Shown here: in pieces, positions 1-27,771 of the stretch
Position numbering within the stretch: position 1 is the first letter of the stretch
How the letters are laid out: every line of letters starts with the position of its first letter
Virus record (IMG/VR): IMGVR_UViG_3300048606_000091
From: a virus
Reading direction: 5' to 3' (one strand)
DNA: 27,771 bases
The notes under the pieces: generated by a model
The model's input: only the letters and a program-made list of their open reading frames with translations
Databases searched by the model: none
What the model was told of the DNA's origin: nothing
Made by a program: the position numbers and the translations under genes

Positions 1-100
1 TCTCTCATATGAAGTGGCAATCTGGGTACGTCCGGTACCGGACACCTTTCGCTTGGGGCGATCAACCCCCGCACCGCCACGCTCTCGGGCGTTGCCACAG

Positions 101-172
101 AGCCACAGCTGGGAATCGGACCCAGAATCTCCTCCATACCAAGGAGGTGTCATACCACTAGACCACTGTGAC
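101..172 (-). tRNA. trnT: tRNA-Thr(GGU)
   Basis: Cloverleaf on minus strand: acceptor GTCACAG/CTGTGGC, anticodon arm CCTCC-TTGGTAT-GGAGG, T arm CTGGG-TCCGATT-CCCAG (C in place of U55); no encoded CCA. Confidence 0.88.
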
Positions 173-186
173 AGGTATTGCTTGCG

Positions 187-257
187 AGCCCTCGACCAGA
201 ATTGAACTGGCGTCCTAACCTTGGCAAGGTTATGTCTTACCACTAGACGACGAGGAC
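187..257 (-). tRNA. trnG: tRNA-Gly(GCC)
   Basis: Acceptor GTCCTCG/CGAGGGC, anticodon arm TAACC-TTGCCAA-GGTTA, T loop TTCAATT, discriminator U. Confidence 0.92.
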
Positions 258-311
258 AAAAGCCTGGGCAGTCCCGAAAGACGCCCAGGAGTTAGACGAA
301 CCGCACGTGCG

Positions 312-384
312 AGCCTCGACGGAGAATCGAACTCCGATACCCTGGTTGGAAGCCAGGCGCATTTATCCAGTATGCTACCGAGAC
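312..384 (-). tRNA. trnG: tRNA-Gly(UCC)
   Basis: Anticodon arm CCTGG-CTTCCAA-CCAGG, T arm CGGAG-TTCGATT-CTCCG, discriminator U. Confidence 0.92.
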
Positions 385-398
385 AGATATTACTTGCG

Positions 399-470
399 AG
401 CCCCCACGACGAATCGAACGCCGGACCAACTGCTTACAAGGCAGCCGTTCTACCACTGAACTATAGAGGC
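399..470 (-). tRNA. trnT: tRNA-Thr(UGU)
   Basis: D arm GTTC-AGTGGTA-GAAC, anticodon arm GCTGC-CTTGTAA-GCAGT, T loop TTCGATT. Confidence 0.93.
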
Positions 471-596
471 ATATTTAATTGTGTAGTCGGAAGGCCCGGG
501 CGGGTCCGGTTTGATCCGATTAGGGAAGTCACTTGCGTTGTGTATCCGGAGCCGCCGGAGTCCTTCTTGCGAGGCTTAGTCTTACGGCTACCTCAG

Positions 597-669
597 TACC
601 GATGACACGAGTCGAACGTGCATCCCGCTGATCCGAAGTCAGCTGCTCTGTCCTTTAAGCTACATCGGC
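597..669 (-). tRNA. trnR: tRNA-Arg(UCG)
   Basis: Acceptor GCCGATG/CATCGGT, anticodon arm GCTGA-CTTCGGA-TCAGC, T loop TTCGACT. Confidence 0.9.
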
Positions 670-724
670 TTGAAAGCATACTTTCTGGGCACCGTAGTGT
701 TACCAGCTGCTATGCCAGACATCG

Positions 725-799
725 TGGAACCGACAGGCATCGAACCTGCGACCTCCTGTGTGCAAAACAGGCGCTGCTACCGAACTGAGCTACGGCCCC
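725..799 (-). tRNA. trnA: tRNA-Ala(UGC)
   Basis: GGGGCCG/CGGTTCC acceptor with the G3-U70 alanine identity pair; anticodon arm CCTGT-TTTGCAC-ACAGG. Confidence 0.95.
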
Positions 800-837
800 A
801 TGAAAAATGTAGTTGTCAGAGCTACAGTGTACTAACG

Positions 838-908
838 TAGAGACACAAGGAATCGAACCTCGATAAACCGGGTGTAGGCCGGTCGCTCTCCCGTTGAGCT
901 ATGCCTCC
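838..908 (-). tRNA. trnV: tRNA-Val(UAC)
   Basis: Anticodon arm ACCGG-CCTACAC-CCGGT (C at position 33), T arm CGAGG-TTCGATT-CCTTG. Confidence 0.88.
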
Positions 909-1109
909 ATGTTCGGGGAATCGGGCCCCTTTCCCCAGCTGGTTAGTCTGGGTACTCCGGGCCCTATCCCCAGGAGCCCGCCTCGACCGATCCGCGCATC
1001 CCCACCACAGGGACCGCCTGAACCGACCTGCGCAACACCTTGTCTAGAAGTTCTACCCAAGGGGGCCGGCAGCAAGCTGGTCGGGGTTAACTTCCTTGAG
1101 TAGAACTCG

Positions 1110-1184
1110 TACCCCCGGCGGGACTCGAACCCGCGATCTCTGCCTTGAGAGGGCAGCGTCCACTCCATGCTGGACCGAGAGGGC
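1110..1184 (-). tRNA. trnE: tRNA-Glu(CUC)
   Basis: Anticodon arm CTGCC-CTCTCAA-GGCAG, T arm GCGGG-TTCGAGT-CCCGC; one acceptor-stem mismatch. Confidence 0.9.
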
Positions 1185-1205
1185 TTGAAGTTTTCAACTA
1201 CAGCT

Positions 1206-1234
1206 ACTGTAGCATGGCAAGGCGAGCATGTCAA
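1206..1234 (-). promoter_or_regulatory. Sigma70/SigA-type promoter for the left tRNA cluster, same family as the cassette promoters
   Basis: TTGACA-TGCTCGCCTTGCCATGC(17 nt)-TACAGT; the spacer matches the TGCTCGCCTTGC motif of the MTNT cassettes. Confidence 0.8.
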
Positions 1235-1480
1235 CAACTTGCTGTGCTCGACCTCTGGAGATGTTATACCCGCCCGGAGCCAGATCGCGCCACCGGGTTA
1301 CGGGGTGGGTGGCGGTGCCGTAGCCCCCAGCACCGCCACCCAGTAAACCGCCGGCCCAGCTCCCCAGCAGGCTCGGCGGCGGGCCCCTCTCCGTTCAACG
1401 ACCCCACGGACGGCCACGATACGACCATTCGAGTGTGGCACGGGCCACACAGGTCTGCTTAACGGAGATGGCTGAGCCTA

Positions 1481-1828
1481 CTACCCGTTGACCGACACCG
1501 CCTGCCTAGAAGGCTGAGAAACCCTCCGTTTAGGAATGTGTCTACGGCGCACCACCAGTGGCTTGACCTTCTTCCCAGCCACTGCCTGGAAGGCTGGGGT
1601 GAAAGGCTCACGAGAGAGTACCGACATCACCGCTGGCGTCAGCGGGGCCTCCATATTTTCCAGCCTGCTCCGCCACACCATCCAGTTGCCCTTGGGATAC
1701 AGCGCGTTATAGCGAGTCCAGTCACACGACTCACAGATAGCATCCCCGGAGAAACCGCCTCCAATCATGACTACCACGGTATTGCTGTTACAGTTATTGC
1801 AACAACCAAAACATAGACTTTGCCACAT
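1481..1828 (-). CDS. Hypothetical Cys-rich protein
   Basis: 115-aa ORF with CxxCCxxC and CxxC; TAATG overlap with the upstream gene. Confidence 0.6.
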   Translation of the reverse strand: MWQSLCFGCCNNCNSNTVVVMIGGGFSGDAICESCDWTRYNALYPKGNWMVWRSRLENMEAPLTPAVMSVLSREPFTPAFQAVAGKKVKPLVVRRRHIPKRRVSQPSRQAVSVNG

Positions 1829-2079
1829 TATATTCCTCTGTCGACACAGTCCTCATGAACTACGTCGCCTAAATCGTCGGGATGTTGACGAACAATACAT
1901 ACCAATTCATCAGGGGAGATCGATTCCCCACATGGATCACAACGACCCTTGTACCGAGCAGGAAACGGCGACGAGACGATTACATCCTCAGATGGTCTAC
2001 TCTGTCTTGGAACTTGACCCAGGCACAGCGCACACCAGTCCGGGTGCATCTCATGTCTGCACTCAACCACGTCCTCCAT
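1828..2079 (-). CDS. Hypothetical zinc-binding protein
   Basis: 83 aa; CxH...CxxC and ARYxGxCxxC...HxxC patterns. Confidence 0.7.
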   Translation of the reverse strand: MEDVVECRHEMHPDWCALCLGQVPRQSRPSEDVIVSSPFPARYKGRCDPCGESISPDELVCIVRQHPDDLGDVVHEDCVDRGI

Positions 2080-2121
2080 GCCCGAATGATTCGTCTGCGG
2101 GACAAGGACGTACGGGAATAA

Positions 2122-2427
2122 TCACTCAGAAGTCGTACCGGGGGACTGCCGGACGTCTGCCTCTTTTGCCATCCGTTCAGCGCGCAACCACGACCGGTCA
2201 ACGATCACCGCGTTCACGGTGAAGGCGGCGAAGATCACCGTCAACACGATCGGAATCCCGAGCAGCAGGGAGTACCCGAGCCATTCGATGCCCCGGGTCG
2301 GAGAGGTGGCCATGACGGCGACCAGGAACAGCCACACACCCAGCAGCGACGCAGCCAAACACACCCGCCACCCGGCATCGACCAGGTCGGATTTACGACG
2401 TCTGGGATGTCCGCCTGAAAAACGCAT
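2122..2427 (-). CDS. Hypothetical membrane protein
   Basis: 101 aa with two hydrophobic segments. Confidence 0.65.
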   Translation of the reverse strand: MRFSGGHPRRRKSDLVDAGWRVCLAASLLGVWLFLVAVMATSPTRGIEWLGYSLLLGIPIVLTVIFAAFTVNAVIVDRSWLRAERMAKEADVRQSPGTTSE

Positions 2428-2534
2428 TAAATCACTTGTCTAGGTTTGATGACCATGGGGGAAACCAGAAGTATTCAGAAGCTCCTGGGCAAAGTCAAAT
2501 TCATGTGTAAGCGTATCGAAACCCTCAGCGCCCA

Positions 2535-2897
2535 TCAAGCCACCCGGGCGGTGCCGCGCACCGAGGGGGCCCACGACACGTTGGACACGGGCCGAGGTTC
2601 GATCGTCAATCCCGAGAAGACCATAGTCTGCCCCACATCGCAATTCTCCACTTGCTTATTGATCAGAGAAATCATGTCGGTAGCGATCTCCACCGGATCA
2701 CACGTCAGCGAGGAGAACGTCATCACCGCCACGTGCGGTGCCCAGTGCGCCACGATGCCCACGGGTCGAAGACTTACCGCCCAGTCCGGGCTCAAACATT
2801 CACGGAATACGTCTATCAGGTCATGCGTGGGGCATTTCAGCGCGTCAGGATCAAAGTCAAAACACAACAGTAGATACCAATTCTGGTCTACTGGCAT
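2535..2897 (-). CDS. Hypothetical protein
   Basis: 120-aa ORF co-oriented with neighbours, globular composition. Confidence 0.55.
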   Translation of the reverse strand: MPVDQNWYLLLCFDFDPDALKCPTHDLIDVFRECLSPDWAVSLRPVGIVAHWAPHVAVMTFSSLTCDPVEIATDMISLINKQVENCDVGQTMVFSGLTIEPRPVSNVSWAPSVRGTARVA

Positions 2898-2911
2898 TTC
2901 AAGTCACCAGC

Positions 2912-3154
2912 TCACGTAGAATCTAGTCCACAACCAAGACAAACTAGGACAGTGCCATCAAAAAACCACTTAGTGCCGTATTCTTCTCTACCTGGACAGT
3001 CTTCGGGTGTGTGCAGCCAGGCCAACCCGGTCAGCTCCAGCACGCGACGGATGGGATACACGAACTCCCGAGCGGGGGTGTGATACGCGGGCGCGTCACC
3101 CCAGGAAGCATCCGCGCTGGTCAACAGCGGACCGTCGTACAACTCGTAGCTCAC
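2912..3154 (-). CDS. Hypothetical protein with a C-terminal CxxC
   Basis: 80 aa; GTG start 6 nt after GGGTAGAAC; HxxxxC...CxxC. Confidence 0.65.
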   Translation of the reverse strand: MSYELYDGPLLTSADASWGDAPAYHTPAREFVYPIRRVLELTGLAWLHTPEDCPGREEYGTKWFFDGTVLVCLGCGLDST

Positions 3155-3174
3155 ACCGGTGTTCTACCCCGGGG

Positions 3175-3492
3175 CTACCGAGATGAGATCCGGATGGTCT
3201 GCTCGAACTCGTGGCGCGTCAGCGAAGTGCGGGCGCCAGCAAGGCGCAACGCCTGGTGTCGAGCGGCCACGGGGTACGCGGAGTAGGTCTCGTACACGCG
3301 TCCGGTGGCGGCTGCGCGGGCCCGGATCACCGCGTTCTTAAATTTGTCACACAGGATCTTAGGCACGGTGCGGTAGCCCATCGCGGACTCCATGAGCCGA
3401 GCTTCCATAGCCAGGGCCGCGCGCAGCATGTAAATCTCGTCGATAGCAGCGGAATACAACTCCATGGGTACGGAGTCAGGATCAGAGGGCAC
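3175..3492 (-). CDS. Hypothetical protein
   Basis: 105 aa; GGAGG SD ahead of the GTG start. Confidence 0.7.
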   Translation of the reverse strand: MPSDPDSVPMELYSAAIDEIYMLRAALAMEARLMESAMGYRTVPKILCDKFKNAVIRARAAATGRVYETYSAYPVAARHQALRLAGARTSLTRHEFEQTIRISSR

Positions 3493-3693
3493 GACTAGCC
3501 TCCAGATTGAAATGAGAGAGCTGTTGTAATACCCAAGGAAATTGGCTGCCTAGCAGGTACAGACGGGGAGAGCCAGATCGCTATACCCATAACATAGTTC
3601 AGCTACACCCGGCAGGGACAGTCAAGAAACGCACCATCGCGCGGGGTCTGGGAGCGAAAGCGACCGTGGGTTCAGAGGACGTGACAGGAAATT

Positions 3694-3912
3694 TCAGCTG
3701 TGTTCATTCTCTTCGGATGGTGATGACGAAGCTGACACCAGGTCGGAAACGGGCAACACGATCATGCCACGGCTCTGCGCGTACCGCCGGGCGAGAGCAC
3801 GCCAGCCGGCCTGTTGAGAGGGGGAGAGGTCCATCCACCGGGCACCGGGGTTCACCTCGGCGTGAGCGATCTCAGCCACCTCTTCGAGGCTGAACCACCG
3901 GGCGTGCATCAA
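3694..3912 (-). CDS. Hypothetical protein
   Basis: 72 aa; start overlaps the stop of the upstream ORF. Confidence 0.6.
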   Translation of the reverse strand: MMHARWFSLEEVAEIAHAEVNPGARWMDLSPSQQAGWRALARRYAQSRGMIVLPVSDLVSASSSPSEENEHS

Positions 3913-4124
3913 TACATCAGCCCCCGGACATCGGCGTCGGTCAGATCGTAAAACTCGTTGGTGACAATCGTCGGTGGCGGAGCTGGCTCTAGGTCCCGGG
4001 AGTCCAACTCCTCCCAGAGCACGTCGTTGGCGCCACTCCAGAGGTCACCGATCTCCGCTTTGATCGCGCGCCACTGCCGACGCGTCAGGGTGATCGAAAT
4101 ACGAACATCATCGTGTTCCGTCAT
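3909..4124 (-). CDS. Hypothetical protein
   Basis: 71 aa from MTEHDD; ATGA overlap with the upstream ORF (the track start at 4145 is an alternative). Confidence 0.6.
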   Translation of the reverse strand: MTEHDDVRISITLTRRQWRAIKAEIGDLWSGANDVLWEELDSRDLEPAPPPTIVTNEFYDLTDADVRGLMY

Positions 4125-4282
4125 GTGTTCACCCACATCTTGCATGTATCACACCAGATAACATTCTCTTCAGCGGGATCGGACAGCCGGATCATCAGGT
4201 CGTGCCCCACGTGATCGTGGCCATAGAGGATGTCCGACCAATCCGACGCCTCCACGCCGCGCGGTGACTGGTGAAAGAGCAC
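4121..4282 (-). CDS. Hypothetical protein
   Basis: 53 aa from a GTG with a GGAGG SD; CxxC near the C-terminus; part of track ORF 4121..4375. Confidence 0.45.
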   Translation of the reverse strand: MLFHQSPRGVEASDWSDILYGHDHVGHDLMIRLSDPAEENVIWCDTCKMWVNT

Positions 4283-4296
4283 AACGACCCCCTCCC

Positions 4297-4665
4297 CTAC
4301 CGGTCCTGTTCGGCGAGAGCCGCCTCCAACGCGCCGCCCGGGACCACGATGCCGAGGTACTCCAGCATCGCGCACGCCCGATCACGGAGGTCCGAGTCCG
4401 GCAAGACGATGCTGTGCGCGCCCAACAGGCCGCGCAGCGAGGCCACCATGACCAGGATGCCGTCCTCTTCGAGGTCATCCAGATACACCCGGCGGGGCAG
4501 CGGTTCGCGGGCGAGCACGCGCGGGGAGGCCAGCACGGGGGAGCGCGGCGCGAACAACTGGTTCGACGGGGGATGGGTCACCCCGAGCGCGTCGAACAAC
4601 CGCTGGTCCGCCAGCGCGCGAACCTCCCGGCGGGCCCGCAGAAAATCTCGGAACCGGCCCATCAC
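4297..4665 (-). CDS. Hypothetical protein
   Basis: 122-aa ORF in a co-oriented run. Confidence 0.6.
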   Translation of the reverse strand: MMGRFRDFLRARREVRALADQRLFDALGVTHPPSNQLFAPRSPVLASPRVLAREPLPRRVYLDDLEEDGILVMVASLRGLLGAHSIVLPDSDLRDRACAMLEYLGIVVPGGALEAALAEQDR

Positions 4666-4675
4666 GAACCCACTT

Positions 4676-4831
4676 TCATATCTGCCTATTTTTATCTGAG
4701 GTTAGCTGGTACACCAGCCAACTCATGAACAACGCCGCGCCCGCGAAAGCCAGCAGTCCAGCGAAGTGGTAGACCACCAGCAGCGCTAGGAACAGCACCA
4801 GAATGAGCAGTGCCTGGACCAGCAATTCCAC
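4676..4831 (-). CDS. Small membrane protein
   Basis: Hand-translated 51 aa MELLVQALLILVLFLALLVVYHFAGLLAFAGAALFMSWLVYQ..., two hydrophobic stretches, starts 2 nt after the exonuclease stop. Confidence 0.6.
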   Translation of the reverse strand: MELLVQALLILVLFLALLVVYHFAGLLAFAGAALFMSWLVYQLTSDKNRQI

Positions 4832-4833
4832 CG

Positions 4834-5394
4834 CTACCAGCTTTCAAGAACATTCAGGTAGTCCGCGATCTGCATGTCGAAACGGGCATCGTGCAGAGCG
4901 TGGTGCTCGGTCTTCGGTTCCTGCTCGAACGGCAGCTTCTTCCACCGCGACTGGCCCGACTCCTTGAGCTGGCGCTCGTGCTCCTGCTTAAGGCAGTTGG
5001 TCCGCTTCGGGATGCCGCGCGGCACCTCGATCATCCGACCCCACAGCTGGCACAGCACGACGTGGTCATAGGCCGCCCACCAAGCCCAGGTCTCGCTAGG
5101 CTTGGCGGTCTCGTTGTCCCAGAAGAAATCCTTCACCTCTTCAGCGATCTGCGCCCGGGGCTTCATGTCGGGGTGAAAGACGTCCGGGATGATGCCACCG
5201 TAGGAGTCCACGCTGTGCGGCAGGTGGGGCTTGACCACGTTGTCAACCATCCACGGCACCTGCAGAACGCGCTTCCACGGGGCATCGGAGTTGATCGCGT
5301 AGTACTCACGGCCGTTGGCGGCGCACAGCCCGATCGAAATCAGCTCGACGGTGTGGCCGTCATCTAGGAACTCGGTGTCCAGGGTGAATATCAT
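4834..5394 (-). CDS. 3'-5' exoribonuclease, RNase AS / Rv2179c-like (DEDDh)
   Basis: Motifs LDTEF..LISIG, AYDHVVLCQLWGRM, HHALHDAR typical of the actinobacterial RNase AS family. Confidence 0.88.
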   Translation of the reverse strand: MIFTLDTEFLDDGHTVELISIGLCAANGREYYAINSDAPWKRVLQVPWMVDNVVKPHLPHSVDSYGGIIPDVFHPDMKPRAQIAEEVKDFFWDNETAKPSETWAWWAAYDHVVLCQLWGRMIEVPRGIPKRTNCLKQEHERQLKESGQSRWKKLPFEQEPKTEHHALHDARFDMQIADYLNVLESW

Positions 5395-5522
5395 GACCGT
5401 GTCCTACCACTGCTCATCAGGATAGTGCGGGACGGCGTGCGCGGCTGCCCGTGCCGACAGCTTGGCAAACCCGAGCGCCCCCAACACCCGGGCCAGCACG
5501 GACCACGCACGCCGCCGGGGGC

Positions 5523-5732
5523 TCACCCGTTGCCAGTCCACGCCTGGCATGCCTGGGCGGATTCCATCACCTTGCGACCCGCTGCCTCCAGCGGCTCCAG
5601 CGCGGAAGCGTTCTGGTTTTCCAGGTTCTGACCCTCGTCTTCTACTTCCTTGATAGCCTGCTTGAGGATACCCATCTGCTCCTCAAATTCTGCATACGAC
5701 GCCACTACCACTCTCCCACCACTAGGAAACAA
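5523..5732 (-). CDS. Hypothetical coiled-coil protein
   Basis: Acidic, helical 69 aa; start uncertain. Confidence 0.5.
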   Translation of the reverse strand: MFPSGGRVVVASYAEFEEQMGILKQAIKEVEDEGQNLENQNASALEPLEAAGRKVMESAQACQAWTGNG

Positions 5733-5747
5733 CTACAGCGTTCCCTA

Positions 5748-6131
5748 CTACCCCGCGAAGTCGCGCGGCCCCGTTTCCATGTACCCGGCGTCTTCCAGCG
5801 TGATCCGCTCGCCCTTATCGGGAGAATTCTCCACCCACACCGAGCCCGGCTGATATGAACAAGCATCTGCTCTGCTGTCCAACACCGAGTCCGGATCGCT
5901 GTCGTCTGCTCGCGGCGACGAACACCGCACCCCGTCCACCGCCCGCACTCGCAGCTGATCCACTACCCGATCCACCAAACTCGCCACACTATCCAAATTC
6001 CCTATTTCATTGCCCCGCACTACCAACTCAGTATGCGGATGCGCGTAGTACTTCGTCCTCCGACTAGTAGTCGTGTTGTTTTCTTCCACCCAAACCCGCA
6101 GCGTCGCCCTCACCCTGTGCTCGTTGCTCAT
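5748..6131 (-). CDS. Hypothetical protein
   Basis: From MSNEHR within track ORF 5748..6158. Confidence 0.55.
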   Translation of the reverse strand: MSNEHRVRATLRVWVEENNTTTSRRTKYYAHPHTELVVRGNEIGNLDSVASLVDRVVDQLRVRAVDGVRCSSPRADDSDPDSVLDSRADACSYQPGSVWVENSPDKGERITLEDAGYMETGPRDFAG

Positions 6132-6327
6132 CCCGAAACGCCCTTCGTAGGTACTCACCCGGCAACCAGACCGGCTCGCTTGCTTGTTCTACCGCTGTGA
6201 GTACTACCTGTTCCGCCCTGCTGAGCCTCTCCAGCTCAGCGAGAACGAGCGAAGCGACCTCGGAGGCTGGCAGTCCCATCTCGGCGATAAAGGCGAGCCA
6301 GCGACGGGCCTCAGGCAGAGTGGCCAT
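6064..6327 (-). CDS. Hypothetical protein
   Basis: 87 aa, helical N-terminal part; overlaps the next gene. Confidence 0.5.
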   Translation of the reverse strand: MATLPEARRWLAFIAEMGLPASEVASLVLAELERLSRAEQVVLTAVEQASEPVWLPGEYLRRAFRDEQRAQGEGDAAGLGGRKQHDY

Positions 6328-6639
6328 GCTTGAATGCTGTCCTAGGGTATTTGGGGAAATTTCAGAAAAAATTTGTGAGCCGGTTTTTGGCTATAGAGGT
6401 ATTTCGGATTGAGCTGTGACGAAGGGGGTGGGTATGGGGAGGCGGAGATGCGAGAGGGAAGGGTGCGAGGGATGCAGGCTCAGGAGGGAGGCACTAACGA
6501 GGGCGCGAGGATTGAGGCGCGGGAGAATTGTCACGAGGGAAACTGACAAATCAGAGAAATCGAGATCGCTGGGTGGGGTGGCTATCCAGCGGGTGGGGGA
6601 GACGAATAGCCATTTGCACTAGTCGAATTTCGGTTTGGT

Positions 6640-7480
6640 AACACAGAAAGGCACAGCAATAGCAGCAAAGAAAGGGGGCCCCATAGCACAGGAAAGCAAG
6701 CGAGCAAGGAGAGAAAGGGGGCCCCATTCACACAGGGGCACAACGCACACACGCAATGAATGAATGCGTGAATGAATACACATGAATGAATGACACACAA
6801 TGAATACACAAATAGAAATGACAATACATAAATACAATTGTGAATTAATAAATAAAAATAAATTAATTATTATATTTATTTAATAACATACATAACATCA
6901 TTGATTATATTTAATAAATATATTTTATTTAATTATTATATCAATCACATATACATGTGCATACCATACACATAGGTACATACCATACATACAATGCACA
7001 TACACACACATACCATGCATACACATAGGTACATGGGTAGTACATACACACACGTATATACACATACCATATACCAATGCACATACAGTACATATACATA
7101 GGTACATACCATACACATAACATACAATAGGGTACACATACATATAGGTACATACCATACAATAGGGTACACATACACATGCATGTATATAGGTACCATA
7201 TACATACCCCCATGTGAGGGGGGGGTAGCAGAAGGGGGGTACCACACAGGGGCAGGCACACACAGAAGGGGGGCCTGTGTGCCCACGTGCAGGGGGCGCA
7301 CAGAGAGGGGCTACACAGGGAAGGGGGTGCAGGGACAGGCCCCACACAGGGCACACAGGGGCCCGCATACAGGGGGCCCTGCACAGAGGGGGGCCTGTGA
7401 GAGGGGGGTCCAGGGAAGGGGCCCTGCAGGGGGGCACACAGAAGGGCCCCCTCCGTGAGAAGGGGGCCCTGAGGGAAGAG
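6640..7480. repeat. Non-coding low-complexity region: AT-rich core, CATA/TACA tandem units and (A)GGGGGCC/CACA repeats
   Basis: Nearly pure AT at ~6830-6940; degenerate CATAGGTACATACCATAC units at ~6945-7210; repeated AGGGGG(C/T) tracts at ~7215-7480; strong strand skew. Confidence 0.85.
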
Positions 7481-7483
7481 GGG

Positions 7484-7894
7484 TCAAGCGGACATGCGGT
7501 CCGGGGCACCGCCCATCACGTTGGAATCGTCGGGCAGAGACACCGCGTCACCGGCACACGCGGCGACGGCCGACTCGGGGGCATAGATGGCCGACACAGA
7601 ATCACCGTCATCGCCCCGATAACCCTGGGCGAACAGACACTCGGCGACACCGTTGGCCGGGCCGTCATCGGGGGCAGGCACCCGGTACTCGGGGCCGCCA
7701 TATGAGGCCAGAGAAACGGCCTGAGCGGCAGCGTGCGGGGCCTCCTGGTGGGAGGTGACCGACAGGGCCACGAAGACCACGAATGCGGCCACGGCCAGCA
7801 CAGCGGGGATCAGGCGAGAGGCCAGGGAGATGGGCAGGACTGGGCCCACCACGCGCGGGACGATCGGCAGGTTCGGGATTTCGGTGTTCGTCAT
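7484..7894 (-). CDS. Membrane-anchored hypothetical protein (MTNT cassette)
   Basis: 136 aa, one TM helix, extracytoplasmic part with CL..QGY.G. Confidence 0.8.
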   Translation of the reverse strand: MTNTEIPNLPIVPRVVGPVLPISLASRLIPAVLAVAAFVVFVALSVTSHQEAPHAAAQAVSLASYGGPEYRVPAPDDGPANGVAECLFAQGYRGDDGDSVSAIYAPESAVAACAGDAVSLPDDSNVMGGAPDRMSA

Positions 7895-7944
7895 AAGACA
7901 AAACTAGCATAGGCGAGCAAGGATAGCAAGGCCAGTTTTCAGGC

Positions 7945-7976
7945 AAAAAAAGGCCCCCCTGCAGAGAGGGGGGTCC
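7945..7976 (-). terminator. Intrinsic terminator
   Basis: GC hairpin followed by T7 on the minus strand, just after the 7989 stop. Confidence 0.8.
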
Positions 7977-7988
7977 AGGGAAGGGGGG

Positions 7989-8159
7989 TCAGTCGCGCTG
8001 GCCCAGAGCGAACAGACGGCGGTCGATTTCGACCAGCGCCCGGCGGGAAATCCCGGATGCGGCCGGATCGGTGGAGTGGCGCACGTGGGCCTTCAGCTGG
8101 CCCTCCAGGGCAAACAGCTGGTTGACGTTGAGGCTGGCGAGAGATGCGATGTTCGTCAT
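7989..8159 (-). CDS. Small hypothetical protein (MTNI cassette)
   Basis: Hand-translated 56 aa MTNIASLASLNVNQLFALEG...ALGQRD; has its own promoter and terminator; below the ORF-track cutoff. Confidence 0.8.
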   Translation of the reverse strand: MTNIASLASLNVNQLFALEGQLKAHVRHSTDPAASGISRRALVEIDRRLFALGQRD

Positions 8160-8221
8160 AACACAAAGCTACACGAGCAAGGCGAGCAAGTCAAGCATTT
8201 CAGCAAGATTCTTTTTGGAGC

Positions 8222-8252
8222 AAAAAAGAGGCCCCTCCGGAGAGGGGCCTCT
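8222..8252 (-). terminator. Intrinsic terminator
   Basis: AGAGGCCCCT..AGGGGCCTCT stem with a T tract. Confidence 0.85.
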
Positions 8253-8264
8253 GAGGGAAGGGGG

Positions 8265-8504
8265 TCAGGCAGGGAACCGACGTCCCACCAAATGCCAAGC
8301 CTCGGAACGGGCACCGGGGCCGGCACCCGGATCGGCCAGGATGACCTCGGTGTAGATCTTTCCATTGCCCAACGGGGTCGAGTGAACGGTGATCTTTGCC
8401 GCCTTGCGAGTCCGCGCGAAATTCACCGCGTCCAGCACATCGACATAGGTGTCGGTCGACAACGCGCCGTAGAAAGTGGGGGCCTCAGTGGTGGTGTTCG
8501 TCAT
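8265..8504 (-). CDS. Hypothetical protein (MTNT cassette)
   Basis: 79 aa, flanked by cassette promoter and terminator. Confidence 0.8.
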   Translation of the reverse strand: MTNTTTEAPTFYGALSTDTYVDVLDAVNFARTRKAAKITVHSTPLGNGKIYTEVILADPGAGPGARSEAWHLVGRRFPA

Positions 8505-8555
8505 GACACAAAACTAGCATAGGCGAGCAAGGATAGCAACACCCAATTTTCGAGC

Positions 8556-8585
8556 AAAAAAAGGCCCCCTCGGGATGAGGGGGCC
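8556..8585 (-). terminator. Intrinsic terminator
   Basis: GGCCCCCTC-ATCCC-GAGGGGGCC plus T7. Confidence 0.85.
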
Positions 8586-8589
8586 GTGG

Positions 8590-8784
8590 TCAGGGCCGGG
8601 CCATCAGCCACAAGAAACCACCGATGAAAGTGGCCCCGCCGCCGATGATCGCGCCGAGCAAAGGAAGGGCGAACCAGCCGGTGGCCGGGCTGATCAGGCA
8701 CAGCCCGATGATCGCGAAAAGCAAGATCGGCAAACCAACATTCAGGAAGGCGAAACCATCGCGCTCCCACCCGGCGGCGATCAC
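8590..8784 (-). CDS. Small membrane protein, translationally coupled
   Basis: 64 aa, two TM segments; GTG start overlaps the TGA of the 38-aa MTNT peptide (GTGA). Confidence 0.65.
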   Translation of the reverse strand: MIAAGWERDGFAFLNVGLPILLFAIIGLCLISPATGWFALPLLGAIIGGGATFIGGFLWLMARP

Positions 8785-8897
8785 AGCGCCAGGAAAACGC
8801 GAGAGCGGGTGCGGACCGGGGCGGCCGGAGCCTTGGGCGCGGGGGTCGGGTACGAGGGGGCAGGGAAGGGGCGGCTGGCGGAGCTGGTGTTCGTCAT
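8781..8897 (-). CDS. 38-aa Pro-rich peptide (MTNT cassette)
   Basis: MTNTSSASRPFPAPSYPTPAPKAPAAPVRTRSRVFLAL; directly follows a cassette promoter. Confidence 0.7.
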   Translation of the reverse strand: MTNTSSASRPFPAPSYPTPAPKAPAAPVRTRSRVFLAL

Positions 8898-9059
8898 AGG
8901 ACAACACTAACATGGCAAGGCGAGCAAAACAAGAGGTCCAGCAAAATTGTTTTCAGGCCAGCAAACGAGCCCTGAGAGCAAGGCTAACAAGATCGGTAAG
9001 GCGAGCAAGGGAAAGGCCCCCGAACCGAGGTCCGGGGGCCAGATGGGCGAGTGAGAGGG

Positions 9060-9335
9060 TCAGGCGACCGGAGCACGGCGGGCATAGTCCGAGAGAGCCT
9101 CGGCAGCGGCGCAGAGCATGTCGGAACGAGCCTCCAGGCCCAGCCCGGTCAGCACGGCGAACGACTCGGCACCCCGGTCCTCGAAGTCGACCCAACCGAG
9201 GTCGGCCAGCCGCGCGGCCAGCCCGTACTCCCAGCCGGCGAGCCGCGAGGTCGAGACCGGGAACCGGAACATCAGGGGCGGAGCGGCCAGGGAGTCATCG
9301 AGGGACAGGGACCGGGGGGAGGTGGTGTTCGTCAT
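9060..9335 (-). CDS. Hypothetical protein (MTNT cassette)
   Basis: 91 aa; promoter at 9342-9370, hairpin at ~9015-9040. Confidence 0.8.
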   Translation of the reverse strand: MTNTTSPRSLSLDDSLAAPPLMFRFPVSTSRLAGWEYGLAARLADLGWVDFEDRGAESFAVLTGLGLEARSDMLCAAAEALSDYARRAPVA

Positions 9336-9427
9336 AGGACAACACTAACATGGCAAGGCGAGCAAAGCAAGAGGTCCAGCAAGATTGTTTTGGAGCCCCC
9401 CGAACCGAGGTCCAGGGGGCCAACCAA

Positions 9428-9757
9428 CTACCGGGAGCCCGTGCGGAAACCCACGTGAACCGAGGCCGGGATGATCGACCGGGCCAGCACGGCGAGCCCC
9501 TCGACATCCTCGGGGGCGCACGCGACCAGCCACGCGCCATCGGGAGAGCCGGAGAACTCGACCACCCGGGGGTCGGCGACCAGCGCGGTGCGCCACGCTT
9601 CGGGGGCCTCGTTTTTGACCCAACGGCCACCGACCACGATCGAGCCGCTGGCCAGGTGGATGATCGACAGCCGCCACGGGGTGGGGCCGAACGGGATGCG
9701 GCGATCCGACAGCGGGCGGTTGACGCGAGAGATGAATGGGATTTCAGTGCTCGTCAT
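9428..9757 (-). CDS. Hypothetical protein (MTST cassette)
   Basis: 109 aa starting ATGACGAGCAC 7 nt after TAGTGT; the longer track start runs through the promoter. Confidence 0.8.
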   Translation of the reverse strand: MTSTEIPFISRVNRPLSDRRIPFGPTPWRLSIIHLASGSIVVGGRWVKNEAPEAWRTALVADPRVVEFSGSPDGAWLVACAPEDVEGLAVLARSIIPASVHVGFRTGSR

Positions 9758-9850
9758 AAAAGCAACACTACACGAGCAAGGCGAGCAAGTCAAGAGGTCC
9801 AGCAAGATTGTTTTGAGGGCCCGCAACCGAGGTCACGAGCCCCCAACCGA

Positions 9851-10225
9851 TCAACGAAGATCCGCGTACTGGCCGACCGAGAGATCATCAAAGGTCGGGC
9901 GATCCACGAACACAGAGCCGGTTTCACCCTCGGAGGTCCGCAGGTCCACCCGGAACGCCTCGGGCACATCCTCGTCGCCATAGATCGGGGTCGAGATGTC
10001 GATGTCACCATCAGCATCGGTGTCGATGTCGATCGATGAGACCTCCACGATTTCCGTGTGGGCCGGCACGACGACCAGCGCGTCCACCCGACCGGAGGTC
10101 ACGGCGTTGGCGGAGCTGATGACCATGAAAGCGATCAAGCCCACGATGGCCGCCACGGTGGCGACCAGCAGAGCGGCAACGGGGTCGATGGAGGAGAGGC
10201 GGCGGGCAATTCCGGTGTTCGTCAT
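9851..10225 (-). CDS. Membrane-anchored hypothetical protein (MTNT cassette)
   Basis: 124 aa; N-terminal TM helix then an acidic beta-rich domain. Confidence 0.8.
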   Translation of the reverse strand: MTNTGIARRLSSIDPVAALLVATVAAIVGLIAFMVISSANAVTSGRVDALVVVPAHTEIVEVSSIDIDTDADGDIDISTPIYGDEDVPEAFRVDLRTSEGETGSVFVDRPTFDDLSVGQYADLR

Positions 10226-10280
10226 GACACAAAGCTACACGAGCAAGGCGAGCAAGTCAACAGGTCCAGCAAGATTGTTT

Positions 10281-10379
10281 TCAGCGTGGGCAGGCACACA
10301 CGATGACCAGCCGACACCCGGGGCACGGGATGGGCTGGGGGTTCAGGCCAGCCCACCACGCACGCAAGCGAGTGATCAT
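10281..10379 (-). CDS. 32-aa Cys-rich peptide, translationally coupled
   Basis: MITRLRAWWAGLNPQPIPCPGCRLVIVCACPR; TGATG overlap with the upstream stop. Confidence 0.45.
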   Translation of the reverse strand: MITRLRAWWAGLNPQPIPCPGCRLVIVCACPR

Positions 10380-10666
10380 CAACTGACCGTGTTGACCAGC
10401 GCGGACAGCACGGCGGAGAACTGGACCTCCGAGGCACACGACAGCCGCACCCGGCCGGTCTCGATCAGGTAGGTGCCAGAGCCATTCCAGCGCGGCCGGT
10501 GAGCCATCAGGATGACCTCCCAGCACCCATCGGCGTCCAGGATGGACAGAGCGAGCATCTTCGAGCTGTGGTGAAACAAGCCGCTCGCGCCATTGAGGGT
10601 GAAGCCGAGAGCCTGGGCCCACTGGCGCTGGCGATCCATGACCGGGGAAAGCGTGGTGTTCGTCAT
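10379..10666 (-). CDS. Hypothetical protein (MTNT cassette)
   Basis: 95 aa from MTNTTLSP. Confidence 0.8.
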   Translation of the reverse strand: MTNTTLSPVMDRQRQWAQALGFTLNGASGLFHHSSKMLALSILDADGCWEVILMAHRPRWNGSGTYLIETGRVRLSCASEVQFSAVLSALVNTVS

Positions 10667-10773
10667 AAGAGAAACACTACACGAGCAAGGCGAGCAAGTC
10701 AAGCATTTCAGCAAGATTGTTTTCAGGCAAAAAAGAGACCCGACTCCAGGGGAGCCGGGCCGGGTGGATGGGG

Positions 10774-11118
10774 TCAGACGGACAGGATCGCCACCGCGCG
10801 ACGGATCAGGGCCAGCGACACGCCGGTCGCGTCCATCTCGACCTTGCGCGCGTCGGCATACGGGGAGCTGACCAGCTCGGCCAGGTCCGCGCCACCGATG
10901 GAAGCGAGCACGGTCCACTTCCGAGCACCCGCCGCGCCGGAGAGCACAGACACCCGGGCGCCCGACTGATCCGAGTAGGAATCCCGGTCCACCACGACCT
11001 GCACGACCTCACCGTTGACGTGGAAGGTCTCGGTGAAGATCACGCGCTGGCTCGACTTGCGGGTGAAGGAGCGGTCAACGGAGGTGAAGGGCTGGGCGAC
11101 TGCTGCGGTGTTCGTCAT
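10774..11118 (-). CDS. Hypothetical protein (MTNT cassette)
   Basis: 114 aa from MTNTAAVA; hairpin plus T tract at ~10728-10762. Confidence 0.8.
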   Translation of the reverse strand: MTNTAAVAQPFTSVDRSFTRKSSQRVIFTETFHVNGEVVQVVVDRDSYSDQSGARVSVLSGAAGARKWTVLASIGGADLAELVSSPYADARKVEMDATGVSLALIRRAVAILSV

Positions 11119-11233
11119 AGGACAACCATACCCTGGCAAGGCGAGCAAGTCAAGCATTTTGCCAAGATTGTTTTGAGAGACGACTGAGGCCCCGCAACCG
11201 GGAGGTCACGGGGCCCGTCGAACGGAGAGGGGG

Positions 11234-11578
11234 TCAGCCCAGCACGACCAGGTCAGCGGCTGCCCACGCGGCCTCCAGGCGAGCCTGACCAGCCTCGGTC
11301 AGGCGGTAGGTCACCCGGCCATCCTGCTCGCCGGAGACCCATCGGCGCTCGGTGACCAGCCCGTGATCCACGAACACGAGGATGGCGGTACGGCGCTCGA
11401 CAGAGAAACCGGACAGGTCGGCGGAGTACGCCTTGGCGGCAACCGAGGCCACCCAGTTCAGGTACCGATACGGGGTGGCGATGACAGTCAGATCGGTGGT
11501 GAAGCTCGGGACCGCGTCCACGAACTCGACGTGATCGAAGTTGTCGGTGGCCTCGGGGGTGTTTTCGATGTTCGTCAT
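11234..11578 (-). CDS. Hypothetical protein with a winged-HTH-like C-terminus (MTNI cassette)
   Basis: 114 aa; GLV..RRW..GRVTYRLTEAG resembles the wing/C-terminal motif of PadR/MarR-type wHTH proteins. Confidence 0.7.
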   Translation of the reverse strand: MTNIENTPEATDNFDHVEFVDAVPSFTTDLTVIATPYRYLNWVASVAAKAYSADLSGFSVERRTAILVFVDHGLVTERRWVSGEQDGRVTYRLTEAGQARLEAAWAAADLVVLG

Positions 11579-11692
11579 AAGAAGAACACTACACGAGCAA
11601 GGCGAGCAAGTCAACAGGTCTAGCAAGATTGTTTTGAGCAAGCGAAAGGGCCCGCAACCGAGGTCACGGGCCCTGAGGGTCGGATGATCTTT

Positions 11693-12010
11693 TTACCAGG
11701 TCAGCGCGTCCGTGTAGGAGCCGAGTTCGATGATCTCGCCCTGGGGCATCTCGAAGCCCTGCGAGCCGGCGTCCAGCACCTCGCCGAGCGTGCCATTCCA
11801 ATACGGGCCACGCGGCGCGGTCGCGCTGATCGTCACCGATCGCTCGTCCCGCACCCAGGTGGTCAGCGACCGAACGAAGGCCAGGAACTCCTGCCAGCTC
11901 TCATACTCGGCCCACTCGTAAGAGTCGCCCTCGACCTGCTCGATCTTGCGCTCGATGGCAGCCTGCACAGCTTTGACAACGTCCTGGGCGGTGAATTCGG
12001 TGTTCGTCAT
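11693..12010 (-). CDS. Hypothetical acidic protein (MTNT cassette)
   Basis: 105 aa. Confidence 0.8.
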   Translation of the reverse strand: MTNTEFTAQDVVKAVQAAIERKIEQVEGDSYEWAEYESWQEFLAFVRSLTTWVRDERSVTISATAPRGPYWNGTLGEVLDAGSQGFEMPQGEIIELGSYTDALTW

Positions 12011-12123
12011 GACACAAAGCTACCAGCTACAGGCCAGCAAGTCAAGCATTTCAGCAAGATTGTTTTCAGCGGACATGAGAGAAGCCCCGGACACCTTGCG
12101 GCATCCGGGGCTCGGTGGGCAGG

Positions 12124-12399
12124 TCAGATACCGAGTAGGTAATCCAGCTCGATCTCAGCGGCGGAGCGAGCCCGGTCCAGCGCGTCAGAGCCGCCCGAGG
12201 TGAGATCGAGCAACCGGGTTCGGCCGTCAACGCTGAACCGAACGGTGATGGCGCCCGCGTCGACCAGGGTGCGGATGGTCGCGTCCACGCGTCGGTCGAC
12301 CTGCAGCACACGCAGCGACCGACCATGATCGCCGCCCGCGCCCGCGTCGATGCGAGAGAGCAGATCGAAGGGAGTTTCAACAACCACTGTGTTCGTCAT
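12124..12399 (-). CDS. Hypothetical protein, possibly wHTH-like (MTNT cassette)
   Basis: 91 aa from MTNTVVVE; IRTLVDAGAI...LLDLTSGG pattern; hairpin at ~12083-12112. Confidence 0.75.
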   Translation of the reverse strand: MTNTVVVETPFDLLSRIDAGAGGDHGRSLRVLQVDRRVDATIRTLVDAGAITVRFSVDGRTRLLDLTSGGSDALDRARSAAEIELDYLLGI

Positions 12400-12439
12400 A
12401 GGACAACCATACCCTGGCAAGGCGAGCAAGTCAAGCATT

Positions 12440-12742
12440 TCAGCCGAGAAGTTTGTCGAGATCGATCTGCGGCAGACCACGCCAGACCTCCTTGACCACC
12501 TGCTCGGGGCTGTCGTCGGTCCACAGAGGATGCTCCGGGCCGATGAACAGCCCAGCCATCTCCGAGACCTCCACGCGCGTGTCCGCAAACACAGCGCGCA
12601 CCCGGATGGTCCGGCGGAAGCCCAGCCACAAGGTGGAGATCTTCGTGACCAACAGGAGCCGGCCGGTCAGCTCGATCGGGGCGAACATCGGGTGATATTG
12701 CACGAAGTCATTCTCGTCGAACGACGGCTGCCACTTGGTCAT
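12440..12742 (-). CDS. Hypothetical protein
   Basis: 100 aa from MTKWQP; ATGA-coupled to the upstream MTNT gene. Confidence 0.7.
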   Translation of the reverse strand: MTKWQPSFDENDFVQYHPMFAPIELTGRLLLVTKISTLWLGFRRTIRVRAVFADTRVEVSEMAGLFIGPEHPLWTDDSPEQVVKEVWRGLPQIDLDKLLG

Positions 12743-12999
12743 GATCGGCGGGTGATGGTGATCGAATACTCCGAGCCGTCCATGACCCGGACGACCAGAC
12801 CTCGGTCCCGAGACAAGATCGTGTAGTCCTCGAAAGTGGTCACGGCCCGGACCTCGTCCTCCAGAGCCTCCGCTTCCTCCTGGGGCGAGCCTTCGAGCAG
12901 TTGCTGCAACGCGCGCTCGATCAGCACCTCGATGGTGATCTCCGGCGGCGCCGGGTAGACCGCGTCCTGCATTTCCTGGAAGAGCTTCGTGTTCGTCAT
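12739..12999 (-). CDS. Hypothetical acidic protein (MTNT cassette)
   Basis: 86 aa. Confidence 0.8.
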   Translation of the reverse strand: MTNTKLFQEMQDAVYPAPPEITIEVLIERALQQLLEGSPQEEAEALEDEVRAVTTFEDYTILSRDRGLVVRVMDGSEYSITITRRS

Positions 13000-13047
13000 A
13001 GGACAACCATACCCTAGCTAGGCGAGCAAGTCAAGCATTTTGACAAT

Positions 13048-13079
13048 AAAAAACCCCGTGACTCTTGCGAGCCACGGGG
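13048..13079 (-). terminator. Intrinsic terminator
   Basis: CCCCGTGGCTC-GCAA-GAGTCACGGGG plus T tract (GNRA tetraloop). Confidence 0.85.
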
Positions 13080-13090
13080 CACCCGGATGG

Positions 13091-13486
13091 TCAGCTGCAG
13101 GCGTAGTAGTCGACAGAGTCCACGATCATGAGCTGGGTGGCGATGCCATACGGAGCCTGCACCCCGGCATAGCCCTTGTCCTTGAGGCAGCTCACCGTGC
13201 CAGGCGTGGTGATATTCACGTACACGTACTGCGGGTTGGTGAACGGGGTGAACGTGCCGTTCCCGCCGTCATGCGTGATCGAGAGCGTGCCACCGGGGAC
13301 CTTGTAGCCCTGACCCGCGTCGGGGATCGGGTTGTGCGGGCCCCAGAGCAGGAACGCGCCAGCTGTCAGAGCGACTGCTACCAGTGCGACCACGATCAGC
13401 TGGGCGAGCCGGCTGAGCTTGAGGGAAGGGACAGGGATGGAGATCTGCTTGCGGGGGGTGGGCTCTACGGCCTCTGTGTTCGTCAT
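13091..13486 (-). CDS. Membrane-anchored hypothetical protein (MTNT cassette)
   Basis: 131 aa, one TM helix; CL..KGY.G motif loosely shared with 7484..7894. Confidence 0.8.
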   Translation of the reverse strand: MTNTEAVEPTPRKQISIPVPSLKLSRLAQLIVVALVAVALTAGAFLLWGPHNPIPDAGQGYKVPGGTLSITHDGGNGTFTPFTNPQYVYVNITTPGTVSCLKDKGYAGVQAPYGIATQLMIVDSVDYYACS

Positions 13487-13528
13487 AGGACAAACATAGC
13501 ATGAGGCAAGCAGGATAGCAAGTCCATC

Positions 13529-13780
13529 TCAGATAAACTTTCCAGCACCGTACTTGCTGCGGCGGCCGAACCGGAACCCGTGACAGCTACAGCCGCCGGG
13601 GTCCGGTTCGTGCGTGTGACAGAACACAGCGGTGTCTTCACCGAACACCCGTGCTAGAAGGGCGGCGAGCCGTCCAGCCCGATGGCGTCCGCGAACTCCT
13701 CGTCGGTCATGCGACCGAAAGTGGTGCCCGCATACGCAAAACGCTTCCGGGTCGACCGGTACTTGGTTGAGGGAAGGCAT
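13529..13780 (-). CDS. Hypothetical Cys/His-rich protein
   Basis: CxCGH...H...C...CxC..F pattern; overlaps the HAD gene 3' end by 127 nt. Confidence 0.5.
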   Translation of the reverse strand: MPSLNQVPVDPEAFCVCGHHFRSHDRRGVRGRHRAGRLAALLARVFGEDTAVFCHTHEPDPGGCSCHGFRFGRRSKYGAGKFI

Positions 13781-14388
13781 GCAACTGGCTTCGGCTGCCG
13801 GATCTCATATGTCACAGTCATATCCCACGCCAATCGAGCCGTCTTCAGCCATGCTGCCACAGCTTCGAGGTCATGCATTTGGATCCCTACGTAGGGGTCG
13901 ACCTCGTGCAAAAGTGTCGGAAGGTTGCGACGTGAGTTATCAAACCCGGAGGCAGCTCGCTTGCGCGCGTGATGCGTGAAACTATCATCTAACCACGCGA
14001 GAGGTCGGCCAGCCGCGAAGCTCTGCATCGCCGGGAACTTCCACAGCTTCGAGCCTGCTCGATGTCCGTGAAAGTCCACCCACGGTAACCGTGGTAAACC
14101 GAGAGCCGGCGAGACGATGGTGTTTGCGTTGTGCTCCCACAACGATGCCCAGACAAGCTCAACGTCGTGCTCGATCGAGAACGCGCGGAGCATCCCCCCG
14201 TGCTTGGGCGACAGGAACAGATTCGAGTACGGAATCCATGTCGAGCCGGGCACATAGCTCACCTGGTTACGCCACGGCACCGACCGGAAGCCTCGGGCGA
14301 GCACGTTCTTGATCTCAGCCTTGTTGTGGGCTCGTGGATTGAGGGGACCATCGATGTCGATAGCCAGAATGGGCGTAGTGTTCGTCAT
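13654..14388 (-). CDS. HAD-superfamily phosphatase (Swiss Army Knife RNA-repair-like HAD type) (MTNT cassette)
   Basis: Motif I LAIDIDGPLN, motif II LVWASLW, conserved K, motif IV LAWLDD; promoter TTGACA-17-TATACT. Confidence 0.85.
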   Translation of the reverse strand: MTNTTPILAIDIDGPLNPRAHNKAEIKNVLARGFRSVPWRNQVSYVPGSTWIPYSNLFLSPKHGGMLRAFSIEHDVELVWASLWEHNANTIVSPALGLPRLPWVDFHGHRAGSKLWKFPAMQSFAAGRPLAWLDDSFTHHARKRAASGFDNSRRNLPTLLHEVDPYVGIQMHDLEAVAAWLKTARLAWDMTVTYEIRQPKPVACLPSTKYRSTRKRFAYAGTTFGRMTDEEFADAIGLDGSPPF

Positions 14389-14469
14389 AACAGGAGTATA
14401 GCAAAAAGCCAGCAAACTGTCAAGTCTGCTGGCCCTTGCTCTTCCCGCCCGGGAAAGCCTAGCTACATA

Positions 14470-15531
14470 CTACCCTCGCACACCGGTCCACACAATCTCG
14501 GTCAGCTCACGCTGGTATCGATCCTCGATGCGGTGGAACCAGTCACCCGGGATACCCGCCGGGTCATACGCGCCCGCGAGAGCACCGGTGATGGCAGCCG
14601 TCGAATCACTGTCGCCACGCGTCCAGGCAGCCGCTCGGATCGAGTCCACGAAGCCGAGGTCGGCATCGAACACACCCACGGCCATGGCCACAGCCTCGCG
14701 AGCCCGCCACCCCTGGCCCGAGTAGTCCGCCGGGTCGAAAGTGAACAGCTCTCGCGTCTTCAAGGCAGCCGTCAGATCGCCGGCAGCCATCGCAATCCAC
14801 CGGACGTGCTCGATGCCCTCGCGAACGTAGTCTTCCGGAGATTCGTGGTGCTTGCTCTGGTCATCGCTCTCGACTACCAGCTTCCACAAGATCGAGCCCA
14901 GCCCGATCGAGTCGTACGCCATGTCCTCGTGTGCATCCGCCCACTCGGACAGGAAGCCGACAGCTCCACCGGGAGCCACGTTGCCTCGGGCGATCTCTCG
15001 GGTCAGAGAGGCCAGAGCGGCAGCCGCGAACGCATTCTCCGCCGGACCGTGCGTGAGCACAGCCTGCATCGCTGCCACGGTGAACAGCTGCTCGTCCGAG
15101 ACCTTGTCCGACAGACCAACCCACGCCGCGCGCATGACCGAACCGCAGCCAGCCGAGGTGTGCGAGGTCGCCTGCTGCCAGCCACCCAGTCCCATCCGAG
15201 AAAGCTTGGCCAGCGCGGACATGCAGGTGTTGCCCGGAGCACGAGCCCAGCCAGTGGCCTGCTCGTCATACCAGGTGTCGAACTCGACGGCCAGCTCCTG
15301 GCGGAGCAGTCCGAGGTGCTCACCGTCCCACGCCTCGATCGCCTTCATGACGTAGATGGACATCTGGGTGTCATCGGTCACCCGGAACCGCGCCGGGGCG
15401 ACCGGACCCTTGCCGTCCATGGGCGGGTGCGCGAACTCGATGGGATCACCATATGCATCTCCGCACGCCAGACCCCACACGGCTCCGGCGAATCGGTTCT
15501 GGTCAATCTGCACGTTCTCTGTGTTCGTCAT
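14470..15531 (-). CDS. ADP-ribosylglycohydrolase (DraG/ARH family) (MTNT cassette)
   Basis: GLACGDAYG, TDDTQM, GxGSVMR, TH and GDSDSTAAITGAL motifs. Confidence 0.93.
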   Translation of the reverse strand: MTNTENVQIDQNRFAGAVWGLACGDAYGDPIEFAHPPMDGKGPVAPARFRVTDDTQMSIYVMKAIEAWDGEHLGLLRQELAVEFDTWYDEQATGWARAPGNTCMSALAKLSRMGLGGWQQATSHTSAGCGSVMRAAWVGLSDKVSDEQLFTVAAMQAVLTHGPAENAFAAAALASLTREIARGNVAPGGAVGFLSEWADAHEDMAYDSIGLGSILWKLVVESDDQSKHHESPEDYVREGIEHVRWIAMAAGDLTAALKTRELFTFDPADYSGQGWRAREAVAMAVGVFDADLGFVDSIRAAAWTRGDSDSTAAITGALAGAYDPAGIPGDWFHRIEDRYQRELTEIVWTGVRG

Positions 15532-15621
15532 AGGACAATCATACCACAGGTCAGCAAGGATAGCAAGTCCAGAAACGACAGAGCCCCCGACCCGGAGGCC
15601 AGGGGCAGTCGAGCGGGTGGC

Positions 15622-16083
15622 TCAGAGCTTGATCAGGAACCCTACGCCGTGGTTCACACCGCCGCAGCTGCAGACGCACAGCGGGCCGGTGGCGAACTCG
15701 CAGCGGCTGTCGCAGTGGTGGTGCTCGGCGTCCGAGACGGTGCCTACCAGCTGCTTGGCCTTGACCTTGACGGTCTTGCCGTGGTTGCTGCAGTGCAGCT
15801 TGAACGGGTGGTCCTTGACCGCGTGGGTCTTGCAGCCCTTGACATAGCACTTCGCGGAGAAGCGACCGTACGCCTTGGGCTGGTGGTCGATGACCTTAGG
15901 AGCCTCAACCGTGATCTCGGTGGTCGCGGGGACCTCAACCACCATCGCACCGAAGTACTTGTTGTGGAAGCAGTCCTTCACGTCCTTGACGGTGGGGTGG
16001 TACTTCGGAGCCTGGAAGGTGGAGCAGTTGCCGCACTTGATCTGGAGGGGGGACTCGGTGGCTGCCTGCGCTGTGTTCGTCAT
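15622..16083 (-). CDS. Cys/His-rich multi-zinc-finger protein (MTNT cassette)
   Basis: 153 aa with CxxC...H...C, CxxxxC..H, CxxH and CDxRCxxAxGxxCxCxCGGxNHG. Confidence 0.8.
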   Translation of the reverse strand: MTNTAQAATESPLQIKCGNCSTFQAPKYHPTVKDVKDCFHNKYFGAMVVEVPATTEITVEAPKVIDHQPKAYGRFSAKCYVKGCKTHAVKDHPFKLHCSNHGKTVKVKAKQLVGTVSDAEHHHCDSRCEFATGPLCVCSCGGVNHGVGFLIKL

Positions 16084-16152
16084 GTAAGTAATATAGCACG
16101 GAGCAGCAAGGCAAGCAAGTAGTTATTTCAAGAATCTTCTAGCAAGATGAGA

Positions 16153-16189
16153 CTGCCCTGCAGGCTACGGAACAGAACCTGCAGGGCAG
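16153..16189. terminator. 12-bp inverted repeat, probable terminator
   Basis: CTGCCCTGCAGG...CCTGCAGGGCAG. Confidence 0.55.
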
Positions 16190-16216
16190 GTCATCGGGGA
16201 GATGACCAAAGGAGTA

Positions 16217-16327
16217 CTACCCGGAGAGCAGGCAGTAGTACACATCATTGAACGTGGTCATCAACGCCAGAGCCAACGCGGAGCAGCCGACGATGCAGAG
16301 CACGATGCCCAGCTTCTCCTTGGTCAT
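16217..16327 (-). CDS. 36-aa membrane peptide
   Basis: MTKEKLGIVLCIVGCSALALALMTTF...; ATGA-coupled to 16324..16659. Confidence 0.5.
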   Translation of the reverse strand: MTKEKLGIVLCIVGCSALALALMTTFNDVYYCLLSG

Positions 16328-16659
16328 CGCTTCCCGCTCTTGACCCACTCGCAGGAGCCGTGCAGCTCCACCACCTTGTCGGAGGGCTTGACGGTGAACA
16401 CACCCGGGCCCTGCAAGTTGCCGTTCTGCGAGATCGTCCCGAACGAGCCGCCCGAGAAGTCCTTGTCGACCTCGAAGTAGCAGCTCTCGCGGGCCAGGTT
16501 CGCTGTCTTGTAGGTGCCTGGCGGGATGTCATCGCCCACCACGTACATGCCAGCCGCGAAGCTCACCGGTGGTGCGGGGACGACCTCGGCCGCGTGCGCG
16601 AACGGTGCGTTCAGCACGACCAGCAGGGCGGAGCCCAGGATCAGGATGAAAAGCCTCAT
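16324..16659 (-). CDS. Secreted protein
   Basis: Signal peptide ending AHA, then GMYVVGDDIPPGTYKT..CY..GSCEW, a pattern common in actinobacterial exported proteins; GGAAGG SD. Confidence 0.8.
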   Translation of the reverse strand: MRLFILILGSALLVVLNAPFAHAAEVVPAPPVSFAAGMYVVGDDIPPGTYKTANLARESCYFEVDKDFSGGSFGTISQNGNLQGPGVFTVKPSDKVVELHGSCEWVKSGKR

Positions 16660-16805
16660 GATATTGTGAACCTTCCAGTGAATCGGGGATTGGTTTTGCT
16701 GGATATGTATGGAGAACCCCAGAGCCTCTCGCGACGAGTCTCTGGGGTTCTCTGTGTTCGTCGTAGTAGTAATGTAGCACAGGTCAGCAAGGCAAGCAAG
16801 TAGTT

Positions 16806-17444
16806 CTACTCAGCAGGCTTGACATCCTTGGGCCCGAACATCAACCGAGCCCACGCCTCTGGGTCCATGCTCTCCTCGCGTGGCTTCTCCGGAACTGGTA
16901 CGTCCGTCCACGAGCTGACGATCTGGCACTCCGCGTCACCGATCTCCTTCACCAGCTCGTCCCAAGAGAATGCTCTATTACCTCGAAGTCCGGTAACATA
17001 CCAGGTGTCATCACTGGCCCGAAGTGCAACGTAGACGTACTCCGAAGGAGACGCGGCCTCGAAGACGACGTCCTCACCGAAGCCGACCTTCTGCTTCAAC
17101 CGAAGCTCGCCGGAGCCGACCTCGAAGCGCTTCGTCCAGCGCAGCACCGAACCTCGTGGTGGCTGCTTGCCCTGCCAGCGGCCCAGCAAGCTCTGCACGT
17201 CGGCGAACTTCACCAACGCAGCTCGCAAGTCCTCGGTCACGTTCTCCATCTCGGAACGTCCTCTCAATTCTACGATCTCGACGCTTGGGTTTTGGGTGGG
17301 ACGAGTTCTCATACGCCGACCCTGTGCTTGGGTAAAGCGAGCCAGACTACTGACATAGGCTTCTCCGCGAAGACGGCTCTCGATCAGTGCCGGCAGGTCA
17401 TCGTCATCAAACTCGTCGGGGATCATCCAATCTTCGATGTTCAT
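16806..17444 (-). CDS. Hypothetical protein
   Basis: 212 aa, AGGAGG SD. Confidence 0.8.
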   Translation of the reverse strand: MNIEDWMIPDEFDDDDLPALIESRLRGEAYVSSLARFTQAQGRRMRTRPTQNPSVEIVELRGRSEMENVTEDLRAALVKFADVQSLLGRWQGKQPPRGSVLRWTKRFEVGSGELRLKQKVGFGEDVVFEAASPSEYVYVALRASDDTWYVTGLRGNRAFSWDELVKEIGDAECQIVSSWTDVPVPEKPREESMDPEAWARLMFGPKDVKPAE

Positions 17445-17736
17445 GTCTACCTCCTACCCTCACAATAAAATAGTGAAGGGGACCGACCTCCACTCGTCGG
17501 TCCCCTTCACTTCCCTCACCCACACCATCGCCAGTTTGTCTCAGAGCCCTCCACAGAACGTTGGTCACCATGCCGTGATTACCAGCCATCCAAGCTGCTA
17601 ACTTGTGGGCTTCGTCATCCGGATTGGGATGCTCTGCGTTGACACTTACTACTACCCGGATCCACACTTTTTCGGTGACCCCGAGCTTCAGATAGTCATG
17701 GGAGCTGAGCGCCACGTCAAACGAGTAAACCAACAT
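17407..17736 (-). CDS. Hypothetical protein
   Basis: 109 aa from MLVYSF with a GGGAG SD; 3' end crosses a 16-bp hairpin (17472-17511). Confidence 0.6.
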   Translation of the reverse strand: MLVYSFDVALSSHDYLKLGVTEKVWIRVVVSVNAEHPNPDDEAHKLAAWMAGNHGMVTNVLWRALRQTGDGVGEGSEGDRRVEVGPLHYFIVRVGGRHEHRRLDDPRRV

Positions 17737-17762
17737 GACAGCTCCCTTCAAGTCAATGCAAA

Positions 17763-17788
17763 CGGGGGGTACCCAGAGGTACCCCCCG
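17763..17788 (-). terminator. Intrinsic terminator
   Basis: CGGGGGGTACC-TCTG-GGTACCCCCCG then TTT. Confidence 0.75.
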
Positions 17789-17808
17789 ATGTGGCTAGTG
17801 TCTTTAAC

Positions 17809-18099
17809 TCACACGTCCCGCGCGTCCAGTTCTAAGATCAGCTGCTGCCGCTCCAGGGAACTCAGCCGCGCGAGCATGCGCTTCAGCTCCTGCTTCTCAG
17901 AGACCTTCGGGTTCAACGAGTCGATCATCTGTCGGACGTTGAGCTCGGTGTCCGTACCCGGACGCACCGTGATGAACAGCCCGTTGTTGGGCAGGTCGGG
18001 GTCGTCCCCCACAATCTTGACCTTGCCGTCTGCCCACACCCATGCCTTCACTTGGAAGGACACGCTGGGGAACTTGGTCTTCGGATTGAACGTAGCCAC
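17809..18099 (-). CDS. Hypothetical protein
   Basis: 96 aa from a GTG with an AAGGAG SD. Confidence 0.75.
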   Translation of the reverse strand: MATFNPKTKFPSVSFQVKAWVWADGKVKIVGDDPDLPNNGLFITVRPGTDTELNVRQMIDSLNPKVSEKQELKRMLARLSSLERQQLILELDARDV

Positions 18100-18245
18100 T
18101 ATAGGCTCCTTCGTTGTAGTGCTGTGGTCCCGGAACCGCCGGGTCGGCCTTGCGTCTGTGGTACTACCCCTCGTCCTCGACTTCGAGCCCGGCAAGGTGC
18201 GAAGCGATGATCTCGACCTGCACCTCGCAGCAGCCCCGCTCCATG

Positions 18246-18392
18246 TCACTCGCCTCGCAGCGAACGACGGATGGCAGCCTGGCGGCCATCACGGCGGGTG
18301 GCCTCGCGGCGCACCTTACCCGAGGGGATGGGCTGGGCCGCGTTGCTGGCGCGGAGCCCCTGGATGGCCTGAACCTTCGTGGTGTTCGTCAT
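18246..18392 (-). CDS. 48-aa basic peptide (MTNT cassette)
   Basis: MTNTTKVQAIQGLRASNAAQPIPSGKVRREATRRDGRQAAIRRSLRGE; promoter TTGCTA-17-TAGTCT at 18399-18427. Confidence 0.75.
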   Translation of the reverse strand: MTNTTKVQAIQGLRASNAAQPIPSGKVRREATRRDGRQAAIRRSLRGE

Positions 18393-18430
18393 AGCTAAAG
18401 ACTAGCACAGGCCAGCAAGGATAGCAAGTC

Positions 18431-18496
18431 CTAGATGATGCGCATGACCAGGACAACCAGCAGCACAACCACGACGATGGTGATCAAGGTTCCCAT
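18431..18496 (-). CDS. 21-aa single-TM peptide
   Basis: MGTLITIVVVVLLVVLVMRII, 5 nt after GGGTATCCT. Confidence 0.45.
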   Translation of the reverse strand: MGTLITIVVVVLLVVLVMRII

Positions 18497-18534
18497 GATC
18501 AAGGATACCCGGAGCGACGACAGCTAACCCTGCG

Positions 18535-18613
18535 TGGTAGGGCGGGTGGGGATTGAACCCACGTGCACCGGCTACCCTTTCAACATGTTATAAGCATGAG
18601 GGGATACCGCCCC
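18535..18613 (-). tRNA. Atypical tRNA-like gene, anticodon UAU (Ile?), no conventional D arm
   Basis: Acceptor GGGGCGG/CCGCCCT-A-CCA, T arm GTGGG-TTCAATC-CCCAC, anticodon hairpin CATG-CTTATAA-CATG; only 8 nt between acceptor and anticodon stems. Confidence 0.7.
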
Positions 18614-18622
18614 GTGCTTGCG

Positions 18623-18697
18623 TAGACCGAGTGGGATTCGAACCCACAACCTCAGAGTTTTGAACCCTGCTCCTCTGCCAGATTGGGATACCGGTCC
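18623..18697 (-). tRNA. trnL: tRNA-Leu(CAA), short variable loop
   Basis: Anticodon arm CAGGG-TTCAAAA-CTCTG, T arm GTGGG-TTCGAAT-CCCAC. Confidence 0.9.
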
Positions 18698-18794
18698 AAG
18701 ACCACGCCGCCTCGGGGGTACGTCATGGCTTCGAATCTCACGCTCACACACGACGTCAGCGAATGTCACGGCCTCCGCTCGTGCCCCAAGCGCG

Positions 18795-18871
18795 TGGTAC
18801 CAGATGCAGGAATCGAACCTACCTGATCTTCTTCATCAGAGAAGCGTCCACGACCAGTGGACTTATCTGGC
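18795..18871 (-). tRNA. trnI: tRNA-Ile(GAU), CCA encoded
   Basis: Acceptor GCCAGAT/ATCTGGT-A-CCA, anticodon arm CTTCT-CTGATGA-AGAAG; unusual A8 and G37. Confidence 0.82.
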
Positions 18872-18907
18872 TTGAAGAGCTAGCCCCGCCGAGCTGGGCT
18901 AGCTCAG

Positions 18908-18990
18908 TACCGGTCACAGGAATCGAACCTGCACTCCCGAAGGAACGAGAACCTAAATCTCGCGCGTCTGCCTAGTTCCGCCACACCGGC
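18908..18990 (-). tRNA. trnL: tRNA-Leu(UAG)
   Basis: Anticodon arm CGAGA-TTTAGGT-TCTCG, variable arm TTCC-TTCG-GGAG, T loop TTCGATT. Confidence 0.93.
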
Positions 18991-19007
18991 ATGTTTAGTT
19001 GTAAGGA

Positions 19008-19060
19008 GGACAGCGGCTCAACGCGGAGTTTATGACGAACACCTTGCGGAGCCGCCGTCC
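19008..19060 (-). ncRNA. Candidate small antisense RNA complementary to the shared 5' tag of the MTNT genes
   Basis: GGACGGCGGCTC/GAGCCGCTGTCC 12-bp stem (G-U only on the minus strand) plus CGC/GCG, apical region GGTGTTCGTCATAAA = reverse complement of TATGACGAACACC; lies between two minus-strand tRNAs. Confidence 0.75.
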
Positions 19061-19062
19061 AG

Positions 19063-19136
19063 TCGGGATAAGAGGATTCGAACCTCTGGCCCCTCGCTCC
19101 CAAAGCGAGTGCTCTGCCAAGCTGAGCTACACCCCG
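19063..19136 (-). tRNA. trnP: tRNA-Pro(UGG)
   Basis: CGGGGTG/TATCCCG-A acceptor, anticodon arm CTCGC-TTTGGGA-GCGAG. Confidence 0.95.
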
Positions 19137-19157
19137 TTATTTAATTGCTGTGCCCCC

Positions 19158-19169
19158 GATGTTATACCC
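19158..19169 (-). promoter_or_regulatory. Putative second-class promoter -10 (GGGTATAACATC) for the right tRNA/sRNA cluster
   Basis: An identical 12-mer lies at 1260-1271 upstream of the left tRNA cluster; both sit in hairpins. Confidence 0.45.
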
Positions 19170-19193
19170 ACCGGGGGCCCGTCTGCAACGCGG

Positions 19194-19502
19194 TTACGCC
19201 TCCCGCGCCCGAGCCGGCTCGAATCCAAGATCTCCGAGCACCCGCCCGGAGGCGTGATAGGCGAGCGTCTCGATCAACTCCTTGGTCAGCGCGCCCAGCT
19301 CGTCCACCGGGAGCCGGAACAGTACGGTCGTCTCCCGTTCCTCTCGGGACCACTGCACGGCGCCACCCTTGGTGATCGGGTACTGGCTCACAACCCGGGT
19401 GATCTCGACCTCGTCGATGCGCGCATCCGAGGCGTTGGCCTCGCCCCGCCAGAAGTCTCGGACGCGGTAGAGGGTGGTTACATGTACCTGTGTGTTCGTC
19501 AT
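19194..19502 (-). CDS. Hypothetical protein (MTNT cassette)
   Basis: 102 aa from MTNTQVHV; promoter TTGACG-TGCTCGCCTTGCCAGGG-TATGAT at 19509-19537. Confidence 0.8.
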   Translation of the reverse strand: MTNTQVHVTTLYRVRDFWRGEANASDARIDEVEITRVVSQYPITKGGAVQWSREERETTVLFRLPVDELGALTKELIETLAYHASGRVLGDLGFEPARAREA

Positions 19503-19676
19503 GCAAGTATCATACCCTGGCAAGGCGAGCACGTCAAGCATCTGTCCAGCAGATCTTTTAGCGTTCCGATTTCCGGAACAAGATCATCCCATTTGCCCCA
19601 AAGGACATTCCTGTTTCTAAATTACACGCTTCGGCTTCAGGGTTTGCAAACCCTCAAGTAAATCCCAGGAGTCACT

Positions 19677-19922
19677 CTAGTTATCATCCGAGAAGCGGGA
19701 ATGACCATGGATCCGAGAGCCCATCCAGAACATCAAACAGACCGACGCGGCGACGTACATCCACCACGGGATCGCGTCCCAACCCGGGATCCACAGCGGC
19801 ACCAAGATCTTGGCGGCGAGCCCCAGGAGGGCACCGAAGAACAACTTCACGACACACTCGCGCACGTCATTCTCGAAACCGGTGCGGCGGCGGACCGCCT
19901 TCTTGTCCTCACTCAGGCTCAT
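19677..19922 (-). CDS. Membrane protein
   Basis: 81 aa, two TM segments; ATG 7 nt after GGGTATAAC. Confidence 0.7.
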   Translation of the reverse strand: MSLSEDKKAVRRRTGFENDVRECVVKLFFGALLGLAAKILVPLWIPGWDAIPWWMYVAASVCLMFWMGSRIHGHSRFSDDN

Positions 19923-20164
19923 AAGTCCAGTTATACCCTGACAAGTACAGAAAAGGAAAGCACAGTTTTAGAAAGGTATAACAAGTCAACCTTTTTCCAA
20001 AAGTGCCTTGATCAAAAGCGGGCCCCTGTGTGGGGGCGAATTCGCCTTTGGATTTGCTTGAGTGCATGTGTTCCCAGCTCAGAGGCTGTGTAGCAATCCA
20101 GCAAAAAATTTGGGGATGATCCAGATCCGTGTAGCAAGGTCCAGCAACAGCCTTTGCTTGAGTG

Positions 20165-20791
20165 CTACTTCTTACCGGACTTCGAAGATGAGGACCCGGA
20201 GGAGACCGAGCGGGATGCCGGAGCCTTGGGGATGGCGGCTGGTTTCGGGGCTGAGAAGCCCTGTGACGAACCGGCTGAGGGTTTGCGGCCGGGAGCAGCG
20301 GAATCCAGGCTGCGAGCCGCTACGGGCGAACCAGAGGCTCTTGCGTTGGGGGCTCCGAAGCCGCCACGAGTGATGGTCGAGGATCTCTGCTCAGCGGCGA
20401 GGGTGGGCACCCGGACAGAGGATGCGGGCGCTGAGCCCACAGGCAGGGAATACGGGGCACGACCACGGTCTATGTGCAGCGTGGAGACGCGAGCGGGGCG
20501 AGTGGGCACATAGACCGTACGATCCACCGGGTAGCCCACCAGCACCACGTCAACATCGGAATCATACGAGTGATACGGGCGATAATTCCAGAGAAACCCC
20601 TGGTTGGAGCCGCCATCACCGATAGGGCAGTAATCATCGGGCACCCGGATACCGCGACCGTCAACGCACACCGCTGAGGCATACAGATCATCGTCATATG
20701 CCGTGTTGGTGTACGAAGAGCCATTACCGCAGGCGGTGAGCGCTGTGATGGCGAGCAGGATGGTGGGGAGGGCTGCGAGGTATCGATTCAT
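20165..20791 (-). CDS. Lipoprotein with an RGGFG tail (DUF1190/YgiB-like)
   Basis: Lipobox LTAC, CVD..G.RVPDD.C, ITRGGFG followed by a Ser/Gly-rich tail. Confidence 0.78.
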   Translation of the reverse strand: MNRYLAALPTILLAITALTACGNGSSYTNTAYDDDLYASAVCVDGRGIRVPDDYCPIGDGGSNQGFLWNYRPYHSYDSDVDVVLVGYPVDRTVYVPTRPARVSTLHIDRGRAPYSLPVGSAPASSVRVPTLAAEQRSSTITRGGFGAPNARASGSPVAARSLDSAAPGRKPSAGSSQGFSAPKPAAIPKAPASRSVSSGSSSSKSGKK

Positions 20792-20929
20792 GGAGGAGTA
20801 CTACCCGTTGGTGTCATCATTCGCGTGTGAGGGATGAAGTCTTCAGGTTGGGCCAGGATGAAGCTGAGTGCGATGTTTTCCCACGTCGTGAGGGCTGTGA
20901 ACGGTATGGGTCGGGCAGTCGGATGGAGC

Positions 20930-22290
20930 GGGAAGACAGGGAACGGTCTGTCACGTGGGATCGAGAGGGACGGCAAGGATTGTCACCCGGGCTGGGGGCG
21001 TGGAGGCAGCGATCTGGGAAGTCGGGCCAGGAACGACTCGACAGTGCCATGTCACGGCGGATGAGCAGGGGGTGGGGCGCGGTGGATAGTCAAGTGGCTT
21101 GGGCAGCGAAGGGATGGGGCGGAGAAGTCGCCAAGATGGGCGGCGGGTGGGGATGGGAAGTCGCTTTGACCAGGGGCGGGGCGCGTCAGCTTGGGAAGTC
21201 GATTCGGGTCGCTTGGGGATGAGATGGGGTTGTCGGAAGGCATGGCGTGACGCGGATTGGAATGTCACCGAGGGGCGTGAAGGGATGGGTCGGGAAGTCG
21301 TCGGGGTTGAGGTGGGCGGATCTGGAAAGTCGGGGGACGCGGAGCGGGTTGCCCATGGGAAGTCGGGCGCGGTGAGACGGCGCGAGCTGACATGTCATGG
21401 GGGACGGTGGGATCTCGGGTAGGCATGGGCTGTCGGCTCGGATTGGCACGGCGGGGATGAGACCTAGTCGATTGGGTCGGGGGGATACGTCCAGCTTGGT
21501 CGTCCGGATCGGGCGGGCTGGCGGATGGCCGGGGGAGTCGCATAGCGATGGGTTGGCATGGGCGGGGATGTCACACGAGGGGGGTCGAGCAGGCACGGGC
21601 TGGTCTGTCGATTGGCGCGGAGAGCCAAGAGTGGGGAAGCGGAGTCGGCACGGGTTGTCACCCGGAGCGGGTCGACTGGGGGTGCGAGGGATTGTCGGAA
21701 CGATCTGGGACGGCATGAGTTGACCTAGGGCTGTCGCGGGGTCTGAGTCGGCATGACGGGGATTGTCGGGCGGGGGAGAAGCGGCCCGGATTGTCAGATG
21801 GCACGACATGGCTCGGAGCAGGTCGGGTTGTCGAGCAGGCGTGGAGGGAGACGGCAGGGGAGGTCACGCGGGATGGAATGGCGTGCGTTGCCGGGGGGAT
21901 GTCGGGTGGGAAGGCTAGGCACGAACCGGGGTAGCACCCGGGTTGGCTCAGTCGGACGGGCAGGGCGGGAGAGGCTTGCACAAGCGGGGGCGCGGGAAGT
22001 CGATCGGAAAAGGCTCGAAGAGGCCCGGAAAGTCGGATGGACGAGCAGGGGAACGGCGCGGCGAGAGTTGTCGATCGGGTAGCAGGTGAAGCGGCCGGGC
22101 TCGTGGGGCCTTGTCGAACTGGCGAGAGCAGACGAGCGATGCGCTGAGCCGGGCTGTCGGATGGGGCGGACGGCGGGGCAGAGGGGTAGTCACGAGAGCT
22201 GACGTGATGGGTGCAGAGCCGGCGGGGTATGTCGTCGGGATCGGACTGGCGAGAGCATCGATTGGGCGGGGAAAGGAACGTCGATCTGCG
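20930..22290. repeat. Degenerate ~33-37-nt periodic array (GG-n3-GTC core), apparently non-coding
   Basis: Recurring GGGAAGTCG/GGATTGTCG/GGGCTGTCG; G-rich plus strand; ORFs in all frames are low-complexity Pro/Arg/Gly-rich. Confidence 0.6.
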
Positions 22291-22320
22291 AGGCGTTTAG
22301 CGCTGCCCACCAGCAGGGAC

Positions 22321-22563
22321 TCAGTGCGCCCGGTACCCATCTCCGGCTGACTCAATACTACCCGCCAGCTCGGCTGCCTCGGTGTGCACATCTCGGATGA
22401 TCCAAGCTCCCGACCAGATGGACAGCAGCCCCGAGCAGGTCAGCAGCGACAGCCAGGCCATCATGCTCGTCACCCAGACGATGGAGCAGCAGAACGAGAT
22501 GACCGCCGCGACGATCAGCGCGGTGAACACCGGGGTGGTGAGCAACTTAGACAACGCCGACAT
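22321..22563 (-). CDS. Membrane protein
   Basis: 80 aa, two TM segments. Confidence 0.65.
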   Translation of the reverse strand: MSALSKLLTTPVFTALIVAAVISFCCSIVWVTSMMAWLSLLTCSGLLSIWSGAWIIRDVHTEAAELAGSIESAGDGYRAH

Positions 22564-22699
22564 ACCAGACCACCAGCCCCAGAATGGCGGCGGTGCCGGT
22601 GAACACGAAGACCTCGATCGCGCGATAGGTGTTGCCCAGCGCGTACTGGCGCAGCCCCACGGAGACGATCATCGCCCAGAGCAGCCCGACCAGGGTCAC
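22547..22699 (-). CDS. Small membrane protein
   Basis: 50 aa from a GTG (GTGA overlap), two hydrophobic segments. Confidence 0.55.
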   Translation of the reverse strand: MTLVGLLWAMIVSVGLRQYALGNTYRAIEVFVFTGTAAILGLVVWYVGVV

Positions 22700-22779
22700 A
22701 GCCCACCGTCCTGATGATGCAGCCAGATCAGCAGCCACAGCCCGAGCGCGAGCAGTGCGATCGGGAGCAGCCAGATCAT
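22696..22779 (-). CDS. 27-aa membrane peptide
   Basis: MIWLLPIALLALGLWLLIWLHHQDGGL; coupled by 4-nt overlaps at both ends. Confidence 0.55.
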   Translation of the reverse strand: MIWLLPIALLALGLWLLIWLHHQDGGL

Positions 22780-23159
22780 CGCAGGTCCGGGGACAGGCAG
22801 TTCATCCAGGAGATCTCCTCGAACCGAGAGGGATCGCGGTAGAGCACCGACGCCATGCCTGAGAAAATGTCTACCCTTGCCACCGTGCCGTACCGGCCGA
22901 AACAGTCGATGACCGGGTCGCCTATGCGGGGGCACCACCAGCGGGACTCCGGAGCGGCGCGGCCCTGGGCCAGCCGGTACCGAGCGTAGGAATAGACCGC
23001 GCGAGCAGGCAGGACCAGCCACCGATACCAGGCCATCGACAGCAGCTCCCACGGCCACGCGTGGGAATCAGGGGACGCCTGGGCAAGCTTTTTGGTCCGT
23101 GCGATGAACGATAGTTCCGCCCGAACCTGTCGTGCCGCACTAGCCAGTGAGCGGTTCAT
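22776..23159 (-). CDS. Hypothetical protein with a C-terminal SH3/KOW-like segment
   Basis: 127 aa from MNRSLA; RIGDPV..GRYGTVARV. Confidence 0.65.
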   Translation of the reverse strand: MNRSLASAARQVRAELSFIARTKKLAQASPDSHAWPWELLSMAWYRWLVLPARAVYSYARYRLAQGRAAPESRWWCPRIGDPVIDCFGRYGTVARVDIFSGMASVLYRDPSRFEEISWMNCLSPDLR

Positions 23160-23350
23160 GTCACGCTCGTTTTTCTCTTCGAGGGAGCGACGATGACCTC
23201 CAGCTCCACGATGAAATACCACCGCGTGACCAGCCGGCCGTCCAACAGCACGTGCGCGATCGGCGCCGAGCGGAACGTGCCCAGCTCCACCACCTTGCCC
23301 AGCTTGCCTGAGGGGGTGAGCACCCGGTTACCGATCACAGGCTCGCTCAT
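23156..23350 (-). CDS. Small SH3/KOW-like protein
   Basis: 64 aa from MSEPVIGNRV..SGKLGKVVEL; AAGGAG SD. Confidence 0.7.
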   Translation of the reverse strand: MSEPVIGNRVLTPSGKLGKVVELGTFRSAPIAHVLLDGRLVTRWYFIVELEVIVAPSKRKTSVT

Positions 23351-23538
23351 GCGGTGCTCCTTACCCGGGGACGGATGACCTCCAGGGTGGTGGCCAGATA
23401 GGTCTTGGTGGTGCCGTCCGTCTCCAGGATGACGCTGGCGCTCGGCGGGCGAAGACCGTCGTGCAGATCGACCAGCGCGATCACCCGACCCAGCAGCCCA
23501 CACCGGGTGAGCACTCGATCATGCAGCCGAGGGAGCAT
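23347..23538 (-). CDS. Small SH3/KOW-like protein
   Basis: 63 aa; RLHDRV..CGLLGRVIAL..LEVI. Confidence 0.7.
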   Translation of the reverse strand: MLPRLHDRVLTRCGLLGRVIALVDLHDGLRPPSASVILETDGTTKTYLATTLEVIRPRVRSTA

Positions 23539-24899
23539 CAGTACGCACCCATCCAGCGGGTGGGGCGGGCAGCTCTCTCCTGGCAGACCTTGCAGCGACG
23601 ACGCGGTTCCGTCGTGACCACACCCATGTCGCCACAGACCTCGCAGGGGAGCCCGCTCTGCAAGTCCGAGATCTGACGCTGCAGATTGGTGATTCGATCA
23701 GCGATCTGACCGGTGGCTGCATCCAGCTCGGCTACCGCGTCCACCAGACCCGTGTCGCTTGCCCTGCACGCCGCGCAGTAATGCCGGGGACCAGCCACGA
23801 AGCGCCCGCACGTCGAGCACCGAGACCGGCTGAACCTCTTCCGTGGCTTGGCATACGACACCAGCATCGCCGCGCTCAAGAGCAGCAGCGATGCCCCCAG
23901 CAGCGAGATCTGCACATCCTGACGACCGAAGCCTCCCGCCACCAGGCTCGCGGCAAGCGCCGTTACGGCCGTGCGCCACAGCACCACCGGGCCAACCCAC
24001 TTGAGCAGCCGGCCGAACATCCTGAACGGGAACACCAGCACCTTGGCGGACAGCACCACGAGCGTGCGCAGCGCCTGCATCCAAGACTTGCCCACCTCCC
24101 AGACCAGCGCGATCAACCCATTGATCCCCGCGAGCAGCAAGTCACGAACGCGTTCTGACCTGGTCAGAGGGGGTGGTGGCGGTGGTCCAGGCTCGGGCAG
24201 GTGCCAGGCGAACGGAGCCACGCCCAGCGGATCCCAGCGCGGTGGGCGAGAGCGGTCCGCCAGCAGCAACAGCTCCTGAGCCTCCCGTTCAGCCTGGGCT
24301 TCCTCCTCCAACTGAGCCGCGTACATAGCAGCCAGCCTCTTGTTCTCCGCGCGCAACTTGTGCTTGAGTGGGCCCGCATCGCCGGTTCCCTGGGCCTTAT
24401 GCTGATCTTCCATCAAGCCAGCGACAACCTTCAGCTGCGCCTCAATACCCGGAGTGAGCTGAACCTTCCCGTTCTCGATTCGCACACTAGAGCAGCAGCG
24501 GCACTCCGCGAGCCGCACCCGCTCAGTCGCAGACTTACCGGGGACAGAAACAACGAAGCCGCCGGCCGTCCGCGCGACGAACATCTGCACCGTGCCGAAG
24601 GAGGATCCGTAGATCGTGAAATGTGGGCTCAACCCATTGGTACCACCCCGGTTCAGCGCCCACGGCACGCACCAGCCCGTCTCACCCACACCCATGTCCA
24701 TGATCTCACGACCACGGTGACGGGGACGCTTCGTCCTCTGCGGGTTACGCGCCGGAGGACCCTCCGCGTCCAGGGCATCAACCTCAGCACAGGTGATTTT
24801 GTGATCGACCTCAGTGGTGACCGGCGGGCACTTAGGCTCATACATCCAGCTCGCTCGGACGTTGCCCGGGTAGGACTTGCCGAAGTTAGTGTTCGTCAT
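23538..24899 (-). CDS. Large membrane protein with coiled-coil and zinc-ribbon segments (MTNT start)
   Basis: 453 aa; TM segments, poly-Pro linker, CxxC pairs; ATGACGAACAC 6 nt after TAGGAT. Confidence 0.75.
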   Translation of the reverse strand: MTNTNFGKSYPGNVRASWMYEPKCPPVTTEVDHKITCAEVDALDAEGPPARNPQRTKRPRHRGREIMDMGVGETGWCVPWALNRGGTNGLSPHFTIYGSSFGTVQMFVARTAGGFVVSVPGKSATERVRLAECRCCSSVRIENGKVQLTPGIEAQLKVVAGLMEDQHKAQGTGDAGPLKHKLRAENKRLAAMYAAQLEEEAQAEREAQELLLLADRSRPPRWDPLGVAPFAWHLPEPGPPPPPPLTRSERVRDLLLAGINGLIALVWEVGKSWMQALRTLVVLSAKVLVFPFRMFGRLLKWVGPVVLWRTAVTALAASLVAGGFGRQDVQISLLGASLLLLSAAMLVSYAKPRKRFSRSRCSTCGRFVAGPRHYCAACRASDTGLVDAVAELDAATGQIADRITNLQRQISDLQSGLPCEVCGDMGVVTTEPRRRCKVCQERAARPTRWMGAY

Positions 24900-24928
24900 G
24901 CCTACATCCTACCCACCAGGACAAGGGG

Positions 24929-25177
24929 TTAGCGCTGCACGAGCAGCTTCGCGGCGGGCACCCGCTCCTCGGTGCCGCCCCAGGACACCAGCACCTCGAT
25001 CTCGGAGAGCAGCGCGAGCACCTTGCCGACCGTGCGGTGCTCGGTCTTGGCTCGCATCGACACCCGGGAGCCGGTGAACACCGGGCGGCGCTTGGAGTCG
25101 CGGACCAGGGAGCCGGGCTGCGAAGTGAGAGTGCCCCACTCCAGCATGCAATAGCGACCTGAAGACGGGGAGCCCAT
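24929..25177 (-). CDS. Small SH3/KOW-like protein
   Basis: 82 aa; VFTGSRV..VGKVLAL..VLVSW..ERVPAAKL. Confidence 0.65.
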   Translation of the reverse strand: MGSPSSGRYCMLEWGTLTSQPGSLVRDSKRRPVFTGSRVSMRAKTEHRTVGKVLALLSEIEVLVSWGGTEERVPAAKLLVQR

Positions 25178-25207
25178 CCCTAAGAATTACCAGACCGACC
25201 GAGATGA

Positions 25208-25465
25208 CTACACCCCCGAACGGGGAGCGGGTTTCGGATTCGGAGGCGTCCAGCTAGCCGCATCGGAAGACGAGTCGAACGTCCGAACCCGCTCCTCCCG
25301 AACCCAGGCATCCCACTGGCGCCAGGACCAGCCGAGCCACTCGTGCAGATCGACGTCCACATCCTCGGCGTCGTGCCACGCCTCGATAGCGCGCGCCACC
25401 TGCTGCTCGTCTTGGAGATCAATGGGGTGCTCCGCCAGCCGAGCCACCAGCCCTGGATCAGACAT
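25208..25465 (-). CDS. Hypothetical protein
   Basis: 85 aa from MSDPGL; IEAWH..LHEWLGWSW.QW.AWV motif. Confidence 0.7.
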   Translation of the reverse strand: MSDPGLVARLAEHPIDLQDEQQVARAIEAWHDAEDVDVDLHEWLGWSWRQWDAWVREERVRTFDSSSDAASWTPPNPKPAPRSGV

Positions 25466-25703
25466 CGCGGTTGGGATCCTCTCGATAAACATACAAGCAA
25501 AACATCAGGTGCAACCACCACAGACAGATACCGATGCCGGTCACGAATGCCCCGACCATCAGCACCAGCACCGACTCCATGCCCCAGCCCAAGAGCAGGG
25601 TGGCGATGGCCATCAACGCCACGAGCAGCCACAACCCGTCGACAACATGTCGAACTTCGGTGGCCGCCTCCAGCGAGATCGGGTGTTCCTGCTGCTCCAT
25701 CAC
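25458..25703 (-). CDS. Membrane protein
   Basis: 81 aa, two TM segments; GGAGG SD. Confidence 0.7.
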   Translation of the reverse strand: MMEQQEHPISLEAATEVRHVVDGLWLLVALMAIATLLLGWGMESVLVLMVGAFVTGIGICLWWLHLMFCLYVYREDPNRDV

Positions 25704-26461
25704 CGGATTCCCTCCTGCCCGAGCAGAGCGCGAGCCGCCTTGATGCGCACCGGGTTACGCTCGTTCGGCAACATCATCACGGCCAGATCCCAGAACTCCC
25801 CGGAGTCCCCCAGATAGCGGGCGTTGTCCAGCAGCTGAGCGGCGATCCGGACTCGACCGTGCATGGCCTGCAGCGCCTGGGCATCGGTCAGCGAAGCCAG
25901 CCCGGACTGATCAAAGTTCAGCGGCACGGTAGCGTTCTGCAGCGCCTGGCGGACCTCGACCAGCTGCTCCTGGGTCACCGCGAGCAACGCCTCCAGCTCC
26001 GCGATCCGGTGCCGGTCCTCACCCGAGGACGCAGCCGCCTTAGCGGTCACCTCTCGGACGGTCTTCAGATCCTGGGCCAGGCTGTCCTCGAACGCCGGGC
26101 GGTCGTTCACACCCGGATCGCGGTGGTTGCCCATGTCCAGGGTCCGCAGGTCGGGGTCCTCGACGCCAGCCATCTCGTCTTGATCCGCTGGCTGGGCCAG
26201 ACCGGAGCGCAGCTGCCACCACCGGTAGCCCTTGGGGAAGAACGCGAACTCCGCCCAGTAGTCCGGGGAGCACAACCGCAGCTTGGACGAGCCTGGGTCT
26301 TGGACCGTGAGTCCCTCGGACTCCTTGTAGGCACGGAGCAGAACGTTGAACAGGTGGAAGTCATGGCCTAGGCGAAACCGAAACTGCGGCTTGGCCAGAC
26401 CACCCCCGCAACCACACCGGCACAAGCCATCGCCATAGATCAGCAGGACTTTGTCAGGCAT
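25700..26461 (-). CDS. Hypothetical protein with an N-terminal CxCGCG...FxxGHD zinc-binding motif and a coiled coil
   Basis: 253 aa; LCRCGCGG..FRLGHD; AAGGA SD. Confidence 0.75.
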   Translation of the reverse strand: MPDKVLLIYGDGLCRCGCGGGLAKPQFRFRLGHDFHLFNVLLRAYKESEGLTVQDPGSSKLRLCSPDYWAEFAFFPKGYRWWQLRSGLAQPADQDEMAGVEDPDLRTLDMGNHRDPGVNDRPAFEDSLAQDLKTVREVTAKAAASSGEDRHRIAELEALLAVTQEQLVEVRQALQNATVPLNFDQSGLASLTDAQALQAMHGRVRIAAQLLDNARYLGDSGEFWDLAVMMLPNERNPVRIKAARALLGQEGIR

Positions 26462-26464
26462 GCA

Positions 26465-26911
26465 CTAATCCTTCGCCGGGACAGGGACTGGGACCCGAGC
26501 TGGTAGCAGCTGACCCGGCTTCAACTCACCGAACCAGACCTGCTGCAGCCATTCAGTGTATGGCCGAACCTGCCAGCCGAGCGACTGAGCCAGCGCGATC
26601 TCCACCCGTCTGCCGCGAGATGGTGGGAAGCCCTCCCGCTCGGGCAGCGTGGCAATCGCGTCCGCGCCTTCCATCATCGCGATGATGTCAGAACGGAGGT
26701 AGTCCTCCCATGTTGCCCCGCCAGCCGCAGCACCGTTGCAGCAGATCTCGTGTGGGGAGACGACCTGATACCCGAACCGACGAAGCTGGGCAGCTGCCAG
26801 CGTGAAAGCGGGGAAATTATTGTCGGGATAGCTGGTCATAGGTCCCGAGAGGTAGAGGCGAGGTAGCTGCATATCCTCTTCTACCGTTGAAAGCCCTTCT
26901 TCAACGCTCAA
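26465..26911 (-). CDS. DUF4406 family protein (nucleoside 2-deoxyribosyltransferase-like fold)
   Basis: YLSGPMT...NFPAF..AA..L...G..V.SP.E, W..Y...D, DAI..LP, S.G...E...A..LG; alternative start at ATG 26872. Confidence 0.88.
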   Translation of the reverse strand: MSVEEGLSTVEEDMQLPRLYLSGPMTSYPDNNFPAFTLAAAQLRRFGYQVVSPHEICCNGAAAGGATWEDYLRSDIIAMMEGADAIATLPEREGFPPSRGRRVEIALAQSLGWQVRPYTEWLQQVWFGELKPGQLLPARVPVPVPAKD

Positions 26912-26946
26912 AGCACCAGTCCTTGATCTTTAGAAGAGAATGCATG

Positions 26947-27234
26947 TCAATTCGTTTTCTCTCGGAATGCGGGAGAGCCGGCCTGCGACCAGGCTCGAGT
27001 TCGTACCTGGGGGGACGTGCGCTTACGACCGGTCTCGTGGTTGCCACGGCCGGGGCGCTGCGCCATCCAGAGCAGGAAGACACGCGCTGACCACACACAC
27101 TGCCCGTCACCGGAGCGTCGGTCCGGGATGGGCGGCGGAGCCTGATTCCGAGACACCAGGCTCCGCCAGGTCGAAGGCTTGCAACCGAGCAGCGCGGCGC
27201 ACTCACCGGTCGTGAGCACCGCCTCCTCCATCAC
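26947..27234 (-). CDS. HTH DNA-binding protein (excisionase/AlpA/MerR-like)
   Basis: LTTGECAALLGCKPSTWRSLVSRNQAPPP...W. Confidence 0.8.
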   Translation of the reverse strand: MMEEAVLTTGECAALLGCKPSTWRSLVSRNQAPPPIPDRRSGDGQCVWSARVFLLWMAQRPGRGNHETGRKRTSPQVRTRAWSQAGSPAFREKTN

Positions 27235-27270
27235 AAAGGAGGCTTCGACTTCGCAGCGGGGTGCTGCTTT

Positions 27271-27624
27271 CTACCGGAGAACTGTCTTGCAGTTAACCTG
27301 AGGGGAGCAAGTGCCCGTTCGATCGTGGGGAGCGCGACCGACATGGGCTGCCAACCACAGCCAGAAGGCTGCGAAGATCAACGGGGCGACCCGACCGGTG
27401 CGGCGGCGGGGATGCACGCCGAGCCAGTCTCGCAGCGTCGCCGAGAGGGTGGGGAAGGTCCCCCGGCGGAACGCCAGCGTCTCCAACACCGCGAACGAGG
27501 ACAGCGTGCCGACAAACCACGCCTTCCAGGCGATGTCCCAGTCAATCTTGCGTGTCACATGATTTCTCGCTGAATCAAGCACACGCCTCACTCCAATCTG
27601 AGTAGGCGTAAACCCATTTACCAT
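27271..27624 (-). CDS. Membrane protein
   Basis: 117 aa; W..WF....FAVLE..A....TLS..LR.WLG..P plus a hydrophobic C-terminal helix. Confidence 0.65.
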   Translation of the reverse strand: MVNGFTPTQIGVRRVLDSARNHVTRKIDWDIAWKAWFVGTLSSFAVLETLAFRRGTFPTLSATLRDWLGVHPRRRTGRVAPLIFAAFWLWLAAHVGRAPHDRTGTCSPQVNCKTVLR

Positions 27625-27771
27625 TGTTGTCTGGATACTCGTCAGTCAAACAATAGCGGTAAAGGGCAACGCGCGGGGTGGGGTCTCCATTGAAGTCCAA
27701 TACGGGGGTGGAGAACTCCTGGAAACGAGCGGGACGCAGATGAAAGCCTTCCGCATCGGTGTGCGGGTGCA

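What the first reader, a model, noticed from the sequence alone, without database searches (positions are those of the whole stretch)
14..19060. Recurrent 'tRNA + ~2 nt + hairpin' architecture: tRNAs may punctuate a set of small RNAs
Seen: closed stem structures start exactly 2 nt after the discriminator of tRNA-Thr(GGU) (14-98), tRNA-Glu (1049-1107), tRNA-Leu(UAG) (18877-18905) and tRNA-Pro (19008-19060). Others start at the CCA of tRNA-Ile (18701-18798) and ~5 nt after tRNA-Arg (483-591). Established analogy: gammaherpesvirus tRNA-miRNA (TMER) units use tRNA 3' processing to release regulatory hairpins. Inference: RNase Z/RNase P cutting would liberate these spacers as discrete RNAs, one of which has an obvious target set.
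Basis: partly seen in the sequence, partly recalled or inferred. Interest (0 to 1): 0.7.

Follow-up and report, generated by a model that had tools for sequence, protein, structure and literature searches.

The report
tRNA-trailer antisense RNA for leaderless genes
In this uncultured phage, a hairpin placed two bases after a tRNA carries a loop complementary to the shared first eleven bases of about twenty other phage genes, and it likely acts as one small RNA that would switch their translation off together.

Summary
The geometry is real. The first long stem starts 1-3 nt after the discriminator in 23 of 49 tRNA trailers from this phage and three relatives (5.3 expected). The six named hairpins are not equal.

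The tRNA-Pro trailer (19008-19060) is the discovery. Its loop region is the only minus-strand antisense copy of ATGACGAACAC, which begins 17 promoter-proximal, apparently leaderless genes exactly and 21 within one mismatch. Three other large-phage sequences keep the same 15 bases in a hairpin with a different stem: two after tRNA-Pro, one with no tRNA. Best reading: an RNA-OUT-like antisense RNA that blocks initiation on this gene set (0.62, untested).

The Arg and Thr(GGU) trailers and an unnamed element behind the Glu hairpin (912-1035) are conserved but show no target set. The named Glu, Leu and Ile hairpins are not conserved. The releasing nuclease is unresolved. Six of nine near-complete phages with such starts lack the hairpin.

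This scan earlier noted the shared start on a neighbouring window of this genome; look-ups returned no note of the antisense hairpin.

The parts
19008..19060 (-). tRNA-Pro 3' trailer hairpin, candidate antisense RNA; 12-bp basal stem, weak upper stem
   Evidence: z -5.0 to -5.6; same loop and different stems in L113, G001, G002
19031..19043 (-). antisense core GGUGUUCGUCAU(A); the predicted 7-nt apex (19031-19037) exposes the complement of AUGACG
   Evidence: only minus-strand copy against 17 sense copies; 0.02 expected by chance; folds
19062..19136 (-). tRNA-Pro(UGG), no encoded CCA; discriminator at 19063
19161..19169 (-). second promoter-like motif (GGGTATAAC) 25 nt upstream of tRNA-Pro; function inferred
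   Evidence: motif class 13 minus vs 2 plus in the window, 58 vs 4 in G001, 17 vs 1 in G002
19194..19537 (-). MTNT gene with sigma-70-type promoter directly upstream of the tRNA-Pro cluster; possible read-through source of the antisense RNA
   Evidence: promoter 19537-19509 and no terminator called in 18300-19700
7484..18392 (-). array of predicted target genes starting ATGACGAACAC or a one-mismatch variant 5-7 nt below a TANNNT box (starts 7894, 8159, 8504, 8897, 9335, 9757, 10225, 10666, 11118, 11578, 12010, 12399, 12999, 13486, 14388, 15531, 16083, 16764 [ACG], 18392)
23538..24899 (-). further MTNT gene (453 aa), predicted target
18907..18990 (-). tRNA-Leu(UAG); RNase P cleavage at its 5' end would give the Pro trailer a 3' end (inferred)
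18877..18905 (-). Leu(UAG) trailer hairpin; strong fold, absent in L113
   Evidence: z -4.0; 1-nt spacer in L113; best match z 3.5 to a different Leu trailer
18795..18871 (-). tRNA-Ile(GAU), the only window tRNA with encoded CCA
18701..18794 (-). Ile trailer; fold not beyond chance, no homologue found
   Evidence: z -1.2; best z 2.0
18622..18697 (-). tRNA-Leu(CAA)
18535..18613 (-). atypical tRNA-like element with UAU in an anticodon-like loop and no normal D arm
   Evidence: weak Rfam tmRNA/tRNA-clan hit, 20.7 bits; canonical tRNA-Ile(TAT) at this place in L113
1206..1271 (-). promoter region of the left tRNA cluster: TTGACA-17-TACAGT (1234-1206) plus GGGTATAAC (1271-1263)
   Evidence: read from the sequence
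1109..1184 (-). tRNA-Glu(CUC)
1049..1107 (-). Glu-proximal hairpin; not conserved; its 3' arm holds a second-class promoter motif at 1058-1050
   Evidence: z -3.1; best z 1.0
   Evidence: z 14.4, 0 of 200 shuffles; 37 of 37 consensus pairs kept; no Rfam family
596..669 (-). tRNA-Arg(UCG)
483..594 (-). Arg trailer; sequence blocks shared with the G001 Arg trailer, predicted folds differ
   Evidence: z 8.2, 0 of 200
258..291 (-). hairpin plus U run after tRNA-Gly(UCC); likely a terminator; conserved in G001
   Evidence: z 8.8; fold
100..172 (-). tRNA-Thr(GGU)
14..98 (-). Thr(GGU) trailer; multibranch fold closed by a 7-bp stem, similar layout in G001
   Evidence: z 4.5, 2 of 200 shuffles; folds

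Best explanation
The hairpin after tRNA-Pro carries the complement of the start shared by about twenty phage genes, and it is likely cut out during tRNA maturation as a small RNA that would pair over their start codons and block their translation together. Shown: the complementarity, its uniqueness, its display at the tip of a predicted hairpin, and its retention in relatives while the stem changes. Inferred step 1: the target mRNAs are leaderless, because ATG lies 5-7 nt below a -10 box. Inferred step 2: the trailer survives as a discrete RNA of about 55-70 nt once tRNA-Pro's 3' end and tRNA-Leu's 5' end are made, protected by the G+C-rich basal stem; the nuclease is not identified. Inferred step 3: the apex pairs first with AUGACG at the free 5' end, and the weak upper stem opens to give 11-12 bp. 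Inferred step 4: this prevents initiation and turns down an early gene set. An MTNT gene lies upstream of the hairpin in all five cases seen, so the circuit may be negative feedback. The other conserved trailers (912-1035, Arg, Thr) are likely structured RNAs with other roles. The non-conserved ones are likely spacers shaped so as not to disturb tRNA folding.
For: (1) 17 exact sense copies and one antisense copy in the window, 0.02 expected; 21 of 21 copies within one mismatch have a -10 box. (2) Of 10 window and 29 G001 trailers scanned, only the Pro(UGG) trailer has a 9-mer whose complement is strongly repeated on the same strand: 19 vs at most 3 in the window, 38 vs at most 11 in G001. (3) L113 differs at 10 of 53 bases; 0 of 19 pairs break, 4 change on one side and 2 on both, and none of the changes falls in the 15-nt core. 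(4) G001 (34 sense copies) has the core in a different stem 2 nt after tRNA-Pro(UGG), z -3.2; G002 (13 sense, 1 antisense) has it in a third stem, z -5.7. All four show the same predicted 7-nt apex. (5) Of 66 viral stretches holding the 15-mer, only those from G001 and G002 lie on the same strand as many such starts, and they fold best (-30 and -37 vs -3 to -26 kcal/mol). (6) None of the 5 antisense copies has a -10 box above its reverse ATG, so they are not reverse gene starts. (7) Duplex energy minus opening costs: mean -13.5 kcal/mol for 20 targets vs -2.1 for 60 control starts, with no overlap. (8) Precedents: the RNA-OUT loop binds the unstructured 5' tail of its mRNA (PMC4737173, passages), and the mycobacterial B11 RNA represses through hairpin loops (PMC10470900, passages).
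Against: No expression, end-mapping or functional data. A nested co-folding model gave no preference for targets (-2.5 vs -2.3 kcal/mol; 20 targets, 131 controls); it cannot represent loop pairing, but the result is null. The energy gap follows from the complementarity and is not independent evidence. Six of nine near-complete phage records with five or more such starts show no antisense hairpin (Honk, Cen1621, G006, G012, G014, G016), so the shared start does not depend on the RNA. The Zeta1847 case is weak: fold z -1.0 and missed by model R1. No case was found where loop and target changed together, so co-evolution is not shown. G001 has a second antisense 11-mer that is not shown in a loop. 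'Early' and 'repress' are inferences.
Confidence: 0.62

Rival explanations
1. The RNA pairs with the same 5' ends but protects or stores the messages (shielding them from 5' exonuclease, or delaying them) rather than silencing them.
For: Uses the same complementarity and conservation. An 11-12 bp duplex at a 5' end could block 5' decay (my knowledge of RNase J). It could explain why many unrelated genes keep the start.
Against: The pairing covers the AUG itself, which a leaderless message needs free (established knowledge). Phages without the hairpin keep the start.
Confidence: 0.1
2. The RNA is an exclusion or immunity factor aimed at the early messages of superinfecting relatives, which share the same start, more than at the phage's own programme.
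For: The same start recurs in unrelated actinophage groups. Zeta1847 has a serine recombinase and no identified repressor (PMC7302621, passages), and carries a weak antisense hairpin.
Against: G001 and G002 show no tyrosine integrase or serine recombinase. The RNA would hit the phage's own 13-34 genes equally. The Zeta hairpin is weak.
Confidence: 0.1
3. The loop acts only in cis, pairing with the 5' end of its own transcript, or is a decoy or binding site for a protein that recognises the start motif in RNA or DNA.
For: An MTNT start lies a few hundred bases upstream of the hairpin in all five cases. No trans activity is shown.
Against: tRNA processing would separate hairpin and 5' end in three of five cases. 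A DNA site needs no covarying stem. A decoy would more simply copy the sense strand.
Confidence: 0.1
4. The hairpins are only processing aids, terminators or inert spacers, and the complement is an inverted leftover of a start cassette.
For: Fits the Gly(UCC) hairpin with its U run and the non-conserved Glu, Leu and Ile trailers. The 1-3 nt offset could simply keep the cut site free.
Against: Does not explain an invariant 15-nt core in three unrelated stems, its place at the apex, or the lack of promoter remnants. Chance expectation for the 15-mer is 1e-5 to 2e-4 per sequence.
Confidence: 0.08

Closest known systems
IS10 RNA-OUT / RNA-IN (PMC4737173, passages read)
   Same: A hairpin loop starts pairing with an unstructured mRNA 5' tail and blocks translation.
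   Different: RNA-OUT is encoded opposite its single target and covers a ribosome-binding site. Here one RNA encoded elsewhere matches 17-34 messages over 11-12 nt of coding sequence from the AUG.
Mycobacterial B11 / 6C sRNA (PMC10470900, passages read)
   Same: Actinobacterial, many targets, pairing through hairpin loops, no known Hfq; one cited target is leaderless.
   Different: Host-encoded; C-rich loops bind G tracts, mostly at ribosome-binding sites; no Rfam match to the trailers here.
Phage antisense RNAs: lambda OOP and PaQ, P22 sar (listed in PMC5415839, passages read); P1 c4 and P4 CI (recalled)
   Same: Phage RNA controlling the phage's own genes; c4 and CI are cut from a precursor by RNase P (recalled).
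   Different: Each has one or a few targets; none is recalled as a tRNA trailer or as acting on a shared N-terminal codon string. No Rfam hit.
Lambda PreS (bioRxiv 10.1101/2024.10.31.621285, abstract and one discussion section read)
   Same: Phage-encoded, trans-acting base-pairing RNA.
   Different: Hfq-dependent and aimed at host genes (dnaN, alaS).
Theta ribozymes (PMC10879173, passages read)
   Same: A structured RNA directly 3' of phage tRNAs.
   Different: HDV-like self-cleaving fold with a catalytic C; such a topology was found in 0 of 10 window trailers.
Gammaherpesvirus TMERs and E. coli tRNA 3' spacer sponges (both recalled)
   Same: A tRNA precursor serves as the source of a regulatory RNA.
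   Different: TMERs feed the eukaryotic Dicer/Argonaute path and the E. coli spacers absorb sRNAs; here the trailer is predicted to bind mRNA starts directly, and can occur without a tRNA.

Membership tests
Theta (HDV-like) ribozyme | structured RNA starting within 5 nt of the tRNA 3' end | tested here: met
   offsets 1-3 in 23 of 49 trailers; criterion from PMC10879173
Theta (HDV-like) ribozyme | nested P1/P2/P3 pseudoknot with C in J4/2 | tested here: not met
   0 of 10 window trailers, 1 of 49 overall; loose descriptor written from recalled topology, no positive control; no Rfam ribozyme hit
Gammaherpesvirus TMER | tRNA followed closely by a hairpin | tested here: met
Gammaherpesvirus TMER | eukaryotic virus with pre-miRNA maturation by Dicer/Argonaute (recalled) | tested here: not met
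   window proteins match actinobacterial phages; promoters are sigma-70 type
Gammaherpesvirus TMER | release by RNase Z cleavage after the discriminator | not testable with these tools
   needs RNA ends; 62 of 64 trailers start with C and 4 of 64 with CCA; literature mixed
RNA-OUT-type antisense RNA | target-complementary bases shown in a hairpin loop over a weak upper stem | tested here: met
   predicted folds in 4 of 4 large-phage cases; apex opening cost 0.0, whole 12-mer 4.6 kcal/mol
RNA-OUT-type antisense RNA | target 5' end free and unstructured | tested here: inconclusive
   opening cost 0.1-6.3 kcal/mol if transcripts start at the ATG; start sites not mapped
RNA-OUT-type antisense RNA | encoded in cis, opposite its target | tested here: not met
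   same strand as the targets and at a separate place
RNA-OUT-type antisense RNA | represses translation | not testable with these tools
   no functional data
Any Rfam 15 family (c4, YrlA, 6C, GOLLD, ROOL and others) | covariance-model match over the trailer | tested here: not met
   no match over any named trailer at E up to 1 in the window; in relatives only sub-threshold matches, nearly all on tRNAs

The most novel reading that the evidence does not exclude
Large actinophages run a regulon addressed by its first four codons: one tRNA-trailer RNA silences 20-40 leaderless genes at once to end the early phase, and the tRNA arrays double as processing scaffolds that release several further unclassified RNAs.
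Probability: 0.4. Interest if true: 0.87.

Novelty: new variant of a known kind. Interest (0 to 1): 0.76.

Why it matters
Leaderless messages have no ribosome-binding site for a small RNA to cover, and how they are regulated after transcription is poorly known (my knowledge). A single natural RNA aimed at a shared AUG-proximal code would show one solution and give a compact, chaperone-free repressor design for actinobacteria. It would also offer a route for early-gene shut-off in large actinophages, and a further use for phage tRNA arrays beyond decoding. The central test needs only a reporter and a 60-nt RNA. A cultured phage (Zeta1847) carries a weaker candidate, and two cultured relatives (Honk, Cen1621) have the starts without it, which gives a natural contrast.

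Tried and rejected
No genome is held for the window. DNA searches of cultured phages with both tRNA clusters hit only tRNA bodies. A first tRNA-linked pattern in viral contigs gave 10 stretches, none with a tRNA. A protein-seeded locus search found nothing.

The bacterial-genome scan was too loose and covered 11 of 64 parts; its only multi-copy loci were L296 and L298, and the genome behind L296 carries the G001 sequence again. The metagenome scan gave 27 stretches, 2 tRNA-Pro-linked (L113, and L124 which is the G001 contig). A scan for the Zeta-type loop gave 39 stretches and no new case.

Pattern scans for the Arg element and the 912-1035 element found only G001; four other hits were chance, one inside a tape-measure gene. 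Opposite-strand copies in G006, G007, G014, G015, G016, G019, G021 and G027 were divergent gene starts or showed no loop display. Percival, Floof, Caron, IAmGroot and Sixama lack the repeated start in the stretches read, so no loop-target co-variation test was possible.

blastn did not detect the Arg, Thr or 912-1035 homologues; they rest on syntenic alignment. No sigma-70 region 2 gene (0 of 5 records) and no CCA-adding enzyme (0 of 3) were found. No RNA holder was listed among 8 runs; this is no evidence on expression. Contigs of four runs showed relatives over the region, but the difference table was cut and showed no rows inside the Pro hairpin, so variation there among soil relatives remains open.

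Ten literature searches listed no paper on such an RNA; the library lacks most subscription journals. The Microbacterium phage survey has 0 hits for 'antisense' or 'leaderless' in its main text; its supplements were not read.


Full report
Setting. The window looks like part of a large phage of actinobacteria. Its ADP-ribosylglycohydrolase has its best cultured-phage matches in Mycobacterium, Gordonia, Rhodococcus and Streptomyces phages at 35% identity or less. The two tRNA clusters match cultured phages only through tRNA bodies. The runs holding it best are soil metagenomes. Twelve minus-strand tRNAs lie in two clusters, 100-1184 and 18622-19136.

The observation. Stems start 2 nt after the discriminator of Pro, Leu(UAG) and Thr(GGU), and 1-2 nt after Glu and Arg. 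Fold z-scores run from -5.6 (Pro) to -1.2 (Ile). Over 49 trailers of at least 30 nt from the window, G001, G002 and L113 (15 shorter ones dropped), the first helix of 6 bp or more starts at offset 2 in 12 (1.55 expected) and at offsets 1-3 in 23 (5.3 expected). The spacing is therefore selected. That alone does not make the spacers functional RNAs, since keeping a cut site unpaired would give the same pattern.

Which trailers are conserved. G001 is a 186-kb IMG/VR record with nearly the same tRNA order; 8 of 13 window proteins tested hit it at 36-60% identity. Each of 11 window trailers was aligned to 15 trailers from G001 and L113 with 200 shuffles. The syntenic partner scored best for the element at 912-1035 (z 14.4), Gly(UCC) (8.8), Arg (8.2) and Thr(GGU) (4.5, 2 of 200), and for Pro (23.1 to L113, 8.5 to G001). 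The named Glu hairpin (best z 1.0), Ile (2.0), Ala and Val had no partner, and Leu(UAG) only a weak non-syntenic one. In G001 the 912-1035 element follows tRNA-Glu directly, and all 37 consensus pairs are kept; five change on both sides, two of these in a doubtful first helix. None of the trailers matches Rfam.

The target set. ATGACGAACAC occurs 17 times on the minus strand and once in the opposite sense, inside the Pro hairpin; 0.02 matches are expected. Within one mismatch there are 21 copies, all 5-7 nt below a TANNNT box, so the messages are inferred to be leaderless. Twenty begin with ATG and can form 11-12 contiguous pairs with the trailer. No other trailer has a comparable repeated complement, in the window or in G001. 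An earlier scan note (e1-5347690) reported the same start block just beyond this window; I had found and counted it here first. Word and sequence look-ups returned no note of the antisense copy.

Conservation of the antisense hairpin. L113, a metagenome contig, has tRNA-Pro followed by the hairpin with 10 changes in 53 nt, no broken pair among 19, six compensated pairs and an unchanged core. G001 has 34 sense copies and the core in an unrelated stem 2 nt after tRNA-Pro(UGG). G002, which shares only 2 of the 13 proteins tested, has 13 sense copies and one antisense copy in a third stem, placed after a stop codon and before a terminator-like hairpin, with no tRNA. All four fold with the same 7-nt apex exposing the complement of AUGACG. 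Among 66 viral stretches with the same 15-mer, only G001 and G002 pair it with many same-strand starts, and they fold best. Zeta1847, a cultured Microbacterium phage, has 11 sense copies and one antisense copy between genes 69 and 70, but its fold is unremarkable (z -1.0) and model R1 misses it; I count it as weak.

Against. Six of nine near-complete records with at least five such starts show no antisense hairpin. The start therefore probably exists for its own sake, perhaps efficient leaderless initiation (inference), and some phages exploit it. All three sequences with 13 or more exact copies carry the hairpin. Nested co-folding shows no target preference, while an accessibility-corrected duplex estimate separates 20 targets from 60 controls completely; neither is a measurement. 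No matched change of loop and target was found. No RNA run was listed.

Mechanism. The likely path is transcription from the upstream MTNT promoter (19537-19509, no terminator called before the tRNA) or from a second strand-biased motif at 19169. tRNA maturation on both sides would then release the trailer. The apex would pair with the free 5' AUGACG, the weak upper stem would open, and initiation would be lost. This works like IS10 RNA-OUT (PMC4737173, passages) and like loop-pairing B11 in mycobacteria (PMC10470900, passages). It is a member of neither family, being trans-encoded and aimed at coding sequence. The nuclease is open: 62 of 64 trailers begin with C, which suppresses some RNase Zs but not all (PMC7479834, passages). 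A theta-ribozyme role was tested with a loose descriptor and not met (PMC10879173, passages). The TMER comparison is recalled and only an analogy.

Verdict. The firm result is a conserved antisense hairpin matched to a phage-wide start code. Its function as a translational off switch is likely but untested (0.62). Ten literature searches listed no description of it, within a library that lacks most subscription journals. New variant of a known kind; interest 0.76.

Noticed in passing
window 18535-18613 (-): tRNA-like element with a UAU loop, T arm and acceptor stem ending ACCA but no normal D arm. L113 has a canonical tRNA-Ile(TAT) here, and contigs in three runs skip or replace this stretch. 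Degenerate or remodelled tRNA.
   Followed up: partly
window 912-1035 (-); L132 6412-6541: The best-conserved non-tRNA element in the left cluster: two long hairpin domains, one with a shared loop word GACUAACCA; no Rfam match and no repeated target.
   Followed up: partly
L054 9568-9737 (-); L113 about 1505-1655 (+): A further conserved element of about 160 nt upstream of tRNA-Pro(UGG) in G001 and L113 (z 16.7), not seen in the window.
   Followed up: partly
window 19169, 19938, 18169, 16222, 3169, 1271, 1058 and others (-): Second promoter-like motif GGGTA(T/G)NA(C/T) with strong strand bias in three phages. It recalls SigF/SigB-type -10 boxes (from memory); no sigma-70 region 2 gene was found in G001 or G002.
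   Followed up: partly
promoters of the MTNT genes, e.g. window 10666-10710 (-): The word CTTGC(T) recurs several times through and upstream of these promoters, suggesting a site for a DNA-binding regulator.
   Followed up: no
window 6760-7480: A+T-rich block (6820-6945) flanked by short CATAC/GTAC-rich and GGGGG-rich repeats; possibly an origin or genome-end region.
   Followed up: no
window 14-98 (-); L132 4836-4923: Both Thr(GGU) trailers have self-complementary words (GAUC, GGUACC) at or near hairpin tips, as in kissing-loop RNAs.
   Followed up: no
window 13230-13321 (+): ARAGORN tRNA-Gly(CCC) call opposite an MTNT gene, with no Rfam support; likely false.
   Followed up: partly
MH271320.1 44118, 45050, 45516 (L413): GenBank starts of Zeta1847 genes 67, 70 and 71 lie 15-45 nt upstream of the MTNT ATG, inside the predicted promoter, so they may be mis-called.
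   Followed up: no

Follow-up and report, generated by a model that had tools for sequence, protein, structure and literature searches.

A conserved hairpin complementary to the shared gene-start tag of an uncultured soil phage: a candidate antisense RNA for leaderless early genes

What could hold the first 11 nucleotides of some 20 small genes of one phage nearly identical? The question is raised by the minus strand of an uncultured soil phage, in the window analysed here (the whole 27,771-nt stretch, IMG/VR record IMGVR_UViG_3300048606_000091), and we approach it through the tag itself, the place where its complement is found, and the changes that the tag does and does not accept.

The tag and its promoters

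All 20 tagged starts listed in the first-pass annotation are present on the minus strand, and its count of 17 exact copies and three variants is correct. The exact tag, ATGACGAACAC, lies at 7884..7894 (ORF 7484-7894, 136 aa), 8494..8504 (79 aa), 8887..8897 (38 aa), 9325..9335 (91 aa), 10215..10225 (124 aa), 10656..10666 (95 aa, with a homologue in the hairpin-less contig G006 that begins without the tag), 11108..11118 (114 aa), 12000..12010 (105 aa), 12389..12399 (91 aa), 12989..12999 (86 aa), 13476..13486 (131 aa), 14378..14388 (244 aa), 15521..15531 (353 aa, an ADP-ribosylglycohydrolase, PF03747), 16073..16083 (153 aa), 18382..18392 (48 aa), 19492-19502 (gene 19194..19502, 102 aa, of no family, upstream of a tRNA-Pro and the hairpin described below) and 24889..24899 (453 aa, preceded by a promoter of a second class, GGTAGGAT, that lacks the -35 box). 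The variants, all compatible with G-U pairing, are ATGACGAACAT (C11T) at 8149..8159 (ORF 7989-8159, 56 aa) and 11568..11578 (114 aa, with a weak PadR-like match below the cut-off), and ATGACGAGCAC (A8G) at 9747..9757 (109 aa). What the census had overlooked is a 21st copy, ACGACGAACAC at 16754..16764, which stands behind the same promoter type as the others, matches 10 of the 11 tag letters without an ATG start, breaks the pair at position 2, is followed by a strong hairpin and is in frame with an ATG at 16659.

Allowing at most one mismatch, the window holds 22 tag matches (21 minus-strand copies and one reverse) against 0.43 expected by shuffling, a number reached in none of 100 shuffles. 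Positions 1-11 are near-invariant across the 21 starts, and variation sets in at position 12 (C11/A6/T3/G1), as had been claimed; positions -6 to -1 vary and the spacer drifts too, while +1 to +11 hold.

A -10 box stands 6-7 nt above each tag, with a T/C-rich gap between, so the tagged mRNAs are likely leaderless, beginning at the A of the ATG. Counted column by column, the sequence ahead of the 21 starts has promoter boxes only, with no Shine-Dalgarno sequence and no GGGATAGGAGCCC motif, and the promoters of the tagged genes are near-copies of each other. One of them, a SigA/sigma70-type promoter (TTGACG-17-TATGAT, 19509..19537, minus strand) serving the tagged gene at 19502, is the closest of its type upstream of the hairpin and is the likely source of the hairpin RNA. 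Boxes of the same family ahead of tRNAs are not followed by the tag, and second-class leaderless starts carry it in only 4 of 27 cases.

The anti-tag hairpin and its relatives

On the mRNA-sense strand the complement of the tag, GTGTTCGTCAT, occurs at a single site of the window (19042-19032), inside a predicted 53-nt hairpin RNA (19008..19060, minus strand) with a 12-bp lower stem (19060-19049 with 19019-19008) and a weak upper stem, whose fold of -31 kcal/mol (z -5.1) was equalled by none of 200 shuffles. This anti-tag, GUGUUCGUCAU (19032..19042, minus strand), is an exact complement of the 11 nt and falls within an invariant 15-mer, 19043-19029. It had been assigned to the hairpin loop; it does lie within the hairpin, but the predicted 7-nt loop CGUCAUA (19037-19031) keeps open only CGUCAU, the complement of tag positions 1-6, the remainder being held in the weak upper stem. 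A tRNA-Pro(TGG) at 19062..19136 lies directly upstream and a tRNA-Leu(TAG) at 18907..18990 follows 17 nt downstream, both on the minus strand, and the related contigs L420 and G002 have the same two neighbours; 3' processing of the first and 5' processing of the second would create the 5' and 3' ends of the hairpin. No Rfam family was found for it (gathering-score matches were tRNAs only, and 18985-19070 gave unrelated matches at E>=2). We rejected mimicry of an anticodon loop, given that CAU occupies loop positions 4-6 and not 3-5 and that an acceptor stem is absent. Pseudoknot-free cofolding gave a net gain at just 6 of 21 starts, loop-initiated binding being outside the reach of that method.

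Three related phage contigs (L420, G001 and G002; 48-62% GC) each combine a tag array with one hairpin, so that in all four tag-array sequences the sense-strand complement is borne on a hairpin once per phage, and in all four the hairpin site is the top-scoring enclosed CGTCAT site of its own sequence. The four hairpins share an invariant 15-nt core, while their stems differ yet pair, and all homologues fold with a CGUCAUA loop (z -3.1 to -6.2). Between the window and L420 12 of 12 pairs are kept, two changed on both sides and two on one; the four-row alignment has two-sided change in 7 of 19 pairs, a covariation that stands out only marginally from shuffles (12-28 of 500) with so few rows and with the G001 and G002 stems aligning poorly. 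Contigs of four runs list stem differences, none of them within 19029-19043. A fifth phage, G037, is apparently unrelated, with no detected protein in common; its hairpin is complementary to 9 nt, and its seven ATGACG starts keep ATGACGAAC and leave positions 10-11 free. Tag conservation thus follows in length the phage's own loop, 11 nt in the one case and 9 nt in the other; a joint letter change of loop and tag was not found, only this change of length. What lies downstream of the hairpin varies (tRNAs in three phages, operon ends in two, G001 and G037, where it would form a stable 3' end of the tagged operon), with the target tag conserved throughout.

The cassette DNA had no match in cultured phages other than tRNAs; Microbacterium phage Magritte, the one close cultured capsid relative (58%), has neither array nor hairpin, and the capsid relatives likewise lack both, with one tag each in 2 of 28 records. 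An RNA model of the hairpin run on 81 sources recovered its four training hairpins alone, and the exact 18-nt loop context had no viral match. The 16-nt loop was present at 34 viral loci, of which G001 and G002 alone were real; 71 metagenome loci added L420 (L441 being the contig of G002), and of 54 genome loci L529 alone scored high, again the contig of G002. Searches by the ADP-ribosylglycohydrolase and by the promoter motif brought no new array. Several candidates were rejected: L538, L498, L528, L543 and L514 are weaker matches with no tag array (L514 is a gene end), L489 is a chance match, and an 11-nt complement at 180757 of G002 is coding, and no stem encloses it. A perfect hairpin that encloses TTTCGTCAT in G006 was rejected too: it sits inside a long open frame, and the contig has no ATGACG starts. 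No antisense hairpin to the Shine-Dalgarno-type leaders of G006 was found.

Substitutions in the tag and what they favour

Had the tag been kept for its product, an N-terminal MTNT targeting or stability signal with which most tagged proteins do begin, synonymous changes would be expected; the first-pass annotation had noted that codons 2 (ACG) and 3 (AAC) do not drift, and this holds with no synonymous change in 84 tags of the four hairpin-bearing phages. ACG supplies only 23-41% of Thr codons in the tagged genes of these genomes, and in those of G001 just 10 of 59 Asn codons are AAC. All 17 variants alter an amino acid or the start codon, codon 4 drifts freely and synonymously from exactly position 12, and the start-less copy at 16764 retains the tag. 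The peptide reading is therefore largely refuted, and we give it a negligible chance.

The annotation had further claimed that every variant keeps a G-U pair. This is so for the three it listed; ACGACGAACAC, with its C-A mismatch, makes it three of four, and 2 of 17 variants overall break a pair. Of the 8 positions that follow the ATG, 7 are A or C, which makes almost every transition compatible with wobble; at the 47% share of transitions seen between paired promoters, the window alone (3/3, p=0.07; 3/4 with 16764, p=0.19) cannot carry the claim. In the larger sample 67 of 84 tags are exact, and A>G or C>T accounts for 15 of the 17 variants (binomial p=8e-5). The enrichment in related phages that the annotation had suggested checking is thus present, for nine control genomes, read whole or nearly so and with no hairpin found, gave 3 of 16 single variants (Fisher p=9e-5). 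These genomes supersede an earlier control (75 starts, 13 of 85 substitutions wobble), which was replaced because some of its loci were partial and because L072 carries a clear antisense site and L067 a possible one. Tags are duplicated cassettes and not independent events, so that counting distinct changes per genome, 8 of 10 wobble-compatible (p=0.015) against 3 of 11 in hairpin-less genomes (p=0.03), gives only p=0.015-0.03. Sixteen of the 17 variants cost at most 1.3 kcal/mol of pairing; the wobble-compatible C5T, A7G and C9T were never observed. The wobble bias and the absent synonymous change support the view, judged from sequence, that selection acts on pairing between tag and anti-tag rather than on a peptide.

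A further possibility is that the tag works at the level of DNA or translation, as a promoter-escape sequence, an operator, a good leaderless start or a cassette-recombination junction, with the hairpin secondary or incidental. Hairpin-less phages also prefer ATGACGAA(C): several leaderless-type genes begin with it in six unrelated contigs (G003, G004, G005, G035, G036, G038) in which an antisense hairpin was not found, so either some letters of the tag are preferred on other grounds or an antisense element was overlooked there. The near-copy promoters would suit a cassette junction, as would the scarcity of gene homologues (4 of the 20 tagged window genes have them in G002, 0 of 20 in G001), which shuffling of the PeSL kind predicts (PMC2839356). 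Such an element may well be the origin of the tag. As the main explanation we hold it unlikely, for it accounts neither for a single loop-borne complement whose stems have diverged and still pair in five phages, nor for the bias towards A>G and C>T, nor for match lengths of 11 and 9 nt, nor for drift at -6 to -1 and in the spacer with none at +1 to +11. Promoters of the same type upstream of tRNAs are without the tag, as are most second-class leaderless starts, and mycobacterial leaderless initiation does not require a downstream motif, according to PMC4633059. That the tag is an L5-type stoperator, the 13-bp repressor DNA site named in PMC3203893, is made less likely by the G-U bias and by the presence of just one reverse copy, set in a conserved RNA fold.

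The wide use of the AUGACGAAC start in many unrelated actinophage-like contigs that have no hairpin, and a seed of just 6-9 nt, would also allow a hairpin aimed mainly at foreign targets, which would silence the early genes of co-infecting phages, or leaderless mRNAs of the host, that begin in this way. The best matches are nevertheless the phage's own genes, 67 of 84 exact, and match length tracks its own loop length, which makes an outward role very improbable.

A proposed one-RNA brake and its likeness to known systems

With an exact complement held at the tip of a hairpin, one small RNA likely pairs with these messages. A locus apart from its targets, a conserved seed and kept structure (with marginal covariation in four rows) are features of a trans-acting antisense RNA, and the loop bases are complementary to the target translation starts. 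We propose that the conserved hairpin is, with fair probability, such an RNA blocking translation of the about 20 tagged early genes, where the sign of the effect is what we infer from the sequence. Host SigA polymerase would begin transcription at the A of the ATG; the hairpin would be transcribed from the tagged promoter (19502) along with the tRNAs and released by tRNA end-processing. The open CGUCAU would contact AUGACG first; opening of the weak upper stem (2.3-5.9 kcal/mol) would then extend the contact to a duplex of 11-12 bp. Once the 5'-terminal AUG is paired, 70S loading would fail and decay may ensue. Coming from an early promoter and expected to accumulate, the hairpin RNA would act as a delayed brake on the whole gene set.

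The sequence evidence points to pairing and is silent on the sign of its effect, and there is a minor though real chance that pairing serves another end, either shielding of 5' ends and storage of mRNA or binding of mRNA 5' ends or 11-nt abortive transcripts to the loop, altering processing or termination of the hairpin transcript. Abortive transcripts usually reach 11 nt at most, which is the tag length, the hairpin is located at processing or termination junctions, and the start-less copy at 16764 still keeps 10 of 11 letters. Against control of processing or termination, tag binding would open only the upper stem and leave the 12-bp base, and the downstream context of the hairpin is not conserved while the tag of the targets is. 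As leaderless initiation depends on a 5'-terminal AUG (PMC4633059), a duplex over it should hinder initiation, which favours the proposed block.

A shared start tag with a complementary hairpin was not found as a layout in the literature searched. In E. coli the tRNA-processing spacer 3'ETS-leuZ acts by base pairing, sponging small RNAs with Hfq, whereas here the partners would be mRNA starts. The C4 antisense RNA of P1/P7 is, like the proposed RNA, phage-encoded, trans-acting and cut from a longer transcript, with loops that cover translation starts; C4 has three stem-loops with two target loops and serves lysogeny through few leadered immunity transcripts (PMC5320573), unlike the one hairpin, the 20-40 probably leaderless targets and the tag inside coding sequence here. 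Neither an Rfam C4 match nor a three-stem fold was found at the locus, which has a single hairpin; integrase (PF00589, PF07508) was not found in G001 and G002, and plasmid-type lysogeny remains compatible. s-SodF of Streptomyces coelicolor, a small RNA processed out of the 3' end of an mRNA, is comparable: it matches a second mRNA perfectly at its 5' end and shortens the half-life of that message (PMC3919588). Its layout fits G001 and G037; s-SodF has one chromosomal target and a 19-nt match reaching a ribosome-binding site, as opposed to a multi-gene phage set, a match to the start codon and codons 2-4, and a tRNA-spacer source in three phages. PeSL cassettes of the T4-type phages RB49/phi1 place small unknown genes behind a terminator-like stem-loop and a host-type early promoter and are shuffled by recombination (PMC2839356). 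The window has the same repeated host-type promoter and stem-loop before small unknown genes; PeSLs, however, end in a Shine-Dalgarno sequence and ATG, with no shared coding tag or antisense RNA in the portion of that source consulted, while here the ATG stands 6-7 nt below the -10 box and a Shine-Dalgarno sequence is absent.

Similar in arrangement are the SAS repeats of cluster K mycobacteriophages, asymmetric short repeats at 11-19 non-structural gene starts, of which K1 phages have one copy in reverse, described in 2011 with no function assigned (PMC3203893). The window resembles them in its one orientation at non-structural gene starts with a lone reverse copy (21 minus, 1 reverse). The SAS is a 13-bp motif that contains a Shine-Dalgarno sequence and stands 3-7 bp ahead of leadered gene starts, unlike the different sequence here, made of the start codon and what follows; the SAS motif GGGATAGGAGCCC was absent 3-7 bp upstream of the 21 window starts. 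In two cluster K phages, Anaya and Adephagia, the reverse SAS copy forms a hairpin loop when folded; the portions of TM4 and Pixie that were scanned yielded no such hairpin.

Taken broadly, and somewhat tentatively, actinobacterial lytic phages could repeatedly have built a one-RNA timer, in which dozens of unrelated leaderless early genes share a first-codon address and are all silenced by a single anti-start hairpin, released in this case from a tRNA spacer, the same logic explaining the cluster K1 SAS repeats with their lone reverse copy in a hairpin loop. It touches two open questions, how lytic phages shut off early genes and how mRNAs lacking a 5' leader are regulated, to which, if true, it would bring a compact and protein-free answer: 20-40 unrelated genes addressed in their first codons by one hairpin of 53 nt. 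The idea further supplies a concrete hypothesis for the SAS repeats in phages that are in culture, suggests that a spacer within a phage tRNA cluster can serve as a regulatory gene, and would offer a portable switch for leaderless expression.

Tagged starts and their promoters

According to our analysis, the tag, an 11-nt sequence counted from the A of ATG, stands on the minus strand at all 20 gene starts reported by the first-pass annotation, whose coordinates and division into 17 exact copies of ATGACGAACAC (17/20) and three variants were borne out; the tags at 8159 and 11578 end in CAT, and the one at 9757 is ATGACGAGCAC. Matches with at most one mismatch number 22 in the window against 0.43 expected, the two beyond these starts being a reverse copy at 19032-19042 and a 21st sense copy, ACGACGAACAC at 16764, which the earlier list had left out. 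Downstream of this ACG-tag (16659-16764, -) come a strong hairpin and, in the frame of the tag, an ATG at 16659 preceded by a Shine-Dalgarno-like GGAAGG. The mRNA would be leadered and still bear the tag; this copy may serve as a decoy or may have lost its start recently.

Column counts over the window starts place a TTG box near -35 and, from -15 to -7, a box resembling TGNTANNNT; letters at -6 to -1 vary, those at +1 to +11 are nearly invariant, and drift sets in at +12, where it had been said to begin. The box-to-ATG spacing would be that of leaderless mRNAs beginning at the A of ATG. Leaderless initiation in mycobacteria needs no more than an RTG at +1, with no downstream motif enriched, as far as the consulted part of that paper goes (PMC4633059). 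The cassettes carry mostly one small gene each, several with a terminator-like stem directly before the next promoter, and a single tagged product could be assigned to a family with confidence, ADP-ribosylglycohydrolase. Where the cassette array gives way to the next genes, a region (6843-7200) combines a very AT-rich inverted repeat (6843-6937) with an adjoining low-complexity (CATA/TACA)n tract, perhaps the sign of a genome end or an origin.

The window comes from a large phage rich in tRNA genes, for which ARAGORN makes 13 calls and Rfam confirms 12; the tRNA-Gly(CCC) call at 13230-13321 (+) is likely false, being antisense within a tagged gene and without Rfam match. Among the sources listed for this DNA, those with a label are soil metagenomes, and protein matches give an actinobacterial host signal. 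The nearest genome among those compared, G002 (186 kb), has 9 of 32 tested proteins in common with the window, plus tRNA order; its capsid is 72% identical to that of the related contig G001 and 58% to that of Microbacterium phage Magritte, and neither G001 nor G002 yielded an integrase. The 186-kb contig of G002 (L529) is binned in a genome labelled Candidatus Nanopelagicales, which is weak host evidence.

The hairpin and its relatives

On the mRNA strand the reverse copy reads GUGUUCGUCAU (19032-19042) and belongs to a 53-nt hairpin (19008-19060, -) that starts just past tRNA-Pro(TGG) and stops 17 nt short of tRNA-Leu(TAG). Its fold energy is -31 kcal/mol (z -5.1), and no Rfam family matched it. 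In the predicted fold, a 12-bp base stem carries a weak upper stem topped by a 7-nt loop, CGUCAUA. The bases complementary to mRNA letters 1-6 are unpaired there, and opening them takes 0.03 kcal/mol; freeing the full 11-nt site costs 3.8 kcal/mol, and the bare 11-bp duplex is worth -15.4 kcal/mol. Pseudoknot-free cofolding, whose model does not include loop-initiated binding, gives a gain for only 6 of 21 starts. The nearest promoter upstream of the hairpin is the tagged one at 19502.

Scanning IMG/VR for promoter plus tag (100 loci) gave two further tag arrays, in G002 with 40 promoter-linked tags and in G001 (146 kb, about 48-50% GC) with 20. Each genome has one sense-strand complement within a hairpin, located in G002 between tRNA-Pro(TGG) and a tRNA-Leu, and in G001 between the stop codon of a tagged gene and a terminator-like stem. 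L420, a 3.6-kb syntenic fragment bearing 3 tags, came from a scan of metagenomes (71 loci); its hairpin is flanked by the same tRNAs as in the window (tRNA-Pro, tRNA-Leu). GGTGTTCGTCATAAA and the predicted loop are common to all four. Between window and L420 all 12 base-stem pairs are kept, two by double and two by single change; on the four-row alignment 7 of 19 pairs show a double change, which 12-28 of 500 shuffles equalled, so that formal covariation is marginal. In contigs from four runs of four studies the stems and flanks differ, and among those listed no difference falls within 19029-19043; in one X10 contig, read by hand, the base stem survives substitutions and insertions in both arms.

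Two side observations belong to these relatives. G002 (L034:9600-9720) and L420 (1520-1640) have in common a conserved non-tRNA stretch upstream of tRNA-Pro, with no ARAGORN call and not seen in the matching interval of the window (19077-19200 region), possibly a further structured RNA. At 106948 (-) of G001 an exact tag heads an 11-codon ORF followed by a promoter box of the second class described below.

Wobble variants, peptide and promoter

The four hairpin phages hold 84 tags, 67 exact and 17 single variants. It had been claimed that all variants remain G-U compatible with the hairpin, which is true of the three listed in the window and of 15 of the 17 (C11T 8, A8G 4, A10G 2, A4G 1), while T2C and A10T (one each) break pairs. 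Nearly every transition in the tag is compatible with a wobble pair, since A or C fills 7 of the 8 positions after ATG. In nearest promoter pairs transitions make 83 of 175 differences, which gives a background of about 0.41 per variant. On this background the window alone is weak (3/3, p=0.07; 3/4 with the 16764 copy, p=0.19), and the four phages show an excess (15/17, p=8e-5; 8/10 distinct per-genome changes, p=0.015). This is the outcome of the proposed check for A>G and C>T enrichment in relatives. For comparison, 55 similar starts in nine genomes where no hairpin was found, seven of them chosen for one exact tag, have 3 wobble and 13 breaking single variants, against 15/17 (Fisher p=9e-5; distinct 3/11, p=0.03). 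The pairing cost is at most 1.3 kcal/mol for 16 of the 17 variants; among the 84 tags C5T and C9T (1.8-1.9 kcal/mol) are never seen, and the cheap A7G is absent as well.

Selection on an N-terminal peptide is hardly credible. Positions 6 and 9 do not change in any of the 84 tags, confirming the absence of synonymous drift at codons 2 and 3, although ACG makes only 34 of 147 Thr codons in the tagged genes of the window and AAC 10 of 59 Asn codons in those of G001, and codon 4 does drift synonymously; the earlier argument against the peptide thus stands.

The tag might instead act at the level of DNA or translation, the hairpin being incidental, which we consider improbable. A promoter profile built without the tag finds tagged starts in 17/17, 17/21 and 32/37 of its hits. 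Its untagged hits include those before tRNA-Ser (G001) and tRNA-Glu (G002), and in the window the promoter of the same type before tRNA-Glu is likewise untagged. A second promoter class, GGTAG[GT]A[CT] with no -35 box, leads to 27 leaderless-type starts, of which only 4 carry a pairable tag. Both findings speak against a simple promoter reading. Boxes of this likely middle or late class occur at 5406, 20803 and 24911 of the window and genome-wide in G001, G002 and G006 (74 in the last), before many genes and often 5-6 nt ahead of ATG/GTG.

Distribution, proposed action and known systems

Across genomes, the tag and the hairpin would appear to go together. No tag array was found in the 28 capsid relatives searched, many of them fragments and 12 at least 90% complete; two of the 28 have a single promoter-linked ATGACGAA. 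An RNA model run over 81 sources matched its four training hairpins only. G006 is a complete genome that the capsid tree places next to G001 as its sister (100/98), and neither tag nor hairpin was found in it; most of its host-type promoters lead into Shine-Dalgarno-type leaders, and its homologue of the gene starting at 10666 in the window begins without the tag. G016 has leaderless-type cassettes with varied starts.

A fifth case is G037 (52 kb), with hairpin (z -3.8) and tag starts, no detected protein shared with the window, and neither capsid nor polymerase in common. Its hairpin lies directly past the stop of a tagged operon, and its complement spans nine letters only; all seven ATGACG starts keep ATGACGAAC while letters 10-11 vary freely, so the conserved length follows the length of the complement. 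Two further starts diverge earlier. The reading of the tag as a putative pairing site is supported by independent genomes. On the other side, ATGACGAA(C) begins several genes in G003, G004, G005, G035, G036 and G038, where no hairpin was found; either such starts are favoured otherwise and the hairpin evolved to exploit them, or an antisense element escaped the search. Among the compared phages, no case turned up in which loop and tag pair through altered letters.

Some loci deserve separate mention. A possible sixth case of tag and antisense site is L067:1046 (-), a 10-nt tag complement on the mRNA strand; it has tagged cassettes on either side and a terminator-like stem after it, but no strong enclosing hairpin. 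A different shared 5' element occurs in L009/G034 (L009:8202-14456), where a ATGCCCGGACGGACCGGGCGG leader recurs between each of six promoter-like boxes and the apparent start. In G004 (L073-L075, L086) the -35 and -10 boxes are separated by palindromic promoter spacers (CCCCCCAC...GGGGGG), a design that recalls an operator or a PeSL.

In its proposed action the hairpin resembles C4 of P1/P7 (PMC5320573) and s-SodF (PMC3919588), yet it is a member of neither kind, and the PeSL cassettes of T4 type (PMC2839356) are alike, but those of the window have no Shine-Dalgarno. Start-associated sequences (SAS) of cluster K phages, for which PMC3203893 gives no known function, include a lone reverse copy in K1 phages; in Anaya and Adephagia that copy folds as the loop of a long hairpin on the SAS-sense strand. 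These sites (Anaya JF704106, L468, about 59870-59885; Adephagia JF704105, L469, about 58682) have a loop, CCUCCUAUCC, complementary to the SAS core and stems unlike between both; no such hairpin was found in TM4 25000-52797 or Pixie 45000-61147. The literature covered, which included part of a 2025 review (PMC12197685) and few subscription papers, showed us no phage RNA that reaches many leaderless mRNAs through a shared start tag.

The enzymes that process tRNA ends are RNase Z and RNase P. We suggest that such processing would free the hairpin as a stable RNA in the window, while in G001 and G037 it would form a stable 3' end. The loop would meet AUGACG and then zip through 11-12 pairs, hiding the 5'-terminal AUG from 70S ribosomes, and, as the RNA would be made from an early promoter, the tagged set would be shut down after a delay. 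That hairpin and tagged mRNAs pair at all is, from sequence comparison, very probable; of the sign and purpose of pairing we are less sure. A released RNA blocking the starts with delayed shutdown is the account we moderately favour, protective or reversed pairing seems unlikely, and outward targeting by the hairpin very unlikely. We regard it as a real, conserved and undescribed phage RNA element, whose effect on the tagged genes we infer to be regulatory.

Follow-up and report, generated by a model that had tools for sequence, protein, structure and literature searches.

Known Systems and Their Relation to the Locus

Among the closest described systems is the C4 RNA of phages P1 and P7, beside which the P4 CI RNA belongs as a similar antisense RNA. 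C4 is a phage RNA of ~70–80 nt that is released from a longer transcript of the same strand by the tRNA-processing machinery, and its loops pair in trans with mRNAs of its own phage and mask initiation (PMC5320573), as is predicted here for a hairpin RNA encoded in a stretch of viral DNA of 27,771 nucleotides (IMG/VR record IMGVR_UViG_3300048606_000091; henceforth the window). However, C4 is described as having three stem-loops and two target loops, whereas the window encodes one unbranched hairpin with one loop, and C4 acts on the leadered ribosome-binding site of one operon and in immunity, whereas the candidate targets here are 20–36 start codons of predicted leaderless mRNAs (PMC5320573). 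In contrast to the masking of a leadered site, pairing would here begin at the AUG, and a Shine-Dalgarno (SD)-like 4-mer is found in 1 of the 20 targets in the window. C4 processing involves RNase P; the position of the hairpin between tRNAs predicts RNase P at its 3′ end and not at its 5′ end. Neither the C4 models nor any other Rfam model matched the hairpin at e values up to 1 in the window or up to 5 in three further loci (L045, L229, and L007).

The 3′ETS-leuZ RNA of E. coli is likewise a functional RNA freed from a polycistronic tRNA precursor, but it sponges the sRNAs RyhB and RybB (PMC8383071), whereas the RNA described here is predicted to pair with mRNAs. The actinobacterial 6C and B11 sRNAs use loop pairing with multiple targets; as described, they are host encoded, have C-rich loops and come without a barcode at the coding start (PMC6486639, PMC10470900), and no Rfam 6C match was found in the window. 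PeSL cassettes of T4-type phages resemble the tagged genes described later in that strong host-type promoters and terminators are repeated between small orphan genes, although the abstract reporting them mentions neither a shared coding start nor an antisense hairpin (PMC2839356). SAS of cluster K mycobacteriophages is a short asymmetric repeat found at many starts in one orientation (PMC3203893, PMC11373665), with a single inverted copy away from starts in four K1 phages (PMC3203893), comparable with the 21 versus 1 distribution of the tag in the window. Unlike the tag, which is itself coding sequence from +1 to +11 and has no leader or SD sequence, SAS is 13 bp long, lies 3–9 nt upstream of the start and contains the SD core (PMC3203893, PMC11373665); the two sequences are unrelated. 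The passages on SAS in both papers leave its function open and propose no RNA from the inverted copy (PMC3203893, PMC11373665), and passages of a Microbacterium phage survey list repeats for several clusters and give none for phage Zeta1847 (PMC7302621), which is considered later. Searches of the literature, mainly of main texts outside subscription journals, returned no description of a system like the present one, and the candidate riboregulator is apparently unpublished.

A Shared Coding Start in 20 Unrelated Genes

The window has a G+C content of 61% and is probably part of a large tailed phage of actinobacteria. It contains 12 minus-strand tRNA genes arranged as two clusters; a 13th call, on the plus strand, overlaps a gene and lacks Rfam support. 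The top protein matches among cultured phages are to Gordonia, Mycobacterium, and Rhodococcus phages, and the closest relative found is a 186-kb genome, G001, which has the gene order and five tagged proteins in common with the window. The capsid proteins of G001 and Microbacterium phage Magritte are 58% identical, and the G001 contig has also been placed in a genome bin labeled Candidatus Nanopelagicales. It is from these protein matches, the Magritte-like capsid and the bin label that we infer the host.

When one mismatch is allowed, the sequence ATGACGAACAC (the tag) occurs 22 times in the window, compared with 0.43 expected and a maximum of 2 in 100 shuffled sequences; the expectation for the exact 12-mer is 0.0007 per strand. 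The sites divide into 21 on the minus strand and one on the plus strand (at 19032), and the minus-strand sites comprise 17 exact copies, three one-base variants that start with ATG and one that starts with ACG (16764). All 21 minus-strand tags are located 6–7 nt downstream of a TANNNT –10 box, and 19 of the 20 tagged genes additionally have a TTG –35 element, mostly 17 nt above that box, with an SD-like 4-mer upstream of one gene; the plus-strand copy has no promoter. Collecting promoter-fused ATG starts regardless of the bases downstream yielded 20 starts, 19 of which carry the tag. The tagged genes are 38–453 codons long, no two of the 20 encoded proteins match each other in BLASTP (e value less than 0.01), and a Pfam match above the cut-off was obtained for one of them (ADP-ribosylglycohydrolase). 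The original prediction that 20 unrelated genes share one start and that a single copy of it lies in the opposite orientation therefore stands, three of the 20 starts being counted as one-base variants. Judged from the promoter spacing the tagged messages are probably leaderless, and the promoter type and the abundance of small orphan genes suggest that they are early. The tagged features are as follows.

7484..7894, minus strand: tagged gene, 136 aa, no family
7989..8159, minus strand: tagged gene, 56 aa, C11>T variant, G-U pairable
8265..8504, minus strand: tagged gene, 79 aa
8781..8897, minus strand: tagged gene, 38 aa
9060..9335, minus strand: tagged gene, 91 aa
9428..9757, minus strand: tagged gene, 109 aa, A8>G variant, G-U pairable
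9851..10225, minus strand: tagged gene, 124 aa
10379..10666, minus strand: tagged gene, 95 aa
10774..11118, minus strand: tagged gene, 114 aa
11234..11578, minus strand: tagged gene, 114 aa, C11>T variant, weak PadR-like match below the Pfam cut-off; homolog in G001
11693..12010, minus strand: tagged gene, 105 aa
12124..12399, minus strand: tagged gene, 91 aa
12739..12999, minus strand: tagged gene, 86 aa
13091..13486, minus strand: tagged gene, 131 aa
13654..14388, minus strand: tagged gene, 244 aa, no Pfam or PHROG match; G001 homolog 59% identical over 187 aa
14470..15531, minus strand: tagged gene, 353 aa, ADP-ribosylglycohydrolase (PF03747, e value 9e-40); tagged homolog in G001
15622..16083, minus strand: tagged gene, 153 aa, phrog_6842; homolog in G001
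16754..16764, minus strand: tag with ACG for ATG, promoter intact, in frame with a 111-aa gene starting at 16659
18246..18392, minus strand: tagged gene, 48 aa, phrog_11957, directly after the tRNA cluster; homolog in G001 in the same place
19194..19502, minus strand: tagged gene, 102 aa, directly before the tRNA-cluster promoter
23538..24899, minus strand: tagged gene, 453 aa, with only a –10 box by the pattern used

The Hairpin Between tRNA-Pro and tRNA-Leu

The inverted copy of the tag lies at the tip of a hairpin in a tRNA spacer, the surroundings of which are as follows.

19159..19188, minus strand: promoter-like site TTGCAG-N18-TAACAT upstream of the tRNA cluster, with no tag behind it
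19062..19136, minus strand: tRNA-Pro(UGG) without encoded CCA (ARAGORN); precedes the hairpin in G001 too
18991..19062, minus strand: predicted released spacer RNA of 72 nt, consisting of CU, the hairpin and a 17-nt tail (from tRNA processing)
19008..19060, minus strand: hairpin with a 12-bp outer stem, two short inner helices and a 7-nt apical loop, CGUCAUA
19031..19043, minus strand: mirror (anti-tag) segment GGUGUUCGUCAUA, which complements the mRNA from +1 to +12 and has an unpaired A behind it
18907..18990, minus strand: tRNA-Leu(UAG), the downstream neighbor; its G001 counterpart is tRNA-Leu(CAG)
18535..18871, minus strand: remainder of the tRNA cluster
18795-18871, minus strand: tRNA-Ile(GAU)
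18622-18697, minus strand: tRNA-Leu(CAA)
~18535-18613, minus strand: tRNA-like gene with a TAT anticodon, missed by ARAGORN

The position that had been proposed for the hairpin and its quoted sequence were both confirmed: it begins 2 nt past the tRNA-Pro discriminator (19063) and stops 17 nt short of tRNA-Leu. The claim that its apical region mirrors the shared gene start also holds, as GGTGTTCGTCATA, found at 19043-19031, is exactly the reverse complement of TATGACGAACACC. On the minus strand the 53-nt hairpin folds at –29.8 kcal/mol (z –4.6; 1 of 200 shuffled sequences equally stable) and with its flanks (57 nt) at –31.0 kcal/mol (z –6.1; none of 200). Approximately seven of the 12 mirror bases (CGUCAUA) are predicted to be unpaired and the others lie in a weak upper stem, the opening of which has a predicted cost of 4.6 kcal/mol. 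The hairpin does not qualify as an intrinsic terminator: it is outside the 21 terminator-like sites of the window, its tail is UCCUUACAAC, and tRNAs come next. Mimicry of the initiator-tRNA anticodon (CAU in a 7-nt loop) was considered and set aside, the triplet being out of register in the predicted fold. YUNR is a U-turn motif, and a YUNR U-turn in the loop is doubtful, its two U bases being mostly paired in three of four copies.

A G-U pair in the stem had been taken as a sign that the minus strand is the transcribed one. The pair is real, but folding energy does not settle the strand: the plus strand folds at –28.4 kcal/mol, with AUGAC in a loop, and in G001 the opposite strand of the hairpin folds better. 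Placement of the hairpin on the tRNA strand rests on the flanking tRNAs, on the upstream promoter-like site, a near-identical version of which also precedes the tRNA cluster of G001, with no such site leading into the hairpin from the other strand, and on the U-tailed terminator behind the hairpin of Zeta1847. The ability of the opposite strand to fold with AUGAC in its loop, together with the identity of the hairpin loop to the template strand at +1 to +12, is what one might expect if the hairpin were a guide or decoy for a protein, that is, an RNA-guided DNA silencer working at the site of transcription initiation, a template-like polymerase decoy or an opposite-strand sponge for a tag-binding protein. 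We regard this as highly improbable. A sponge would need transcription from the opposite strand, where no promoter-like site feeding the hairpin was found, and VIPR, as described, combines vrRNAs that have alternating GGY/NN repeats with a Vipr protein, whereas the hairpin has no such periodicity and the Zeta1847 annotation includes neither such a gene nor a Cas7/RAMP-like gene. Moreover, the other hairpin-bearing phages share almost no proteins with Zeta1847.

Hairpins in Other Phages

Relatives were sought in viral contigs with a promoter-plus-tag pattern, which returned 102 stretches. A second pattern, which returned 74, and a de novo scan of 509 loci together contributed G060, G061, G062, and G063; a weak copy in G065 came to light on inspection. 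Twenty-three records other than the window are tag-bearing, in the sense of having at least three promoter-fused ATGACGA starts, and eight of them contain a loop-bearing hairpin: G001, G002, the cultured Microbacterium phage Zeta1847 (G003), G060, G061, G062, G063, and G065. Conservation of the loop in relatives that keep the tag had been named beforehand as a condition for the proposal, and it is seen in these eight records from at least three lineages.

The three tag-rich near-complete genomes (G001, G002, and G003) repeat the strand asymmetry of the window, with exact 11-mers numbering 34 on the major versus 2 on the opposite strand in G001, 13 versus 1 in G002, and 11 versus 1 in G003; in all three, a single inverted copy forms the tip of a hairpin, and the second inverted copy of G001 is located elsewhere in an unconvincing fold. 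The G001 hairpin lies directly behind tRNA-Pro(UGG) and has a 16-base loop block identical to that of the window, while in the outer stem four of nine pairs are changed on both sides and none is broken. Both-side changes also separate G060 from G061 (two of eight stem pairs). Hairpin structure is thus kept by compensatory change, each case being a single pair of genomes.

In G002, Zeta1847, G060, G061, G062, G063, and G065 the loop sits on nonhomologous stems in intergenic positions, on the strand that carries most or all of the tags. Only two of the nine copies are embedded among tRNAs, and most others follow genes; in G002 and Zeta1847 the hairpin comes after the stop codon of a tag-led unit and before a second hairpin, which is U-tailed in Zeta1847, and no convincing promoter of its own was found for it in either genome. 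Fold z-scores of the eight other hairpins range from –1.4 to –6.6, two of them folded with a terminator; G063 (z –1.4) folds weakly, as does G065, which reaches z –0.9 when its terminator is left out. All nine hairpins have the same loop core, GUUCGUCAU, and in eight of them an A comes next. The loops of the G060–G065 group pair over 9–10 nt, which is the full extent for the G062, G063, and G065 copies, and the tags of this group diverge past +9 or +10. The stems of the nine hairpins do not align, so that a covariance model built from them yielded no consensus pairs.

A primase family is common to the three records of that group in which it was examined (G061, G062, and G065), and the G062 primase is 62–70% identical to those of phages Shrew, Huwbert, and Triscuit. 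Zeta1847 has only a polymerase-region ORF and lysin A in common with G001 and only lysin A with the G060–G065 loci, and it has no ORF in common with the window or with the 80 kb of G002 that were compared. Because Zeta1847 shares almost no proteins with the others, the hairpins come from three or more lineages, and no protein was seen in every one of these. Judged from genomes alone, the candidate riboregulator is real and conserved, and its comparative support is unusually good.

Occurrence of the tag in unrelated phages, several of which infect one host genus (Zeta1847, Honk, and Cen1621), raises the question of whether the RNA mainly silences early genes of a second phage that shares the tag and superinfects or competes, or is an immunity factor in lysogens. 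Antisense C4 RNA does confer immunity (PMC5320573), and Zeta1847 has a serine integrase and no repressor identified in the account of it (PMC7302621). Both versions nevertheless appear unlikely to us. A weapon against other phages should let the phage's own tags escape, yet these stay pairable in 12 of 13 deviations (see later), and the hairpins of Zeta1847 and G002, lying behind tag-led genes and lacking a convincing promoter of their own, would therefore not be transcribed while the early promoters are inactive. In addition, integrases are present in Honk and Cen1621, which have no hairpin. Silencing of competitors can be a side benefit of an RNA that acts mainly on the phage's own messages.

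Predicted Pairing Between Loop and Tag

To compare tags with and without a hairpin, we considered –10-fused starts within two mismatches of the tag. Among 88 such starts in the window, G001, G002, and Zeta1847 there are 13 deviations, of which 12 are tolerated as G-U pairs and one is mismatched, whereas the 43 starts of six hairpin-less phages contain 33 deviations, of which four are G-U tolerated and 29 mismatched (Fisher p 5e-7; 5e-4 with repeats collapsed); the test counts related starts as independent and scores the hairpin-less phages against a loop absent from them. The tolerated changes are all transitions, whereas tags in hairpin-less phages drift mostly by transversion. Because deviations are tolerated in 12 of 13 cases versus 4 of 33, this wobble-specific pattern, the most informative of the comparisons, points to RNA–RNA pairing with the phage's own messages.

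Codon choice bears on the same question. All 18 tags of G002 use AAC, compared with 8 of 52 Asn codons in gene bodies, and all 11 promoter-defined starts of Zeta1847 use ACG, compared with 10 of 98 Thr codons in gene bodies. As these codons are fixed in tags and rare elsewhere, selection on the tag acts at the level of bases and not of amino acids. Host preference was rejected as the whole explanation: five actinobacterial genomes gave 14 matches to TANNNT-N6-ATGACNAAC, of which nine have ACC and only five ACG, so the hosts do not favor the tag. Pairing of the tag with rRNA as a "downstream box" was also rejected, with at most seven complementary bases in three loci that hold 16S rRNA.

In a duplex scan of the loop against the minus strand of the window, the 20 best sites are exactly the 20 tagged starts, with energies of –22.3 to –17.6 kcal/mol compared with –16.3 for the next site; after the cost of opening RNA and target the net energy has a median of –13.2 kcal/mol (range –7.4 to –16.1). 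The loop thus offers a conserved seed that is predicted to be accessible and is complementary to several unlinked mRNAs. No case was found in which loop and tag had changed together to a new sequence. Taken with the recurrence of the loop and the compensatory stem changes, the G-U-pairable tags support the candidate RNA pairing with tagged 5′ ends that had been proposed for this locus.

Tags Without a Hairpin

No hairpin was seen in 15 of the 23 other tag-bearing records. Five of these (Honk, which has ten tags, Cen1621, G008, G050, and G052) are complete genomes, in which a whole-genome 9-mer search revealed no inverted copy in a loop; for the near-complete G017, G044, and G067 the whole-genome search covered only the 10-mer that ends in A, and the remaining records are fragments. 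Apparent mirrors in G050 and G052 lie inside an open frame (Phe-Val-Ile codons), and TTCGTCAT after terminators in Honk and Zeta1847 was taken as terminator tails. The assumption implicit in the original prediction, that the tag needs the hairpin, is contradicted by the five complete genomes, and because of them we conclude that the tag probably predates the hairpin and arose for another reason. Palindromes were seen in promoters of several hairpin-less phages and also in those of Zeta1847.

The converse, a hairpin apart from tags, was not found in the loci and cultured relatives that we surveyed. Among 74 loci with a 15-base loop motif (66 viral and eight from metagenomes), promoter-fused tags are present only at those of G001 and G002; one tagless locus folds equally well (–32.3), but its motif is paired. 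The eight loci from the metagenome scan are G001 again and seven without tags, and a genome scan gave 92 stretches consisting of the contig of G001 and mostly single chromosomal genes. Four tagless loci retrieved from viral contigs with a stem-plus-loop pattern were read as chance matches. Relatives of the ADP-ribosylglycohydrolase gave 80 loci, of which only that of G001 is tag-rich. Neither a tagged start nor a mirror loop was found in the whole genome of Magritte or in ~33 of the 68 kb each of Triscuit and Huwbert, and the same extent of Shrew (~33 of 68 kb) has mixed starts and no mirror loop. No uniform tag was found in the first 32 kb of Trina and Sixama or in the right arms of Caron, IAmGroot, and Percival, and searches for variant tags, ATGA(C/G)CAACAC, found no tag-rich contig, with at most two matches per locus among the 80 listed of ~150 loci.

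Existence of tags without a hairpin is also what would be expected if the tag were a promoter-start cassette spread by recombination in the manner of PeSL, or a DNA operator, with the inverted copy a relic or a protein site. Within each phage the promoter spacers recur, and many of the tagged genes are closed by a terminator (the window has 21 terminator-like sites versus 8.4 in shuffled sequences). Cassette spread likely explains the origin of the tag. As an account of the hairpin we consider it improbable, since the inverted copy is never accompanied by promoter remains and recurs at a hairpin tip in nine records from at least three lineages, the loop sequence is kept while the stem changes compensatorily, and wobble-specific tolerance would not be expected of a DNA site.

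A Predicted Antisense RNA for Leaderless Messages

We propose that the hairpin is probably a trans-acting antisense RNA that would block ribosome loading on all tagged mRNAs at once. Host RNA polymerase with the primary sigma factor would fire the tagged promoters (20 in the window and ~36 in G001) and the tRNA promoter soon after infection. Processing at the end of a CCA-less tRNA and at the start of the following one would release the RNA between them (~72 nt), and here 3′ trimming after tRNA-Pro and RNase P cleavage before tRNA-Leu would do so. Such an RNA should be stable because its stem starts 2 nt from the 5′ end, and as it would be excised from a tRNA precursor it could act in trans only. 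The open loop (CGUCAU) would nucleate on the 5′ AUGACG, the weak upper stem would then open, and the resulting duplex of 11–12 bp would start at the first base of the leaderless message and cover codons 1–4. Since the RNA would outlast the mRNAs, it would accumulate and titrate them, so that protein would be made in an early pulse although the promoters fire at a constant rate (a feed-forward brake); with the host polymerase making RNA and targets together, the brake would be delayed, as set by the longer life of the RNA. One RNA would have to titrate 20–36 promoters. The tag would predate the RNA and would serve initiation or spread as a promoter-start cassette.

Structure around the start codon inhibits leaderless initiation according to Table 1 of a 2022 review (PMC9031893), and in leadered mRNAs pairing within five codons is reported to be inhibitory (PMC8383071); because of this, shut-off is favored over stabilization as the inferred direction. 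The pairing evidence itself would fit equally well a protective cap or a reversible parking partner that shields the message from 5′-end decay or helps to load it and so raises output. A duplex of 11–12 bp is short for RNase III cleavage, which would suit protection, and the CCUCCU run at the stem foot in the window and G001 resembles an anti-Shine-Dalgarno sequence. Antisense protection from RNase E has been described in phage-infected Prochlorococcus (PMC3113571). We nonetheless think a protective role unlikely, because the duplex covers the AUG and three further codons, precisely where structure inhibits leaderless initiation, because the CCUCCU run is present in only two of nine copies, and because Honk has ten tags but no hairpin, so that the RNA is not needed for expression.

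Somewhat more tentative than shut-off by an antisense RNA is the wider reading of a barcode/anti-barcode circuit, in which one hairpin RNA silences all barcoded leaderless early messages, whether they are the phage's own or come from unrelated competitors that share the barcode; the barcode, equally tentatively, would be 9–12 bases within the first codons of up to ~36 genes, with the RNA here lying inside a tRNA precursor. Leaderless mRNAs are common in actinobacteria, making up a third of the starts mapped in M. avium (PMC3774663), and in the 2022 review their control by small RNAs is entered as unknown (PMC9031893). If correct, the proposal would, as far as the literature searched shows, describe the first small RNA that controls initiation on leaderless messages in bacteria. 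Lytic phages have dozens of strong host-type early promoters, whose shut-off is usually credited to proteins; a single RNA of ~70 nt, addressed to a fixed site on each message, would do this very compactly. If it holds, the proposal would also offer a knock-down module for use in actinobacteria that requires no chaperone, and it would give the start-associated repeats of other phages a function that can be tested. A cultured pair allows direct testing, as Zeta1847 has tags and a hairpin and its relative Honk has tags only.

Inverted SAS Copies in Cluster K Mycobacteriophages

If the proposed mechanism is true, the same design may explain SAS, which has been unexplained since 2011; the parallel is suggestive and not established. 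No SAS-type hairpin was found in right-arm pieces of TM4 and Pixie. In Adephagia and Anaya a long hairpin (z –7.3 and –2.8, respectively) has the inverted SAS as its apical loop and sits in the gap between genes 92 and 93, where late transcription appears to start (PMC11373665). This gap region was found in 144 records. Among four divergent ones, only Mdavu keeps the loop; it is missing from ShedlockHolmes, and in Amohnition and TClif a different, C-rich one is present.

Inverted Start-Associated Sequences and tRNA-Embedded Hairpins

A single inverted start-associated sequence (SAS) in cluster K1 phages was noted in a 2011 report (PMC3203893). In both Adephagia (L634:13659-13716, about 58,660-58,715) and Anaya (L635:13847-13905), we find that the inverted SAS lies within a long hairpin, as its apical loop. 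The hairpin sits in a gap where, according to PMC11373665, late transcription appears to start. Among four divergent relatives, the loop is kept in one, is different but C-rich in two, and is absent from one.

Comparison of the nine phage hairpin copies whose loops mirror the tag revealed CCUCCU, which resembles an anti-Shine-Dalgarno sequence, at the stem foot of both tRNA-embedded copies, namely those of the window (19004-19009) and of its syntenic 186-kb relative G001 (L045:9428-9433), and in none of the seven remaining copies. Two other features lie in or next to this tRNA cluster of the window:

18535-18613, minus strand: tRNA-like gene whose anticodon is TAT, with a long extra arm and an encoded CCA
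19142-19175, minus strand: inverted repeat around the -10 box in the promoter of the tRNA cluster

The tRNA-like gene was not detected by ARAGORN, and its match to the Rfam tmRNA model is weak (20.7 bits, below the cut-off). The inverted repeat may terminate the upstream tagged transcript or may regulate the tRNA-cluster promoter.

Promoters and Starts of Tagged Genes

In tagged-gene promoters from the window, Zeta1847 (L106), Honk (L107), L110, and L111, a motif between the -35 and -10 boxes is repeated within each lineage. The window version is TTGCTCGCCTTGC-like, and palindromes occupy this position in Zeta1847, Honk, and two complete tag-bearing genomes that lack the hairpin (G050 and G052). 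Because each lineage repeats its own spacer motif, the promoter sequences suggest a second, protein-based layer of control. Most tagged Zeta1847 genes have a GenBank start 15-48 nt upstream of the tag, within the promoter (e.g., gene 70, 45050 vs. the tag at 45095), and these starts were probably mis-called.

One tagged start in the window is altered:

16764-16324, minus strand: ACG in place of the start codon, with promoter and tag intact

The ACG-start frame spans 146 codons and is continuous with a 111-aa gene that starts at a separate ATG (16659). The arrangement looks like a leaderless start converted into a 105-nt leader.

Tag-Like Starts Outside Tagged Phages

In many Streptomyces genomes (L128, L131, L146, L173, and other loci), promoter-fused ATGACGAACAC opens the chromosomal genes of two families, one encoding proteins of about 187 aa and the other of 280-320 aa; these genes are possible host off-targets. 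Nine viral contigs (L394, L412, L413, L415, L428, L432, L442, L443, and L521) each carry 12-22 promoter-fused starts that are mixed A/C-rich with no uniform tag, making them a useful comparison group.

Other Features of G001 and the Window

G001 encodes two large proteins:

L517:10297-19914: tape measure protein, 3206 aa
L519:936-10301: head-morphogenesis protein, 3122 aa, with a nudix-like stretch

In the window, about 1 kb (6400-7480) has no credible gene and contains a purine-rich run, TACA-type repeats, G-rich repeats, and a very A+T-rich core (6820-6940); this stretch may be an origin of replication or an end of the genome.
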